Shown: piece by piece, positions 1 to 64,000 of the stretch | Position numbering within the stretch: position 1 is the first letter of the stretch | Layout of the letters: each line of letters begins with the position of its first letter | DNA from: Acidobacteriota bacterium | Lineage (GTDB): Bacteria; Acidobacteriota; CAIWXX01 | Length of the DNA: 64,000 nucleotides | Direction: 5' to 3' | NCBI GenBank assembly: GCA_040755995.1 | Contig: JBFMAF010000010.1 | Location: 288,001-352,000 of the forward strand | The notes under the pieces: generated by a model | Told to the model about the DNA's origin: nothing | What the model saw: the letters and a program-made list of their open reading frames with translations, nothing else | Databases searched by the model: none | Position numbers and translations under genes: made by a program

Positions 1-652
1 CGTCCGGCACGGGAATGCCCCATCGAACGCTCGAGCGTGTCACGGAGAGATCGCGCAGCCCCCCGCGCACGAACTCCGTCACCTCGTTGTACCGGCTCTC
101 GGGCCGGATGAAACCCGGGTTGGCGCGGTAGTAATCGAGCAGCGGCACCTGGTACTTGGAGAGCCTGAAGTAGTAGCAGCGCTCCTTCAGGATCTCCGTC
201 TCCTTGAAACAGTCCGGGCAGCGCCTGTCCTGGATCTCCCGCTCGGTGACGAATTTCTCGCATGAGGTGCAGTACCACCCCTCGTACTCGCCCGCATAGA
301 TGTCCCCCTTGGAACGGACGATGTCGAACAGGCGCTGAACGCCCCGCTCGTGCACCGCATCGGTCGTTCTGATGAACTGCGAGTACTGTATGCCCATCCG
401 CGTCCACAGATCGAGGTAGTTGTGGACGACCCTGTCGGCCAGCTCCTTGGGACTGATACCCTGCTTCGCCGCGGCCTTCTCCACCTTCTGGCCGTGCTCG
501 TCGGTCCCTGTGAGGAAGAAAACATCGCGCCCTCGGGATCGCATGTGACGCGCGATCGCATCGGCCACCACAGTCGTGTAGATGTGGCCGAGATGCGGAT
601 TGTCGTTGACGTAGTAGATCGGCGTCGTGATGTAGAACTTATCTTTGTTCAT
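1..652 (-). CDS. metG: Methionine--tRNA ligase, 5' part (runs off window start)
   Basis: Manual minus-strand translation from ATG at 652: MNKDKFYITTPIYYVNDNPHLGHIYTT (HIGH-type motif), GTDEHGQKV, CxxC knuckle, LRDLSVTRSSVRWGIPVP. Absent from the ORF track because it has no stop in the window. Confidence 0.95.
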   Translation of the reverse strand, partial: MNKDKFYITTPIYYVNDNPHLGHIYTTVVADAIARHMRSRGRDVFFLTGTDEHGQKVEKAAAKQGISPKELADRVVHNYLDLWTRMGIQYSQFIRTTDAVHERGVQRLFDIVRSKGDIYAGEYEGWYCTSCEKFVTEREIQDRRCPDCFKETEILKERCYYFRLSKYQVPLLDYYRANPGFIRPESRYNEVTEFVRGGLRDLSVTRSSVRWGIPVPD

Positions 653-1847
653 TGGGATGGGTCCTCAGAAACGAAGCAACCGCCTCCGCTTGCACCTTCT
701 TCAGCGGAACGCGCGCCTCGCGCGCCAGCGCGGCGCAATCCTCGTACTCGGGGTGGTAGTTGACGATCCGGCCTTCCAGCCTCCCGATCTTCATGCGAAC
801 GTCCCCCCACGGCGTCTGGACGGTCTCGCTCTCGCGGTCGAGCGTGAGCCTGTTCATTCTGGAAAAACGCAAACCGAGGCTGGTGGTCTCCTCGAAAAGA
901 AGGCGCGATAGCGCCTGGATGTGCTCGGCGTCGCTCAGGCACGTCAGCTTCACCGCCGGGCGGTTCTTCTTCATATAGATGGGGGTGAAGTACACCTCGA
1001 TGGCTCCGATTGCTAGCGCTCTCTCGAACAGGTACCCTGCCACCTGCCCGTTCATGTCGTCGATGGTCGCCTCGATCACCTCGACTTCCTCCGCACGGGC
1101 TCCCGATCGCCCGTCCGCATCTTCCCCCAGAAACACCCTCAGCACGTTTGGATAGCCCGCGCTGTCGTTGTCGCCTGCGCCATAGCCGACTCGATCGTAG
1201 ACGAAAGCGGGGAAGCCGGTGAACTCGGGCCGCAGTGCGCGGATGATGGCAGCTCCAGTGGGCGTGACTCGTTCAAGCGGCGGGCCGGCCTGGTAGACAG
1301 GGACGCCGCGGAGCAGCTCCGCAGTAGCCGGGGCGGGGACGGGATACGTGCCATGGCTGCACGTGGCCGTGCCGTGCCCGACGTTGAGAGGCGAACATGT
1401 CACCCTGTCGACGTCGAGTGCCTCGATCAGGAAAAAGGATCCCAGGACGTCGATCAAGGCGTCGACTGCCCCCGCCTCGTGCAGGTGAACGCTCCTCAGA
1501 TCCTGGCCGTGAATGGCGGCCTCGGCATCGAACAGGTGTCGAAATGCCGCTTCGCCGCGCTGTCGCACGGCCGGCGAGAGCTGCTGCGCGCGCGACAGCA
1601 GCTCCATGACCTCACCCAGGTTCCGGTGCATGTCCCTCAGGCGGGTGACATCCACGGTGATCTTGGACGCAGAGACGCCGGCCCGCCGCACTCTGGTCGA
1701 GACCAGGTCGCAATCGCCGCCTCCAGCCAACGGCAGCATCTTCTCTCTCAGCTGTCCGAAGCGCGCCGGTTCGAGGTCGCAGAGAGCCCCGAGCAGCATG
1801 TCGCCGCTCACCCCGGCGAAACAGTCCAGATACAGGTGCCTTCCCAT
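639..1847 (-). CDS. larC: Nickel pincer cofactor biosynthesis protein LarC (DUF111)
   Basis: LYLDCFAGVSGDMLLGAL, HLHEAGAVDALID, HGTYPVPAPAT, TPTGAAI, MKKNRPA, ETTSLGLR, PEYEDC motifs. Overlaps the metG start by 14 bp. Confidence 0.92.
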   Translation of the reverse strand: MGRHLYLDCFAGVSGDMLLGALCDLEPARFGQLREKMLPLAGGGDCDLVSTRVRRAGVSASKITVDVTRLRDMHRNLGEVMELLSRAQQLSPAVRQRGEAAFRHLFDAEAAIHGQDLRSVHLHEAGAVDALIDVLGSFFLIEALDVDRVTCSPLNVGHGTATCSHGTYPVPAPATAELLRGVPVYQAGPPLERVTPTGAAIIRALRPEFTGFPAFVYDRVGYGAGDNDSAGYPNVLRVFLGEDADGRSGARAEEVEVIEATIDDMNGQVAGYLFERALAIGAIEVYFTPIYMKKNRPAVKLTCLSDAEHIQALSRLLFEETTSLGLRFSRMNRLTLDRESETVQTPWGDVRMKIGRLEGRIVNYHPEYEDCAALAREARVPLKKVQAEAVASFLRTHPNEQR

Positions 1848-2020
1848 GGCCTAGTATTATTCATCAGAACCCGCCGATTCGCCAGTAGCGACCGGATGCG
1901 CAGCAATCAGACGGCTCCCAGGCCTCTCACGAGCATTCGCCCGAGCGCGGGTCTTGGGGCCGCTCTTGTCGACTTCGAAGGGACCAGGTTGCTGTGATAG
2001 CATCATGTCCCGGGACTGAG

Positions 2021-2668
2021 ATGTCGAACAGACGTGCGGAGATCCGTGTTCTGGTGGTCGAAGACCATACATTTGTGCGCCAGGGCCTGGTCTCCATGAT
2101 CGAACAGCAGCCCGATATGACGGTTGTGGGCGAGGTCTCCAATGGCAGAGACGCAGTGGATGGCTTTCGGAAGCTCAAGCCCACGGTCACGCTCATGGAC
2201 CTGCGCCTGCCGGAGATGGACGGGTTCGAAGCGATGCAGCTGATCCGCACACTGGATCCGCAGGCAAGGATTGTCGTTCTGACGGCATGCCAGGGCGACG
2301 AAGATATCTACCGGGCGCTCGATGCGGGTGCGTTGGGGTATCTGATGAAAGCGTCGTGCCGGGAAGAGGTGCTGCAGACGATCCGCATGGCCCACGCTGG
2401 GAAGCGCAGGATCGCGGCGAGTGTCGCAGCATGCCTGGCCGAGATGATGCCGCGCATGGACCTGACACCGCGCGAAGTGGAAGTGTTGAGACTCGTGGCC
2501 CGGGGAGAGAGCAACAAAGAGATCGGAGTCGCACTCTCGATCAACGAAACGACCGTGAAGGTCCACGTCCGCAGCATTCTCGGGAAGCTCGGAGCGCGAG
2601 ACCGCACCGAAGCCGTCATGATCGCGCTTCGGCGGGGGATCATCTGCGTCGGGCGCACCTACTACTAA
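2021..2668 (+). CDS. NarL/FixJ-family response regulator (REC + LuxR HTH)
   Basis: VLVVEDH...LMDLRLPEMDG...GYLMK receiver domain; LTPREVEVLRLVARGESNKEIG...TVKVHV HTH. No cognate kinase adjacent. Confidence 0.93.
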   Translation: MSNRRAEIRVLVVEDHTFVRQGLVSMIEQQPDMTVVGEVSNGRDAVDGFRKLKPTVTLMDLRLPEMDGFEAMQLIRTLDPQARIVVLTACQGDEDIYRALDAGALGYLMKASCREEVLQTIRMAHAGKRRIAASVAACLAEMMPRMDLTPREVEVLRLVARGESNKEIGVALSINETTVKVHVRSILGKLGARDRTEAVMIALRRGIICVGRTYY

Positions 2669-2677
2669 AGTAGTAGG
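2658..2677. promoter_or_regulatory. Perfect inverted repeat CCTACTAC-TAAA-GTAGTAGG, candidate operator
   Basis: 8-bp arms with a 4-nt spacer, AT-rich in a GC-rich context, overlapping the regulator stop codon and about 55 bp upstream of the next ORF. Confidence 0.45.
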
Positions 2678-2733
2678 CGATTCTACTTCCCCCGGCGGAT
2701 GCGCCGCCCGCCGTCTCGTTCTATCTTGTCGCC

Positions 2734-3312
2734 ATGCTGATTCCGCTGATCGCGCAACCGGGTACGGCGCGTGGTGCGGCCCCGCGACGGGCGCGCCGTG
2801 CGTTCCACAGTGGCTCGGTCCTCTTGATCGGCCTTCTCTTCGGTCTCGGAGGTTGTCTTCGGCCTTCACCGCCTGAAGAGAAAGAGATCGCCCGGCTGGT
2901 CGAGAGCGAATGGAAGTCGAGTCCTGTGATCTACCTCAAGCCCGCAGTTGGCGGGCAACCCCCCACGGCATTGGCAAGACCCCCGTCCCAGAGCACCACG
3001 ATCATGAGCATCGCCGTCGGGACCGCCGAGGACGGTCAGTTCTGGCAGAGCGGAGGCGCTACCGACACATTTGGACCCCGGACGGGTGGAACCGGCATTC
3101 AGGTCGACCCAACGGCCGGTCCGACGAAGCTCGGGCCCAAGATCAAGATCTGGCCACTGAAAGCACGGATCAATTGGACCCACCAAGACACGTACGCATT
3201 GGGCGCGCAGAAGGAGGTCACCGAGGAACAGGACTACGCCTGCTTCCTGTATCAGGACAAGGACGGCGCCTGGAAGGTGACCTTTGCGCCGCCCGCGCAA
3301 GGATATCTCTGA
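2734..3312 (+). CDS. Hypothetical lipoprotein
   Basis: Basic N-region, hydrophobic stretch, then LGGC lipobox. Start uncertain. Confidence 0.6.
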   Translation: MLIPLIAQPGTARGAAPRRARRAFHSGSVLLIGLLFGLGGCLRPSPPEEKEIARLVESEWKSSPVIYLKPAVGGQPPTALARPPSQSTTIMSIAVGTAEDGQFWQSGGATDTFGPRTGGTGIQVDPTAGPTKLGPKIKIWPLKARINWTHQDTYALGAQKEVTEEQDYACFLYQDKDGAWKVTFAPPAQGYL

Positions 3313-3313
3313 G

Positions 3314-3871
3314 ATGGTGGGTGGGCATGGCGATAGCGGGCGCGCCTCGGTTTCCCGGTGGAAGAGCATCGAGGAAGTGCTGCTCGCGAAGAGCGTCACG
3401 GCGAAGATTCTTTCCCTTTTCCCCATCGCATTGCCAACGGTCTTCGCTGTTCCACGGGGCGAGGGGTTTTCTGACATCAATGTCATCCTGGGAGCGTTTG
3501 TTGCGACCGCGCCGCTAACCGTCGCGGTCGCGGTCGCCGGCGTGATGCTCGTGCGGGACGCCGACGCCAGGGGGAACCCAGCGTTCGATCCCTTGTTGAT
3601 CCCCTGGATGTTGTTCGCACTTGGCATCGTGACCCTGGTCTCCACGCTCGTTGCCAGCTGGCTCGGCGTCGGAGCAGGGATCACGGTTTCAGAGATCTGG
3701 CGGCGGGCCGGCGGCGGAGCAACGGCGATACTTGGATTCCCGATCGCAGTTGTGGAGTACTACTACGAGTGGTACGGACTCCGCGCACTGCTCTCCTCCT
3801 TCGTTGCAGGCGCCTTCCTCGCGTGGTTGTGGACCAGCAAGCTCCTGCCTGCGAAAACCGATCAGGAGTAG
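3314..3871 (+). CDS. Hypothetical integral membrane protein
   Basis: Four to five hydrophobic segments; ATG lies 1 nt after the upstream stop. Confidence 0.55.
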   Translation: MVGGHGDSGRASVSRWKSIEEVLLAKSVTAKILSLFPIALPTVFAVPRGEGFSDINVILGAFVATAPLTVAVAVAGVMLVRDADARGNPAFDPLLIPWMLFALGIVTLVSTLVASWLGVGAGITVSEIWRRAGGGATAILGFPIAVVEYYYEWYGLRALLSSFVAGAFLAWLWTSKLLPAKTDQE

Positions 3872-3950
3872 TCAGTGACCATGCGGACGACGCATACGAC
3901 AACTATTCGCCACAGAATTCATGCTGCTGGAATGAGGCCTGGAGGGTGAC

Positions 3951-4610
3951 ATGGGAAACGCCGGGCGATGGGAGGTGCAGCTACAGGAGCGGGTGGTGGC
4001 CGTGCCGCTACCTGGGGGCTGGAGGGCCACGGAGCAGCCGATTCCCCAGGGCGTGGCGATCGGCGATCGGCATCGCACACTCCTCGTCTATGATCCTGAG
4101 CTGCGACAGTGCCGCCTCGATCTGGTCATGGCGACCGGCGATCGCGTCCGCGCGGTGTGCCAGAACGCACAGGCCGGCCGTCAGCTGACTCACTCGTCTC
4201 ACATCGCCAACGTGATCGAAGCCGGCTGGATCGAGCCCGATCTCTACTATCAGCTCTCCGATCTCACACCGTCAGCAGAGGAGCTCCGGGTGGGAAAGGC
4301 CGTCGACGACGTGTGACTGCGGGCGATCTCGGGTGTCCTGGTGTCGGGTCTGGCCCATCTCCATCACGGAGGTTTCGTTCATGGGGCGCTGTCACCGGCG
4401 TGCCTGGTCCCCGCTTTCCCGGTACCCAGGCTCGGTGCGCTGTGGTGGGTTCACACCTCGGACGGGGAACCTCTCTCTCCGCTCCTCGCGGGAGTCTACT
4501 GGTCCACGTTGCCCGCTCTCTCACGATCTTGCGCCGCACCGGAGCTCGCGCACTGGGGAGTGCCCCGGATGACGCAGACGAATGGAACCGATTCGATGCT
4601 CGCGGCGTGA
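3951..4610 (+). pseudogene. Degenerate protein-kinase-like gene with in-frame TGA at 4314-4316
   Basis: ORFs 3951-4316 and 4341-4610 share a frame. Read-through gives ...AQAGRQLTHSSHIANVIEAG...DV*LRAISGVLVSGLAHLHHGGFVHGALSPACL...CAAPELAHWG, resembling kinase subdomains III-VIII. Confidence 0.5.
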
Positions 4611-4949
4611 TGAACTTGCTGGAAGTGACCGGGCCGCTACCACAGGCGCTCCTGGTGCAGGTCTCCAGCGATAGCGACGAGCCAGACAAGGTGCTGTGCC
4701 GAGCCGGTTCTGAGACGCCGCCCAGGGACTGGGTAGCGAAAATCGAGTCGTGCATGCGTCCCACGAGGAAGTAGAGTCACTGCAAGGTCCAGAAGGAAAG
4801 GGGTGTCCACCATGAAGAGAGCCGCATTGGGTCGCCGCTGCGCCAGCAGGCCGTCATCGCCTGCCCGCATTCCCGCCGTGCCCAGTGTCCGTCACGTCTT
4901 CCGAACAACCCCTTCGAGCTGTCCTGAGGCCGATTCCGCGCTGCGCTCG

Positions 4950-6194
4950 ATGCGAGCCGGGGCAGTGCTTCGGTCACTCGATCGTGCGTGCACGGAGAAC
5001 GGCAAGAAGAGTCTACTCGGCCGAGCATGCCTGATCCTGTCTGCCGCCGTCTGGTTCCACGGCGGCATGATCTGGGCGCAGACGCCGGTCACCCGCCTCG
5101 TGATCGACGACCAGAAAGGGAAGGACGCCAGTCCGAGAATCGCGGCGCTCGGAAACGGTCGCTACGCAATCCTGTGGAGCAGGTACGCCGACGACTACGA
5201 GTCGATGCTGTATGGGCGCGTCGTCGACATCGAGGGCCGGACCATCACACCCGTTCGAAAGAGCATGTTGGGGACAACCGTGGCGGATCCCTGGGCATTC
5301 GACGTCGCAGCGCAAGGCGCAGGTGTCTTTCTGATGGCAGCTGAGCGGTCGTCAGATGAATCGATCGTTACCCGCAAGTTCGGATCGAACGCGAAACCTC
5401 TTTCGGCGCTGGTAGTTGCCACATCGCCAGGAGATGATCCGACCCTCGCCGTGGGCTCAGCCGGCACGGCGCTCGGGTGTACCTGGGGTGCACAGACCTA
5501 CGCCGGCCTGCTGGATGCAGCGGGCCGGATCAGCGGCGACCTGCTCGCGCTTCAGGCGTCTTCAACGTCCAGGTACTTCTTCGGCCTGCATCTGGTCGAA
5601 ACTCCATCCGGGTTTCTATACGTCGGAATCGAGACGACCAGCGACTACTCCGATCGGCGAGCGGCTGGTTGTGCGATTCGATCCGATGCCGGCAGTGCGA
5701 CGAAGGCGACCGCCTACCAGGGGTTCCAGGCCAACGCGGGAAACCCTTACCTCGATGCTGCGTTCGATGGCCCCAGGGGGCTTGTCCTGTTCGGCAGAGG
5801 AGTGGTCGGCGCCGGCGGTATCGGGTACTACAGGCAGCTCAAGAGTGATGGACGGCCGGCGGCGCCGGCCAGGCGCTTTCCGACAAGCGGCGCCACGACG
5901 GCGCACATGTTCAGCGTCCACCCACTGACCGGTACCGATCGCTTCGCATGCGCTTGGCTGGATGAGACGAATTGGAATGCTTACCTGCAGATACGCAAAA
6001 TCGATGGAAGCGCGTCCGCTGCCGCAGTGCAACTCTCTTCGAATTACTGGGCGATGAGCGACCAGGAGATCGCGATGGCGTACGACGCGCCGACCAACAG
6101 GATTCTGGCGGCGTGGATCGAGCGTGCGACTACTCAGAATCCCACAGCCGTCTGGATCGGTGTTTTCGGCCTCGCCGTCGAGGTCCGGGAGTGA
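4950..6194 (+). CDS. Secreted beta-rich protein (possibly a propeller)
   Basis: Signal-like KKSLLGRACLILSAAVWFHGGMIWAQ; recurring P-x-I/V-A...F/Y-x-x-x-W beta units. Start uncertain (4812, 4950 or 4965). Confidence 0.65.
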   Translation: MRAGAVLRSLDRACTENGKKSLLGRACLILSAAVWFHGGMIWAQTPVTRLVIDDQKGKDASPRIAALGNGRYAILWSRYADDYESMLYGRVVDIEGRTITPVRKSMLGTTVADPWAFDVAAQGAGVFLMAAERSSDESIVTRKFGSNAKPLSALVVATSPGDDPTLAVGSAGTALGCTWGAQTYAGLLDAAGRISGDLLALQASSTSRYFFGLHLVETPSGFLYVGIETTSDYSDRRAAGCAIRSDAGSATKATAYQGFQANAGNPYLDAAFDGPRGLVLFGRGVVGAGGIGYYRQLKSDGRPAAPARRFPTSGATTAHMFSVHPLTGTDRFACAWLDETNWNAYLQIRKIDGSASAAAVQLSSNYWAMSDQEIAMAYDAPTNRILAAWIERATTQNPTAVWIGVFGLAVEVRE

Positions 6195-6280
6195 GTGGAT
6201 GGAGTCCGGAATCCGGCCCACGTGCTGCCGGCCTCGCCGAGACCAGGTTCTCAAACGCGCGAAGGAAAGGGGAGTCGAAT

Positions 6281-6637
6281 ATGAAGAGAGCCGGAATGGG
6301 TCGCCGCGCCCTGCTCACCGCTGCTGCAGCCTCTGCGGGCATGCTGCTGGCCTTGACGGCTGTTCCTGCAGCGGATGCGCCGCAGAAGCGGCACGATCGT
6401 GCGCCTGGTAGCACCGAAGACGTGACCGTAGTCCCCTCGTTGTCGTTCAAGGGGTTCTTGGTGCCGAGCTCAGCCACCGTGACCGTGAAGGTCATGAACG
6501 GAAACAAGCCGGTGAAGGGCAGACCGGTGAGCTTCATGATCTACCAGGGTCCCCACATCAACACTCCCAAGTTGTCGACGAAGACCGGTAGCGACGGGAC
6601 GGCAAGCTACGAGATCAGCTTCTTCGCGCCGTCATGA
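6281..6637 (+). CDS. Small secreted protein with Ig-like (Big_1-type) strand pattern
   Basis: GGAG RBS; signal peptide MKRAGMGRRALLTAAAASAGMLLALTAVPAA; VTVKV...PVKGRPVSF...KTGSDGTASY. Confidence 0.65.
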   Translation: MKRAGMGRRALLTAAAASAGMLLALTAVPAADAPQKRHDRAPGSTEDVTVVPSLSFKGFLVPSSATVTVKVMNGNKPVKGRPVSFMIYQGPHINTPKLSTKTGSDGTASYEISFFAPS

Positions 6638-6739
6638 GTCCGATTCCGCGCTGAGCTCCATGGGAGACGGAAGAGGGCGAGACGAGCACATGGGAGGTCG
6701 TCACGTCGTTCGAGCCCCTGACAGGCATCGGTGCCAGGC

Positions 6740-7633
6740 ATGAGTGATCAACCGTCGATTTCCGTCGAAGACTGCACGATCTTCCTGAAGACGCTGAGCT
6801 TCGACGCCGAACCGGGACTTGCGCTGGAGATCGTCGACCGCTGGCGCGATGGGGACCGGGTGAATGTGCGCATGCGCCACCCCAAGAGTCGTGCGTGCGG
6901 GCGTTTCTCCGTTCAACAGGCGTTCTCCTCGGCTGGCCGAAGGTACCTGGTCCTCCATACGTGGCGGACGCAGTTCACGGGCGGCGCCGACATCCTTGTC
7001 GCCCTCCCCGATCCGAACCATGCGGCGACACTCGTCCCCGAAGAGTATCGAGAGCTTTCAAAGCAGGTGGCATGCATGCCGGTCAACGACGATTTCGGCA
7101 GGCTTGCCGAGTACCTCGGGGAGATACCCGATCTGACTGAGCAGATCCGATCTCGCGAGGAGTTTCTGTCCAGAGATCTGACGGCCGAGATCTGCCTTCC
7201 TTGCGAGCCGGTGTCGCCCGGGAGCCTCTTCACGATCGCCGGCAAGCGCCAGCACGAGGGGTGCGTCTTTCTGACGCTCAGGGCCGCGGGCGGCGAATCG
7301 CACACAGATCCACTACTCCTGGAGTTCCTTGCCCGCACGAACCGGCCAGCCGTTTCGACTCAGGATTTCCGCCTGCACTGGATAGCAGAGGTCCACAAAG
7401 ACACCTTCGTTGTGCTCAGCTATCCGCCCGAGCTCGTGGCCGATTCCGATGAACGCCCCCTGATGGTTCTCAGACTGGTTGACGAGCGCACAATGGCGGT
7501 GCTCACCCCGATGGAGTTCGCGGAAGTACGTTTGATCCTGATCGACTGGCTGAGCGTGCGTGACGAGACCAGAGCGACCGAGGCCGACGAGTACCTCGGC
7601 TTCATTCCCGCGCCTCACGGGCGGTCGGCCTAG
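6740..7633 (+). CDS. Hypothetical protein with two internal repeats
   Basis: Both halves end similarly: ATLVPEEYREL...AEYLGEIP and AVLTPMEFAEV...DEYLGFIP. Confidence 0.6.
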   Translation: MSDQPSISVEDCTIFLKTLSFDAEPGLALEIVDRWRDGDRVNVRMRHPKSRACGRFSVQQAFSSAGRRYLVLHTWRTQFTGGADILVALPDPNHAATLVPEEYRELSKQVACMPVNDDFGRLAEYLGEIPDLTEQIRSREEFLSRDLTAEICLPCEPVSPGSLFTIAGKRQHEGCVFLTLRAAGGESHTDPLLLEFLARTNRPAVSTQDFRLHWIAEVHKDTFVVLSYPPELVADSDERPLMVLRLVDERTMAVLTPMEFAEVRLILIDWLSVRDETRATEADEYLGFIPAPHGRSA

Positions 7634-7650
7634 GCTCCTGAGGGCCACAC

Positions 7651-8574
7651 ATGAGCGCAGAGATCGCGGCCAGGGTCGAGAACGCGATCGCTCTCTGGTG
7701 GGAGCGAGGGGACGCAGATCCCGTGCTGCCGGATCTCATCCTGGGGCTCTCCGACCCTCTGGCACGACCGCGCGCGCTGCGTGGGCTGCGTCTGCTCGGT
7801 CCATCCGCTGCGCCGGCGCTGCCAGCGCTATGCCAGTGCCTGACGTGTGCTTCGGCCGAAGATGCGCCAGCGATCTCCTGCACGATGGCTGTCGTCTGCC
7901 CGGACCATCCGGTGGTGCTCGATCGGCTCGCCCACGGAACGGAGGAGGAACGCTTCCGCGTGCTGCTGGCTCTGGGCGAGGCCGGTGAGGCGGCGCGGGG
8001 AGCAGAGACAGCCATCCGAGCCGCAACCCGCGATCCGTCGCCACAGGTGCGTTGGCAGGCGGCGACAACGCTCTGGTCGGTCGCGCGTCGAGCCGACATA
8101 GTCTTCACACTTCTCCGGCGCGAACCCTTTCTCGAAATCCTCTACGATGACCGCGAACACGAGCTCTATGGCGCCTCGTGGCCGAGCCTGCGCAAGATGT
8201 GGCCCTGGTTCGTCGGCCTCATCGCCGAGATCGTCGCGAGCCACCGGAGGTACCTGGACGACCTCCGGCACGGGCTCGAGGGTCGTGGTCTGGTCGAGTG
8301 CCTCAACGCCTGCCGAGTGATCTACCTTGTGGATGGCAGAGACAGCAGTCTCGTCGACCCCATCCGGCGGGTGCTCTTGAACGTTTCGAGCTTCCAGGCC
8401 TTCGTGGCGAGCTGCGAGATGCTCGCCGCCTTGGGCCCTACGGCGCGCAGTGCCGTCGATGTGCTCGAGCGCCTTGCCGTCCCAGTGCCGCCGCTCTGGC
8501 GGGATTATGCAGATCGCGCGCTGATCGCTATTCGAGGGGGCTCCGGCGCCGCGCCCGATTATGGCGCGGGGTGA
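7651..8574 (+). CDS. HEAT-repeat (PBS-lyase-like) protein
   Basis: ALRGLRLLGPSAAPALPAL, RDPSPQVRWQAATTL, LAALGPTARSAVDVL repeats. Confidence 0.75.
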   Translation: MSAEIAARVENAIALWWERGDADPVLPDLILGLSDPLARPRALRGLRLLGPSAAPALPALCQCLTCASAEDAPAISCTMAVVCPDHPVVLDRLAHGTEEERFRVLLALGEAGEAARGAETAIRAATRDPSPQVRWQAATTLWSVARRADIVFTLLRREPFLEILYDDREHELYGASWPSLRKMWPWFVGLIAEIVASHRRYLDDLRHGLEGRGLVECLNACRVIYLVDGRDSSLVDPIRRVLLNVSSFQAFVASCEMLAALGPTARSAVDVLERLAVPVPPLWRDYADRALIAIRGGSGAAPDYGAG

Positions 8575-8869
8575 CGGAACCGAGTCCCTGGAGATCGCTG
8601 GCCGCGACAAGTGTTCGCACGCAGCGCCCCCGCCCCGTCTCGCTCACATATGGCGTACCTGGACGGTCGGGCCTGCCACACCGTCGAGATTCTCGGCGCA
8701 CGCCTGCGGCTCGGATGTCGAATAGTCTGTCTACCTGCCATCAGGCCTCCTCCCGGATCGAAATACGAATTCGTGTGACTTGAAAATACTCCGAAGATGT
8801 TCCTATACTTCAATCCGGAAGCAGAGTGACTATGAGGGGAGTTCCGCGCTTCATGGTACCGGTGCGGCG

Positions 8870-11401
8870 ATGACCGGCCGCATCATCTCGCACTTCGAGA
8901 TCCTCGACCAACTCGGGCGGGGCGGCATGGGGATCGTTTACCGGGCGCGCGATCTTACCCTCGATCGCGAGGTGGCGCTCAAGTTCCTTCCGCCTCACGC
9001 CGCGGGAAGCCCTGAGGAGCGACAGCGCCTGCTCCGCGAGGCGCGCACGGCCTCGCGCCTGGATCATCCGAACGTGTGCACGATCTACGAGGTCGGCGAG
9101 TCAGAGGCCGGCGAGCTGTTCGTGGCCATGCCGCGGTACGAGGGAGAGACTTTGGCCGAGATGCTCGTGAGCGGTCCGCTGCACCCGGCCGTGGCGCTGG
9201 ACCTCACTCGGCAGGCGGCCGACGGGCTCGCTGCGGCGCACGAGCGCGGTATCGTGCATCGCGATATCAAGCCGGCCAATCTGTTCCTGACGCGCGGTGG
9301 TCGTCTGAAAGTGCTCGACTTTGGCCTTGCCCGCAGCGTCGATCTGGTTCGCCTGACGCAAGATGGGGTACTTGCCGGCACTCCGATCTACATGGCGCCG
9401 GAACAGCTGCGCGGAGAGGAGGCCGATGCCAGCTCTGACTTGTGGGCACTCGGCGTGGTTCTCTACGAACTGATAGCAGGGAAGCCGCCCTTCGCCGGCG
9501 ACCTCGCCGGGATCGTGCAGCGTATTCTGGCCGCCCCCACTCCGCCGCTGCCCGCGCACGCGGAGTTCTCCGTGCGGCCATCAGTCGAGGCCCTGCTGGC
9601 CCGACTGCTTGCCAAAGAGCGTCACGACCGGCCGTCATCCGCGGCCGACGTGTCGCGCGATCTGGCCCATCTGCATGCCGAGAGCTCCGCGAGCGACGCA
9701 TGCACCTTCGCGTCCGACGATCGACCGACGAGCCTGCTCGCGATGCAACCGGTGCCTGCGAAGCTTGCGATTGCCGTGCTCGATTTCGCGAATACCGGCC
9801 CCCAGACCGATCTCGATTGGCTCTCAGCAGGTCTCGCGGACAGCCTCGCGGCGCGTCTTGATCGACTGCCGGGCCTGCACATGGTGCCGCGTCCTCTGAC
9901 CCGCCAACGCGCCACCGCAGCAGCCGGCGATCGCGCCGCCCTCACCAAGATCCTGAGTGCCCGCTGGCTGTTCGCCGGCACATTTCTGCGCCTCGGGCTG
10001 GGACTGCGGCTGGAAGGAGAGCTGCTCGATGCCGCCACCGGGAAGACCTCCTCTCTCGCGCCGGTCGACGGCCTCGTCGAGGAGGTGTTCTCGCTCCAGG
10101 ATCGCCTGCTGCAGCAGATCCTGGTGCTGCTGGCCATCGAACCCAGCGACTCCCAGCGAGGCCGCCTGGCGACGGCCCCCACCGAGGATCTCGCCGCCTT
10201 CGAGTGTTTCGCTCGCGCCCGCTGCCTGATCCATGAAATGGGGCCGCGCGCCTTCGCGCAGGCACAGCCTTTCCTGGAGCGCGCTGTGGCGCTTGATCCC
10301 GACTATGCTCTGGCTCACTCCGGCCTCGGCCAGCTCCGGCTGATGCGCTTCATTGCCACCACGGACCCTGAGGATCTGGCAGCAGGTTCGCGGCACCTCG
10401 AGCGAGCCGCCGAGCTCGATCCAGAGCTCGGCGAGCCCTGGGCCTGGCTGGCCTATGCACGGGCCCGCACTGGTGAGTTCGCCGCTGCCCGCGAGGCTGG
10501 CCGGAGGGCCGTCGCGGCCGAGCCCGAGAACCCGTTTGCCCACTACTTATCGGGCGTTGCGGGCTGGCTCGCGGCGTCCATCGGCGGAGATGGCGAGGCC
10601 TGGCCTGAAGCGGCGGCTGGATTCGCGCACACCATCAGACTGGCACCTCGCTATCCGGCGGCTTCGCAGATGATGGGCCTCGTACACATGGCACAGGGCG
10701 ACTACGACCGCGGCGAGCCCATGCTGCGCCGGGCGGCGGAGATCGAGGCCTCCGAAGACTTCGAGTTCGCCCGTTTCGTCGGCGCGGCCGTGCTGCTCGG
10801 CTGGGCGCGCCTGCGGCGCGGAGCGCGGCAGGAGGCGGCCGATCTACTGCGCGCTGCCGCTGCAACCCTCTCCACAAGCGAGCACGTCTACGCTCCGGCC
10901 CACCTCGCGCTGGCGCGGATCGGTCTCGGAGAGTTGGCGCTGCGCGAACGACGCCCTGACGAGGCCATATCGGCCTTCCGCCAGGCCGCGGCCGGTATCG
11001 AAGAAAGGCCGCGGGTGCTCGGCGGCGGATGGATTCTCCTGCGCGCCCGCCTGGGGCTCTCACGGGCCTTTCGGAAGCTCGGAATGCCGCGAGAGGCCGA
11101 GCGGTTGCGCGCAGAGGTCTTGGCGTTGCGCTCCACGCGCCAGGGATTCGATTTCAGCGGAATCTGGGAAGGCAGCGAGGCCGACCTCGATGTCGAGCTG
11201 GCCGTGGCCTCGGCTGCCGCCCGCCGCGCGCCAGAGGCGCTCGGCCTCCTCTCTCAGGCCGTCGCACGCGGCTTCGCCGACATCGTTCATCTGGCGGACG
11301 AGCCGGCCCTGAAAGAGATCGCCGGTGACCCGGAAATGGTCCGGCTAAGAGAGATCGTCACGCCGCGCGCGACGGCCTGGCGTGCGATCGAGCGATTCTG
11401 A
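8870..11401 (+). CDS. Ser/Thr protein kinase with TolB-N-like domain and TPR repeats
   Basis: LGRGGMGIVY, VALK, HRDIKPAN, DFG, GTPIYMAPE, SDLWALG; then IAVLDFAN...LSAGLAD and TPRs (LERAVALDPDYALAH). Confidence 0.93.
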   Translation: MTGRIISHFEILDQLGRGGMGIVYRARDLTLDREVALKFLPPHAAGSPEERQRLLREARTASRLDHPNVCTIYEVGESEAGELFVAMPRYEGETLAEMLVSGPLHPAVALDLTRQAADGLAAAHERGIVHRDIKPANLFLTRGGRLKVLDFGLARSVDLVRLTQDGVLAGTPIYMAPEQLRGEEADASSDLWALGVVLYELIAGKPPFAGDLAGIVQRILAAPTPPLPAHAEFSVRPSVEALLARLLAKERHDRPSSAADVSRDLAHLHAESSASDACTFASDDRPTSLLAMQPVPAKLAIAVLDFANTGPQTDLDWLSAGLADSLAARLDRLPGLHMVPRPLTRQRATAAAGDRAALTKILSARWLFAGTFLRLGLGLRLEGELLDAATGKTSSLAPVDGLVEEVFSLQDRLLQQILVLLAIEPSDSQRGRLATAPTEDLAAFECFARARCLIHEMGPRAFAQAQPFLERAVALDPDYALAHSGLGQLRLMRFIATTDPEDLAAGSRHLERAAELDPELGEPWAWLAYARARTGEFAAAREAGRRAVAAEPENPFAHYLSGVAGWLAASIGGDGEAWPEAAAGFAHTIRLAPRYPAASQMMGLVHMAQGDYDRGEPMLRRAAEIEASEDFEFARFVGAAVLLGWARLRRGARQEAADLLRAAAATLSTSEHVYAPAHLALARIGLGELALRERRPDEAISAFRQAAAGIEERPRVLGGGWILLRARLGLSRAFRKLGMPREAERLRAEVLALRSTRQGFDFSGIWEGSEADLDVELAVASAAARRAPEALGLLSQAVARGFADIVHLADEPALKEIAGDPEMVRLREIVTPRATAWRAIERF

Positions 11402-11762
11402 GTACGGTCCGGCGGCGCGCGTGCGGAAAGTCCGAGGAAGCCCTTGGATGCGGCTCTCACTCTGAACAGACCGGACTGCACGATCTGAACGAGGAGAGTC
11501 GGAGGCCAGCCACCCGGCTCCACCCCATGTAAGCCTCCGCATCCGCGGAAAACCTGCGCCAGAACGGATGTGCAGTGATTCCCACGGGCTGGTTGTCTTG
11601 CCGCGCTGCGAGCTTCAGCTGTTCGTGAAGCGTGATGTTTCGCAGCCGTGGTCGCCTTTCCGATTTGACTCATCGGCCGGTGCGGGCGTAGTCTTCCACA
11701 GACTTCAAGGTGCGAACTGATGGTTGCGGCTCTCTGAAGAGGAAAAAGCGGGAGGACTTCTC

Positions 11763-12488
11763 ATGGTGCGAACAATCTCCGCAGTCGTGACACTCGCGAT
11801 CCTGATTGCATCCGGGGCCGGGCTTGTGGCTGCCCAGACCCCTGCAAGCGGCGAGGTGCCGCTGCTCCAATTGCCCGACCAGGAGCGCGTCGAGAAATGC
11901 AAGCAGATCATCCTCAGTCGCGTGACACGAGACAAAGTCACATTCCGTGGCGACAAACCGGGACAGATGCGCATACGCTGGGAATGGTACGACAAGATCG
12001 TCAAGAACTACATTTTTGAGAAGACAATGCTGCTGAGAGAATTGTCGGCCAACGAGAAGCACCAGCTTCGCCCCGAATGGGCCTACAAGGGGATGAAGGT
12101 GACGTTCCAGGAGCTCTTTCAGCTCGGCCCAAATGATGATGACAAGCTTCTACCGATCCTCTCACACCAGGCCCTTCTGAACATGATCCCGAAGGCGAGT
12201 CTCCAAGGAGTCACGCTTCTCGGCAAGCAGGGTGAACTAAAGGGGCCATTCACGCGCAAGTACAAGGTCCCCAGCATCTACCTGACGAACGTCTATGAGA
12301 CGAAGATCGAGTATCGCGCGAGCAACGGCTCGCTCGCGACGGCCTTCGGCCTGTCCTACGACGCGTTCACGCTCCGATGGAAGGACATCAAGGACCGCGT
12401 GGTGGATGAGGTGTCGGATGCCAAGGAGATCGAGGACCTGCAGATGGTCCGGGATGCCGAGAACCCGGCCGGGGCAGACAGGGATTAG
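11763..12488 (+). CDS. Hypothetical secreted protein
   Basis: GGAGG RBS; signal peptide ending in VAA/QT; GC3-rich codon usage. Confidence 0.7.
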   Translation: MVRTISAVVTLAILIASGAGLVAAQTPASGEVPLLQLPDQERVEKCKQIILSRVTRDKVTFRGDKPGQMRIRWEWYDKIVKNYIFEKTMLLRELSANEKHQLRPEWAYKGMKVTFQELFQLGPNDDDKLLPILSHQALLNMIPKASLQGVTLLGKQGELKGPFTRKYKVPSIYLTNVYETKIEYRASNGSLATAFGLSYDAFTLRWKDIKDRVVDEVSDAKEIEDLQMVRDAENPAGADRD

Positions 12489-12534
12489 GCCCCAACCCCG
12501 TGGACCGGTGTAGCCCGAAGGGATCCGTTCACGT

Positions 12535-13764
12535 TCACGGATCCGATGAGGCTGCTGACGGCTCACGGGAACCCCACTGCACGTACGGGATGGCGAGTGC
12601 CATCAGCACCGGCATCACAACTTCCGAATCGCCGAAGTTGTAATCGAACATACCTGCCACGAGGAAGCTGACGACGGCGGCGAGAGAGGCGTCCAGCAGC
12701 GGAGGCGCACGCGCTCCGGCCGGAGCGCGGCGCAGCAGGGATATCACCCGGCCGAAGTACGCACCGAACATAAGGCACCAGAAGAAGAGGGCGAACAGAC
12801 CGCGTTCTGCCCCCAGATGCACGACGTTGTTGTGCAGATGCGGACTGACCCTCGGGAACGCACCGGGCATCATGTACAGCACATAGGCCCGGCTGACCAT
12901 GTTTGGGCCGAGCCCGAACAGAGGATGATCGCGAATCATCAGGACGCCGCTTCGCACCATATCGATCCGGTCGCGATTGCTCTCGTCACGCAGCGAGACG
13001 ATCGACACCATCCGGGTGAACACATTGAGCGGTGCGAGCACGAGCAGGAAGAGCAGGATTCCGGGAACGCCGAGCAGATACCAGGGCTTCTTCCTCAGCA
13101 GGAGAGCAGCGAGTCCGGCGAGCATTCCGACCCACGCGCCTCGGACGTAGCTCAGCACGACAGCTGCCGTAGACGCGACGGCGACCCCGGCTGCGGCCAG
13201 CCGCCTCGCCAGCGTACCCGGCTCCGTGACGAGCGCGAATGCGAAAGACGCGATCACCATCATGAACTGGCCGTACGTCATGTAGATGCTGAAGAACCCG
13301 CGCGCGCGGCCTTCGAGCCCGGCCGCACCGAGCTGAAAGAAGTACTGGTAGATCCCGAATCCTGCCGCGATGAGGCTCGAGACAGCCAGGGCGGCGAGGA
13401 ACACGCGCCAGCGTCTGGCCGTGTCGAGAAACGCCAGGATCGTGAACGGGAGAAGCACCAGAAGCAGGCTCTTGCAGTCGACAAGGCTTTCGACGGGGCT
13501 CGGCGAGAGAGCCGCCGACACGAGCGAGCAAACGGCGAAACCGCCCGCGCCGGCTCCAAGCCACCGTACTCCGGCAGAGCGCAGCCGTCGCATGGCAGCG
13601 CCGATGTCCACGAGGAAGGCGATCAGCGCCACGATCAGACACGACTGGCTGGCGAAGATCGAGATGGGCGCGGCCAGCGCGTATCCGACCAGCGCCAGGA
13701 ACCCCACCTGCGAAGGCCTGGACCGGACGCCTTCGGCAGTCACCGGAGCCATACTGCGCGACAT
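12535..13764 (-). CDS. O-antigen ligase (Wzy_C/WaaL) family membrane protein
   Basis: About 10-12 TM segments; SYVRGAWVG, R..M...G..MIRDHPLFGLGP, HLHNNVVHLGAERG motifs. Start approximate. Confidence 0.88.
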   Translation of the reverse strand: MSRSMAPVTAEGVRSRPSQVGFLALVGYALAAPISIFASQSCLIVALIAFLVDIGAAMRRLRSAGVRWLGAGAGGFAVCSLVSAALSPSPVESLVDCKSLLLVLLPFTILAFLDTARRWRVFLAALAVSSLIAAGFGIYQYFFQLGAAGLEGRARGFFSIYMTYGQFMMVIASFAFALVTEPGTLARRLAAAGVAVASTAAVVLSYVRGAWVGMLAGLAALLLRKKPWYLLGVPGILLFLLVLAPLNVFTRMVSIVSLRDESNRDRIDMVRSGVLMIRDHPLFGLGPNMVSRAYVLYMMPGAFPRVSPHLHNNVVHLGAERGLFALFFWCLMFGAYFGRVISLLRRAPAGARAPPLLDASLAAVVSFLVAGMFDYNFGDSEVVMPVLMALAIPYVQWGSREPSAASSDP

Positions 13765-13791
13765 AAGTCGCGCGGTATGCGGGTGGGGGTT

Positions 13792-13898
13792 CCGGGGGAG
13801 GCCTCGCGCGGAGGCATCCCCCGGTGGGGTACGCGGGGAGGGCTCAGGCCTTGCGCGGCCCTCCGGCCGCATATGCAAGGCCTGAGGCCATCCCCGCG
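13792..13898. repeat. Two GC-rich intergenic palindromes (REP-like element)
   Basis: Hairpin 1: CCGGGGGA...TCCCCCGG (13792-13824). Hairpin 2: CGCGGGGA/TCCCCGCG enclosing CTCAGGCCTTGC/GCAAGGCCTGAG and GCGGCC/GGCCGC (13832-13898). Confidence 0.6.
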
Positions 13899-14001
13899 AA
13901 TACGGCGCGTCATACACTGCGTCGGCTCCTTGAACCTGCAGTGGACCTATGACGCGCCGTATGCCACCTGCTCAGCGTCGAGCGCTTCGACCGGTCACCC
14001 C

Positions 14002-15318
<1,317 letters not shown>

Positions 15319-15434
15319 TCATGGTTGACTTATCCTAGCATCTTGCGGCAGCGAATCAAAGCGCTTGACGACACGCGCACCTTCACTCCACTCTCACGGC
15401 ATCCTCCTCGCCTCCGTGAGCGTGGAGGTCGCTC

Positions 15435-17147
15435 TCACCTCAGCCAGAGCACGGCCATGCGGCCGTCGGTTTTTACGGTATCGCCCGTGGCATTCTGAGT
15501 CGCCCGCGGCACGGCGGGGCGGTCGACCAGGCTGTAGTCCGCGACCAGGCCGGTGAACAGGAGGTCGTTCAACACCTTCGCGCGCTCGTGATCCACCATC
15601 GAGTCGATTTTGTGATACCACTTCGTGCCGCTCCGCTCGGCCCTGATCCCAATATCATGAGTTCCTGCGCCAATCCAGACATCCCGCCCGTCATATGGCG
15701 CGTCGGCGTGCCAGATTCGGATATGGTGCCTCTTGGCGAAGGTGTTGTTCTGCTTCTGATAGACAATATCGGGATCGCGGCCGTTGAGTGTCAGCAGTGA
15801 GACGGGAGCTGCGCCATAGCCCCTGTTCTGCGCTGTCGCGATGAAGCTCTTGAGTCCCGACTTGAGGCCCAGCTTCGCGGCCTCGATCCAGCCGCCCGAC
15901 TCGAACGCGGCCACCAGCTGCTCGCGCGTCCCGATGAAGGCGAAATTCGTCAGGTCGGATGGCACGCCGTTCTTCGCCTGTACCCGCAGAGGCTGAGCGT
16001 TCACGAATTCGACCAGCGCCGGCGGAGCCGCGATCGGGGTCCAGACGGGCGAGCTCGGGAGCTCCGCCACCTTCTCCGGGATCAAGACCTTCAGCGTCAT
16101 GTCAACGCCCGGCTCATACACGATCTCCCGCGAGTATGTCCTACCGAATCCAAAGGTCGCTGCCTGGACAATCGGTCCCACAAGCGGCACGGCGTACCCG
16201 ATGCCGGATCCCACCATCCCGACCTTGCTCAGGACGCTGTTCGGGAAGGGGGCGCCGACAATCCAACCTGAGTGGACGGTCTCGCGCGAGTTGTCCACCT
16301 CCACAACCCGGGTAGCCAGCCGGGTCCGCTGCCCGTTCGCGTGAACCAGGTTGGCGAAATCGAGGAACATGACGGCCTGCTGGTACTTGTCCTTCGCTCT
16401 TCTCGCCAGCATCATCGAGCCCTCGACGGGAGTGCCCGGCGCCACCACCATCCGGTCCTCCACCATGACCGGCACAGTCACGACAGCTCGGGCCGGATCC
16501 CCCGGCCTGGACGAGTTGCTGGCTGCTCGAGTCGTAAGGCGGATCTGGATTTCGGTACCGCAGGGCAGGTCGGCAGCGAGGGCCGACCGCACCCCCTCGA
16601 TCTCGCCCGCTTCCGCCGCCGCAGCTACCTTGTCGAGGTAGTCGATCAACCGAAGCGTCTCATCTTGAGAGTGGCCGTTCTCTGCGCCGGCCTCGATCAG
16701 CGCATTCTGCAAGGCGTCAGAATTCGAGAAGCTCTGCCAGTCCAGAGGGGTGTTGCCATAGCGGTCCTCCGCGTTCACATCAGCTCCGGCTGCCAACAAC
16801 CTCTGCGTCAGATCTTCGAGATCGCGCCCGAAATCTCCCTTCCTCGTCGAGATGCCGTTGATGATTGCCCAGTGGAGCGGCGTCAGCCCTTCAGCGTCGC
16901 AGGTGCCGACGTCACCACCTGCCGACAGGATGTCCGACGCTTTCTCCAAATAGTCGGTCGCCTCGGAGTCCTTTGAAGCGCGCGACGCCTGCGTAAGCGT
17001 GCCGAGGAGCGCCGTCGACGGCGAGGTCTGCGCCGCCGCGACGGCGGCAGGCTGAGTGGCGGGAGCAGGTCCCGTGCTCTCTGCGGGATCGACTGGAGAC
17101 GCGCCGCCCAGGAACACTGCGAGAATGAGACTGACTGGTGGCTGCAT
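15435..17147 (-). CDS. Exported protein: ankyrin repeats + beta domain + LssY C-terminal-like domain
   Basis: GLTPLHWA and GADVNAEDRYGNTPLD ankyrin motifs; C-terminal NFAFIGTREQLVAAF..GGW, APVSLLTLNGRDPD..YQK, RHHIRIW, VWIGAGTHD, HKID..VDHER. Confidence 0.75.
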   Translation of the reverse strand: MQPPVSLILAVFLGGASPVDPAESTGPAPATQPAAVAAAQTSPSTALLGTLTQASRASKDSEATDYLEKASDILSAGGDVGTCDAEGLTPLHWAIINGISTRKGDFGRDLEDLTQRLLAAGADVNAEDRYGNTPLDWQSFSNSDALQNALIEAGAENGHSQDETLRLIDYLDKVAAAAEAGEIEGVRSALAADLPCGTEIQIRLTTRAASNSSRPGDPARAVVTVPVMVEDRMVVAPGTPVEGSMMLARRAKDKYQQAVMFLDFANLVHANGQRTRLATRVVEVDNSRETVHSGWIVGAPFPNSVLSKVGMVGSGIGYAVPLVGPIVQAATFGFGRTYSREIVYEPGVDMTLKVLIPEKVAELPSSPVWTPIAAPPALVEFVNAQPLRVQAKNGVPSDLTNFAFIGTREQLVAAFESGGWIEAAKLGLKSGLKSFIATAQNRGYGAAPVSLLTLNGRDPDIVYQKQNNTFAKRHHIRIWHADAPYDGRDVWIGAGTHDIGIRAERSGTKWYHKIDSMVDHERAKVLNDLLFTGLVADYSLVDRPAVPRATQNATGDTVKTDGRMAVLWLR

Positions 17148-17350
17148 CTGAAGAACCCTCCTTCGTCCGCCCTCTGTCGCGCGATCTACCCCTGTGGTCC
17201 GCGCTTCGCCAGACGGCTTTGGGCGAAAAACGTGTTGCGATTGTTTGGAGCGGCGCGTCGCTGCCACTCTCTACGCTCCCCTCTCTACTCTCTACGCGAG
17301 GCGCGGCCAAAGTGGTCGTGCACGCTTAACAGGTCCGAGGCCGCGCCTCG

Positions 17351-17611
17351 CTAACCGGAGCGCCGCCGACCCTTGAATGACGACAGCGGAACCGCCGCAG
17401 GCCCGGGGCCTTCGGCGGCGCGACGTTCGAGCGCCTCGATGTGTTCGAGCTCCGCTTCGATGAACGCGTTCACGGCGCGCAGGACGAGCTTCTTCGTCTC
17501 GAGAACGTTGCGGCGAGTCACGCCGCATTCTTCGAGCATCTCTGCTATGTAGCAGCAGTAGCGCTTGCCGTTGCGTGCGTTGCGCGTCGCCTTTCCATTA
17601 CTTCTGGGCAT
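17351..17611 (-). CDS. Small hypothetical protein coupled to the ArsA-like ATPase
   Basis: GGAGG RBS inside the ATPase 3' end; 14-bp overlap; predicted amphipathic helix. Confidence 0.55.
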   Translation of the reverse strand: MPRSNGKATRNARNGKRYCCYIAEMLEECGVTRRNVLETKKLVLRAVNAFIEAELEHIEALERRAAEGPGPAAVPLSSFKGRRRSG

Positions 17612-18776
17612 CTTTGCCTCCGAACGTGATCTTCAGCCGGTCGTCCACGTACCGTGCGTCTTTGAGCTTTCGTGCGGCGAGGGAGCGGGGGAGGAAGAAG
17701 TTGCGCTTGATATTCTTCACCTGGATGATCAACTGGTCTCCCTTCACCCAGATACCCAGCTCTTTCTCGTCGAGGAACGGGAGCTTGAGCGAGAGCACGT
17801 AGTTGCCGCGCTCCTTGCGTATCTCCATCGGCTTCTCCCGGTGCAAGACCTGCGACGGGTCGCGGTCGCCGAAGACGTGCCGCGCGAAACGGCTCAGCCG
17901 CTCCAGCCCCACAACCTCCGTCTCGAACAGCTCGGCGGTGAACGTCGGGATCGGATCGAACGACTCGTGGCATTCAGCCAGGTGCTTTTGCTGCACGGCG
18001 ATCCAATCGCTGAGGTAGCTGTTCTTGACCTGCTCCGGAAAGATCTTGTTGGCGAAGATCGAATCCACCGAGAATCCGAACAGGTTGAGATAGGTGTACA
18101 GACGGTGCGACTCCTTGATCACCATCTTTTCCGGATTGAGCACGATGCGGATCGAGCTCTGCTCCGGGTCGCAGAGTATCGCGCGCAGCCCGTCGACCCG
18201 CCTGTACAGGTTCTGCAGAGAAAAGAAGACGTCGTCTGTAGGAAGAGGAACGTTCACCACACGCTCGGCGATCGGCCTCACCGCCTTCACCACGCGCCGA
18301 TGGAGATTGAAAATCTTCTCGAAGTACCAGCGCATGATGTCGGGCATGCTCAGCATGCGAATCGTGGAACCGGTCGGAGCGCAGTCGATGATTGCCACGT
18401 CGAACAGATCCTTCTCGTGGTATTCCTTCAGCTTCAGCAGGCTGAAGAGCTCCTCCATCCCCGGGAACACCGCGAACTCCTCCGCCATGACCTCCTCGAA
18501 CCCGCGGGCGCGGAGGAACTGGGTCAGGAACTCCTGGATCTTCCCCCAGTTGCTCGTGAGCTCCAAGTTCACGTCGATCTCGATAGCCTGCAGATTTGGC
18601 ATGACCGGCGTCAGGGATGTGCCGACCTGGGTGTCGAGCGAATCGCCGAGGGAGTGGGCCGCGTCGGTAGAGAGGACGACGGTGCGGCGGCCGAGCTCGG
18701 CGCACCTTACCGCCGTCGCGGCGGACATGCTGGTCTTGCCAACGCCTCCCTTGCCGGTGTAGAGAATCGTCCTCAT
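17598..18776 (-). CDS. ArsA/Get3-family ATPase with C-terminal HSP20-like domain
   Basis: GKGGVGKT, STDAAHSLGD, FPGMEELF, DCAPTGST; C-terminal beta domain LSLKLPF...GDQLIIQV..IKRNFFLP. Confidence 0.9.
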   Translation of the reverse strand: MRTILYTGKGGVGKTSMSAATAVRCAELGRRTVVLSTDAAHSLGDSLDTQVGTSLTPVMPNLQAIEIDVNLELTSNWGKIQEFLTQFLRARGFEEVMAEEFAVFPGMEELFSLLKLKEYHEKDLFDVAIIDCAPTGSTIRMLSMPDIMRWYFEKIFNLHRRVVKAVRPIAERVVNVPLPTDDVFFSLQNLYRRVDGLRAILCDPEQSSIRIVLNPEKMVIKESHRLYTYLNLFGFSVDSIFANKIFPEQVKNSYLSDWIAVQQKHLAECHESFDPIPTFTAELFETEVVGLERLSRFARHVFGDRDPSQVLHREKPMEIRKERGNYVLSLKLPFLDEKELGIWVKGDQLIIQVKNIKRNFFLPRSLAARKLKDARYVDDRLKITFGGKDAQK

Positions 18777-19171
18777 GTGCTTGCCGCTTGCGCGCCGTGG
18801 CTACTGTCGCGGGGCGGCGACGCGCTCGTGCCTCCTCTTTCTGGCGACTCGACCGGACTCGAGTGCCTCGGCCATCCGACGCAAGCTGTGCATGTCGCGT
18901 ATATCCTCTTCCAGAACGGCAGTGCCGTCAAGGTGAGCGTGTGCTGCCCCAGCCGTCTTGCATCCCGCGCATCGCCAAAGTACAATCCCTTCACCACGGT
19001 GAGAAATACGGATGCCGATGCTGTCTGCCTGCGCGGCGCCGAGGTTGCCGTGAACAAGGGAGCGCTGCCGAGTCCCGGCTCCCGGCTTCGCGATGCCGTC
19101 AGGCACTTCGCGGAGGATCGTATGGTGGCTGAGAAAGGGGAGCGCGGGTAGGCCCTGCCGGGACCGTAGTC

Positions 19172-20257
19172 ATGCTCCCAATCGATCTGCTCTGTCCCGG
19201 GTGTTTTCGCGAGAAGGAGCCCGGCGCAGCCTGTGCGGGCTGCGGATTTGACGAATCGAGGCCCCGTTCGAGGTTGTTCTTGCCCTGCCGGACCGTCCTT
19301 CAGCAACTGTATGTGGTGGGGAGAGAACTGGGCAACCCCGGCAGCTTCGGCATAACGTACCTCGCTTGCGACACCGCCTTGCAGACGTGCGTCGCCATCA
19401 AGGAGTACTTCCCGCGCGGAATCGTCGAGCGAGGTCCGGATGGACTCGGCGTTCACGTCATTCGCGAGCGCGACAGGGAACTATACAGCGGCGGTCTTGC
19501 CGGCTTCCTTCGCGAGGCACAGACTCTCGCGAAGATCGATCATCCGAATGTGGTGCGCGTCCGGACGTTCTTCCAGTCGAACCAGACCGCGTACCTGGTG
19601 ATGGATCACGTCGAAGGCAGCTCGCTGGCGGAGCACCTCAGGCAGCATGGCGGTCGCGTTTCGGTCGAACAGGCGCTTCGCATCATGATCCCGGTTCTGG
19701 ACGGCCTCGCAGCTGTCCATGACAAAGGCTACCTGCACAACGACGTCACCCCGCAGAACATCTGCATCAGATCGGACGGTCGGCCGGTCCTGTTGGACTT
19801 CGGGGCAGCGCGACTGGCGCTCGGAGGACAGGGCGTGAGCCAGTCGGTTCTGGTGACGCCTGGGTTCGCGCCGTTCGAGCAGTACCGGCGAGGAGGTGAC
19901 CTGGGCCCGTGGACAGACGTGTACGGCGCGGCGGCGACGCTTTGCAAACTGCTCACCGGCGTTGTGCCGCCCGGAGCCCTGGACCGCAGACGGCACGATG
20001 ACTTCCTCCCGCCAGATCGCCTCGTGCCCTGGCTGTCCAGGGACATCGCCATAGCCATCACCGGCGCACTCGCTCTCGATCCACCAGCATGCACTCCGGA
20101 TCATCGTCCCAATACTCGATGCGCTGGAAGCGGTTCATCGCCGAAGCCTCCTGCACCGCGACGTCAAACCGCAGAATATTTTCATCGCAGCAGATGGCCG
20201 GCCGGTCCTGCTCGATTTCGGCTCTGCCAGAGCGTTTCTCGGCGAGTCCAGCCATAG
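19172..20257 (+). pseudogene. Zn-ribbon + Ser/Thr kinase, C-terminally truncated at about 20082 (first half of a fused pair)
   Basis: CPGC..CAGC, GNPGSFGITY, VAIKE, HNDVTPQN, DFG, PFEQ. Homology ends at ALALDP, followed by an out-of-frame tail. Confidence 0.8.
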
Positions 20258-21566
20258 CCTGACTGTCCAGTTCACCCCCGGGTTTGCGCCCTACGAGCAG
20301 TACCTTCGAAGAGGAGAACAAGGACCGTGGACCGACGTGTACGGGGCCGCCGCGACGTTCTACAACCTGATCACGGGGATAGTGCCGGAGAACGCGATCG
20401 AAAGGGAAGTCCATGACACGCTGGTTCCGCCTGCCAGGCTGTTCGGCGACATTCCCGCGGAGCTCAGCAACGCCGTGATGAGAGCGCTTTCTACTTTGCC
20501 GTCGCAGCGTCATCGGACGGTGAACGAATTCAGAGACGAGCTGACGGGTAAGAAGGTCCTGGCAGCAGAGTCGACCCCCTCCGAGCCCGACTCGACGACG
20601 ATGTTGTCGAGATCGAGGTCGCCGCTCAAGCGCCGTTCGCTGCGGCTCGGCATCGGTACTGTCGCGCTCGCGCTTCTCACGGGTCTCATCGGCTTCGTCG
20701 TCATTCGCGATCGGCTATTCCAAGGTGCCGCACCCGAGGACCCCGGGGCTCGGGCCGCCCCGGCCATGAACACCCTTCCAAAGCCGGCCTCCGATCGAAA
20801 GCCCGGCGAAGTCTGGACCGACCCGGCTACCGGAGTGGAGCTGGCCTGGTGTCCGGCCGGCAGCTTCATGATGGGGTCCGATGCGCTCAACGACGAGACG
20901 CCGATGCACGAGGTCAGTTTCGCGCAGGGCTTCTGGATGCAGACGACCGAGGTCACTCAGGCACTGTGGAAAAGGGTCGTGGGATCGAAGCCTTGGGTGG
21001 CGGTGAGAGGCGGCGCCCATGAGGTGCCGGACATCGATGACTGCCCGGGCATCTACGTGACCTTGTACGACGCCCAGCTGTTCGCGAATGAACTGAACCG
21101 GCGCGGCGGCGTTGGCTACCATGTCCCCTCCGAAGCAGAATGGGAGTACGCGTGCCGCGCCGGTTCCACGGGCATGTTCTGTTTCGGGGACGACGAGTCG
21201 GTCCTGGCGGAGTATGCCTGGTACGAAGAGACCGCAGCCAACATCGGGGAGAAATTCGTGCACCGGGTTCGGTTGAAGCGTCCGAATGCTTGGGGACTGT
21301 ACGACATGCACGGCGGCGTCTTCGAATGGTGCACGGACTGGTATCATTCGACCTACGCAGCCGCCCCCACCGACGGCAGCCCATGGCTCACGCCCCCGAC
21401 ATCGAGCCAAGTGAATCGCGGCGGCTGCTGGGCATCGAGCGCCGGCAGCTGCCGCTCAGCCAACCGCAACGACTACACACCCGCGAGCTTCGGCAGCCTG
21501 GTGGGCTTCAGGGTGGCGAAGTCCGACGCGCCGGCGACCGAGAGGCCACCGCAGCCCGGCAGTTGA
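20082..21566 (+). pseudogene. N-terminally truncated kinase-TM-FGE/SUMF1 gene (second half of a fused pair)
   Basis: The frame of ORF 20337 extends upstream as ALRIIVPILDALEAVHRRSLLHRDVKPQNIF..LLDFGSAR, with no start codon or N-lobe. Then TM and FGE domain (PSEAEWEYACRAG, NAWGLYDMHG, GFRV). Confidence 0.8.
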
Positions 21567-21595
21567 TGTCGAACCGGGAGGTTTGCCGCCTTTGA

Positions 21596-21622
21596 CTTGA
21601 TACTTGAGGGGGCTATATCAAG
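21596..21622. promoter_or_regulatory. Candidate enhancer (UAS): CTTGATA-N13-TATCAAG
   Basis: Perfect 7-bp inverted repeat starting 111 bp before a sigma54 motif; the same half-site occurs at 23606, 30607 and 42595. Confidence 0.65.
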
Positions 21623-21706
21623 AAGGATCTCACGCCACGCCAACCAGGATGCCACAAGCGGTTGAATCGTCTAGGACCATGCGCACGGGTCGACTTGACA
21701 GCCCTG

Positions 21707-21722
21707 TGGCATGACACATGCT
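21707..21722 (+). promoter_or_regulatory. Sigma54 promoter TGGCATGACACATGCT
   Basis: GG-N10-GC with TGGCA at -24 and TGC at -12; upstream of CDS 21837. Confidence 0.7.
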
Positions 21723-21836
21723 ATTAACGCAGAGAGGTGATGACCAACGAGCGCACCGCGAGGCCGGTGGCGAACTGAGGCCATGCCTCGTGGATGCTTG
21801 ATGCCGACGTTGATCGGGTTGCCAAGGAGGTGACAA

Positions 21837-23294
21837 ATGAAGAGGGCAATCATCGCTGTGGCCGCGCTGATCATCCTCGGGACTCATGCCGAGGCTCAGC
21901 TATCGAAAGCAGACCTGGACGAAGCGAACAGGATGCTCAAGGGGACGCTGTATCTGCGAATCAACCTGGTCTGCGCTCATGATTGGGGAGATGTGAGCTT
22001 CTGGATGCGGGGGACGCGTTGGCAGACTGGTCTCGCGCTGAAGACCCTCACCGAGGTAGGGCCAACGGGCTCGAACGTCGATCTCAGCCAGCCAAGAGTT
22101 GCCGATTCGCTGAATCGCAGAGGTGTTGTCTGGTGGTTCCTCCCCAATGACGCCATCCGCAATGCAAAGGTCTACAAGACGGATGACGGGTTCTTGGAGA
22201 TCGGAGCTGAGGGCCTGCCGCCGAAGGACCTGGAAGTAACGATACGGCTTGTCGGCGCGAACAACCTCGACGACTTCAAGGCGGCGTTCCAACGGGCCTT
22301 TTCGAGGGTGCCGCTTCAAGACGATCACGCTGAGTGGCCACCGGATGTGCGCAAGGCAATCGGCGAAAGGCGGCCGCTCTTGGGCATGACAGCCGAACAG
22401 ACATATTGCGTCGTCGGCCGCCCAATCGAGATCCGGACGAGCGAGCTGGACGGCAAGAAAGTCGAGACATGGGTCCTTCTTCAGGATATCGGCCGCGGGA
22501 TGAGTCTCGGCGAAGTTCAAGACGTAGCGGATGATGTGACAACAGACTGCACCGGATTCCCCGTCTCGCTTGAGTTCATCGACGGTAGGATAGCCTCCAT
22601 CGGCTTCGTGCCGGCCGCGGCCGATTGGAACGCGCTCTCAGAGAAGGAGCAGAGCGAAGTAGAGAAGATGGTCGAGGGGACTCTGTACCTCCGAGTGAAT
22701 GCTGTAAGCAATTATCACCTGGAGGGTCGCACGGTGGTCTCGCCTGGGGGCTCCAACCTCGACATGGCCGTTCTGCCCGAGACATTCACCGAGAATGGGG
22801 CGATCTGGCGGTACTTCCCGAACGACGCTATTCGAGAGGCGGAGATCATCTGGGAAGATGACGGGTCCGTCTCGGTCTGGGCCGAGGGTGCTCCACCGAA
22901 GAAGGGCGAAGTCATGGTGCACCTCGTCGGTTTCATGAGCATGGACGAATTCAAAGCCGCCTTCAATCGCGCGTTCTCGAAGGTGCCGTTGCAGGACGAG
23001 CATCCCGAGTGGCCGATCGAGATCCGGAATGCGATTACCGAGAGACGCGTTGTGGAGGGGATGACGGCCGAGCAGGCCTACTGCGTCGTGGGCCGGCCGC
23101 TCGGACTGAGCAGACGCGATGACGCTGGCAAGCAGATCGAGACATGGCTGCCGCCGCAGGAGATCGGCATCGGGATGAGCGTAGAGGAGCTCAAAGAGGT
23201 CTACGCCGACCTGAAGGAGAACCGCACCGGCCTGCCGGCATCTATCGAGCTCATTGACGGCAAAGTGGTCTCGGTGACCGGCGCGGTGAAGTAG
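21837..23294 (+). CDS. Secreted protein with two tandem homologous modules
   Basis: AAGGAGG RBS; signal peptide; repeated GTLYLR.N, PNDAIR, FKAAF.RAFS.VPLQD.H.EWP and GMTAEQ.YCVVGRP (BamE/SmpA-like motif). Confidence 0.8.
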   Translation: MKRAIIAVAALIILGTHAEAQLSKADLDEANRMLKGTLYLRINLVCAHDWGDVSFWMRGTRWQTGLALKTLTEVGPTGSNVDLSQPRVADSLNRRGVVWWFLPNDAIRNAKVYKTDDGFLEIGAEGLPPKDLEVTIRLVGANNLDDFKAAFQRAFSRVPLQDDHAEWPPDVRKAIGERRPLLGMTAEQTYCVVGRPIEIRTSELDGKKVETWVLLQDIGRGMSLGEVQDVADDVTTDCTGFPVSLEFIDGRIASIGFVPAAADWNALSEKEQSEVEKMVEGTLYLRVNAVSNYHLEGRTVVSPGGSNLDMAVLPETFTENGAIWRYFPNDAIREAEIIWEDDGSVSVWAEGAPPKKGEVMVHLVGFMSMDEFKAAFNRAFSKVPLQDEHPEWPIEIRNAITERRVVEGMTAEQAYCVVGRPLGLSRRDDAGKQIETWLPPQEIGIGMSVEELKEVYADLKENRTGLPASIELIDGKVVSVTGAVK

Positions 23295-23605
23295 TCCAAG
23301 GGCGTTCCACTTCCGGTCGGGCTCCGCCTATCGAGCTTCATGCCACTATCGGAGTCACGAGACAGCGCTTTTCCGTCCGCGGTTCTCGCATCGAGTCCTT
23401 GCCGCGGAGAGAGTGCCTTCGCCTGACGACAGACCTGAAGGCTACTCGATTGTTGCCTTCGGTTGTCTATCGAGCCGCCTCTGTCTGTGAATTGCAGACT
23501 CAATCACAGTGCGCGAGGCAATGGGAATCGAGCGCCCCTTCTCCAGTCAGGTTCAACCGCCACCGAGCTTGCACCGCATGCGAGGCTGTCGGCGGACGAC
23601 CGCAG

Positions 23606-23635
23606 CTTGATACTCTATAAAGAACTTGATGTTCA
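23606..23635. promoter_or_regulatory. Candidate UAS: CTTGATA-CTC-TATAAAG, plus a further CTTGAT
   Basis: 17 of 18 nt identical to 42595-42612. Confidence 0.7.
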
Positions 23636-23728
23636 CCGGCAATGTGCATCCCCCATAGCCTGGCCCGCTGCTCTGTATGTCCATGATCTTGCTGCCGGGT
23701 ACCAATGCCGTGCCCGGCGGCGCGGCAA

Positions 23729-23744
23729 TGGCACGGTTCAGGCA
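23729..23744 (+). promoter_or_regulatory. Sigma54 promoter TGGCACGGTTCAGGCA
   Basis: TGGCAC with GG-N10-GC; 123 bp after the UAS start. Confidence 0.7.
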
Positions 23745-23898
23745 TCATGGACGGCTCGAGTGGGGAAGTCACTATGAAGACCAACAAGAACATGAATCGT
23801 GGCGGGACTTCCGTTCATCGGGTAGACGCTGCTGGGAGATGTGGTGCCCGCCTCTGTATCCGCGGCAGAACTCAGACGCAACATTGCTGGAGGACAAC

Positions 23899-24714
23899 AT
23901 GGAGTCACATCTGAGGCCTCAACAAAGAGCTGGCTGGGTCATTCGCCTGCTCTCGTGGAAACGGCTGAACACCGCGTCATTGTTCTCCCTGTGGGGGGTG
24001 ATTGCGATTGCTTTGGGGGCTGCCCATGTTCTGTCGGGACAGGATCTCCCCGCTCCCATAGCCACCTTGTGGGTTGGCAAGAGCGTTGACCTGATCTGGA
24101 TCACAGGGGCGACGCAAATGGAATCGTTGCTGAGACTGGGTGAGAGCCCCCAAGGCGCCGACATCGTGGTCCTGGACAAGGGAGAACTGCCCAGGAACGT
24201 CTCCCTGGTTCTGCGCGGTTGGATCGAACAGGGTGGCGTTGTTATCGCTTTCGACCGGGCGTTCGGGTCAACCTGGCGGAATAGCGATCTCTTTGGCGGC
24301 CTGATCGAAGGAGCCGACAAGGGATGGGAGCCCCCCGAGGATAGTATGGCGTTCGTTAAGGGCTCGACCGTCTACGTGGCAGACAGGGAGCACCCCCTCG
24401 CCCAAGGGGTTGACACCATATACGTCGCCCGCGACCATACGATGGTCGGTGACGCCTCCGGAGAAAAAAACGCCGGCCTCGGCGTGTTCGACAGGTCCGT
24501 TGACGCATCCACACGGGCGATACTGAAAGCACAGAAGATTGGAGAGGCTGTGATCAGCAGTCGGCCTTTGCAGCCTGCGGGCGATGTCACGGTGGGTGTG
24601 TGCAAACAGGTGGGAAAGGGACGAGTCGTCATCCTCCCATCGCTCGACTACACAGCGGGCTCAACCGCCCGATTCATGGTGAACCTACTCGAATGGAGTG
24701 TTTCCCAGGAATAG
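23899..24714 (+). CDS. Exported hypothetical protein, possibly class-I GATase-like fold
   Basis: GGAGG RBS before ATG 23899; N-terminal hydrophobic segment; ADIVVL..LRGWIEQGGVVI, HPLAQGV, GKGRVVIL. Confidence 0.65.
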   Translation: MESHLRPQQRAGWVIRLLSWKRLNTASLFSLWGVIAIALGAAHVLSGQDLPAPIATLWVGKSVDLIWITGATQMESLLRLGESPQGADIVVLDKGELPRNVSLVLRGWIEQGGVVIAFDRAFGSTWRNSDLFGGLIEGADKGWEPPEDSMAFVKGSTVYVADREHPLAQGVDTIYVARDHTMVGDASGEKNAGLGVFDRSVDASTRAILKAQKIGEAVISSRPLQPAGDVTVGVCKQVGKGRVVILPSLDYTAGSTARFMVNLLEWSVSQE

Positions 24715-24883
24715 GAGTGGCCTCGGCACTTGCGGTGAATTCCAGAACAACCAAGAATGGTCCAGCGATCGCTCGCAGTCCCTTCTGTTCGAACAGTACA
24801 ACTCGAGGCTAACAACCAGCAGAATGCGATGGTTGCACTTCGTCGCTGAAGTCTCCCGATGGAGGGAGAGAAAGGACAACGAC

Positions 24884-26311
24884 ATGAAACGCGCCTCGCC
24901 GGATCCGTTCGTCGCAATCCCCGCGAGCGAGAGGGCGGTCAGGCTGCCCGGGATCTGTCCCGGCTGCGGTGGCGGAGAGGCTCTCTCGTCAAGAACGGCC
25001 GAGTTTCCGCTCAACCGCCCGGCGGCGGTCGCGGCGGCCTTTGCCGCGCTCGCCTTTCCCCTGGGCCGAATCTACGGACCGCAGATCCTGCAGCTCCTCC
25101 ACCAAGGCCCCCCTGTAGCATTCCCCAACCAGTGGGCCGTCTTCGCCATGCTGATGGGCCTCGGCTACGCCGCGTTCTACAGCGCCGGGCAAGGCTTCTC
25201 GGTCACCTATGAGGCATGCTCCGCGTGCACCGCCAGGTTGGCGGCGCCAGCGCACCTGCTGCTGCCGGCTTTGGCTGCCATGACTGTATGCCTTGCTGTT
25301 CTCGGCACAGTCGCCGCGGTCGGCGTGGCAGTCAGCAATCCTTTCCCGCTTGGAGCGGGGATCGGGCTCGTGTTGCTGGCGATAAGTCTCGGCATCACCT
25401 GGGCTGGCAGGAAGGCGTTCCTTGCCTATCGCCGTGGGTGTGTTCTCCGAGTGGAGGGCGACCACTACTCGGCACGTGTGCATTCCCAGTCACCGGCGTT
25501 CCTGTCTGCCTTGCGCGATCAGCGGGCGACGAGAGCATCCGCATCCCTATCCCTCGAGACGGACGGGATCGTAGAGGTCTCGTCGAGCAGTCCGGCTGGC
25601 GCATACCGACCCCTGGACGGATTGGCTCGATGGTGCTCGGCGCTACTCCTGGCTACGATCGCCTGGAGCCTCCTCTGCTCGGTGTTTGCAGTCACACGGC
25701 TCGCTTCGCTCCAAGGCGATCTCAACCTCCTGTCCCGCGGGGCGCGTGAGGAACTGTTGATCGACCGGTTTAGCTCGATCTTCACACCAGGGCTCCTCGT
25801 CCTTGCCCTGGCCGTGTTCTTGGCATGGCTTCACCGGGCGCGACGGAATCTGAGCGTGCTCGGAGCGAAAGGGCTGCTCTTCTCTCCGGGGTGGGCCGTG
25901 GGATGGTGGTTCGTGCCGCTCGGCAATCTCTACCAGCCCTTCAAGATCATGACCGAGACGTGGAAGGCGAGTTCTCCCAGTCTCGACGAATCGAGAGCCG
26001 AGTCGTGGCAGCACGTGAGCGTGCCACGCATCCTCACGGCTTGGTGGCTTCTCTTCATCCTCGCCTGCGTGGCAGGCAACCTCGCCGACGGCTTGTACCC
26101 GAACCTCGTCGTCTTCAGGGATAGCCCCTACGCTTGGAAGGAAGGCCTGCTCCACATCACCATCATTCAGGCCATAGGCGCCGTGGCGTGGATCGCCTCC
26201 GCGGTCCTCCTCATGGTCGCCGTCACACGGATCAGCCAGAACCAAGAGATCGGCATGCAGCAGGTAGGAAAGGCGGCACAGATATGTCGAAGCCCGGATA
26301 GCGATCGGTGA
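24884..26311 (+). CDS. Membrane protein with C-terminal DUF4328-like domain
   Basis: N-terminal CPGC/CSAC; FLAWLHRARRNL..LG, SPGWAVGWWFVPLGNLYQPFKIMTETW. Confidence 0.75.
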   Translation: MKRASPDPFVAIPASERAVRLPGICPGCGGGEALSSRTAEFPLNRPAAVAAAFAALAFPLGRIYGPQILQLLHQGPPVAFPNQWAVFAMLMGLGYAAFYSAGQGFSVTYEACSACTARLAAPAHLLLPALAAMTVCLAVLGTVAAVGVAVSNPFPLGAGIGLVLLAISLGITWAGRKAFLAYRRGCVLRVEGDHYSARVHSQSPAFLSALRDQRATRASASLSLETDGIVEVSSSSPAGAYRPLDGLARWCSALLLATIAWSLLCSVFAVTRLASLQGDLNLLSRGAREELLIDRFSSIFTPGLLVLALAVFLAWLHRARRNLSVLGAKGLLFSPGWAVGWWFVPLGNLYQPFKIMTETWKASSPSLDESRAESWQHVSVPRILTAWWLLFILACVAGNLADGLYPNLVVFRDSPYAWKEGLLHITIIQAIGAVAWIASAVLLMVAVTRISQNQEIGMQQVGKAAQICRSPDSDR

Positions 26312-26597
26312 AATAGGCATCTGTGAGGGCATCGCACAGCGGGTCCAGCTGCGCCACAAGGTCGGAGCCGCGGGCGCGGAGCTCTCCCGAGAGGGCCTCC
26401 AGGTCATGGGTTCTCACAAGAAGCCAGCCCAGTCTCAGCAGCTCTGCCTTCATGAGCTTCTCGACGACTTCCGCTAGCTTGCTGCGGCACATCGAATATC
26501 CAACCTCCCGCTCAGCGCACACCTGCAGTGCCTCGATGTCTGACTCCGCGATGAACAGCCAGTCGACTGGATTGATCGAGTCAGTCTTCCGCAGCAA
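26232..26597 (-). CDS. HEPN-domain protein, C-terminus probably truncated
   Basis: DWLFIAESDI, EVVEKLMKA.L, RTHDLEAL, RYPG. The last about 80 bp overlap the convergent gene. Confidence 0.75.
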   Translation of the reverse strand: MLRKTDSINPVDWLFIAESDIEALQVCAEREVGYSMCRSKLAEVVEKLMKAELLRLGWLLVRTHDLEALSGELRARGSDLVAQLDPLCDALTDAYFTDRYPGFDISVPPFLPAACRSLGSG

Positions 26598-26940
26598 TCA
26601 GTACTCCCTCATTCAAGAGCGTCTTGAAGAAGTGATCCGACCTGGCCAGCTTCTCCTCGAGCCGTTGCGGTGCGATAGGGATGAGCGTGAACGGCGGGCG
26701 CGGCCAGACGTGCCTCATTGCGACCCGCCACCGGGACGCTGCCTCCATTTGCCGCTCCGCACCGTCAGCCACATCGCACAGGTCCAGGTCGCTATCGGCG
26801 CGCGCATCTCCGTGGGCGTGGGAGCCGAACAGGATTACGCGCCTGAGCGGCAGGGCACGATCCATGGCTTCCAGGCACCGTGACAGCGTCTCCCGCTGTG
26901 GCTCAAGGGAAGCCGGCAGGTTCTCGAGCAGCAGTCTCAT
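26581..26940 (-). CDS. Minimal nucleotidyltransferase (MNT), partner of the HEPN gene
   Basis: VILFGSHAHGDARADSDLDL (GS-x10-DxD); overlaps the HEPN start. Confidence 0.85.
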   Translation of the reverse strand: MRLLLENLPASLEPQRETLSRCLEAMDRALPLRRVILFGSHAHGDARADSDLDLCDVADGAERQMEAASRWRVAMRHVWPRPPFTLIPIAPQRLEEKLARSDHFFKTLLNEGVLIAAED

Positions 26941-27042
26941 CCCAGAAATTCTAGTCGTTCCGGGCATGCACCACAAGGATATCCACGGCCGTTCGATGGC
27001 CCCCTCGTCATTGGTGCGCCCACCAGCGACTCCCCCTGGGGC

Positions 27043-27714
27043 TCAGTAGTGCGTGAACGTACCGACCGTCGTGGAAGTCACGCTGGAGGCGACCTTGACG
27101 TCGACCGTTCCAGGGGTGCCCGCCGGGCTGTCGCAGGTGATGACGTTCGGCTGCGTGAAACGGACGTTGCCCGCCACGGCCGAGCCGAAGAGCACGTTGA
27201 ACTGCGTGCCGCTCGTGCCCGACGGCGCCAGAATCGTCACGCGCGTCCCGCCGGCCGCGGGCCCGGATGTCGGATACACGTTGCCCGAGGGGGGTACGGC
27301 GATGAATTCGTACGGATTGCTCTTCTTGTTGAGCACAACTACGGTCACCGGCCCCGTCTGTACCCCGTTCGGAACCGTCACCTTGATGCTGGTGTCGGAC
27401 CAGCGCCGAGCAACCCCGGCGTCGGTCGATCTGAAGAGCACTTTGCTGGTCCCCTGTACTGCCCCGAAGCCTCTCCCATTCACGGATATCGTGTCTCCGG
27501 CCTTGCCGGCTGCCGGGAGGAGCTGTTCGATGACGGGGCCGTTCCCTGCTGCCTTGCGGGTGTATGAATAAACACCGCGATCCGTGGCAACGAAAAGACG
27601 GTTGCGATTGGTCGGATCGGTGAGGAGTCGCCTGATGGTGAAAGCCCCCAGACCGGTGGAATCGAAAGCAGCCCAGGATTCCCCGTGATCTGTCGAGCAG
27701 CACGCAGCACACAC
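27043..27714 (-). pseudogene. 5'-truncated surface protein fragment: BNR/Asp-box repeat + two IPT/TIG domains
   Basis: Starts mid-repeat (STDHGESW..LFVATDRGVY) with no signal peptide or RBS; GDTISVNGRGFG and PTSGPAAGGTRVTI IPT motifs. Confidence 0.65.
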
Positions 27715-27888
27715 GCGACCAGGTTTCCATGTCGAACCCCTTCAGCCCTAGATGCTCACGACCTCGCCTGCGACTCCGTTGCGTACGCTTCCACGAACAG
27801 GGCGTGTCCGCCGTGGATTCATCACAGCCCGCAAGCCTGGCTCATTCTACCACGGCGTGGGGTGGCAGGATTGATGGTTGCAATCGCT

Positions 27889-28092
27889 TCACTCCTTCTT
27901 TGCTTGGCGAAGACGCGGCCATTCGGCGAATCCGAGATAGAAGAGCATCAGAATGTTTATCAACGGGAGAAGCATCAACAGACTCAGTGCCGGGGGGAAC
28001 CCCGCTTTGCTGAATATCTTCCAGAATGGAAGTACGATGATGAAAACAACCACGACAACCATGACCAGCTCTGCGACACCCAGAGCGCCCAT
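27889..28092 (-). CDS. Small membrane protein (DUF5684-like)
   Basis: GGAGG RBS; WKIFSKAG.P..LSLLMLLPLIN motif; two TM segments. Confidence 0.75.
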   Translation of the reverse strand: MGALGVAELVMVVVVVFIIVLPFWKIFSKAGFPPALSLLMLLPLINILMLFYLGFAEWPRLRQAKKE

Positions 28093-28186
28093 TCAGTCCT
28101 CCCTTCTGTTGTTGAACGACCTCGCGAGCGGGACAAGTGTGCTCTGCAGTACCGACACGGTGCACTATCACCTGCCTCGCCTCAGT

Positions 28187-30394
28187 TCACTTCTCAGGCT
28201 CCACCGGTTGCATTTCGCCGAGCAGCGCTTCTGCACGCTCGGCTATGTTCTTGAGGTGGCTGTCTTGCGATTGCGACGCCAACGCGACGACGCGCTTCAG
28301 ATCCGACTCAGCCTTCTCACGGTACGCGGCCGCCTGCGCAGGATCGAGCCTGGCGAGATGCAGCTGGATCTCTCCAAGCCGACAACGGATCGCAGCCTCA
28401 TCCGATGGTCCCCCTGAGAACGCCAGGCCGGAGTTGAACACATCGGTGGCTTTCCGGAACTCGGCGACGGCCCCATCGATCCGGCCGGCGCTTTCGAGGG
28501 AAGCGGCACGCGTGGCGCAGTCCGCGCCCCAGCCAAATGTGTCAACGAACTTGCAGTTGCGCACGAGCTCTTCGTCGACGGGGAAGCGGTAGGCGGTGAA
28601 TTGATCCTTCTTGATCTCGCATGTGACACCGCGATAGTCATCCACGATTGTGTTGACGTCCCCGTCATCGCGGAATAGCGAAGTGGGGGTCTTCCGGCCG
28701 GTCTCCCTGTCCACGCGCAGCAGCCGCAGCTTCTTGTCCTCCTTCGCAACGTAGAAGGTCGCATCCCCGCCTGTCGCACGGACCTGCAGATAATCCGTCC
28801 TCGCGAGCTGGCCCAAGCTGCCTGCCATGAGCTCTGAGGATTGAAGCAGAAGAGGCGCGTTGGTCATGGCAGCTCCGGTGCTGCCTGCCGCGACCATCAG
28901 CGCGCCGCCGAGAAGCATGCCAAAGGCCGCACCTCCCTTCGACATCTCCTTCTGCGGGATGACCCCCGTGTCGTAGACCTCGCGCCAGTCGACCGCGTCG
29001 TACTTCGCCATCTGGTTGGCCGATTGCAGAACAACGAACCTGTCCCCTGCCGGCGTCATCGTCTCGATGCCGCTCTTGAACTTCACTGTTTGGCTGTAGA
29101 CCTCTTTGCCGGTTCGCTTGTCCAGGGCGGTGACCTTCTGACCCGTCGCGAACAGCACGCGATCACCCACGAGGGTCATACCCGCACTGACATCTCTGAA
29201 ACGCGCCGTCTCCCACAGCAAGGCTCCTGTCTCGGCATTGACGGCCTTCAGCTGGAACTTCTTGCCTCGCGGGCGATGGACGAAGAGCATGTCGCCATCG
29301 AGATAGAGGCACTTCGGATCGTCGTTGTCGTACTTGGTGAGCTCTTCGTCTTTCGCAAACCACACGGCAATCCGCTCGCCCGTCGAACGATTCACGACGA
29401 ATAGGCCGTCGCTCATCAGGGCATACACGCGGTCTGTCGATATCGCCATTGACAGGACACGATCATGCCCGTCCTGATCCCCTGGCACTTGCCAGTTCGT
29501 CCTCCCGGTTTCCATGTCAAAGCTCTGGAGCACAAATCGATAGTGGATGCCTGAGAACGCGCCCCTTACACAAGTCAGGTCGCTCCCGGAGTTGCCGAGG
29601 AAGTTCCCGGGATCTTGATGGTATTGATCCTGGCCCGGCTGACCTACCCACATGCCCTGAACGCTTGAGACCGAGGCCGGAAGCACCAGGGTCCCACCGC
29701 GGGATTGCTCCTGATGCCATCGGGTGGCCCCCGTGTCCATGTCGATCGCATACAGCTCCGATGAGCGCCAGAGACTGGGAATGGTCCGTGCGAGAATCAC
29801 CCGTTGCTGGGGGATTCCCGTGACGCCGATCCTTGTCTCGCGTACGTCGCCGTTTCGCCACAGAACACGCCCGTCGTGCAGGTCTACTGCCGCGAAGCGG
29901 AAGTGGTCGGATTTTGACTCCACGAGGTTGTCCTTCCAATATCGCACGAGGATGATGTTGCCCACCACCATCACGCCGCCCTCGTCCCCCAGCTCGAACC
30001 CGCCGTATTCCCAACGTGTCTTTCCGGTTTCCGAGTCGATGGCCGCAAGGCGTACTGCGTATCCCCCGTCGTACATCAGGGCCACGATCAGTCCGTTGGC
30101 AGTTCGGGAGAAATCGAGCCCACTGGGTCGAATCTCGTATGGGGAACTCATTCCAAACACACGGCAGACCGACCTCATGCTCTCCACCTCAGCCCGAGGC
30201 GAGATCGTGCCCGAATCAGCGTTGAGCACCCAGAGGACCCTCTCCTTGCCTTTCAGGGTCCACGCGGGCGGTGTGGTGTTCTTCTCGGCCGCAGTCAATG
30301 AGGCTGCGAGCAGACATTGGATCAGCAGCGCCATGGCCAAGACGACCATGTCTGCTCTGAACGAGGCTGGCGTTCGGTCGGCACGAGGATTCAT
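28187..30394 (-). CDS. Secreted PQQ-type (BamB-like) beta-propeller protein with C-terminal TPR-like helices
   Basis: Repeated A-x-D-x-x-T-G-x-x-x-W motifs; signal peptide ending in LTA/AE. Start approximate. Confidence 0.8.
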   Translation of the reverse strand: MNPRADRTPASFRADMVVLAMALLIQCLLAASLTAAEKNTTPPAWTLKGKERVLWVLNADSGTISPRAEVESMRSVCRVFGMSSPYEIRPSGLDFSRTANGLIVALMYDGGYAVRLAAIDSETGKTRWEYGGFELGDEGGVMVVGNIILVRYWKDNLVESKSDHFRFAAVDLHDGRVLWRNGDVRETRIGVTGIPQQRVILARTIPSLWRSSELYAIDMDTGATRWHQEQSRGGTLVLPASVSSVQGMWVGQPGQDQYHQDPGNFLGNSGSDLTCVRGAFSGIHYRFVLQSFDMETGRTNWQVPGDQDGHDRVLSMAISTDRVYALMSDGLFVVNRSTGERIAVWFAKDEELTKYDNDDPKCLYLDGDMLFVHRPRGKKFQLKAVNAETGALLWETARFRDVSAGMTLVGDRVLFATGQKVTALDKRTGKEVYSQTVKFKSGIETMTPAGDRFVVLQSANQMAKYDAVDWREVYDTGVIPQKEMSKGGAAFGMLLGGALMVAAGSTGAAMTNAPLLLQSSELMAGSLGQLARTDYLQVRATGGDATFYVAKEDKKLRLLRVDRETGRKTPTSLFRDDGDVNTIVDDYRGVTCEIKKDQFTAYRFPVDEELVRNCKFVDTFGWGADCATRAASLESAGRIDGAVAEFRKATDVFNSGLAFSGGPSDEAAIRCRLGEIQLHLARLDPAQAAAYREKAESDLKRVVALASQSQDSHLKNIAERAEALLGEMQPVEPEK

Positions 30395-30496
30395 GCTTGT
30401 CCATCTCCTTTCATGACTGGTTGCCTGAACAGACTCGGGCATGGGAGACGATGCGGTATCACGCGGCGGGAGAGTCGGCCTCATATCAAGCAGTCT

Positions 30497-30512
30497 TGCA
30501 ACCGCGGTGCCA
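30497..30512 (-). promoter_or_regulatory. Sigma54 promoter TGGCACCGCGGTTGCA
   Basis: Perfect TGGCAC-N5-TTGCW match on the minus strand, upstream of the PQQ-propeller gene. Confidence 0.85.
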
Positions 30513-30591
30513 GGGCGCCAAGTGCGAGCTCAGCCTCCGGAGGCGTGCCGGATGAAGGGCATATGGGTCGCCAAGCTGTCGGCTCAATTCT

Positions 30592-30617
30592 GCACTTTAT
30601 AAAGTGCTTGATATCGA
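30592..30617. promoter_or_regulatory. Candidate shared UAS: GCACTTTATAAAGTGC palindrome overlapping CTTGATATCGA
   Basis: 16-bp perfect palindrome between two divergent sigma54-like promoters; core ACTTTATAAAG identical to 42601-42611. Confidence 0.7.
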
Positions 30618-30698
30618 CACAAGAAACACCTTTCGATTCTCCCGGCTATCTCGTTGAGTCTCAAGCTGGCTGCACCTGGGCACAGTCCAGCAACCATC

Positions 30699-30714
30699 TG
30701 GCATGATTCGTGAG
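30699..30714 (+). promoter_or_regulatory. Sigma54-like promoter TGGCATGATTCGTGAG (non-consensus -12)
   Basis: TGGCAT at -24 and TGA instead of TGC at -12; 111 bp from the aligned UAS start, as at 21707. Confidence 0.5.
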
Positions 30715-30767
30715 AGATACGGACGCCTGGGAACTCCGTGAAATCTGTTAGAGGGAGGACAGACAGC

Positions 30768-32186
30768 ATGTGCGCAAGGTTGGTTCGAAGAGGGATTCAC
30801 TGCCTGTTTCTGGCCATAACGCTGGCGGCCCCCTGTGCCGCTGCCAGCAGCGGAGTCCGTTTGTCGGCGATGGACATACTCGTCACACCACCCGGGTTTG
30901 ACGATATCGGTGATGTGCTCGTGCAGCAGTTCGGGTGGCAGCAGGGTGTGGCATGGACCGAGATCCCGACCTCGTCCCTTGGGAACTACGATGCAATCAA
31001 GAACGCGAAGGTCATCTTCATCAACTGCTCCACGCTGTCCGTGGAGCCGGGGGCAGCGACTGCGTTGCGCCAATTCGTGAGTGCCGGTGGAGCCCTTTAC
31101 GCGTCTGACTGGGCCTATCGCTACATTCAGGACGGCTTTCCAGGATACCTGCAATTTCACGGAAGCCTCCCCACAGTTGGACCGGCAGGGCAGGTAGTGG
31201 CCCAGATCGTGGATCAAGGACTTCGCAACTACATCTACGGATCGTCGCCCGCAAGCACGATGATTCTCGATTTTGACCTGTCCTGGTGGGCAGTGCTGGA
31301 TCGCGCCCTGCGCTCGGATGTCTCGATTCTGCTACAGGGAGACATACCGGTGGCTCAGCGAAGTTCTGCATACCCCGCCACCGAGTCCTCATGGCGAAGG
31401 GCGGGCAGGACCTATTCGGAAAGCCAAGGGCTGACGTCGATGACTACCCATCCGCTGGCGGTGACGTTCCCGTATGGGGCTGGCAGGGTCGTGTACACAA
31501 GCTTCCACAACGAAGCCCAGACCGGGCCCGAGGAAAAGCGACTCATCGAGTACCTCGTCCTTGTTCCATATACAACACAGCTTCAGAACAGCCTCAACCA
31601 AGCCTTCGGCTCCAGAGGTCTGTCCACCGTCCGCACTGACCTGAACATGATAGACAGAGGATCCGAGGTGACGGGCACCTTTTATGACGTCACTGCTGGT
31701 GTGAATGCTGGGATTGGGCTCGCATGGGCCGGGAGCACCATGCGCCTGAGCGTCTACAGGCCTGACGGCTCGCCATACGCCGAGCAGACGGCCAGTACCT
31801 CGCCCGTGATCGTGACGATAGCGAAAGCCGATGCTTCGGGCGGCTCGTGGTCCTATCGCGTTGCCGCGGTGGATATCCCAAGCGACAGGTATCCGTTCGT
31901 CGTCGGCATCGGCACTGATGCGGCGAGCGGCGGGCCGCAGATAACGAAGATACAGTGCAGAAGGGCTACACCAGGGAGTCCGGCCACGATCAGGGGAACG
32001 GGCTTCTCAGCGACGCCTGGAAACAACACCGTGAAATTCGGAAGATACAAGGCCGCCATCAAGAAGGCCTCGCAGACGAAACTCTCGGTGACGATCCCAA
32101 CCAAGTGCAAGCGGGGAACGACCTACTCCGTTACGGTCACAGTCGGCGGGAAGACGAGCAATCCGTGGTCGTTCACTGTGGAATAG
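30768..32186 (+). CDS. Secreted protein: GATase-like N-domain, beta domain, Lys-rich C-terminal IPT/TIG
   Basis: GGAGG RBS; signal peptide; VIFINC..LRQFVSAGGALYASDWAY, GAGRVVYTSFHNE; C-terminal IRGTGF..TVKFG..SNPWSFTVE. Confidence 0.8.
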   Translation: MCARLVRRGIHCLFLAITLAAPCAAASSGVRLSAMDILVTPPGFDDIGDVLVQQFGWQQGVAWTEIPTSSLGNYDAIKNAKVIFINCSTLSVEPGAATALRQFVSAGGALYASDWAYRYIQDGFPGYLQFHGSLPTVGPAGQVVAQIVDQGLRNYIYGSSPASTMILDFDLSWWAVLDRALRSDVSILLQGDIPVAQRSSAYPATESSWRRAGRTYSESQGLTSMTTHPLAVTFPYGAGRVVYTSFHNEAQTGPEEKRLIEYLVLVPYTTQLQNSLNQAFGSRGLSTVRTDLNMIDRGSEVTGTFYDVTAGVNAGIGLAWAGSTMRLSVYRPDGSPYAEQTASTSPVIVTIAKADASGGSWSYRVAAVDIPSDRYPFVVGIGTDAASGGPQITKIQCRRATPGSPATIRGTGFSATPGNNTVKFGRYKAAIKKASQTKLSVTIPTKCKRGTTYSVTVTVGGKTSNPWSFTVE

Positions 32187-32341
32187 ATCTCGTTCTCCCG
32201 GATTCCGGCCGTCGTCGGACCGCTGGTCTACGTGTTCGACGTGAGGGGAGACGCTCTCAGCATGACAGCGGCAGATTCTTCTGTGCTCAAGTACAAGCGA
32301 GATGGACCCGAACACTCGGCCCCAGACAAGGAGGACAAACC

Positions 32342-32826
32342 GTGAAGACGATCATGACAATCTTGGTGTCATTCTATTGGCTCCTGATCTCGGTTCCCGT
32401 TGGGGCCCAGCCGGTTTCCCAGGCGAATGATCAGATCCAGATAGAGGCCCGCCCGGAGCTGGGAGACAAGTATTTCCCGCTGATCTTGCAAGTAGTACTC
32501 AGCGGAGCCACGGGTGGTTCAGCGTGGCGGAGTACCCTAAGCACTACAGAGCCGAAGGAAGGAGAGTTCATAAGGCTGAATGGAGGGACGCCTCTTTGGC
32601 TTGGGTTTCCAGACCCCTCCTTCCACAAGAACTCAGTATTGATATCGATCACAACACGGGGCAAATACGAGGCATGAAGGCAACGTGGCAGGGATATGAG
32701 GCGGAGCACGTCTTCTTCGGAGACGTGCTGTTCCTCGATCATCAATTCCATAGCGACCCAGCGTTTCCACTGTCGTTCAGACTGACCACGGAGAAATGCG
32801 ACTACGACGAATGTAGTAAAGCGTGA
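32342..32826 (+). pseudogene. Probable frameshifted secreted-protein gene
   Basis: AAGGAGG RBS, GTG start and signal peptide; frame stops at 32677 while an overlapping frame continues to 32826. Confidence 0.4.
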
Positions 32827-32884
32827 GCTCACGTCAGAACTCCTCTCCGAGGATCGGGTCTATACAGCTCCTCGTCAATAGAAA

Positions 32885-32990
32885 GTGAACGTCCCCACCG
32901 TCGTGGACGTCGCCGTGATCGTCCCTGTGGAGCACGGCGACGACGACCGCGACGTCAACTGCTACGTCAACGGCAACGGCAACATTCAAG
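32885..32990. repeat. Low-complexity GTC/GAC/AAC hexamer tract with a 10-bp inverted repeat
   Basis: CGTCGCCGTG (32908-32917) pairs with CACGGCGACG (32933-32942); GTCAAC/GGCAAC runs follow. Confidence 0.55.
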
Positions 32991-33305
32991 GTTGTCGGCT
33001 TAGTGAGACCGAGCAGACCGGGACAAACCCCACAAATTGTAGCCGCACCCGGTGAGGGGGCGAGGGGGCGAGGGCGACTCGATTGACCGACAGACCGAGG
33101 CTCGGTATCATCGCCGCACAGGGGAGAGCGCGAGACGATGCGGATACTGGGCCGCGATGCCGCGCTGTTGGCGAGTGGAGCCATGAGGACGTTGCGAAGG
33201 TGAAAGCCTCGGAGAGGACTGTCGGTCGGGCCATGTCAGGCTTCACAGTATGCTGGACGGGACGAAACCGATCCCTCCGCCATACGATCCGATGAGGGGA
33301 CGCAC

Positions 33306-35303
33306 TTGAGGTCGCTCGATAATCTCTGCCCCGGCTGCTTTTCCGAGAAGGCGGCAGCGGTCGTCTGCCCGGGCTGCGGCTGCGACGAGTCGCTGACCCG
33401 CTCCAGGCTGTTTCTTCCATACAGGACTGTCCTTCACCGGCAGTATGTGATCGGCAGAGGGCTCGGCAATCCGGGCAGTTTCGGCATCACCTACCTGGCG
33501 TGGGATCTCCACCTCGACACGCCCGTGGCGGTCAAGGAATTCGCCCCGCGGGCGCTTGTCGAGCGCGGCGAGGATGGAGCCACGGTCCGACCCATCTCCG
33601 CCGTCGATGCCGAACGCTACCGCGAGGGGCTGCGGCTCTTTCTCCAGGAGGCGCGAGTCCTGGCCAGGCTGGATCACTCCAATGTCGTGCGGGTGCGAAC
33701 GTTCTTCGAGGAGAACAGCACGGCCTACATCGTGATGGACTACGTGCGCGGCGCCTCGCTCGCAGAGCGCCTGGCTCAATGCGGCGGACGCATGGAGCAA
33801 CGCCAGGCGCTGGGCATCCTTCTATCGGCCCTGGATGGGTTGGGCGAAGTCCATGCGAAGGGGTTTCTCCATCGGGATGTGAACCCGTGGAACATCTGTC
33901 TACGCCAGGACGGCGCACCAGTGCTGCTCGACTTCGGCGCGGCGCGGCAGTCGATGGGAGAGCAGACTGGAAGCCCGTCGGTCATATTCACACCGGGATT
34001 CGCTGCATTCGAACAGTACCACTCCAAGGGCACGGTCGGTCCGTGGACTGATGTCTATGGAGCCGCGGCGACACTCTACTATCTCCTCACCGGCATCACC
34101 CCGCCCGATGCCCTCGAACGGCACATGAACGACGAGCTCGCACCGCCCCTCAGAACTGATCCCCGGATTCCCGCCAGTCTCAGCCGTGTGATCGTCGAAT
34201 CCCTCTCGATGGACCAGAAAAGGAGACCGCAGTCGGCGACCGAGTTCGCCAGAATGCTCCGGCAGGCCATTCCCAGCGCCTCCAGCCTGGCGTCTCGCAA
34301 GGACCCGTCCAGTTCGACCGCCGGTCTCGACACAGCACGACCGCGGCACAGACTTGGACGGCGATCAATCACATTGTTGTTCTGCTCGGTGATGTTGGCA
34401 GGCGCTGCTGCCTACCTTGCGTATACCCGCTTCGCGGTTCGAGGCGGCCGGAATGCGCCGCGTGCATCGAATGCGCCGACCCAGAACCGGCCGGCCGGCG
34501 AGGGGCGCGACACCACGGCTCCTGCCCTCCACTCCGGCACAGCAGACACTGCAACGGCCCAGCATGTTGGCCGGCACAAGCCCGGTGACATCTGGATCGA
34601 CCCGGCAACCGGCACCACGCTGGCGTGGATACCCCCGGGCAGCTTCACAATGGGATCCAACGACTATCCTGACGAGAAGCCGGTGCACATGGTCACGATA
34701 CCCTACGGATTCTGGATGCAGACCACTGAGGTAACCCAGGGACAGTGGAAGAAGGCAATGGCCACCTCCCCCTGGCTGCTGTTTTCACTGGACTGGATGC
34801 TTCAGTCCGAGGACGCGCCGGCAGTTCAGGTGACATTCAACGATGCCATCCAGTATGCGAAGTGGCTGAACGCCCTGGGTGGGAAGGGATATCGCCTGCC
34901 GTCGGAGGCGGAATGGGAGTACGCTTGCCGCGCGGGGTCACTGGGAAGGTACTCGTTCGGAGATGACGAATCAATCCTGGGTCGATACGAATGGTACGAG
35001 GAGAACGCCGCGAGTGCCGGAGAGAAGTACGCGCACGTCGTGGGAGGCAAGCTGCCCAATGCCTGGGGCCTGTTCGACATGCATGGGAATGCCCTGGAGT
35101 GGTGCTCCGACTGGTATCACCCCAACTATGCCTCCGCGCCGGCCGACGGCAGTTCCTGGGATTCGCCGAAGACGAGCATGCGGGTGCTCCGGGGTGGCAG
35201 CGTCGCCAAGAGCGCTTCCAATTGCCGTGCGGCGAATCGAGGGTCCGAATGTCCTGAGGTTCGGCGCGCGATGATCGGGTTCCGCGTGGTCAGGGCTGAC
35301 TGA
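33306..35303 (+). CDS. Zn-ribbon + Ser/Thr kinase + TM + FGE/SUMF1 domain protein (atypical catalytic loop)
   Basis: CPGC..CPGC; GNPGSFGITY; HRDVNPWN; DFG; AAFEQ; TM; RLPSEAEWEYACRAG, GLFDMHGNALEW, GFRVV. TTG start. Confidence 0.92.
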   Translation: MRSLDNLCPGCFSEKAAAVVCPGCGCDESLTRSRLFLPYRTVLHRQYVIGRGLGNPGSFGITYLAWDLHLDTPVAVKEFAPRALVERGEDGATVRPISAVDAERYREGLRLFLQEARVLARLDHSNVVRVRTFFEENSTAYIVMDYVRGASLAERLAQCGGRMEQRQALGILLSALDGLGEVHAKGFLHRDVNPWNICLRQDGAPVLLDFGAARQSMGEQTGSPSVIFTPGFAAFEQYHSKGTVGPWTDVYGAAATLYYLLTGITPPDALERHMNDELAPPLRTDPRIPASLSRVIVESLSMDQKRRPQSATEFARMLRQAIPSASSLASRKDPSSSTAGLDTARPRHRLGRRSITLLFCSVMLAGAAAYLAYTRFAVRGGRNAPRASNAPTQNRPAGEGRDTTAPALHSGTADTATAQHVGRHKPGDIWIDPATGTTLAWIPPGSFTMGSNDYPDEKPVHMVTIPYGFWMQTTEVTQGQWKKAMATSPWLLFSLDWMLQSEDAPAVQVTFNDAIQYAKWLNALGGKGYRLPSEAEWEYACRAGSLGRYSFGDDESILGRYEWYEENAASAGEKYAHVVGGKLPNAWGLFDMHGNALEWCSDWYHPNYASAPADGSSWDSPKTSMRVLRGGSVAKSASNCRAANRGSECPEVRRAMIGFRVVRAD

Positions 35304-35381
35304 CATGCCCCGCGGCAGATGGCTCGAAGAGGTGGCATGCGAGGATGAACCGCCAACAGACCCGAGTGGACGTTGACAGTC

Positions 35382-37394
35382 ATGAATTCCGACGAAGGCA
35401 TCCGAGCGGACCCGCTTGGTGACCTCTGTCCAGGTTGCTTCCGCAGCAAGGAACGCGCGGTTCCTGCCTGCGCAGCGTGCGGCTACGACGAGTCCGCGCC
35501 ACGCTACAGCCTCCTTCTTCCTTACAGAACGGTCCTGCACAAGCAGTACGTGGTCGGGCGGCTGCTGGGACAGCCCGGTGGGTTCGGCCTCACCTATCTC
35601 GCCTGGGACAGCAAGCTCGACGTGAGGGTCGCGATCAAGGAGTTCTTTCCTCGCGGCATCGCCGAGCGCATCGGCCATGTCACGACCCGGCGGGGCACGA
35701 CGGAGCAGGAGAGGGTCGTCTTTGGCAACGGACTGTCCCTTTTCCTGCAAGAGGCTCGCGCTCTGGCCAGCGTCGACCACCCCAACATAGTCAAGGTGCG
35801 GAACTTCTTCGAGGAGAACGACACGGGCTACATGGTGATGGACTATGTGGATGGCACTCCTCTTTCGGAGTGCCTTCGGCGCCGCGGGCGCCTGGAGGAA
35901 ACAGATGCCATCGGCACGATCACACCGGTTCTGCGCGCGCTGGGCGCCCTGCACGAACTGGGGCTGCTCCACCGCGACATCAAGCCGCAGAATCTCTGCA
36001 TCAGAAACGACGGGCAGCCTGTTCTGCTGGACTTCGGCTCAGCGCGTCTGGCATTTGTCGGGCTCAGCCGCAGCCTGACGGTCCTGTTCACTCCCGGTTT
36101 CGCGCCGTACGAACAGTACCTGCGCAGGGGCCGGCAAGGCCCCTACACAGACATCTATGCCGCTGCCGCGACGCTGTACAACATGCTCACCGGCCGGGTC
36201 CCTCCGGATGCAATCGAGCGCGAGGTTCGAGACGAGCTCATCCCGCCCGCGGAGATCGTGCCCGGACTGAGTATCCGCGTAAGCGATGCTGTAGTGAGGG
36301 CCCTATCCACGGATCCGTTGAAGCGCCCGCAGACCGCCCAGCAATTCCAGGCCATGCTGGCGGCGGAGCTTCCACCAGCTGATCACTCTTCCAACTCGAC
36401 GTCACGTCATGGCATAGCATCCAGCCGGCCGGCGACCATGCAGACCAGGAGGCTGCGTCGCATCAACAGACCCGCCGTGGTCATGTTGGCGGCTCTCGTC
36501 GCAGTGCTCGTATCGTCCGCGGTGTACCTCTACCGGACTGGGCGCTACACGCGTCCTGTGCAGGAGACGGGCCGGACGGCCGCCGCCACGGAGGCTTCGT
36601 CGAATGCGCAAGCCGATACTGACCGTCCGGGTCAGTCACAGAGTGATTCCGGCGGCAGGAGTCGGATCGATCCCACAACCGGGATCGAGCTGGCGTGGAT
36701 TCCGCCAGGAAGCTTCCTCATGGGCTCGAATCGATACGAAGACGAGAAGCCTGTTCACACGGTGACGATTGGCAGGGGATTCTGGATGCAGGTGACCGAG
36801 GTGACACAGCAGCAGTGGAGAGCCGTCATGGGAACTGAACCTTGGGCTACGCAGGGTGGGACTGTCGGCTACGTGAGGGCAGGCGATGACTACCCGGCGG
36901 CCTTCCTCGCGTGGAACGACGTGAAGTCATTCGTGGACGAGCTGAACAGGCGATCGGGCGGTGGATACCGTCTCCCCACGGAGGCCGAATGGGAGTACGC
37001 TTGCCGCGCGGGATCGTCGGCGGAGTACAGCTTCGGCGACGAGAACGGAAGACTGGCCGAGTACGCCTGGTACGAAGAGAACGCCGACAATGTCGGCGAG
37101 GAATACCCGCACAGGGTCGGCCTGAAGCGTCCCAATGCATGGGGACTCTACGACATGCACGGCAACATGTTCGAATGGTGTGAGGACACGTACCACGCCG
37201 GTTACGAAGGAGCTCCAGCAGATGGTCGAGCGTGGACCACACAGCCCGGCAGCCAGATCGTGGTTCGCGGAGGATGCTGGGCCTACAATGCGGCTGCGTG
37301 CATGTCGGCCAGCCGTGACGAGACATCAGCCCTGAGTTACGGGAGCCTCATCGGATTCCGCGTTGTGAAGGACGCGCAGGCAACGGCGCCCTGA
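35382..37394 (+). CDS. Zn-ribbon + Ser/Thr kinase + TM + FGE/SUMF1 domain protein (canonical catalytic loop)
   Basis: CPGC..CAAC; GQPGGFGLTY; VAIKE; HRDIKPQN; DFG; APYEQ; TM; RLPTEAEWEYACRAG. Confidence 0.93.
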   Translation: MNSDEGIRADPLGDLCPGCFRSKERAVPACAACGYDESAPRYSLLLPYRTVLHKQYVVGRLLGQPGGFGLTYLAWDSKLDVRVAIKEFFPRGIAERIGHVTTRRGTTEQERVVFGNGLSLFLQEARALASVDHPNIVKVRNFFEENDTGYMVMDYVDGTPLSECLRRRGRLEETDAIGTITPVLRALGALHELGLLHRDIKPQNLCIRNDGQPVLLDFGSARLAFVGLSRSLTVLFTPGFAPYEQYLRRGRQGPYTDIYAAAATLYNMLTGRVPPDAIEREVRDELIPPAEIVPGLSIRVSDAVVRALSTDPLKRPQTAQQFQAMLAAELPPADHSSNSTSRHGIASSRPATMQTRRLRRINRPAVVMLAALVAVLVSSAVYLYRTGRYTRPVQETGRTAAATEASSNAQADTDRPGQSQSDSGGRSRIDPTTGIELAWIPPGSFLMGSNRYEDEKPVHTVTIGRGFWMQVTEVTQQQWRAVMGTEPWATQGGTVGYVRAGDDYPAAFLAWNDVKSFVDELNRRSGGGYRLPTEAEWEYACRAGSSAEYSFGDENGRLAEYAWYEENADNVGEEYPHRVGLKRPNAWGLYDMHGNMFEWCEDTYHAGYEGAPADGRAWTTQPGSQIVVRGGCWAYNAAACMSASRDETSALSYGSLIGFRVVKDAQATAP

Positions 37395-37498
37395 ATCCGC
37401 AGCGCGTCGTCATAGGTGCGGCACGTAGGCTGGTTCACGATTCTGGAGCTGGGGTTCATTCGTGGAAACCCTGGCGCGAATCGATACGGAGATGATCC

Positions 37499-38374
37499 TC
37501 ATCCTCCGCTTGAATCGCGGGCATCATGAGTTGGAGTTGGATTGACAGACTGGAGTTCCTGTTGCATTCCGAAGAAGCGCCTCCTCATGGCGCCCACCAT
37601 GATCAAGGCTGCTACCCACAGTGCGACGGTGGAACAATTGGAAAGTAGTGCGTTGCCTTTCATGGACGGGGCTATGGCCGGGAAGATGATCTCGCTGTAT
37701 GTGTTGATCGAGGAATGAAACACCAATGCCGCAAGGAGACTGCCCTTCGTGCCGAGATACACCCCCGTGAACAGGAATGCGCAAGGGATGACGGTCAGAC
37801 CGAAATCCACGATCGATGCATCTTTCTGAGCAGCGCCTTCAAGGTATAGGAGTGGAAAGTGCCAGGCCGTCCAGATCAATCCTATCGTCACCGACGCGAT
37901 CACAGGGGTCATACTCTTGTGCAGAATCGGTTGAAGAACACCACGCCAGCCCGGCTCTTCTCCCAGCGGTCCACCCAGGATCAAGATGACGAGGAAATAC
38001 AGGAGAAACAAGAGGATGTGTTTCAATCCCGGCGTGTGAATGTCAGGTAGGGGATTGCCCATCAGGATGAAGATCCCTAGTGTAAGGATGGACACGAGCA
38101 CCATTCCGAAGAGACAGAACCCCCACCAGAACCAACCGATCCTGGCCGCGATCATCGACCGAAGGAGCACCCGGATCGATCCCTTCTCCCCCGCGAGAGT
38201 CAACATCAAGAGCGCTCCGACCAACGGCCCGAATGAGCCGATCCAGTTGGTGGGGAACTTGAAAGGAAGCATATTGTGCTGAGACAGAATCATCAGCGTC
38301 CACAACCCCCAGGAGAACCCGAAGGCTCCAACGAGGAACACGACAACCGGATGCTGACGAATCCACTGTTTCAC
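37499..38374 (-). CDS. CPBP/CAAX-family intramembrane glutamic protease (Abi)
   Basis: GEEPGWRG, IWTAWHFP, FHSSIN motifs; about 8 TM segments; visibly lower GC than flanks. Confidence 0.9.
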   Translation of the reverse strand: MKQWIRQHPVVVFLVGAFGFSWGLWTLMILSQHNMLPFKFPTNWIGSFGPLVGALLMLTLAGEKGSIRVLLRSMIAARIGWFWWGFCLFGMVLVSILTLGIFILMGNPLPDIHTPGLKHILLFLLYFLVILILGGPLGEEPGWRGVLQPILHKSMTPVIASVTIGLIWTAWHFPLLYLEGAAQKDASIVDFGLTVIPCAFLFTGVYLGTKGSLLAALVFHSSINTYSEIIFPAIAPSMKGNALLSNCSTVALWVAALIMVGAMRRRFFGMQQELQSVNPTPTHDARDSSGG

Positions 38375-38672
38375 ACAATCACCTTCTCTTCCAACCACGA
38401 ATCGGTCAAGCCGGACATTTCAATCAGTCACTATACGATCAACAATAAGAAGAAGTTCTCGAGTCCGTGAAACAGCTCTTCTTCATCGCTACGCCGTTCC
38501 TGCCGGAGCATCATCCGGCGCTCGCCGTCAGTTCGCCTGCCGCAGTTCTGTGCCGGAGGGGAGTCGCTGCATATGGCGGCACAAACTGACTTCAGGCATC
38601 AGCGATGCTTCACGGTCTTCACGAATACACTTAGGGCCATCCAGCTCGTCGTCGTTGCGATTCTATTGCGCA

Positions 38673-40451
38673 TTACTCCGCCGTGGCATCTTCCTGAGGA
38701 GCAACGGCACCAGGGTTCCCCCCACTGGCTCCATGAGACGGCAAGAGTGACTTGGACCCGGCGTGCAGCGGAAGTACCGTCTGCTCGATGAGGCGTGTCT
38801 TCGCGGTCGTCGGGGATGCAGCTGAAGGCACGCCGCAGTCCACGATCTCGTAGAGCCCCACAGATATCTCGCCTCCGCTCGTCACACCGGACAAAAAGCT
38901 GTGGCACCTGTTCGGAGCGAGTATCGTGCTGGGAGTCCACGTGCCGTTGAAGCTGCCGGCGCAGGTGGTTGAGAGCGTCCAGTAGAGAGTCACCTTTCCC
39001 GGTGTCGCTTCAGCATAGCCTTCCCACGTGGCGGGTGTGCTGCCGTCTGTCTTGACCGAGCTTCTGCTCACACCGGCAACCGTCCCAGTGAACGTGGTTG
39101 AGCCGGAAGGGGTGCAGTAGACCGTGTTGTAGATGCCCCACTGGGTCATGCATTTCCCAGCTGAAGGCAGCGAGAGCGCCACGAGGCCGCCATCGTCCTC
39201 ACTCCCCCATGCGTAGATGGTGTCGTTCCCTATCGCGACCTGCGCGCTTTCGTGGACCTCCCTGCCGAGGTCGTACGAGAAGAGCAGCTTGCCCGTCGCC
39301 TCATTGAGCGCGTATACGTAAGTGCCGGCCTGGAAGTAGACGACGCCATTCGCGACCGAAGGGTTGCGAATCGTGGAGACTCCCGAGTAGCTCCAGATCT
39401 CCTTGCCGGTCTTCGCATCGAGCGCGTATAGAAGCGTGTCGGCAGGCACATAGACCCGCTTCCGTTTGGTGTTGCAGGCGAAGGCTCCGGTCATCGACCT
39501 GCCCCACAGGTCCGCTTTCCAGAGGATCTTCCGGGAACTCACTTTGTAGGCCGCTACGAGTCCCTTGCCCCAGTCTTCGTACTCGACAAGCAGGATGTCT
39601 CCACAGAGGCAATAGCGGTCTGGTTCCCAGTAGAGGCCCGTCGGGTCATCGTCTGGGGTGTCGTATGTGATTTCCACCTTCTTGCTCGACGCGTTCAGGC
39701 GCATCATGTGCTCAGGCCCGCTAGCGTCCTCGAGTTCCGCCCGCGCGAACAGCCAGTTCCCCTTCAAGAGGACGTACGGACCGGAAAAGCCGATGCCGTC
39801 GTTCTCCTTGCTCAGGTACCAAAGGACTTTGCCAGTGGACTTGCTCAGTGCATAGAGCCGGCCAGCCCCCTCGAAGAAGGTGTTCTCGACCACGTAGATG
39901 GTCTTCTTGGCTTCATCGACAGATGGAACGCAATTCGCGGCCTGGTTGCTCGAGAAATCGAAGACCGGCTGGGCCGTCCAGATCTGTTTCCCGTTGCGTC
40001 CGACAGCCGCCAGGCTCGTCGTCGTCATGTCGTTGATGAAGTAGAAGAGGACCCCGTCAAGAGAGAGCGCGGGCTGTGAGGCTTGCCAGAAGCTCGCGTC
40101 GCCATACTCCCAGTCGATGGTGCCGCAGCTATCAACCGCCAGGAGTGGATTTTCGGGAACTGTCGCGTATACGACGCCTTTGTAGTGGGCCGGTGAACCC
40201 TTCGAATCGAAGGCTGGCTTATCGTCGCAGAAAAGTCCCCACTTCCGCTTGAGCAGGCGCACGTTGGACGGGCTGATCTTCGTCTTGCCGGGGTAGAACG
40301 ACGTGTACTGGTCATCGTAGCCGAAGTGCGGCCAATCGACGGCATCGACAGGGAGAACGCCGAGAATAGCTGCAACGAACGGCGCTCCAACCCAGCGCAA
40401 CGCCGGTCGCAGGGACCGCGCCACCATTGCAGCCGCCCTGAAAAGAATCAT
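38673..40451 (-). CDS. Secreted PQQ-type beta-propeller protein with Cys-containing C-terminal domain
   Basis: GGAGG RBS; DWPHFGYD, LYALDAKTGKEIWSY, YALNEATGKLLF repeats. Confidence 0.85.
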   Translation of the reverse strand: MILFRAAAMVARSLRPALRWVGAPFVAAILGVLPVDAVDWPHFGYDDQYTSFYPGKTKISPSNVRLLKRKWGLFCDDKPAFDSKGSPAHYKGVVYATVPENPLLAVDSCGTIDWEYGDASFWQASQPALSLDGVLFYFINDMTTTSLAAVGRNGKQIWTAQPVFDFSSNQAANCVPSVDEAKKTIYVVENTFFEGAGRLYALSKSTGKVLWYLSKENDGIGFSGPYVLLKGNWLFARAELEDASGPEHMMRLNASSKKVEITYDTPDDDPTGLYWEPDRYCLCGDILLVEYEDWGKGLVAAYKVSSRKILWKADLWGRSMTGAFACNTKRKRVYVPADTLLYALDAKTGKEIWSYSGVSTIRNPSVANGVVYFQAGTYVYALNEATGKLLFSYDLGREVHESAQVAIGNDTIYAWGSEDDGGLVALSLPSAGKCMTQWGIYNTVYCTPSGSTTFTGTVAGVSRSSVKTDGSTPATWEGYAEATPGKVTLYWTLSTTCAGSFNGTWTPSTILAPNRCHSFLSGVTSGGEISVGLYEIVDCGVPSAASPTTAKTRLIEQTVLPLHAGSKSLLPSHGASGGNPGAVAPQEDATAE

Positions 40452-40546
40452 CGCCTGCCTCCTCTCAGCCGATCGAGTGAATGTTCAGCGCCGATGAAGT
40501 GCCGGCGGGATAGTGGCATTGGCACATGACAAGCCGCCCGTGACGC

Positions 40547-42340
40547 CTACGAATGGTCCGCGTCAGGCCCGCGAATGCCCAGCTTCTTCATCTTCCACCA
40601 CAGCCCCTGAAACGTGATCCCCATCTCTCGCGCCGTCTTCGACTTGTTCCAGTTGTTCTTGTCGAGCAGCCCGAGGATTCTCTCTCTCTCGTCGTCGGTG
40701 GAGATACCCGCAGTCGCAGCCACGGGGTGTTCCTTACGCTCCCGGCGAATGTGCTCAGAGAGCATGCCGTGACCGATCACCTCGGCATCGGCGGTAAGCG
40801 TCACGAGCCGGTAGATCTCGTTCTTTAGTTGTCGCACGTTCCCGGGCCACGCGTGGCTCTGGAGGGCTTCGTGCGCAGCCCGCGAGAACCCGCCGATTGT
40901 CTTCTTCTCGCTCTTGCAGAACTGCCCCACGAAGTAGTCGATCAGCACCGAGATGTCTTCCCTACGCTGCCGCAGCGGCGGGACGACCATCTCATGCTGG
41001 GCGAGGCGGTAATATAGATCTTCCCGAAACCGCCTTTCGTTGATAAGTCTGGCAAGGTCGGAGTTGGTAATCGAGATGATCCGCAGGTCCACCTTCGTGG
41101 GGCTGACTCCTCCAAGCCTGAAGAACTCGTGCGACTCGATGGCGCGGAGCAGCTTGGCCTGCAGCATGAGCGGCATGTCCCCGATTTCGTCCAGCACCAG
41201 AGTCCCACCTGATGCCATCTCCAACTTCCCATGCTTGCTCCTGTGGGCACCGGTGAACGCCCCCTTCTCGTGCCCGAACAACTCGGACTCGAGCAGTGTC
41301 TCCGGGATCGCGGCGCAGTTGATCGCCACGAACGGCCGGGACGCTCTCTTGGACGAACGATGGATCAACCTCGCCAGCAGCTCCTTCCCTGTCCCGCTCT
41401 CTCCGCGGATCAAGACCGGGATGTCGCTGAGCGCGATCTTGCGCGCCTGCTGGCAGAGGCTGAGCATCTCCGGATTCTGAGTGACGATCTCATCTTCGGG
41501 CTCCCCGAGTCTGATTGTCTGATCCTCGGAGGGGCCCGAGGGCACCCTCGACAGGACCTCGATCTCCATCGCCAGAAGCTGCAGGAACCTGTCCAACAGC
41601 TCGCGATTCTCGCCGCCCCGCTGTGCAGGCACGTGGATCAGGGCACCCGCCTTGTCCTTGAGCTTGACTGGAAAACAGGCGAATCCTCGTGCCTCGCAGA
41701 ACAGGCGCAGCTCAGAGCAGTTCGCAACGAGAGGCCCCAGCTTCTCGATCTCGCTCAGGACTTCACGGCTCTCCGAGCGGCCCTTCTGGGCCGAGACGAC
41801 GGACAGCTCATCACCGCTGGAGGTGAGCACATAGACGCTGCCAAGGTCCGGTATGGTTGGCAGCAAGACTGACAGGAGTCCGAATACCTCGTTGAGCTGG
41901 GCGCCGTCGACACCCGCCTGCATCAGGCGCCGGAGCACGTCCGAATAGGCATCGGAAGCATCCTTGGTCTTGACTGTGCCAAGATCCCGATCATCAGCTC
42001 CGGCGAGCCGCGTGGAGATCTGTTTGGGTTGGGACACGACGTCGAACTGCTCCGCCTCACCCTCCCTCAGCGTGAACTCCATGGTCTTGATGCTGAACGA
42101 CTCGCCCATGCGCAGCTCAGCCTCCTCGACTCGGACTCCATTCACCACTGTGCCGTTCATCGAACCGAGGTCGCGCAGTATCACATGATCGCCATGTTCT
42201 TCGATCGTCAAATGCGACCTCGACACGAATTCCTCGTCCAGCACCAGGTCGTTTTCCGAGCCCCGTCCAACGCGCACGATCGGCCTCCGGATGCAGAAGT
42301 TCCTGAACAGCCCGTCGCGCTGGTAGGACAAGTACTTCAC
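40547..42340 (-). CDS. Sigma54 enhancer-binding protein: FHA - GAF-like - AAA+ - Fis HTH
   Basis: FHA VGR..SRSH..DLGSMNGT; Walker A GESGTGKE; intact GAFTGA; LDEIGDM; FREDLYYRL; WPGNVRQL; NWNKSKTAREMGI. Confidence 0.95.
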   Translation of the reverse strand: MKYLSYQRDGLFRNFCIRRPIVRVGRGSENDLVLDEEFVSRSHLTIEEHGDHVILRDLGSMNGTVVNGVRVEEAELRMGESFSIKTMEFTLREGEAEQFDVVSQPKQISTRLAGADDRDLGTVKTKDASDAYSDVLRRLMQAGVDGAQLNEVFGLLSVLLPTIPDLGSVYVLTSSGDELSVVSAQKGRSESREVLSEIEKLGPLVANCSELRLFCEARGFACFPVKLKDKAGALIHVPAQRGGENRELLDRFLQLLAMEIEVLSRVPSGPSEDQTIRLGEPEDEIVTQNPEMLSLCQQARKIALSDIPVLIRGESGTGKELLARLIHRSSKRASRPFVAINCAAIPETLLESELFGHEKGAFTGAHRSKHGKLEMASGGTLVLDEIGDMPLMLQAKLLRAIESHEFFRLGGVSPTKVDLRIISITNSDLARLINERRFREDLYYRLAQHEMVVPPLRQRREDISVLIDYFVGQFCKSEKKTIGGFSRAAHEALQSHAWPGNVRQLKNEIYRLVTLTADAEVIGHGMLSEHIRRERKEHPVAATAGISTDDERERILGLLDKNNWNKSKTAREMGITFQGLWWKMKKLGIRGPDADHS

Positions 42341-42476
42341 GCCACCCCGCCTCTTTCCCGAGTCGATCCGCAAGCTTTGTCGCGCCGCAGGATATCAGGA
42401 GGCGCGGCCGGCGGCAACCCAGCGTCTGAATGCGTGGCCTCACAGCGTTCTTTCGACTCCTGCCATCCTGACCCTT

Positions 42477-42492
42477 TGCAGCAATCGTGCCA
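42477..42492 (-). promoter_or_regulatory. Sigma54 promoter TGGCACGATTGCTGCA in front of the activator gene
   Basis: TGGCAC-N5-CTGCA, one mismatch to consensus, minus strand, about 135 bp upstream of the activator start. Confidence 0.8.
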
Positions 42493-42576
42493 CTCCGGCA
42501 TGTTTGGGCATAGACAACCGCCAGTCGGCGTGTCTCTGGGCCCGGAATGAGACCACCGATCTCAGAACGCATTCGT

Positions 42577-42615
42577 TTTGACTCTAAAGAGGGGCTTGAT
42601 ACTTTATAAAGAGTC
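42577..42615. promoter_or_regulatory. Candidate shared UAS: TTTGACTCTAAAGA...CTTGATA-CTT-TATAAAGAGTC
   Basis: AT-rich imperfect inverted repeat midway between two divergent sigma54 motifs. Confidence 0.7.
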
Positions 42616-42706
42616 TGCAACCCGAGCCACCGATAGCAACCCTTGTTGCGCCGCAAACGTCCAGCCTGCCCATGATCTCGGAGATGGACTGACCACGATG
42701 AATAGA

Positions 42707-42722
42707 TGGCACCGTCTTTGCA
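42707..42722 (+). promoter_or_regulatory. Sigma54 promoter TGGCACCGTCTTTGCA
   Basis: Perfect TGGCAC-N5-TTGCW; 65 bp before CDS 42787; 112 bp after the UAS at 42595. Confidence 0.88.
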
Positions 42723-42786
42723 CCCTGATTTTGAAGAGGAAACACGAGCCTGGATTTGCTGTCAGAGTGAACATGAGGAGGAATGA

Positions 42787-43260
42787 ATGACTCAACGAGC
42801 TAGATTTCGATGGATTGCGCCCCTGACGATCCTGGGCATCCTGACCGCCGTGGATGGCGCACTCGCGCGACCCAGCGCCGTACCCAGCCTGGTCGGGCAG
42901 TGGAAGATCGTCGGGATGACAGGCGCCAACTACGAAGATGTCTCCGATGTGAATTCCACGCCGGAGTTCGTCTCGGGCGCACCGGCCGACGCTCTGATCG
43001 TGATTACCGGCCAGAAGGCCGGCGCCTTCGCTGGCTACCTGACCGTGGAGGGCGAGAAGCTTCTGCTGACCGGCGTGATCGGCAACGACAACTCAGTGAT
43101 CATGCAGTTCGCAAGCGGCAACAGCCGCCATCTGTTCAGTGGCAAGTACTCGGTAGCCGGCAAGAAGAAGCAGATCAAGGGCAGCTACCACGGCTACGAG
43201 GAGTTCACCGCATCGATTCCCTCGATGTCGAATGGATCTATGGAATTGGAGAAGAAGTGA
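42787..43260 (+). CDS. Small secreted beta-barrel-like protein
   Basis: GAGGAGG RBS; signal peptide ending in ALA; PSLVGQWK motif. Confidence 0.75.
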   Translation: MTQRARFRWIAPLTILGILTAVDGALARPSAVPSLVGQWKIVGMTGANYEDVSDVNSTPEFVSGAPADALIVITGQKAGAFAGYLTVEGEKLLLTGVIGNDNSVIMQFASGNSRHLFSGKYSVAGKKKQIKGSYHGYEEFTASIPSMSNGSMELEKK

Positions 43261-43418
43261 ACAGCTCGACGCTGTCGCGCCTCTGCGGGGCGCGGACACG
43301 ACGCCCTGGCGACGCGACGTTCAAGCATCTCGAATTTCGTCAGGGCCCGTGGCAGATTTCCGAGAAGCGGGTGGCGGCCAGCTGAGAGAAGATTGCGTTC
43401 GTGGATGAGGAGGTCTAA

Positions 43419-45938
43419 ATGAATAGAGCCTTGATGCGACCTCATGGGTTGAGATTACTGGTTGGTCTGGCGGCGCTACCTGTGCTGTGTGAAGGCCACC
43501 GTGTTGTTAGCGCTGCTCACGCCGCGCGCGACAGTACCGGCAAGGTGGTCTACGTGAACAAGAGTGCCGCGGGCGCGCCTCACGACGGAACATCCTGGGA
43601 GAGGGCGTTCCTGACGGTGAAGGAGGGCATCAAAGCGGCGACGGCCGGTGACGAGGTGTGGGTGGCCAAGGCCACCTACGTCGAGTGTATCGATCTGAAG
43701 GATGGGATTCTGCTCTATGGCGGGTTCAACGGTACGGAAACAGCAAGGGATCAGAGAGACTGGAAAAAGAACATCACGATCTTGGATGGCAATCGCAAAG
43801 GCTGTGTCGTGGATGTGGCGCTCCTGCTGAAGGAAACCAGGGTGGATGGATTCACCGTACGGAACGGCAAAGCCGACAGTGGAGGTGGGATAAGCCACTA
43901 CGCTAGCCCGCTTGACCTCCTCACCATCGCGAACAACATCATCTCTGGCAACTCCGCAGTGGAAGGCGGCGGCATCTTTCTTGGTGCAGAGGCCAGCGTC
44001 ATCGACAATATCATCAGTGGAAACACGGCCGAGGAAGCCGGCGGGGGTATCCTCTGTGCCTTGTCCTGGGTCACCATTAACGGAAACGAGATCAGAGATA
44101 ATGACGCGCGCGATGCTGGCGGCATCTACGGTGATGAGATGGATGGCGAAATCTCCAACAACATTTTCTCCGGGAACTCTGACTTCGCCATCCGCTGCAA
44201 CACCGCTAGCAATGCAAGGATCCTGAACAACGTTCTCTCTCTGAATGAAAGGGGCGGTATCGTCTGCTATCTCTCGAATCCGAAGATATACAACAATACG
44301 ATCTTCGGGAATGGGCTGTACGAGGATAGTACGGGAGAGGGCATACTCCTGAGAAGCTCATCTCCGTCGATCGCGAACAACATCGTGGCTTTCAACAAGA
44401 TTGGCATCGATGCCACCGACTCCAAGACCCATCCCCGCTCCAACTGCATCGCCAGAAACACAACAGACTACGACGGAATCAAGCCGGGCGAGGGGGATTT
44501 CTCCTCAGATCCGTTGATCAGTCCTGTATCTGCGGAATTCCACATCATGTCGATATCGCCGTGCATCAACAGGGGTGACAACAGCTTCGTGGAGAGCAGC
44601 TGGCTGGACATCGACGGCGAACCGCGAATCAATGGCGGCGCAGTTGATGTTGGGGCGGACGAGTTTCACTATGGATCCACGACGAAGAAGCCCAATGCGC
44701 CAAAGGAGTTGAAGGCCAAAGCAAAGAGCAAGGAGGCAATCGAGCTCAAGTGGAAGGACAACTCGAACAACGAATCAGGGTTCACCATCGAGCGGCGTGA
44801 CGGCGGCCAGGGAGTCTGGTCGACGGTCGCCGTCGCAGATGTGAATGCGAAGAAGCATAGCGATGGCGAGCTGAAATCCGGCACCACATACCAATACCGG
44901 CTCCGGGCATTCAACATCATCGGCTACTCTGGATACTCGAACGTCTCCCAAGCCAAAACGAAAGCGATCATGGAACTCCGGGCGCTGAATGACACGCCTG
45001 CAGGGATTGGAAGCCATGAGATGATCGACCTCGCCTCAGCCGCAACGCCCTCGGATGCACCCCGCAGCCTGGGAAGCCTCTTGGCGGTCGATCCTATAGT
45101 CGGAGACCTGCAGTATGTGCCCGCCACTGGACCGAACGGCTTCTTGCAGGGCAGCCCCAAGTCCGAGGGGTGTCGAGCCGCGAACGAACAGCAGTTCCGT
45201 CGCATTCTCACGCGGAACTTCCTTTTGATGAAGACGGAGGTGACACAGGGCATGTGGGCGGAGCTGAAGGACGCACAGCCGAGTCTACCTGCCAACAAGA
45301 GCCGCTTTCGCGGAGAGAACAGACCAGCGGATGGCGTTACATGGTTCGAGGCAGTCCTGTTCGCCAATGTCCTTTCGAGCGAAAGAGGGTTGAAGCGCTG
45401 CTACTATGCGGACAGCTCCAGGAAGATCCCCATCGACGCGGGCAACTACAAGTCCGGCAAATACTACTGTGACTTCAGGGCCAACGGTTTCCGTCTGCCT
45501 ACGGAGGGAGAGTGGGAGTATTTCACGCGCGCAGGCAGAAGCGGGCCCTTCTGCATAGGCGAGCCGAAATACAATTCGACCACTTGTCACAACCATGGGC
45601 CCGGCCTCTTCCCTGGCTTGGAGTCGGCAGCCTGGTTCAGCGCCAATGCCGATGGAACCACGCATGCAGTCGGCGAGAAGAAAGCCAACTCATGGAACCT
45701 GCGTGACGTACACGGCAACGTCAAGGAGTGGTGCTGGGACTGGGAGGAGCGGTATCCAACAGGAACACAAACCGACTATGCCGGCCCATCGTCGAGTTGG
45801 CTGAATGCCCGAATCTGCCGTGGCGGGAGCTGGAACACCGGTGCGTCCACCTGCAGATCCGCGTCCCGCGACTGGGGACCCCCGGCCCAGCGTTCCTGCG
45901 TCTACGGTTTTCGGCTCGTCAGGGTAGTGGGCAAGTGA
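43419..45938 (+). CDS. Secreted protein: right-handed beta-helix + FN3 + FGE/SUMF1 domain
   Basis: DGTSWERAF, NNIISGNSA..GGGI repeats, SPCINRG..DIDGEPR..VDVGADE, LKWKDNSNNESGFTIER (FN3), FRLPTEGEWEY, RGGSW, YGFRLV. Confidence 0.88.
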   Translation: MNRALMRPHGLRLLVGLAALPVLCEGHRVVSAAHAARDSTGKVVYVNKSAAGAPHDGTSWERAFLTVKEGIKAATAGDEVWVAKATYVECIDLKDGILLYGGFNGTETARDQRDWKKNITILDGNRKGCVVDVALLLKETRVDGFTVRNGKADSGGGISHYASPLDLLTIANNIISGNSAVEGGGIFLGAEASVIDNIISGNTAEEAGGGILCALSWVTINGNEIRDNDARDAGGIYGDEMDGEISNNIFSGNSDFAIRCNTASNARILNNVLSLNERGGIVCYLSNPKIYNNTIFGNGLYEDSTGEGILLRSSSPSIANNIVAFNKIGIDATDSKTHPRSNCIARNTTDYDGIKPGEGDFSSDPLISPVSAEFHIMSISPCINRGDNSFVESSWLDIDGEPRINGGAVDVGADEFHYGSTTKKPNAPKELKAKAKSKEAIELKWKDNSNNESGFTIERRDGGQGVWSTVAVADVNAKKHSDGELKSGTTYQYRLRAFNIIGYSGYSNVSQAKTKAIMELRALNDTPAGIGSHEMIDLASAATPSDAPRSLGSLLAVDPIVGDLQYVPATGPNGFLQGSPKSEGCRAANEQQFRRILTRNFLLMKTEVTQGMWAELKDAQPSLPANKSRFRGENRPADGVTWFEAVLFANVLSSERGLKRCYYADSSRKIPIDAGNYKSGKYYCDFRANGFRLPTEGEWEYFTRAGRSGPFCIGEPKYNSTTCHNHGPGLFPGLESAAWFSANADGTTHAVGEKKANSWNLRDVHGNVKEWCWDWEERYPTGTQTDYAGPSSSWLNARICRGGSWNTGASTCRSASRDWGPPAQRSCVYGFRLVRVVGK

Positions 45939-46260
45939 CAAATCGCGGATTTCGCGAGAACTCTTGCGGATGTAGAAACGAGATTCCTTCTTTCCTGGAG
46001 GGATGAAATGAGAGCATGCACAGCCGAGCATCCAATGTACCTCCGTGCCGTGGGGCTGGAAGCTCCTGGCAGTGACATCTACTCGATGAGCACCACTTGT
46101 TGCTACGCCGACATGGGTGTGAGTCGCAGGGCGTTGCGCTACCCGGAGCGAGCCGGTAAGATCGGTGCCGGCAACGGGCGGTGAGTTCACGCGGTCTGTC
46201 CCGCCGAGCAGTGTGCGGAATCTCAGGGACTGGGACCCGGAGAAGTGCCGGAGGCAAATC

Positions 46261-48414
46261 ATGAGGCAAGGCTATCATTGGTGGGAGAGGTCGGCTCGTT
46301 CTGCACTTGTTCGGGTTTTCTGCGTGATCACTATGGCCCACACGGGCATTTCTGGCCATGCCCAGAGCACCCCCGCTCCATATGCGACGAAGACGGTGTC
46401 GCCCCATGGGGTCGTGAATCCAGACGGCACCATCGCAACGGACAGGGGGCTGGCATGCGCGGTCGACCTTCGGGGGTGGGACGTGACACTCGACTCGCAG
46501 CGTGGTCCCGTTCTCAGGCCCAAGCATCGGGCAATGGGATCTACGCTTGCGCCCGGCTGGTCGGCGCTCGCCAATCAGGGGCTCAACGAGTATGTCTGCG
46601 CTCTGGCGGTGGTCGGGAGCGATCTGTATGTGGGTGGATATTTCACGCAGACGTACGACGGGAGCGTGAAGAACCTTAACTACATCGCGAAGTACAGCGG
46701 TGGCACTTGGTCGGCGCTGGCCAACAACGGGCTGGACAACGCTGTCCACGCTTTGGCGGTGGCCGGGAGCGATCTATATGTCGGTGGAGCGTTCTCGCAG
46801 ACGTACGACGGGAGCGTGTCGGACCTCAACGGGATCGCTAAGTATAGCACCGGGACGGGATCGTGGTCCGCCCTCGCCAATCAAGGGCTGGGCGGCGGCG
46901 CGGTCTTCGCTCTGGCCGTGAGCGGGAGCGATCTCTATGTCGGCGGTAACTTCACGGACACACACGACTGGAGTGTCGAGCTCAACAACATCGCTAAGTA
47001 CAGCGGTGGCACGTGGTCCGCCCTGGCCAATCGAGGACTGGACGCCCATGTCATAGCCCTCGCGGTGGTCGGGGGCGATGTGTATGTCGGCGGTATCTTT
47101 ACGCAGACATACGATGGGAGCGTGGGGAACCTCAACAACATCGCCAAGTATAGCGCCAGCAAATGGTCCGCCCTGGCGAATCACGGACTAGACAACATCG
47201 TCCTGTCTCTAGCGGTGGTCGGGAGCGATCTGCATGTGGGTGGAGACTTCAGGCAGACAGCCGACGGGAGCGTGACCAACCTGAATTACATCGCCAAGTA
47301 CAGCACCGGCACATGGTCGGCGCTAGCCAACAAGGGGCTAGACGGTCATGTCCACGCTCTGGCGGTGGTCGGGAGCGACTTGTATGTCGGTGGAGGGTCG
47401 GGGCACACAGCCGACGGGAGCGTGGGGAATCTTAACGAGATCGCCAAGTACAGCGGCGGCACGTGGTCCGCCCTCGCCAACCAGGGCCTGAGCCCCCAAC
47501 CGGTCAATGTTCTGGCGGCAAGCGGGAGCGATCTATATGTCGGTGGAGATTTCATGCGGACATATGACTGGAACGTGGTGAACCTCAACCACATCGCCAA
47601 GTACTCCACGTCTTCCTGTTCCGCTCCGTCGATCACGACGCAGCCCGCGAGCCAGACCATTGGGACGGGCAGCCAGGCCACTCTCACGGTCATCTCTTCC
47701 GGCGATGAGCCATTCCACTACCAGTGGTACCAGGGCGCGACCGGCGCTACGACAACGCCCGTCGGCACGGATTCGAGTTCCTTCACAACGCCCGCGCTCA
47801 CCGCCAACGCGCAATACTGGGTCCGGGTGACGAACGCGTGCGGCCAGGCCGACAGCAACACAGCCACGATCACCGTGGTCGCTGGCTGCGTCGCCCCGAG
47901 CATCGCCACCCACCCGCAGAGCCAGACGATCACCAGAGGATCGACAGCCACCCTGACAGTGATCACCACCGGCGATGCCCCGATGCACTACCAGTGGTAC
48001 CAGGGTGCGACCGGAGACACCTCGAATCCGGTCGGCACCAATTCCAATTCGTACGCGGCCTCGCCGCTGACAACGACGAGCTTCTGGGTCCACGTCTCGA
48101 ACGGATGCGGCCAGGCCGACAGCAACGCGGCGGTGATCACGGTCAACTTCGCGTCCGGCGTGGTCATCACCGGCATAAGGAGCAAGAAGAGCACCCCGAA
48201 CTCGCCAGCGAAGATCAAAGGAACGGGCTTCGTCACCGACAAGAAGAAGGTCACGGTGAAGTTTGGAACCCTAAAGGCAACGGTGATCAAGGCGACCACT
48301 ACCGCCATCACCGTGAAGATCCCGAAGAGATGCAAGAAGGGCACAACATACCAGGTTGTCGTGACGATCAGCGGCAAAGGCGCGAGCAACCCATGGCCGT
48401 TCACAGTCAAATGA
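46261..48414 (+). CDS. Secreted protein: seven about 50-aa repeats (7-blade propeller) + 2 Ig-like + Lys-rich C-terminal IPT/TIG
   Basis: GGAGG RBS; 7x WSALAN.GL...ALAV.GSDLYVGG.F..T.DGSV..LN.IAKYS; 2x PSI.T.P.SQTI..YQWYQG; IKGTGF..SNPWPFTVK. Confidence 0.9.
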   Translation: MRQGYHWWERSARSALVRVFCVITMAHTGISGHAQSTPAPYATKTVSPHGVVNPDGTIATDRGLACAVDLRGWDVTLDSQRGPVLRPKHRAMGSTLAPGWSALANQGLNEYVCALAVVGSDLYVGGYFTQTYDGSVKNLNYIAKYSGGTWSALANNGLDNAVHALAVAGSDLYVGGAFSQTYDGSVSDLNGIAKYSTGTGSWSALANQGLGGGAVFALAVSGSDLYVGGNFTDTHDWSVELNNIAKYSGGTWSALANRGLDAHVIALAVVGGDVYVGGIFTQTYDGSVGNLNNIAKYSASKWSALANHGLDNIVLSLAVVGSDLHVGGDFRQTADGSVTNLNYIAKYSTGTWSALANKGLDGHVHALAVVGSDLYVGGGSGHTADGSVGNLNEIAKYSGGTWSALANQGLSPQPVNVLAASGSDLYVGGDFMRTYDWNVVNLNHIAKYSTSSCSAPSITTQPASQTIGTGSQATLTVISSGDEPFHYQWYQGATGATTTPVGTDSSSFTTPALTANAQYWVRVTNACGQADSNTATITVVAGCVAPSIATHPQSQTITRGSTATLTVITTGDAPMHYQWYQGATGDTSNPVGTNSNSYAASPLTTTSFWVHVSNGCGQADSNAAVITVNFASGVVITGIRSKKSTPNSPAKIKGTGFVTDKKKVTVKFGTLKATVIKATTTAITVKIPKRCKKGTTYQVVVTISGKGASNPWPFTVK
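46558..47610 (+). repeat. Seven intragenic tandem repeats of about 150 bp
   Basis: Nucleotide-level recurrence of tggtc(g/c)gc(g/c)ct.gc.aa and gggagcgatct.tatgt.gg.gg. Confidence 0.9.
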
Positions 48415-48676
48415 CAGGAAGAGCACAGAGAGGTGATGGCAGGAGGAGCGAACGAAACATCTCAACGAGTCTCAGCATATCGGAGTAGCTAGGAACGAGT
48501 TGCCAGTGTCCCCTTGGTCGTACCGCAGGAATTGGGACGGCACTCAGGTAGTCCGCGCTGAGCTCCGGCGGGCTCTGGTCCGTCAAGACGATTCCCTCAC
48601 CACCGGGCTGGACGGCGGCCAGCCCTCAGGGCTTCATCGGCCGCCCGCCGCCAAGGCTGGTCGCGGTGCCTCGCTA

Positions 48677-49240
48677 CTAGCCCTCCCGGAGGAGCCGGCG
48701 GAATCGCGCGTTCGCGAACTCTGTCGACGCATCGACCAGCTCCTCGTACAGCCGCGTGCGGCCCAGCACCGGGTAAACCAGACGCAAGAACATCGGTCCC
48801 TTCACCTCGACGAAGAACCAGCGCTTCTCCTCGTCCGGAATCGTCGGACAACCGTACAGATTGTCGATGACGTCGCACGTCTTGAGCGCCCACGCGTCCG
48901 GATCGCGCGCCCGTCGCAGCCGGTCCACCATCCGGGCCCAGCGGCGGTTCTTGTCGGTATCGGATCGGTCGTGGCTCGACAGGTCGACGAGCCGAACCGT
49001 TCGTGACGAAAACCCCAGACCGCGCAGCTCAGCCAGGGTCGTGTCGCCGTCCTCCACAATGTCGTGTAGGAGACCGGCCAGGACCACATCCTTCGGATAC
49101 CCATGCCGGCGCAGCCTGTCGGAAACCCGGATGCTGTGACGGTACAACATCTGATCGGTGGCGCCCTTTCGCAGACCTTTGATGCGCTGCCTGATCAGGC
49201 GCCTCGCCAGACGATCCAGTGCTTCCGCCTGAGCTGCCAC
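48677..49240 (-). CDS. Stand-alone HD-domain protein (RelA/SpoT-hydrolase-like)
   Basis: RKG...YRHSIRV, LAGLLHDIVEDG, LKTCDVIDNL. Start uncertain. Confidence 0.8.
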   Translation of the reverse strand: MAAQAEALDRLARRLIRQRIKGLRKGATDQMLYRHSIRVSDRLRRHGYPKDVVLAGLLHDIVEDGDTTLAELRGLGFSSRTVRLVDLSSHDRSDTDKNRRWARMVDRLRRARDPDAWALKTCDVIDNLYGCPTIPDEEKRWFFVEVKGPMFLRLVYPVLGRTRLYEELVDASTEFANARFRRLLREG

Positions 49241-49346
49241 GTGTCTCACTCTACCATCCGGCTTCGAGGCATTCAAACGCCCGCGCCGCATCGCCACGCC
49301 GCGCGACTGACACTTGCCCGTCGATCTGTATTAGAATCGCAGCAAG

Positions 49347-50858
49347 ATGCAGGTAGCATTCGGCCGGGGAACCTCCAAGACCAGCGGCAGGATATACACC
49401 GTCAGCGAGATCAACGAGGCAGCCCGCGCCACCATCGAAACCGCCTTCCCGCGCGTTCGCGTCGAAGGCGAAATCAGCGGATACAAACACTATCCCTCCA
49501 ATCATCGCTACTTCAGCCTCAAGGACGACAGAGCACAGCTCCGGTGCGCGCTCTTCGCGGGCCGCGCCCGTTATCTCTCGATCAAGCTCGCCGACGGCGT
49601 GCGCGTCATCTGCACAGGAACTCTCTCCATCTATACCCGCGACGGGCAGTTCCAGCTCATCGTGGAGTCAGTCGAACTGGGCGGCCTGGGCGTGCTGTGG
49701 CAGCGGCTGGAGGAGCTCAAGAAGAAGCTCCAGGAGGAAGGGCTTTTCGATCCGGCGCGAAAGCGCCCGCTGCCGCGCCTCCCGCAGCGCGTCGGTGTCG
49801 TGACCAGCCCCGAAGGCCAGGCGATCCATGACATCCTGAAGATACTCCGGAAGAGAGCGCCGCAGATCGCGGTGCGAATCTACCCGGTGAGAGTGCAAGG
49901 TGAAGGCGCCGCTGCGGAGATCGCCGAGGGAATAAGGTGGATGGGAGCCAGCGGCGGCTGCGACGTCCTCATCGCGGGCCGCGGTGGAGGGTCGATCGAG
50001 GACCTGTGGGCGTTCAACGAGGAGGTCGTGGCACGCGCTATCGCCGCCTGCCCGGTCCCGGTCATCTCCGCGGTGGGCCACGAGAAGGACGTGCTCCTCT
50101 CGGACCTCGTCGCCGACGCGCGCGCCCCCACCCCATCCGGCGCCGCCGAGATGCTCGCGCGGTCGAAGGAAGAGTTCGAAGAGCGCATCGCTCACCTGCG
50201 GCAGCAGCTCCTGAACCGGCTCGGTCAGGCGATCGCGACCAGGCGCGAGCGGCTCTTCAGACTGAAGGAACGCCCGGGCTTCCGCCGTCTCGCCGGAGAG
50301 ATCAACCAGCTGCTGCAGCGCGTCGAGAGCCTGCGGAACCGCATGGAGAGAAGCCTGCATGAGCGGCTCCAGCGCAATCTGAACCGGTTCGCCACACTCC
50401 GCCTGTCGCTCCAGCGCGGCAGTCCCGCGGCGATTCTGGAGCGCAGGGTGGAGAAGGTCCGATCGCTGTCCACTCTCCTGCCGATGCTCTGGAACAGCTC
50501 GCTGGATGCGCGCCGTCGGCGCGCCGAATCGCTCCGCAACCTGCTTCAGGCCAGACTGCCGCTCCGTTCGATCGCCCAGCACAGAGTGCGCGTCGCCAAC
50601 TGCGCCGGCCGGATTGGCATCCAGACGCAAACCACGCTCGACCGCCGCCGCTCCAGAATTGCGAGCGCCGAATCCCTGCTGAACGCCCTCGGCCCTTTCA
50701 AGGTCCTCGAACGCGGCTACAGCATCTGCTTCAAGGAGGGCGGGAACATCGTGATCAAGGACGCGTCGAGCGTCAAGAAGTACGAGAACATCACCGTCCG
50801 GCTGCACCGCGGCCGAATCGATGCGGTGGTCAAGAGCCGGGAGACTGAGGCTCCGTAA
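49347..50858 (+). CDS. xseA: Exodeoxyribonuclease VII large subunit
   Basis: VEGEISG, YFSLKD, GVVTSP.G.AIHD, GRGGGSIEDLWAFNEE, SAVGHE, TPSGAAE, LERGYS. Confidence 0.97.
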   Translation: MQVAFGRGTSKTSGRIYTVSEINEAARATIETAFPRVRVEGEISGYKHYPSNHRYFSLKDDRAQLRCALFAGRARYLSIKLADGVRVICTGTLSIYTRDGQFQLIVESVELGGLGVLWQRLEELKKKLQEEGLFDPARKRPLPRLPQRVGVVTSPEGQAIHDILKILRKRAPQIAVRIYPVRVQGEGAAAEIAEGIRWMGASGGCDVLIAGRGGGSIEDLWAFNEEVVARAIAACPVPVISAVGHEKDVLLSDLVADARAPTPSGAAEMLARSKEEFEERIAHLRQQLLNRLGQAIATRRERLFRLKERPGFRRLAGEINQLLQRVESLRNRMERSLHERLQRNLNRFATLRLSLQRGSPAAILERRVEKVRSLSTLLPMLWNSSLDARRRRAESLRNLLQARLPLRSIAQHRVRVANCAGRIGIQTQTTLDRRRSRIASAESLLNALGPFKVLERGYSICFKEGGNIVIKDASSVKKYENITVRLHRGRIDAVVKSRETEAP

Positions 50859-50882
50859 CAGACCCGCCGCCAAAGGAGGAAC

Positions 50883-51197
50883 ATGGAGAAGGAGATGACG
50901 TTCGAAGAGGCGCTCGTCCAGCTCGAGACGGTCGTCAAGAAACTGGAAAAACCTGATCTGCCTCTCGAAGAGAGCATCAAGCTCTTCGAGGAAGGGATGC
51001 GACTCAGCAGGCTCTGCAACACCAAGCTGGATCAGGCCCAGCAGCGCGTCGAGCTGCTCCAGAAGCAGGCGTCAGGCGAGATCAAACCGACCCCGTTCGA
51101 GGCGAAGAGCGTAAAGGAACCGGCGCCGCTCGTGGATGCCGAGCAGGCGACCCTGGATGACTACCTGGCGGACAGCGACGAGGAGACACCGCTTTGA
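50883..51197 (+). CDS. xseB: Exodeoxyribonuclease VII small subunit
   Basis: TFEEALVQLETVVKKLE..LPLEESIKLFEEG; AAGGAGG RBS. Confidence 0.95.
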   Translation: MEKEMTFEEALVQLETVVKKLEKPDLPLEESIKLFEEGMRLSRLCNTKLDQAQQRVELLQKQASGEIKPTPFEAKSVKEPAPLVDAEQATLDDYLADSDEETPL

Positions 51198-52090
51198 CGA
51201 AGGATCTGGACAACTACCTCTCGAGGCATCGCGCGCGGATCGAGACGGCGCTGAACGCCGCAGTCAGGCGGTGTGCCGGCGACGGCGGCGTCTCGGAAGC
51301 GATGCGCTACAGCCTGCTCGGCGGCGGCAAGCGGCTTCGCCCGATCCTCTGCCTGGCGGCCGCCGAGACGCTCGGTGCCCCAACCGGCGGCCTCCTGCGC
51401 TTCGCCTGCGGCATCGAGTGCATCCACAGCTACTCGCTCATCCACGACGACCTGCCCGCCATGGACGACGACGACCTGCGACGCGGCCGGCCGACCTGCC
51501 ACAAGGCCTTCGGCGAAGCGCTGGCCATTCTGGCCGGCGACGGCCTGCTGACGCTCGCCTTCGAACTCATGAGCGGCCCGGACGGCCGCCACGCGACACC
51601 CGCACTGCGGGCCCGCTATGCCCTGGCCCTCCGCGAGGTCGCCCACGCAGCCGGATACCGCGGGATGGTGAAGGGGCAGTCGATGGATATCTACTACAAT
51701 CGTCGTAAGGTTGACCGGGGCGTGCTGCGCGAGTTGCACCTGGCGAAGACGGCCGCGCTCATCGAGGCCTCGGTCGTCTCCGGCGCGATCCTCGCGGGCG
51801 CTTCGCCCCGCGATGCCGCGGCGCTCCGGCGATACGGGCGCTCCGTCGGCCTCGCCTTCCAGATCGTCGACGACCTGATCGACGTCGCGGGCGACGAGAA
51901 GCTCGCCGGCAAGCGCCTCCGCAAGGACGCCGACAAGGCGACCTATCCGGGCCTGTACGGTGTGGAAGGAGCTCGGCGTCTGGCGGCTCGCGAGACGGCC
52001 ACTGCGCTTCGCGCCCTGCAGACGATGCGGGCGCGGGAGACAGGTGTGCTGGCGGCGCTGGCCGAGCGCGCGCTCGCGCGACACGCCTGA
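51194..52090 (+). CDS. ispA: Polyprenyl (farnesyl) diphosphate synthase
   Basis: GGKRLRP, SLIHDDLPAMDDDDLRRG, GQSMD, FQIVDD; TTG start overlapping the xseB stop. Confidence 0.95.
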   Translation: MTKDLDNYLSRHRARIETALNAAVRRCAGDGGVSEAMRYSLLGGGKRLRPILCLAAAETLGAPTGGLLRFACGIECIHSYSLIHDDLPAMDDDDLRRGRPTCHKAFGEALAILAGDGLLTLAFELMSGPDGRHATPALRARYALALREVAHAAGYRGMVKGQSMDIYYNRRKVDRGVLRELHLAKTAALIEASVVSGAILAGASPRDAAALRRYGRSVGLAFQIVDDLIDVAGDEKLAGKRLRKDADKATYPGLYGVEGARRLAARETATALRALQTMRARETGVLAALAERALARHA

Positions 52091-52255
52091 CGGGGAGAAC
52101 CGGAGAAACGGGGAAGCGGGGAAACGGAGAAGCAGAGAACCGGAGAAGCGGAGAAACGGGGAAAAGCAGAACCGGGCACGGCGAGAAGCGGAGAAACGGC
52201 GAGCCGGCGAGGAGACGGGGATGCGGAGATGCGGAGACGCGGAGATGGGACACGG
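52091..52255. repeat. Purine-rich about 8-nt tandem repeat (CGGAGAAN/CGGGGAAN)
   Basis: More than a dozen degenerate units between ispA and tlyA. Confidence 0.8.
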
Positions 52256-52303
52256 GCGTCTTCCCAGAGGGCGTTTCGGAATGGGACTGAAGACGAGAGG
52301 ATA

Positions 52304-53161
52304 GTGGCCGCGACCTCCGCCCGCGCGCGCCTGGATGATCTCGTCGTGGCCCGCGGGCTCGCCGCCACACGCGCGCGTGCCCGCGCCATGATCATGGCGG
52401 GCGATGTGTCAGTCGATGGGCAGCCGGCCGCCAAGCCCGGCCAACTCTGCCGTCCGGACTGCGATGTGGCGCTGCGGACTCCGGATCACCCGTACGTCGG
52501 GCGGGGTGGGTTGAAGCTTGCGGGTGCGTTGGATCGTTTCGGGACAGAGGTGGCGGGGCTCGTTTGCGGCGACATCGGGGCGTCCACCGGCGGCTTCGTG
52601 GACTGCCTGCTGAAGCGGGGCGCATCGCGGGTGTTCGCAGTGGACACCGGAAACGTGCTGGACGACCGGGTGCGCAACGACCCCCGCGTCGTGTATCTGA
52701 AGAACACCAACGCGCGCTACCTAAAACCCGAGCACGTCGGGTGCCCCCTGGACCTCATCACGGTCGACGTCTCGTTCATCTCCGTAAGGAAGATCATTCC
52801 CGCCCTGATGGGGTTGTTGGCCCGCGATGGAAAGATGCTGGTGCTCGTGAAGCCTCAGTTCGAGATGGACCGGGCCTGGCGGGTGCGCGGATCGCGCGAT
52901 CGGAAGGGGATCGTCCGGGAACCGGAGACGCATCGCCGGGTGTTGACCGAGATATTCAGGTTCATGGAGGAATCGGGTTTGCGAATCGAGGGGCTCTGTG
53001 ACAGCCCCATTCTTGGGGCTCGCGGGAATCGCGAGTTCTTCCTACTCGCATCGAGATCCGGGACCGCAACGCCCCTCGCGAATCTCAGTGACCTGATCGA
53101 TCGCCTGCTGCGCTCGCCCGACCCGACTGCCATGCAGGAAGGGCGGCAGTATCGGCGTTGA
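52304..53161 (+). CDS. tlyA: TlyA-family rRNA 2'-O-methyltransferase
   Basis: S4 domain RLDDLVV.RGL; YVGRGGLKL, DIGASTGGF.DCLL, DVSFIS, LVKPQFE, GNREF. Confidence 0.93.
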   Translation: MAATSARARLDDLVVARGLAATRARARAMIMAGDVSVDGQPAAKPGQLCRPDCDVALRTPDHPYVGRGGLKLAGALDRFGTEVAGLVCGDIGASTGGFVDCLLKRGASRVFAVDTGNVLDDRVRNDPRVVYLKNTNARYLKPEHVGCPLDLITVDVSFISVRKIIPALMGLLARDGKMLVLVKPQFEMDRAWRVRGSRDRKGIVREPETHRRVLTEIFRFMEESGLRIEGLCDSPILGARGNREFFLLASRSGTATPLANLSDLIDRLLRSPDPTAMQEGRQYRR

Positions 53162-54017
53162 GCTGTCGCAACAGGTCGCTGTCTACCTCGTCCGCGCGCA
53201 TCGGCACGATCACGACATATCCCTGCCGGTCCAAGGCGGCGTCGGTGTCAGGTTGAAGCGGGTCGCTTGACCGGGGTCGCCCGGGTTTCCACGCCTCCTG
53301 TCCCGATGTGGAATCCTCGGCAGGGCTCCGGTCGAAGCTGAGACCCACCGGCAGGCCCGCGCGCCTGGCCACCCGCACGCCCCTGATCTCGGTCGGAGGT
53401 ATCGTTGGCACGCTGACGGTGAGGTACTGCGCCGGGCCCAGGCTGCGGACAATCTTGCTTCGGGCAAGCCGCACGGTAAAGTCCGCGACGGCCTCCAGGC
53501 TCCCCGGTATCTTCTCATTGAGCCCCGAAACGGCGATTGAGGGCACACCGGCCAGAGCGGCCACCCGCGCCGCCCCCACCGTTCCCGAGAGCACCCAATC
53601 GAAGCCCATGTTGGATCCGTCGTTGATGCCCGAGACGACCAGATCAGGCGGACGGTCTTTCAGGAAGCCCTTGAGAGCCAGCAGCACGCAGTCGGCCGGG
53701 TAGCCGTCCACACTCCACGCACGGATTCCATCTCCAATCGAACGCTGCTGGACTTTGATCGTAGTCCTGCCGAGCACCGAGAAGATAGTAGAGCTTCCGC
53801 TGCGGTTGTCCACGGGGGCTACGACCGTCGTCTCGGCAACCTTCGCGAACCCACGCGCCAGCGCATGGAGTCTCGGATTGTCGATCCCGTCGTCGTTGGT
53901 GATCAGCACTCTGGCGGGCCAGGGCGCGAGCGTGTTCTGCTCGATGCCCGCCTGCGCGAGCGCCAGCACCGGGACCAGCATCGAGACTATCATCAGACCG
54001 ATCGTCGTCGTTCTCAT
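53085..54017 (-). CDS. surE: SurE-family 5'/3'-nucleotidase with N-terminal signal peptide
   Basis: VLITNDDGI, GYPADCV, VVSGINDGSN, SGTVGAA; leader MRTTTIGLMIVSMLVPVLALAQA. Confidence 0.88.
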   Translation of the reverse strand: MRTTTIGLMIVSMLVPVLALAQAGIEQNTLAPWPARVLITNDDGIDNPRLHALARGFAKVAETTVVAPVDNRSGSSTIFSVLGRTTIKVQQRSIGDGIRAWSVDGYPADCVLLALKGFLKDRPPDLVVSGINDGSNMGFDWVLSGTVGAARVAALAGVPSIAVSGLNEKIPGSLEAVADFTVRLARSKIVRSLGPAQYLTVSVPTIPPTEIRGVRVARRAGLPVGLSFDRSPAEDSTSGQEAWKPGRPRSSDPLQPDTDAALDRQGYVVIVPMRADEVDSDLLRQLNADTAALPAWQSGRASAAGDRSGH

Positions 54018-54151
54018 CACTCCTCCCATCCTGCTCTCGCCACGAACCGAAGGAATCCTGCCACGTGGCGCGCTCCCCTATGTGAAACGTGCACGGATCG
54101 CCGTTCGAGCCGACTGGTCATCGCACCTTGGCGCGCTGTAGTTGGGCTTTG

Positions 54152-56083
54152 TCAGCCCGCGCCGCCCGGCACCACGAGGAGCGGCACGGAGATCCTGTGG
54201 CGCAGCTTGTCGACTGTAGTCCCGTGGACGAAGTCGCCCACGCCCCGGTGACCGTGGCTGCCGAGCACGATGAGATCCGGCTTGTGACCCGCGACCAGCT
54301 GCGCCAGCTGCTCGGCGGGCGCGCCGTAGCCGAGATCGTATGTGGATTCAACGCCGAGCTCCCCCAGCTCCGCGCAGTACAGCTCCAGCCGCTCCTTGTC
54401 CGCCTGCGACTCGCGGTCCTGCATCTCTTCGCCCATCACCCGGGCGCCTCCCGATTCGACCACATGAAACAACACCACTGTCACGCCCCGCCCGGTCCCG
54501 CGCGCCATCGCAACGGCGTGCGAGAGCACAGCCCCGTCGGCCGTCGAGAAATCGACGGCCGCTGCGATGTAGCGGAGTGCGCGAGGCGGAGTGACTGCCG
54601 GGACGCCCGCCGGCCCGTGCACGCCGGGTATCACGGGCGCTTCCTGGCCCCGCAGCCGCTGGATCACAGGAACAGCCGTGACGTAACCCAACAGAGCCAC
54701 AAGTCCCATGGCCAACGGCACAGCTGTCAACCAGATCACCAATCGACTGCCGCCGGCGGCACCTGCGATCCACGCGCTGACCTCCTCGTATGCCAGTCTC
54801 AAGTTGAGGAATGCGATGATGGCTGCGGCGATCCAGGCCGCTACCTGTACCAGTGGGCCGACGGTATGGCGCCCCATCCACCGCTTGTCCGAGGTGAGGT
54901 GGATCAGCGGGATCACGGCGAACGATAACTGCAGTGACAGCACGACCTGGGAGAGCACGAGCAGACTCCCGGTGGAATGCTCGCCGAAGCCGATGATCGC
55001 CACGAGCGCGGGGATGATCGCAATGGCACGGGTGACCAGCCGTCGCACGATTGGGCGCAGGCGCAGCTGCACGAAGCCTTCCATGACGATCTGCCCGGCG
55101 AGCGTCCCCGTGATCGTCGAGGACTGCCCCGAGGCAATCAGTGCGACGGCAAATGCAATCGGCGCCAGGTGAACCCCGACGATCGGTTCGAGCAGGTGGT
55201 ACGCATCCTGGATGTCCGCCACCTCGTGGAAGCCGGCACGGTAGAACGTGGCCGCCGCCATGACCAGCAGCGCAGAGTTCACGAAGAATGCGCCGTTGAG
55301 CGCGATCACGGAGTCGATCAGGTTGAAGCGCAGGCTGGAGCGAATGCCGGCGGGGGTGCGAAGGATGCGGCGCGACTGAACCAGCGCGGAGTGCAGGTAG
55401 AGGTTGTGCGGCATGACCGTCGCGCCGAGAATGCCCGTTGCGAGATATAGGGCCCCTTCGCCGGGCAGCGAGGGCGCGAAGCCCGTCACGATTTGCCCCC
55501 AGTCCGGCTTCGATAAGAGGATCTCGATGCCGAGGCAGGCGCCGATCGTTGTGACCAGCACGACGATGAACGCCTCCATCGTACGCATGCCGCGGTGGTG
55601 CAGGAGAAGCAGCATGAACGTGTCGAGCGCCGTGATGATGACGCCGATGACCAGCGGGATTCCGAACAGAAGGTGAATGCCGATCGCCGACCCGAGCACC
55701 TCGGCCAGGTCGCATGCCGCAATCGCAACCTCGGCAAGAATCCACAGGGCCGCCGAGGCGCGGCGGCCGAACATGGCGCGGCACGCCTGCGCCAGGTCCA
55801 TGCCGGCGACGATGCCGAGCCGCGCCGAGAGGCTCTGCAGCAACACCGCCATGAGATTCGACATGAGGAGCACCCACAGGAGCCCCGCGCCAAACTTGGA
55901 TCCTGCTGCGATGTCGGTCGCCCAGTTGCCCGGGTCCATGTAGCCGACGCTCACCAGGTACGCAGGCCCTGCGAATGCGAACAGTCGCCTCCAGAACGCC
56001 GGCTGCCGCGGAACCTCGACCGAGCCGTGCACCTCGGACAGGGACTGACTCCGAGCCTCGTCGCGCTTGCTTGGCTCTGCCAT
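54152..56083 (-). CDS. mntH: Nramp-family divalent metal transporter fused to a C-terminal USP domain
   Basis: YMDPGNWATD, MPHNLYLHS, QSSTITGTLAGQ; USP motifs AAVDFS, DLIVLGSHGHRGVGDFVHG. Confidence 0.95.
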   Translation of the reverse strand: MAEPSKRDEARSQSLSEVHGSVEVPRQPAFWRRLFAFAGPAYLVSVGYMDPGNWATDIAAGSKFGAGLLWVLLMSNLMAVLLQSLSARLGIVAGMDLAQACRAMFGRRASAALWILAEVAIAACDLAEVLGSAIGIHLLFGIPLVIGVIITALDTFMLLLLHHRGMRTMEAFIVVLVTTIGACLGIEILLSKPDWGQIVTGFAPSLPGEGALYLATGILGATVMPHNLYLHSALVQSRRILRTPAGIRSSLRFNLIDSVIALNGAFFVNSALLVMAAATFYRAGFHEVADIQDAYHLLEPIVGVHLAPIAFAVALIASGQSSTITGTLAGQIVMEGFVQLRLRPIVRRLVTRAIAIIPALVAIIGFGEHSTGSLLVLSQVVLSLQLSFAVIPLIHLTSDKRWMGRHTVGPLVQVAAWIAAAIIAFLNLRLAYEEVSAWIAGAAGGSRLVIWLTAVPLAMGLVALLGYVTAVPVIQRLRGQEAPVIPGVHGPAGVPAVTPPRALRYIAAAVDFSTADGAVLSHAVAMARGTGRGVTVVLFHVVESGGARVMGEEMQDRESQADKERLELYCAELGELGVESTYDLGYGAPAEQLAQLVAGHKPDLIVLGSHGHRGVGDFVHGTTVDKLRHRISVPLLVVPGGAG

Positions 56084-56151
56084 AGCGCCAGAGCATCCTC
56101 TACGGCCGCGGCCGTGTCAAGTGAGCAGTTGTCGACAGTTGTCGGCCGGCG

Positions 56152-57369
56152 TCAGGGATCAGCGAGCGCCGTCCGTATCCGTCGCCGGTTGTCAACTGAC
56201 GGCTCCGATGCCGCCGCTTGAGGCGTTGCAGGACGGCGCCGGCACTCGAAGGCCGGGAGGACGTAGACCTCCATCATGCGGCACAGCTCCCTATAGTAGG
56301 GAGTCGGCGTCGAAGCCTCTTCCCACCGCGACGCGAGCACGACCACGAGCCTCAGTTCCGGCACGACGAAGATAAACTGGCCGCCGTGACCCCATGCGGC
56401 CACGACGTCGTGCTGGGAGAGGCGGAAGAGCCACCACATGTAGCCCAGGCCGTTGAGATGAAACGGCGACCATAGACGTCCCGGATCGTACTGCAGAGAC
56501 AGGGCGGCATCGACCCACTCGCTGCCCAGCACCTGCCGCCCGCCGTACCGTCCTTTCTGCAAGAAGAGGAGGCCAAATCTGGCCATGTCGATCGGCCTGA
56601 GATAGAGGTTGTTACCACCGTGCGGAATGCCCTGTGGATCCCTCTGCCATTCTCGGACCGTGATCCCAAGAGGGTCGAAGAGGGTCCGGCGTGCGAAGTC
56701 AAAGGTGTTGCTCCCCGTGGCCCGTGTGATGGCGATCGAAACCAGGTGCATGTTGCCAGTGCTGTACTCGAAGACGCTGCCCGGCGGATGAAGCAGCCTC
56801 TTTCGCAGGACAAAGCCCGCCCAGTCAGGGCTGTCCTGCATCTGGTCGTTCCCGCCGGGACTGGCACACTCAAGGCCGGCGGTCATTGTGATCAGATGAC
56901 GGAGTGTGATCGAGGCTTTCCTGTCGTCGGCATCGCCGGGCAATTCGGGAGCGAAGAAGCGCCCGACGGTCTCGTCGATGCCGCGAACATGCCCCTCGCG
57001 GACGGCTGTGCCGAGGACGGCCGCCGTCACGGTCTTGGTGACCGACTTGACGTTGACTTCCCGGTCACGATCGAACCCGTTGAAGTACTTCTCGAACAGG
57101 AGGTGATTATCCCTGACGACCAGAAGCGCGTGGAGCCTGCCCAGGCGCGCACCCAGCTCGCCGGCCCCGGCCATCAAGTCCGAGTCATATTCGGAGGAGG
57201 AAGAACGGATGCCCTCATCGAGGATCAGGACGTCCGCCTTCTCTGTTGTCTGGGCGCGAGAAGGGACCTCCGGCACGCCCGTCCCTGTCGAGCAGCAAGA
57301 GCAGAGCAGCGCAACCAACGGGCTGACCCCGAGTAACGTCGGCCCTGTTCTCTTCATCATTCCTGCCAT
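56152..57369 (-). CDS. Beta-lactamase-family serine hydrolase, probable lipoprotein
   Basis: SVTK (SxxK), LRHLITMTAG, FEYST, LRPIDMARFG, WGHGGQ; LCSC lipobox-like sequence. Confidence 0.88.
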   Translation of the reverse strand: MAGMMKRTGPTLLGVSPLVALLCSCCSTGTGVPEVPSRAQTTEKADVLILDEGIRSSSSEYDSDLMAGAGELGARLGRLHALLVVRDNHLLFEKYFNGFDRDREVNVKSVTKTVTAAVLGTAVREGHVRGIDETVGRFFAPELPGDADDRKASITLRHLITMTAGLECASPGGNDQMQDSPDWAGFVLRKRLLHPPGSVFEYSTGNMHLVSIAITRATGSNTFDFARRTLFDPLGITVREWQRDPQGIPHGGNNLYLRPIDMARFGLLFLQKGRYGGRQVLGSEWVDAALSLQYDPGRLWSPFHLNGLGYMWWLFRLSQHDVVAAWGHGGQFIFVVPELRLVVVLASRWEEASTPTPYYRELCRMMEVYVLPAFECRRRPATPQAAASEPSVDNRRRIRTALADP

Positions 57370-57401
57370 TGCGCCTCCGTCAGCGCCGATCTCGACCATG
57401 G

Positions 57402-57935
57402 TCACTTCTGCTCGAACAGCCCCTTGTAGTATCGCCACACATAGGACTCCGGGATCTTGTCGACGGGGTATGATCCATGCATCTGAACGTGTACCCACTT
57501 GCCGTCCCGCTTCTCCAGCACGCCGGTCTGGAACACGTTTTCGATGCAGTACGGCTGGCCCTTGTACTCGCCGCAGTCATCCAGGAAGCACGAGTACCAC
57601 GCCACGTCTCCCGAACGAGAGAACGTGATTCGAAGATCCTTGAACTCGAAACGAGTCGCCTTGAACTCCGGATCCTTCCACTGCTCGGCATGCTTCCGGA
57701 AGGCCGTGATGCCGACGACCTCGCTGTCCGACGTGAGCCAGAAGTGGAACAAGTTCTCGTCGTTCGCCATTATGCTGAACAGGCGGTCGAAATCCTTGTT
57801 CAATGCCCAGCCGATGGAATCCTCGATGGTCTTCTTGACCGTTTCGTAGTCGGGCGAGACCGATTCCTCGGCTCGAAGGACGGACGACGGCAAGGACAGT
57901 AACATGAGCATGAAAGCCATGACCAGATCCTTCAT
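57402..57935 (-). CDS. Secreted NTF2/SnoaL-like protein
   Basis: Signal peptide; SGDVAW, TGVLEKRDGKWVHVQMHGS. Confidence 0.8.
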   Translation of the reverse strand: MKDLVMAFMLMLLSLPSSVLRAEESVSPDYETVKKTIEDSIGWALNKDFDRLFSIMANDENLFHFWLTSDSEVVGITAFRKHAEQWKDPEFKATRFEFKDLRITFSRSGDVAWYSCFLDDCGEYKGQPYCIENVFQTGVLEKRDGKWVHVQMHGSYPVDKIPESYVWRYYKGLFEQK

Positions 57936-58164
57936 CACTGCACCCTCCAAGCACAAGAGATCCTGAACACCAGCAAAGGAGCGCCCCGGACATTTCCCGC
58001 CCAGCTAGCTCAACTCTACTCTAACGCGCCGTCGTGCATCAAAGCCCGCATCTGCTTCGACGCGGGCGCGGCGCCCGGTCTCTGACACAGATGCGACACC
58101 GATCCGCCTGCGTGCTCGCGCAGTCGCAGCCAGAGCCGGCACGCGGGCGCAGCGTGTCTGTCTG

Positions 58165-58650
58165 TCAACCGAGAGCTGACAATTCTCTCGAGAAGATCAC
58201 CTTGTCGTCGCCCGGCCTGTAGAAGTCTCGAATCCGAGCGATCTCACGATATCCGTTTCTTTCGTAGAAAGCCCGCGTGCCGAGGTAGCCGCCCGTCGAG
58301 GATGTCTCGATCATGACCTTGCGCGCGCGCCGTCCGGCGAGCGATTCCTCCATGAACGTCAGGAGCGCCTTGCCGATTCCCTGTCCCTGCACCTCCTGCG
58401 AAACGGCGATCCAGTACAGGTCATACACACCTTGCGTGAGCGGCACAGGACCGTAGCAGATGTATCCCGCGATCCGTGCCGGCGGATCTTCTGCTATGTA
58501 GATCTCGTAATCGGTCTGCTCCGGCTTGCCGTTCGCGATGTCGATGAGCTCCAGAGCCACCGACACTTCCTGCTCGCTGAATACCCCCGTTCCCCGGAGA
58601 ATCCGCTCGATCGGGTCTCTATCCGACGGCCGCAGCTTCCTGATACTCAT
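58165..58650 (-). CDS. GNAT-family N-acetyltransferase
   Basis: LYWIAV...QGQGIGKALL, IETSS, RAFYERNGY. Confidence 0.92.
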   Translation of the reverse strand: MSIRKLRPSDRDPIERILRGTGVFSEQEVSVALELIDIANGKPEQTDYEIYIAEDPPARIAGYICYGPVPLTQGVYDLYWIAVSQEVQGQGIGKALLTFMEESLAGRRARKVMIETSSTGGYLGTRAFYERNGYREIARIRDFYRPGDDKVIFSRELSALG

Positions 58651-59689
58651 CGATGCTGGTGCGAGCCATCGCGTATGTGACAATCCGCTCGATGAGCTGC
58701 GTGTAGCTCATGCCAGCCACCTTCGCCGATCGCGCCAGGCCGGCCTTCGGAGAGATGTCCGGATTCGGATTGACCTCGATGACATACGGTGTGCCGTCCG
58801 TTGACAGCCGCATGTCCACGCGCCCGTAGTCGCGCACGCCGAGTGCCCGGTACGCAGTCACCGCGACCTTGCGAATTCGATCCGCTGTCTCCAGAGGCAG
58901 GTTGGCGGGGCAGATCGGCACGGTTCCCTGGTAGTAGTCGCTGTTCACCTTCCACTTCGCCTCGTACGCAACGATCCTGGGCAATCGCGGATTGAGCGAG
59001 CTGAAATCGATCTCGGAGATGGGCAGCACCTCCGGCTCGGTCTCCCCGAGTATCGCAACGTTGAACTCCCGCCCGTCCACATACTCTTCGACCAGCGCCG
59101 GCTGAGCGTACGTCCGCACGATGTGATCCACCTGCGCCCGCAGCTGCGTGAGATCGTGAACCACCGAGTCCTTGCTGATGCCGAGACTGCCGTCTTCGCG
59201 GCTGGGCTTCACGATCATCGGAAACGGCACGCCGCGCGGCCTGTCTTTCGGAATCGCCGGCAGCACGGCGAACTTCGGATAAGGCACGCGGTGGTACAGG
59301 AGTATCTCTCGCGCACGCCCCTTGTGCAACGCCAGGCCGATCGTGATCGGCGGCGAGCCCGTATAGGGAATGCGAAGCACTTCCAGCGCCGCAGGCAGGC
59401 ACATCTCCAGCGTGCTGTCACCTTGCAGCGATTCGCACAGATTGAAGATGAACAGCAGCTTGCGTTTGGTGAGCTGCGCCAGCAACGACTGCAGGTCGTC
59501 CCAGACCTCCACTACCATCGGATGATAGCCCAGCTCCACCAGGCACTCGCGGATCGCGTCCACTTCGTCACGTACCGCGATCTCGCTCAACAGCTCGCGA
59601 TCCTCGCCCGTGAGCTGATCCGTCAGAATCTTGTTCGCAACGATCGCGCAGTCGGGGGCCTTCAGGGGACGATACCGTAGCGTTCGCAT
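58619..59689 (-). CDS. D-Ala-D-Ala-ligase-like ATP-grasp protein (second)
   Basis: FNLCES, IPYTGS, IVKP.REDGSLGI, EEYVDGREF, YEAKW, GRVDMR, EVNPNP; GGAGG RBS before ATG 59689. Confidence 0.9.
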   Translation of the reverse strand: MRTLRYRPLKAPDCAIVANKILTDQLTGEDRELLSEIAVRDEVDAIRECLVELGYHPMVVEVWDDLQSLLAQLTKRKLLFIFNLCESLQGDSTLEMCLPAALEVLRIPYTGSPPITIGLALHKGRAREILLYHRVPYPKFAVLPAIPKDRPRGVPFPMIVKPSREDGSLGISKDSVVHDLTQLRAQVDHIVRTYAQPALVEEYVDGREFNVAILGETEPEVLPISEIDFSSLNPRLPRIVAYEAKWKVNSDYYQGTVPICPANLPLETADRIRKVAVTAYRALGVRDYGRVDMRLSTDGTPYVIEVNPNPDISPKAGLARSAKVAGMSYTQLIERIVTYAMARTSIDEYQEAAAVG

Positions 59690-60693
59690 GCGGCCTCCAG
59701 GACCCGATTGATCATCGTGTCGTAGTCGATGCCGGCCGCTCTGGCCGCCTTCGGAAAACACGAGTTGCATTCGGGTCGGGGAAGTATCCCGGGCAGCGGA
59801 TTCAGCTCGAGGATGTACGGATTGCCTTCGCCATCCAGACGCACGTCAACGCGACACCAGTCGCGGCAGCGGAGCACACGATAGGCTCTCACGCAGATGG
59901 CTTCGATCTTTGCCCTGGTCATCGCATCGAGCTGTGCCGGGCATTCAAAAATGTCCAGTGGATCGTCGTCTCGGTCCCATACCCACTTGGCTTCGTACGA
60001 ATAGATCGGCGTCGCTCCGGCGGGCAGGACGTTCAGCTTGATCTCGACGATCGGCAGCACCGCGATCCTGTCGCCGTTTCCTATCAGCGCGACCGTGAAC
60101 TCGCGCCCGGACAGAAACCGTTCGACAAGCGCAGGCTGGTTGTACGTGTCCAGAACCCACTGCACCTTCGCCTTCAGCTCCTTCGAACACCTCACGACCG
60201 AGTCGTTGAAGATACCCTTCGACGAACCCTCGAACAGAGGCTTCACGATCATCGGGTAACGAAGGCCGTTCCCGTTGCCGTTCACGTAGCTGAAGACCTT
60301 GAATCCGGGCGTGGGTACCCCGTTGAATGCCAGAATCTCCTTGGCCCGTCCCTTGTCGAGGCAGATAGCAAGTGTGAGCGGGTCCGATCCTGTATACGGG
60401 ATCTGGAGCATCTCGAGAATGGCGGGGATCTGTGCTTCGCGGCTGGCGCCGAAGGCTCCTTCGGCGATGTTGAATACGATCTCGGGTCTGACGGTGGCGA
60501 GTCTGTCGTAGGCGCGGGTATCGGCCTCGATCAGGACGACATCGTGTCTCCTCGCAAGGGCAGCTCGTACGGCCTCAATGGTCTCCGGTTCGTCCCATTC
60601 GGCGTACACATCGCTGCCGATCGTACTTGGAGGACGCTCATCTCCGTCTTCCGAGCAATCCTTCTTGACGTTGTAGGTGAGTCCGACTCGCAT
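59662..60693 (-). CDS. D-Ala-D-Ala-ligase-like ATP-grasp protein (first)
   Basis: RVGLTYN, AEWD..ETI, FNIAEG, IPYTGSD, VKP..EGSSKGI, GREFTV, RVDVR, ELNPLPG. Confidence 0.92.
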   Translation of the reverse strand: MRVGLTYNVKKDCSEDGDERPPSTIGSDVYAEWDEPETIEAVRAALARRHDVVLIEADTRAYDRLATVRPEIVFNIAEGAFGASREAQIPAILEMLQIPYTGSDPLTLAICLDKGRAKEILAFNGVPTPGFKVFSYVNGNGNGLRYPMIVKPLFEGSSKGIFNDSVVRCSKELKAKVQWVLDTYNQPALVERFLSGREFTVALIGNGDRIAVLPIVEIKLNVLPAGATPIYSYEAKWVWDRDDDPLDIFECPAQLDAMTRAKIEAICVRAYRVLRCRDWCRVDVRLDGEGNPYILELNPLPGILPRPECNSCFPKAARAAGIDYDTMINRVLEAACERYGIVP

Positions 60694-60746
60694 AAGCCGT
60701 GCTGTCTACGCTCCTTCCTCTCAAAGTTGTCTCCGTTCTCACTTGA

Positions 60747-60775
60747 AATATAGATATGTGCCAACAGTTTGTCAA
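60747..60775 (-). promoter_or_regulatory. Sigma70-type promoter TTGACA-N17-TATATT
   Basis: Consensus -35, 17-nt spacer, 5/6 -10 match; about 55 bp upstream of the ATP-grasp operon. Confidence 0.8.
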
Positions 60776-60802
60776 CAAAAAAGTGAATCTCGCGAGGTAC
60801 CC

Positions 60803-60848
60803 CCCCAACATATAGGTTTTCCAGCGATCCGTCCCCAAGATGTAGTGG
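60803..60848. promoter_or_regulatory. Two tandem NrdR-box-like sites
   Basis: CCCCAACATATAGGTT (60803-60818) and CCCCAAGATGTAGTGG (60833-60848) resemble acaCwAtATaTwGtgt; starts are 30 bp apart. Confidence 0.6.
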
Positions 60849-61014
60849 GGCAGGTTTTTGGCCCATTTTTGGGAATTTTTCGCCAAATCGAGCGGCGCCA
60901 CTCGATCGCACCGAATCCGCAAATCGTGCACAGGTCCAAAACCCGAGGTCTCGTCTTGGACGATGCGATCCAGACCGCGGCCGATCGCCGATCGACGAGC
61001 GCCACGCCCGTGAA

Positions 61015-61332
61015 TCACCGATCCTTTCCCGAGCTCTCCTCGACCCACAACAGATACGGCGTGTGACCACTGTCCACGCGCAGCTCGATGATCTCGGGAA
61101 CGTCGTAGGAGTGCAGCTGCCTGATGCGCTCGATCGCGCCGGCGGCGTTGGCAGTTTTCACAAGCAGCAGCACCTCCGCCTCTCTGCAGATCTCACCCTT
61201 CCATCGATACGTCGATTGAATCGGCAGCGCCTGGCAACAGGCTGCCAGCTTCTCTTCAACCAGAGCCGTCGCGATCCGGTCGGCCTCCTGCTGCGATGAG
61301 GACGTCGTCATCAGGACCGAGACGTGATTCAT
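61015..61332 (-). CDS. cutA: Divalent-cation tolerance protein CutA
   Basis: LVEEKLAAC, STYRWKGEI...E, HSYDVPEII. Confidence 0.93.
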   Translation of the reverse strand: MNHVSVLMTTSSSQQEADRIATALVEEKLAACCQALPIQSTYRWKGEICREAEVLLLVKTANAAGAIERIRQLHSYDVPEIIELRVDSGHTPYLLWVEESSGKDR

Positions 61333-61354
61333 CGGATGCTAAGGTGCCCCGGGC

Positions 61355-62188
61355 TCACTTCGACTCGGCCATCCACGGCGCGTGCGTGGCGTCTGGCCAT
61401 CCCCACCGCTTCGCCCACGCAGCCTGGCGCGCGTCATACTCGGTCCGCCCGCTCTCGATGAGCTGGCGATAGCAGAACAGAAGGCTGTTGTCGTTGTCGC
61501 GGAGAAGCTCCTCGGTGGGCAGACCCAACTCGCGCGCCAGCACCGCCTGCCCCCAGCCCTCCGCGAAGTCCTCCAGATGCACCTCGACCTGCGAGAGCAG
61601 ATACCGCAGCGTGCCAGAGCCCGGGGTCTCCTCGACCAGGTCGCGCACTTTCTTCTCGAGTCCGGCGAGCTGCTTTGCCCGCGCCTTCGGGTCTTCACTG
61701 GAGGCGTCCTCGGCAACCAGGAGGTTGACCCAGCGAGCCGCGGCGGGCTCGAACATCTCCGGGCACTCCTTCTTCGCCGTCTTCATCGCCGTCTCGCAGA
61801 GCATCGCCGCGTCGTCCGGCATCTCCATGGCCTCGTACACCGATGCCACTCCCAGCAGCTGCGCCACCCTCTCCCAGCCATCGCCGAGGTCCGCCCCGGC
61901 TGCTCGCGCGGACGCGAAGCTCCTCCGCGCCTCTTCGAACTCCCCCAACTCGATCTCGGCCTGGCCCTTTATCAACCACGCCTGGGCGTCGCCCGCGTGC
62001 GAACCGGCGATCTTGGCCGCCTCGTCGCGTGCGCGAGAGAACTCCGCAGCCGCTCCGCCCCGGTCCATCCTGTCCGCCAGCTCGACGGCCCGCACGTAGT
62101 GTGTCTTGGCCGTCTCCAGTCGATGCGTCGCGCACCCGGCCAGCCCGAGCACGACCAGAGCGAGAACTACCAGCGGCCTCCGGCTCAC
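61355..62188 (-). CDS. TPR-repeat lipoprotein
   Basis: LAGC lipobox; AQAWLIKGQAEIELGEFEEARRSF TPR. Confidence 0.8.
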   Translation of the reverse strand: MSRRPLVVLALVVLGLAGCATHRLETAKTHYVRAVELADRMDRGGAAAEFSRARDEAAKIAGSHAGDAQAWLIKGQAEIELGEFEEARRSFASARAAGADLGDGWERVAQLLGVASVYEAMEMPDDAAMLCETAMKTAKKECPEMFEPAAARWVNLLVAEDASSEDPKARAKQLAGLEKKVRDLVEETPGSGTLRYLLSQVEVHLEDFAEGWGQAVLARELGLPTEELLRDNDNSLLFCYRQLIESGRTEYDARQAAWAKRWGWPDATHAPWMAESK

Positions 62189-62754
62189 TTCTTCCTTTCC
62201 TTCAAATACTGGTTGACGCGCTTGATGATGAGATCCTGGATCTCGCGTTCCCGGGCCAGGTTGAGCGCCAGACCCGCGCTGGCGCGCACGAAAGCATCAA
62301 GCGCTCGCCAGAACGCGGGGTCTGATCGTGGAGCCGGGATCTCGGCCAGCGCCTCATGCACGCGCGTGTCGAATGAGTCGACGACTATCTGGAGATCGCC
62401 CGAATCGACCTCGTCGCGGAACAGCGCCAGCAGGAACGGATCGCGCAGGCCCAGCACGGGGTAGAGACTCGAGAAAGCACGGCGTCGCCCGCGCGCGTCC
62501 GATCCCGCCAGGACGGACGGGGCGTGCTGCGCGAGGAAGTCGTCTACGAATCGCTTCGACTTGTTGATCACGATCCGCGATCGCGGTCCGACCGGTATCG
62601 CCCGCACCGCGTTCCGGTAAGCCTCGCCGCGCTTCACGAAATAGAATATCGAAGAGTAGATGACGGGCAGGAACGGGAAAGCCTTCAGGTTGACGATCTT
62701 CCCAAGAACGCCGAGCACCTCGTCCACCAGCGCCTGGAACTTCCTGCTGTCCAT
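62185..62754 (-). CDS. Hypothetical protein
   Basis: GC3-rich ORF with a 4-bp overlap to the lipoprotein gene. Confidence 0.7.
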   Translation of the reverse strand: MDSRKFQALVDEVLGVLGKIVNLKAFPFLPVIYSSIFYFVKRGEAYRNAVRAIPVGPRSRIVINKSKRFVDDFLAQHAPSVLAGSDARGRRRAFSSLYPVLGLRDPFLLALFRDEVDSGDLQIVVDSFDTRVHEALAEIPAPRSDPAFWRALDAFVRASAGLALNLAREREIQDLIIKRVNQYLKERKK

Positions 62755-63012
62755 TGGTATGCGTTGCAGTATACATATTCCCGCGCGGCGGTCAAGCCGC
62801 GGGCGCGCGTGAGCGCGTGAACGATGCGTCGCACAAGGATCCTTTCACGGCCACGCCGACGTCCACGTTCACGAATGAAGGGAGGATGCCGCCGGAGCAG
62901 GGCGAGGGCGAGATGCTTACGCTTACGCTTGACATCCCCGGAGGCCGATGAGAGGATCGGGCAGAATAGATCGCGGCGGGCTTCAGCGGCCGCACGCGAC
63001 GAAGGAGGGTTC

Positions 63013-64000
63013 ATGTGCACAGTCGACTGTCGGACGGCGCTGTTCTCGGGGTTGCTGACCTGCCTGGTGATTTCCACTCACCCGCTCGGACATGCTCAAG
63101 CGGTGGACTTCTCCTGGGCATCGGACCTGGGTTTTGCCAAAGGTCCATCCATGAAGGCGGCCCGCATGGGGCACTGGCAGGCGACCCTTCCCGACGGGCG
63201 CGTCGCGGCGTTCGGCGGTCACGGCAAAGGGTTCGTTGCACTCAAGACAGTCGATGTCTGGTCGCCGTCGACCAAGACGTTCTCTACAGCGACGATGCAG
63301 TACACGCACGACGGATCGGCCTTCGCGAAGCTGCAGGACGGACGCTACCTTCTGGCTGGGGGATCTGCCAACCTTGGAGTGCCTGCCTACGCGACCTCCG
63401 AAATATACAATCCCACAACCAAGACTTTCACCCTGACCGGCAACATGGTCAGGTTCCGCGCAGGCGCGGCTTCCGCTACTCTCACGAACGGCAAGGTCCT
63501 CATTGCTGGCGCCTGGTGGATCCACAATGACGCCCATACCTACGGTGAGCTCTACGACCCGATAACGGGAGCCTTCAAAGCGACAGGCCCGTTGAAGGTC
63601 CCTCGTGCCAACGCTGTGGCGATTCCGACGAAGGACGGCAAAGCCGTCGTGGCCGGAGGCATGGGCCCGCAGGCCGTTCCCGCGTATATCGAGAAGGTCG
63701 AGCAGTACAACCCAGCCACCAACAAGTTCAAGATATACAAGAACACGCTGATTGGCGGACAGACCGGCTGGTACATCAACCAGCAGATGTGCATGCGGGC
63801 GATCGATGATCAGAAAATGACCGACGGCCGGTACCTGTTGATCGCACACAGGACGGAGACGGGCGTGCTCGAGTTCATGCTGGTCACGTTCGATCCGGCG
63901 AAGAAGGTCTTCGCCGCGCTGCACACCAATCCGGAGCTGCCCGAGCTCGCCGGCGGAGGCTTCCCCTGGGCCCCGCTCCTCGACAACCGAGAGAACAAAG
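63013..64000 (+). CDS. Secreted Kelch-repeat protein, 5' part (runs off window end)
   Basis: Manual translation: AAGGAGG RBS; MCTVDCRTALFSGLLTCLVIS...; SMKAARMGH..TLPDGRVAAFGG, LQDGRYLLAGG..SEIYNP, LTNGKVLIAG..ELYDP. Confidence 0.88.
   Translation, partial: MCTVDCRTALFSGLLTCLVISTHPLGHAQAVDFSWASDLGFAKGPSMKAARMGHWQATLPDGRVAAFGGHGKGFVALKTVDVWSPSTKTFSTATMQYTHDGSAFAKLQDGRYLLAGGSANLGVPAYATSEIYNPTTKTFTLTGNMVRFRAGAASATLTNGKVLIAGAWWIHNDAHTYGELYDPITGAFKATGPLKVPRANAVAIPTKDGKAVVAGGMGPQAVPAYIEKVEQYNPATNKFKIYKNTLIGGQTGWYINQQMCMRAIDDQKMTDGRYLLIAHRTETGVLEFMLVTFDPAKKVFAALHTNPELPELAGGGFPWAPLLDNRENK

Follow-up and report, generated by a model that had tools for sequence, protein, structure and literature searches.

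Here we present a conserved bacterial module in which a sigma54 activator with FHA and GAF-like domains is encoded alongside receptor kinases tipped by a lectin-type fold, and we propose, at about even odds, that these kinases switch the activator on through a threonine of its own chain, Thr125. The module occupies positions 19172 to 48414 (the span) of the window, the whole 64,000-nucleotide stretch analysed. An earlier note, made from the sequence alone, had suggested a pathway from kinase to FHA domain to sigma54 promoter. Its observations are partly confirmed and its interpretation is partly supported. The half that joins activator, enhancer, sigma54 promoters and exported proteins is well supported because independent genomes agree. 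The coupling of kinase to activator is something we infer from real but indirect support: the cluster is kept in a second genus, is jointly undetected in a third family member, and its activator contains a candidate phosphothreonine.

The activator

The central gene of the module is:
40547..42340, minus strand: sigma54 enhancer-binding protein, FHA-linker-GAF-AAA+-HTH, 597 aa, GTG start at 42340

A Pfam search identifies FHA, Sigma54_activat, AAA lid and HTH_8 domains. The FHA residues that the earlier note had read as intact (G25-R26, S40-R41-S-H43, N62-G63) are all present in alignment, as is the GAFTGA loop G360-A-F-T-G-A365. Its description of the input as an FHA domain was incomplete, having missed a middle domain that resembles GAF structures (Z 10-12, structure comparison) in an AF2 model of residues 1-283 with a mean pLDDT of 85.8. 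As modelled, the input comprises an FHA domain, whose top structural match is EmbR, a flexible linker and a GAF-like domain, which may serve as a second, kinase-independent input. The genome under study (G000) carries rpoN in a single copy, together with 30 FHA matches. Two close paralogues of the activator (contigs C36 and C18) have similar half-sites nearby and, judged by these, could cross-bind the motif described below.

Promoters, enhancer motif and exported genes

Sigma54 matches were scored with a matrix built from 39 strict matches outside the span. Each score is followed by the count of positions in the genome that equal or exceed it:
30497..30512, minus strand: strong match ahead of a PQQ-type propeller gene (21.1; 8)
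42707..42722, plus strand: strong -24/-12 match ahead of a small exported gene (18.6; 34)
21707..21722, plus strand: moderate match (13.9; 153)
42477..42492, minus strand: moderate match ahead of the activator gene (12.5; 290)
23729..23744, plus strand: weak match, 106 bp from cluster A (8.7; 2314)
30699..30714, plus strand: poor match, GA not GC at -12 (5.1; 11774)

Four of the six promoters originally proposed score well; the 23729 site is weak and the 30699 site lacks the -12 GC. The upstream motif said to accompany each of them is real and local, and forms four clusters rather than six, two of them common to divergent promoter pairs:
42595..42611, no strand: cluster C, CTTGATACTTTATAAAG, midway between the divergent sites 42492 and 42707
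30595..30614, no strand: cluster B, TATAAAG-TG-CTTGATA, midway between 30512 and 30699
23606..23630, no strand: cluster A, CTTGATACTCTATAAAG-AA-CTTGAT
21596..21622, no strand: cluster D, degenerate, two half-sites at a different spacing

Cluster C is not a perfect palindrome. A genome-wide scan of the kind the earlier note had called for finds three exact half-sites, CTT(G/T)AT or AT(A/C)AAG, grouped within 25 bp only three times in 7.7 Mb, each time in the span; drawn from 5005 genome half-sites with a motif derived from these same sites, this count speaks to locality only. Beyond the span the genome has a single exact TATMAAGNNCTTKAT site, C16:72155, which offers an independent test of the motif: a sigma54-type match lies 102 bp from it. 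We regard TAT(A/C)AAG-NN-CTT(G/T)AT, about 100 bp ahead of the predicted sigma54 promoters, as the likely enhancer on sequence grounds.

The exported genes of the span are:
21837..23294, plus strand: exported two-repeat protein, outside known families
23899..24714, plus strand: exported-looking protein with a faint, sub-cut-off ThuA-like match
28187..30394, minus strand: exported PQQ-type beta-propeller protein
30768..32186, plus strand: exported protein with a C-terminal TIG domain
38673..40451, minus strand: exported PQQ-type beta-propeller protein (Pfam), directly behind the activator
42787..43260, plus strand: small exported protein, 157 aa, conserved target of the module
43419..45938, plus strand: exported beta-helix, FN3 and FGE-fold protein (Pfam)
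46165..48414, plus strand: exported propeller-like repeat, Ig and C-terminal TIG protein

By eye, the first genes behind five sigma54 sites start with N-termini resembling signal peptides, and the remaining site lies ahead of the activator, just as first described. For the small exported protein, no Pfam or NCBIfam family match was found, and its protein-atlas neighbours are without names. GC content is 60.8% in the span, against 64.0% in the flanking DNA and 62.7% for the genome as a whole. Unrelated genes also lie in the span, namely a nucleotidyltransferase/HEPN pair, a CAAX protease and gene remnants.

Conservation across the Acidobacteriota

In a genome of a second genus (G001, contig C149), the activator is followed on the same strand by two kinase-FGE genes, and an orthologue of the small exported gene (44% identical, same position), transcribed divergently, is accompanied by the enhancer, at the position orthologous to cluster C, and by the conserved 42707 sigma54 match, about 100 bp from the enhancer. 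The gene behind C16:72155 has its orthologue in this divergent run, as the third gene, with 59% identity. In a third family member (G002, 98% complete), activator, close kinase and exact motif were all not found.

The locus is one member of a wider activator family, and its description as a one-off island did not hold. As to mobility, no tRNA was found in the window and no integrase among 42 scanned ORFs. Family members are related, and some proteins of the second, later-fetched set were already among earlier homologue matches, so that the following counts are not independent events: a divergent TGGCA-N7-TGC within 400 bp occurs at 14 of 21 family loci (shuffle mean 0.10, maximum 2) and at 21/39 in the second set (shuffle 0.14), and the exact palindrome at 7/21 (shuffle 0.02) and 7/39 (shuffle 0.015). 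The divergent sigma54 site is the rule in this family. The match facing the activator itself (2/21 loci, then 0/39) is not conserved; at 42492 it makes positive feedback possible, going by sequence.

The palindrome also follows the recognition helix across the family: with at most one mismatch, it is present at 21/35 loci with an x[QRMH]GL helix, at 2/15 with another helix and at 3/9 unclassified loci. We weighed whether the motif is bound by a different protein, either IHF or a paralogue of the activator, with the activator lying beside it incidentally. The half-site does resemble the IHF core WATCAA-N4-TTR, and the C36 and C18 paralogues have similar half-sites. However, none of the four clusters is a strict IHF match and only one matches the core, vs 4/39 other strict promoters; the motif is placed some 100 bp upstream, accompanies the activator gene across the phylum and varies with the recognition helix. 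We consider such another binder very improbable, and the link from activator through enhancer to promoter highly probable.

The receptor kinases

Three kinase loci, K1 to K3, lie in the span:
19172..21566, plus strand: K1, broken kinase locus, two kinase parts fused out of frame
33306..35303, plus strand: K2, receptor kinase with Cys-rich N-terminus, Hanks kinase, TM and FGE/C-type-lectin fold (Pfam Pkinase and FGE-sulfatase)
35373..37394, plus strand: K3, layout as K2, canonical HRDIKPQN loop, likely start 35382

Of the membrane kinases with an FGE domain after the TM helix that the earlier note described, K2 and K3 are intact, whereas K1 is broken and combines two genes. In K1, a kinase-only piece (19172 to about 20085) runs out of frame into the C-lobe, TM and FGE portion of another kinase, and 418 bp of kinase sequence occur twice in the locus. 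Most likely, by its sequence, it is a former tandem pair fused by deletion, though the break may be an assembly error. K2 and K3 each have one hydrophobic helix between the domains (residues 354-372 and 365-383, respectively), preceded by basic residues. The catalytic loop of K2 is atypical, HRDVNPWN, without the catalytic-loop Lys. K3 shares 50-51% identity with both kinases that follow the activator orthologue in G001. Two observations favour a lectin role: the best relatives of solved structure for the K3 outer domain are PvdO and TvpA, a DGR variable protein, and in G002 a DGR targets a TM kinase whose outer domain is 47-48% identical. For K1-K3 themselves no template repeat was found in G000, which makes them fixed-specificity receptors.

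We judge it rather more probable than otherwise that K2 and K3 are the cognate kinases of the activator. A kinase lies within 5 kb of 4/7 FHA activators vs 5/34 other activators of this genome, 10.5% of which is within 5 kb of a kinase. Alternatively, the Thr125 switch and the regulon are real and the signal comes from other kinases, K2 and K3 being co-inherited, outputs of the regulon or partners of other FHA proteins. The genome has 72 Ser/Thr kinase ORFs, which with the 30 FHA matches leave many alternative pairings. K2 and K3 lie 3.2 kb from the activator on the opposite strand, and downstream of and co-directional with enhancer B and the 30699 site, beyond the TIG protein gene that this site precedes. 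Most family loci are also without an adjacent kinase: none is nearby at 11/21 loci of the first set, and in the second one lies within 5 kb at 9/40 and is absent at 31/40, where several contigs end early. Because the kinases that do adjoin other family activators are of a different type, the FGE-kinase pairing rests on two genomes. Against this alternative stand the direct activator-kinase-kinase tandem in G001, the joint non-detection in G002 and the K2/K3 subfamily, for which no other full-length member was found in G000 outside the span. We leave it a minor though appreciable chance.

A candidate phosphothreonine in the activator linker

The predicted self-phosphothreonine ligand of the FHA domain, identified by family conservation and the AF2 model, is:
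41966..41968, minus strand: codon of Thr125

Counting ungapped from residue 134 in 80 distinct family members, position 125 is Thr in 77 and Ser in none. In the model, residues 103-121 are disordered and Thr125 lies in coil just ahead of the first GAF helix, which runs from 128. Both members with a broken FHA core belong to the three without Thr125. The coupling is not strict, since eight members retain Thr with a non-canonical FHA pocket (mostly Arg26 replaced). By sequence and analogy, a pThr125/FHA switch is probable.

A different role for the FHA domain would be to dock the activator on an autophosphorylated kinase or phosphoprotein, or the GAF domain may sense a small molecule, Thr125 being structural. 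We think this improbable. The EmbR match, the clear GAF fold and those eight members speak for it, as does EmbR itself, which PknH phosphorylates in an FHA-dependent manner (PMC6213207). On the other side, a structural Thr or helix cap is usually swapped for Ser, Asp or Asn and Ser is never seen here, the helix begins three residues after Thr125, and Thr is lost along with the FHA core in two members.

Thr125 conservation is uninformative on sign. Its compatibility with either sign would allow pThr125 to close onto the FHA domain and hold the activator off, the kinases repressing the regulon, much as self-binding pThr tails are inhibitory in GarA and OdhI. AAA+ activators need assembly, however, and pThr-FHA bridging promotes assembly in TIFA-like systems. 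DgcB, the closest enzyme-coupled case, is activated by tail binding (PMC6733907). We therefore hold repression to be unlikely.

Comparison with known systems

FHA-type sigma54 activators are already known from Myxococcus. FHA-domain enhancer-binding proteins of Myxococcus xanthus reportedly also have an FHA input as part of a sigma54 AAA+/HTH activator, and a link from Ser/Thr kinase to sigma54 transcription is said to have been proposed for them and not reconstituted. Here, by comparison, the activator belongs to a distinct Acidobacteriota family and includes a GAF-like domain. Its enhancer can be read from the sequence, its candidate regulon is mapped, a pair of lectin-fold receptor kinases is conserved with it, and a specific candidate phospho-site can be named.

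The Thr125 pattern likely resembles the self-binding switches of DgcB and GarA. In Bdellovibrio DgcB, the FHA domain recognises a conserved threonine within the same polypeptide, gating the output domain by rearranging or bridging subunits, and GarA and OdhI are named as self-binding FHA proteins (PMC6733907). Those proteins have their threonine in an N-terminal tail and act as a diguanylate cyclase or a metabolic inhibitor, whereas the threonine here is placed between FHA and GAF, in the chain of an AAA+ transcription activator. PknH, a membrane kinase of Mycobacterium tuberculosis, phosphorylates the FHA-bearing activator EmbR and raises its promoter binding (PMC6213207); unlike the activator here, EmbR is not of the sigma54 AAA+ type and involves no enhancer looping.

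The TagR-PpkA-Fha1 threonine phosphorylation pathway of the Pseudomonas aeruginosa H1-T6SS, activated by kinase dimerisation, likewise links an FGE-fold extracytoplasmic domain, a membrane Ser/Thr kinase and an FHA protein in a single series of steps. There the FGE fold belongs to TagR, a periplasmic protein of its own, and the output is secretion-machine assembly, explicitly not gene regulation (PMC13713981). Here the kinase itself carries the FGE fold, and the FHA domain is part of a transcription activator. Cyanobacterial kinase-CLec proteins, which join a Ser/Thr kinase to a C-terminal C-type-lectin-fold ligand-binding domain, are diversified by DGRs, unlike K1-K3 with their fixed specificity, and the available part of PMC7517822 does not define a transcription output for them.

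Proposed mechanism

Topology, together with TagR/PpkA and DGR-type kinases, suggests that an unspecified outside ligand would bind the C-type-lectin-fold domain of K2 and K3 and cluster them. The kinase domain would phosphorylate Thr125, as its conservation in the flexible FHA-GAF linker implies. By analogy with DgcB, GarA/OdhI and TIFA, pThr125 would be bound by the FHA domain of the same or a neighbouring subunit, rearranging FHA and GAF so that the AAA+ ring assembles. The enhancer-bound activator would then open the sigma54 promoters; the geometry is observed and the binding presumed. The output would be exported propeller, Ig/TIG and beta-helix proteins and the one conserved small exported protein, a set that probably binds or processes something at the cell surface.

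Results

The earlier note had proposed that membrane kinases signal through an FHA-bearing sigma54 activator to a set of secreted proteins in a span of about 19172-48414. The parts of this unit, in window positions, are:

19172-21566 (+): K1, a broken kinase locus
33306-35303 (+): K2, kinase-TM-FGE-fold
35373-37394 (+): K3, kinase-TM-FGE-fold
40547-42340 (-): the activator, 597 aa, FHA-linker-GAF-AAA+-HTH, with Thr125 in the FHA-GAF linker
23606, 30595, 42595 and 21596: clusters A, B, C and D, predicted enhancers
21707, 23729, 30512, 30699, 42492 and 42707: sigma54 sites

The regulatory unit proved to be real and conserved. The sigma54 that it presupposes is present, encoded by a single rpoN (Sigma54_DBD match, E 2e-60), in a source genome (G000; 7.74 Mb assembly, 99.8% complete; window at C10:288001-352000) that also holds 41 clear matches to sigma54 activators out of 48 rows, 30 FHA matches, seven ORFs combining FHA and sigma54 activator domains, 72 Ser/Thr kinase ORFs and 21 FGE-fold matches. 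Secreted proteins are indeed found in the span, with propeller, beta-helix, Ig and TIG proteins recognized by Pfam across 42 ORFs; atlas searches gave no family name for the 157-aa and 485-aa exported proteins. The GC content of the span is mildly below that of its surroundings, no tRNA was found in the window, and no flanking repeats were found around the span among the 20 largest of 26 repeat families. Within the class, comparison was made with two other genomes, G001 and G002, and the genes flanking the span are unlinked in G001. G001, a relative from the same family, encodes a kinase (P0083) labelled Acidobacteria, the ground on which the phylum was taken as Acidobacteriota.

Further features lie in or beside the span:

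8780-11401 (+): kinase-TPR gene, outside the span
26232-26976 (-): nucleotidyltransferase and HEPN genes, inserted in the span as a type VII-like toxin-antitoxin module
27043-27714 (-) and ~32875-32990 (-): genes that end in TIG domains and are headless or decayed
48677-49297 (-): HD-domain gene at the right edge of the span

These headless or decayed genes suggest that genes for exported proteins have been turning over within the span. A TIG-like related domain is present in 57 ORFs of G000, at the very C-terminus in 47, and a TIG-domain remnant lies near G001:C149:13506 (genome:contig:position). The C-terminal TIG-like tail on exported proteins (for example 30768-32186 and 46165-48414) is expanded in this lineage and possibly serves as a surface anchor or sorting domain.

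The description of the activator was confirmed: FHA, sigma54 AAA+ and HTH domains all match in Pfam (FHA E 2e-16, with a fold Z of 14.8 to the EmbR FHA), the GAFTGA loop is intact, Walker A is present, the HTH is C-terminal, and the pThr-pocket residues R26, S40, H43 and N62 are all in place. No receiver domain was matched by Pfam. Named myxobacterial matches cover only about 22-32% of activator residues 1-290. An AF2 model of the N-terminus (30 sequences, pLDDT 85.8) places the FHA domain at 1-97 and disorder at 103-121, followed by a coil and a GAF-like domain with Z 10-12 to GAF structures, those of Nlh1 and Nlh2, two activators from Aquifex, included; a full-length model built on 4 sequences was of poor quality, with a pLDDT of 60.9, and was set aside.

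A search with the full-length activator yielded chiefly generic AAA matches; the family profile was built from the N-terminal 283 residues. With this profile, the family was found in at least 11 of 401 genomes of the phylum (six candidates scored per genome), in 41 of 72 genomes of one order (that of genome G084), and in 2 of 10 of another (that of G125); among the 150 best representative proteins, about 34 belong to it. Thr125 is the sole invariant linker residue in the first four sequences; it is kept in 49/55 of a wider alignment and in 32/40 later loci, where 7 more have it shifted by one column. When 96 sequences were pooled to 80 distinct ones and positions were counted back, gap-free, from residue 134, Thr stood at offset 9 or 10 in 77 of the 80 and Ser in none, while every other offset held at most 14 Thr. 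Two of the three members lacking the linker Thr have also lost FHA core residues; eight members keep it despite a non-canonical FHA pocket. Trp replaces FHA Arg26, with the linker Thr kept, in L242, L246, P0206, P0240 and P0302 (loci and proteins of the family), and L242 carries two family activators back to back. Because of this conservation without Ser, the preference of FHA domains for pThr over pSer and the likeness to DgcB, the top Foldseek match of the AF2 model, we predict that Thr125 is a phospho-acceptor. Passages in PMC6733907 describe DgcB as switched through binding of its own conserved Thr.

Support for the six sigma54 sites was uneven: 30512 and 42707 are very strong and 21707 and 42492 moderate, whereas 23729 is weak and 30699 poor, its -12 GC being missing. 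Strict sigma54 matches number 41 in G000 versus 8 with the reversed pattern. A scoring matrix built from the 39 strict matches outside the span yielded 1979 candidates above score 9, only seven of which have at least two motif half-sites 60-160 bp upstream; 30512, 42707, 42492 and 21707 are four of these seven. The geometry is that of a -24/-12 promoter with a palindromic candidate enhancer lying 80-150 bp upstream, with clusters B and C midway between divergent sigma54 sites at distances of about 93 and 108 bp, respectively, to each. A first, NtrC-like motif, CTTKAT-N5-ATMAAG, occurs exactly only twice in G000 and is missing from the orthologous G001 locus; it was dropped and an everted palindrome adopted in its place. 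G000 carries three copies of TATMAAGNNCTTKAT and G001 a single one; the reversed control has no match in either. The third copy in G000, at C16:72155, has a sigma54-type match 102 bp off, and behind it lies an exported-looking gene (C16:71201-71974) whose product is 59% identical over 174 residues to that of the third gene of the divergent run in G001, a gene truncated by the contig end. By sequence, this gene has moved and its candidate enhancer and promoter have moved along with it.

A looser form of the palindrome has 16 sites in G000, 7 of which have a sigma54 match 60-175 bp away, compared with 3.4% of random positions; some of these sites belong to paralogues or another activator. Related palindromes, TAT[CG]AAC-N3-TT[CG]AT, at C49:184600, C49:220451 and C1:25154 accompany near-identical sigma54 matches of another sequence type and probably form the regulon of a different activator. 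A propeller paralogue at G000:C32:60162 (-), 42% identical to the product of 38673-40451, has its own strict sigma54 match and fewer than two motif half-sites upstream.

The arrangement recurs across the family, whose loci are kin, so that the counts are not independent events. Of 21 loci in a first set, 14 carry a divergent TGGCA-N7-TGC within 400 bp ahead of the activator start (shuffles: mean 0.10, max 2), and 7 carry TAT[ACG]AA[CG]-N2-5-[CG]TT[GTC]ATA there (shuffles 0.02). In a second set of 40 of the 84 matches from the G084 order, picked across genera, 39 had sufficient upstream DNA; the sigma54 site was found at 21 of these (shuffles 0.14) and the palindrome at 7 (0.015), or 15 with one mismatch (0.61). 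The gene behind the promoter begins with a signal-peptide- or lipoprotein-like start, by eye, in 9 of the first 14 loci. Judged over 59 loci, the predicted enhancer palindrome follows the recognition helix, being present in 21/35 of one helix class, 2/15 of the other and 3/9 of the unclassified. By motif comparison, IHF does not account for it. A sigma54 promoter ahead of the activator, as general autoactivation would need, is not conserved (2/21 and 0/39 loci). Four loci, L243, L244, L247 and L248 (G084:C20, G155:C44, G296:C55 and G196:C39), have a divergent sigma54 match between clpB and the activator with no ORF behind it; the stretch of about 100 nt that follows is closed by a long stem (z -2.3 in L248, -2.4 in L244) and is a candidate sigma54-dependent small RNA under control of the family activator.

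The claim of membrane kinases with an FGE domain stands for two full genes, K2 and K3 (Pfam), and fails for the leftmost locus, K1, which is broken. In K1 a kinase domain runs from 19172 to about 20085 and is followed, in another frame, by the C-lobe, TM and FGE portion of a second kinase, and a 132-nt kinase segment is repeated 418 bp further on at 75% identity. The simplest reading is that K1 was a tandem pair like K2/K3, apparently fused by deletion. K2 and K3 each have a single hydrophobic helix preceded by basic residues, which points to a kinase inside the cell and an FGE fold outside. All the Hanks-type marks are present in K3 (Gly loop, VAIK lysine, HRDxKxxN, DFG, single TM, outer domain); the activity of K2 is in doubt because Asn replaces its catalytic-loop Lys. 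Each of three tandem pairs (K1, K2/K3 and G001:C149) joins one kinase with HRDxKPxN to one with Thr or Asn for Lys, and these may be pairs of an active and a regulatory kinase. Orthology between the pairs is not settled by trees, and that they form obligate heterodimers of an active and an inactive kinase is speculation.

Co-occurrence of FGE kinases with the FHA activator in relatives was borne out by a cluster in G001, which belongs to a second genus; the lectin-fold pairing is thus based on two genomes. On G001:C149 an orthologous activator (55% identical) is followed by two same-strand kinase-TM-FGE genes, 50-51% identical to K3. Divergent from it are a candidate enhancer, CTTTATAAAG-GG-CTTGATAC, a sigma54 match about 100 bp beyond, and a 157-aa exported protein with 44% identity to the product of 42787-43260. 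G002 yielded no activator-family member, no full-length kinase of the K2/K3 subfamily and no exact motif. In a tree, the K2/K3-type kinases form one clade with the G001 pair and two metagenomic proteins. A K3 search of metagenomes gave 70 loci, with a sigma54 AAA domain in 0 of the 27 annotated loci above 8 kb. Metagenome contigs L151-L158 carry tandem arrays of two to four K3-related kinases, some with FGE folds, and no sigma54 activator within the sequenced stretch.

The nearest solved structures to the outer domain are PvdO (E 3e-32) and TvpA (1e-24), a variable protein of a diversity-generating retroelement (DGR); FGE enzymes follow at 7e-14. Formylglycine-generating enzymes (SUMF1) have a catalytic cysteine pair, CxxxxC, in a C-terminal loop. 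The aligned kinases show no conserved pair and a single conserved Cys in that segment, and an FGE enzyme role was rejected on these motif grounds, with PvdO and TvpA scoring far higher. K1-K3 were likewise rejected as DGR targets: G000 has no template repeat for them, the 3' ends of K1, K2, K3 and the 43419 gene have no second copy there, and neither of its two reverse transcriptase matches is close to these genes. A TM kinase of G002 (locus L140, G002:C86:930-4400) has an outer domain 47-48% identical to the K type and is followed by a reverse transcriptase and by a template repeat that matches at 85% identity over 140 nt; by our own count, 19 of the 21 mismatches fall on template adenines. 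L140 is a complete-looking DGR whose target is a TM Ser/Thr kinase with a C-terminal lectin fold; FHA genes and a PP2C gene lie downstream on the same contig. That a relative of the outer domain is a DGR target supports ligand binding by the outer domain.

FHA activators of G000 have a kinase within 5 kb in 4 of 7 cases and its other activators in 5 of 34, against a genome background of 10.5%. A kinase is within about 5 kb at 10 of 21 family loci of the first set, and at 9 of 40 of the second, directly adjacent in 6. The first-set types are the FGE pair (G000, G001), a Reg_prop/Y_Y_Y propeller-TM-kinase (six loci: five by Pfam, and L250 as an orthologue of L249), a TPR kinase and a short kinase. 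L144, L241, L249, L114 and L256 join the propeller sensor of hybrid two-component systems to a TM helix and a C-terminal Ser/Thr kinase, adjoining family activators. Given the varied adjacent types, receptors appear interchangeable across the family; given that only a minority of loci have a kinase within 5 kb, most members appear to depend on kinases encoded elsewhere. Modelled as a complex, activator residues 1-270 and the K3 kinase domain scored 0.17 against a mark of 0.32, and this was given no weight as evidence.

Discussion

The earlier note's pathway from receptor kinase through FHA recognition to sigma54-dependent secreted proteins remains the best explanation, refined in that the phosphothreonine probably resides on the activator itself. 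Extended to the Acidobacteriota FHA-GAF activators as a phylum-level class of receptor kinase, self-phosphothreonine and sigma54, the whole reading is one that we hold tentatively and judge less likely than not. Family activators would bear their own phospho-acceptor, Thr125, and would be fed by interchangeable receptor kinases, with a C-type-lectin fold here and two-component-type propellers or TPR domains elsewhere. By analogy with TIFA of animal innate immunity, the AAA+ ring would assemble via pThr-FHA bridging between subunits, and secreted-protein regulons would be driven via a single family enhancer that varies in sequence with the recognition helix.

Such a signalling class is already known in outline. 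Jelsbak in 2005 reportedly found FHA-bearing activators in M. xanthus and proposed a link from eukaryote-like kinases to sigma54 transcription. Related known systems are PknH-EmbR, a kinase-FHA system (PMC6213207), and kinases with a CLec domain (PMC7517822). TagR-PpkA-Fha1 combines the same three domain types, but its output is not gene regulation (PMC13713981). The T6SS threonine phosphorylation pathway (TagR/PpkA/Fha1/PppA) differs in its T6SS-cluster setting and cognate PP2C, both absent near the activator: no T6SS genes were found among the 42 ORFs scanned in the window, and the three PP2C matches of G000 are all on contigs other than C10, which carries the window. With the self-binding FHA switches DgcB, GarA and OdhI the activator shares a conserved Thr, never Ser, beside disorder in the same chain. 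Our literature search, from which subscription papers were largely absent, found nothing on this activator family or its enhancer, and no enhancer-binding protein switched through a threonine of its own; nor, with the text of the 2005 proposal outside its reach, did it find an account of how FHA sigma54 activators are switched.

The locus supplies all parts for reconstitution, namely a candidate kinase (K3), a candidate site (Thr125), the FHA pocket, a defined enhancer and the strong promoters 30512 and 42707, and these are compact enough for transfer to E. coli, which has sigma54. A twenty-year-old proposal thereby becomes a single-residue experiment, and the family enhancer makes it possible to read regulons off the sequence of dozens of genomes. 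If true, the mechanism would be a two-component-like system working on threonine rather than His/Asp, and a third general way to activate enhancer-binding proteins, the other two being phosphorylation of a receiver and binding of a ligand or protein. It would also give a handle on the role of the many receptor kinases of Acidobacteriota.
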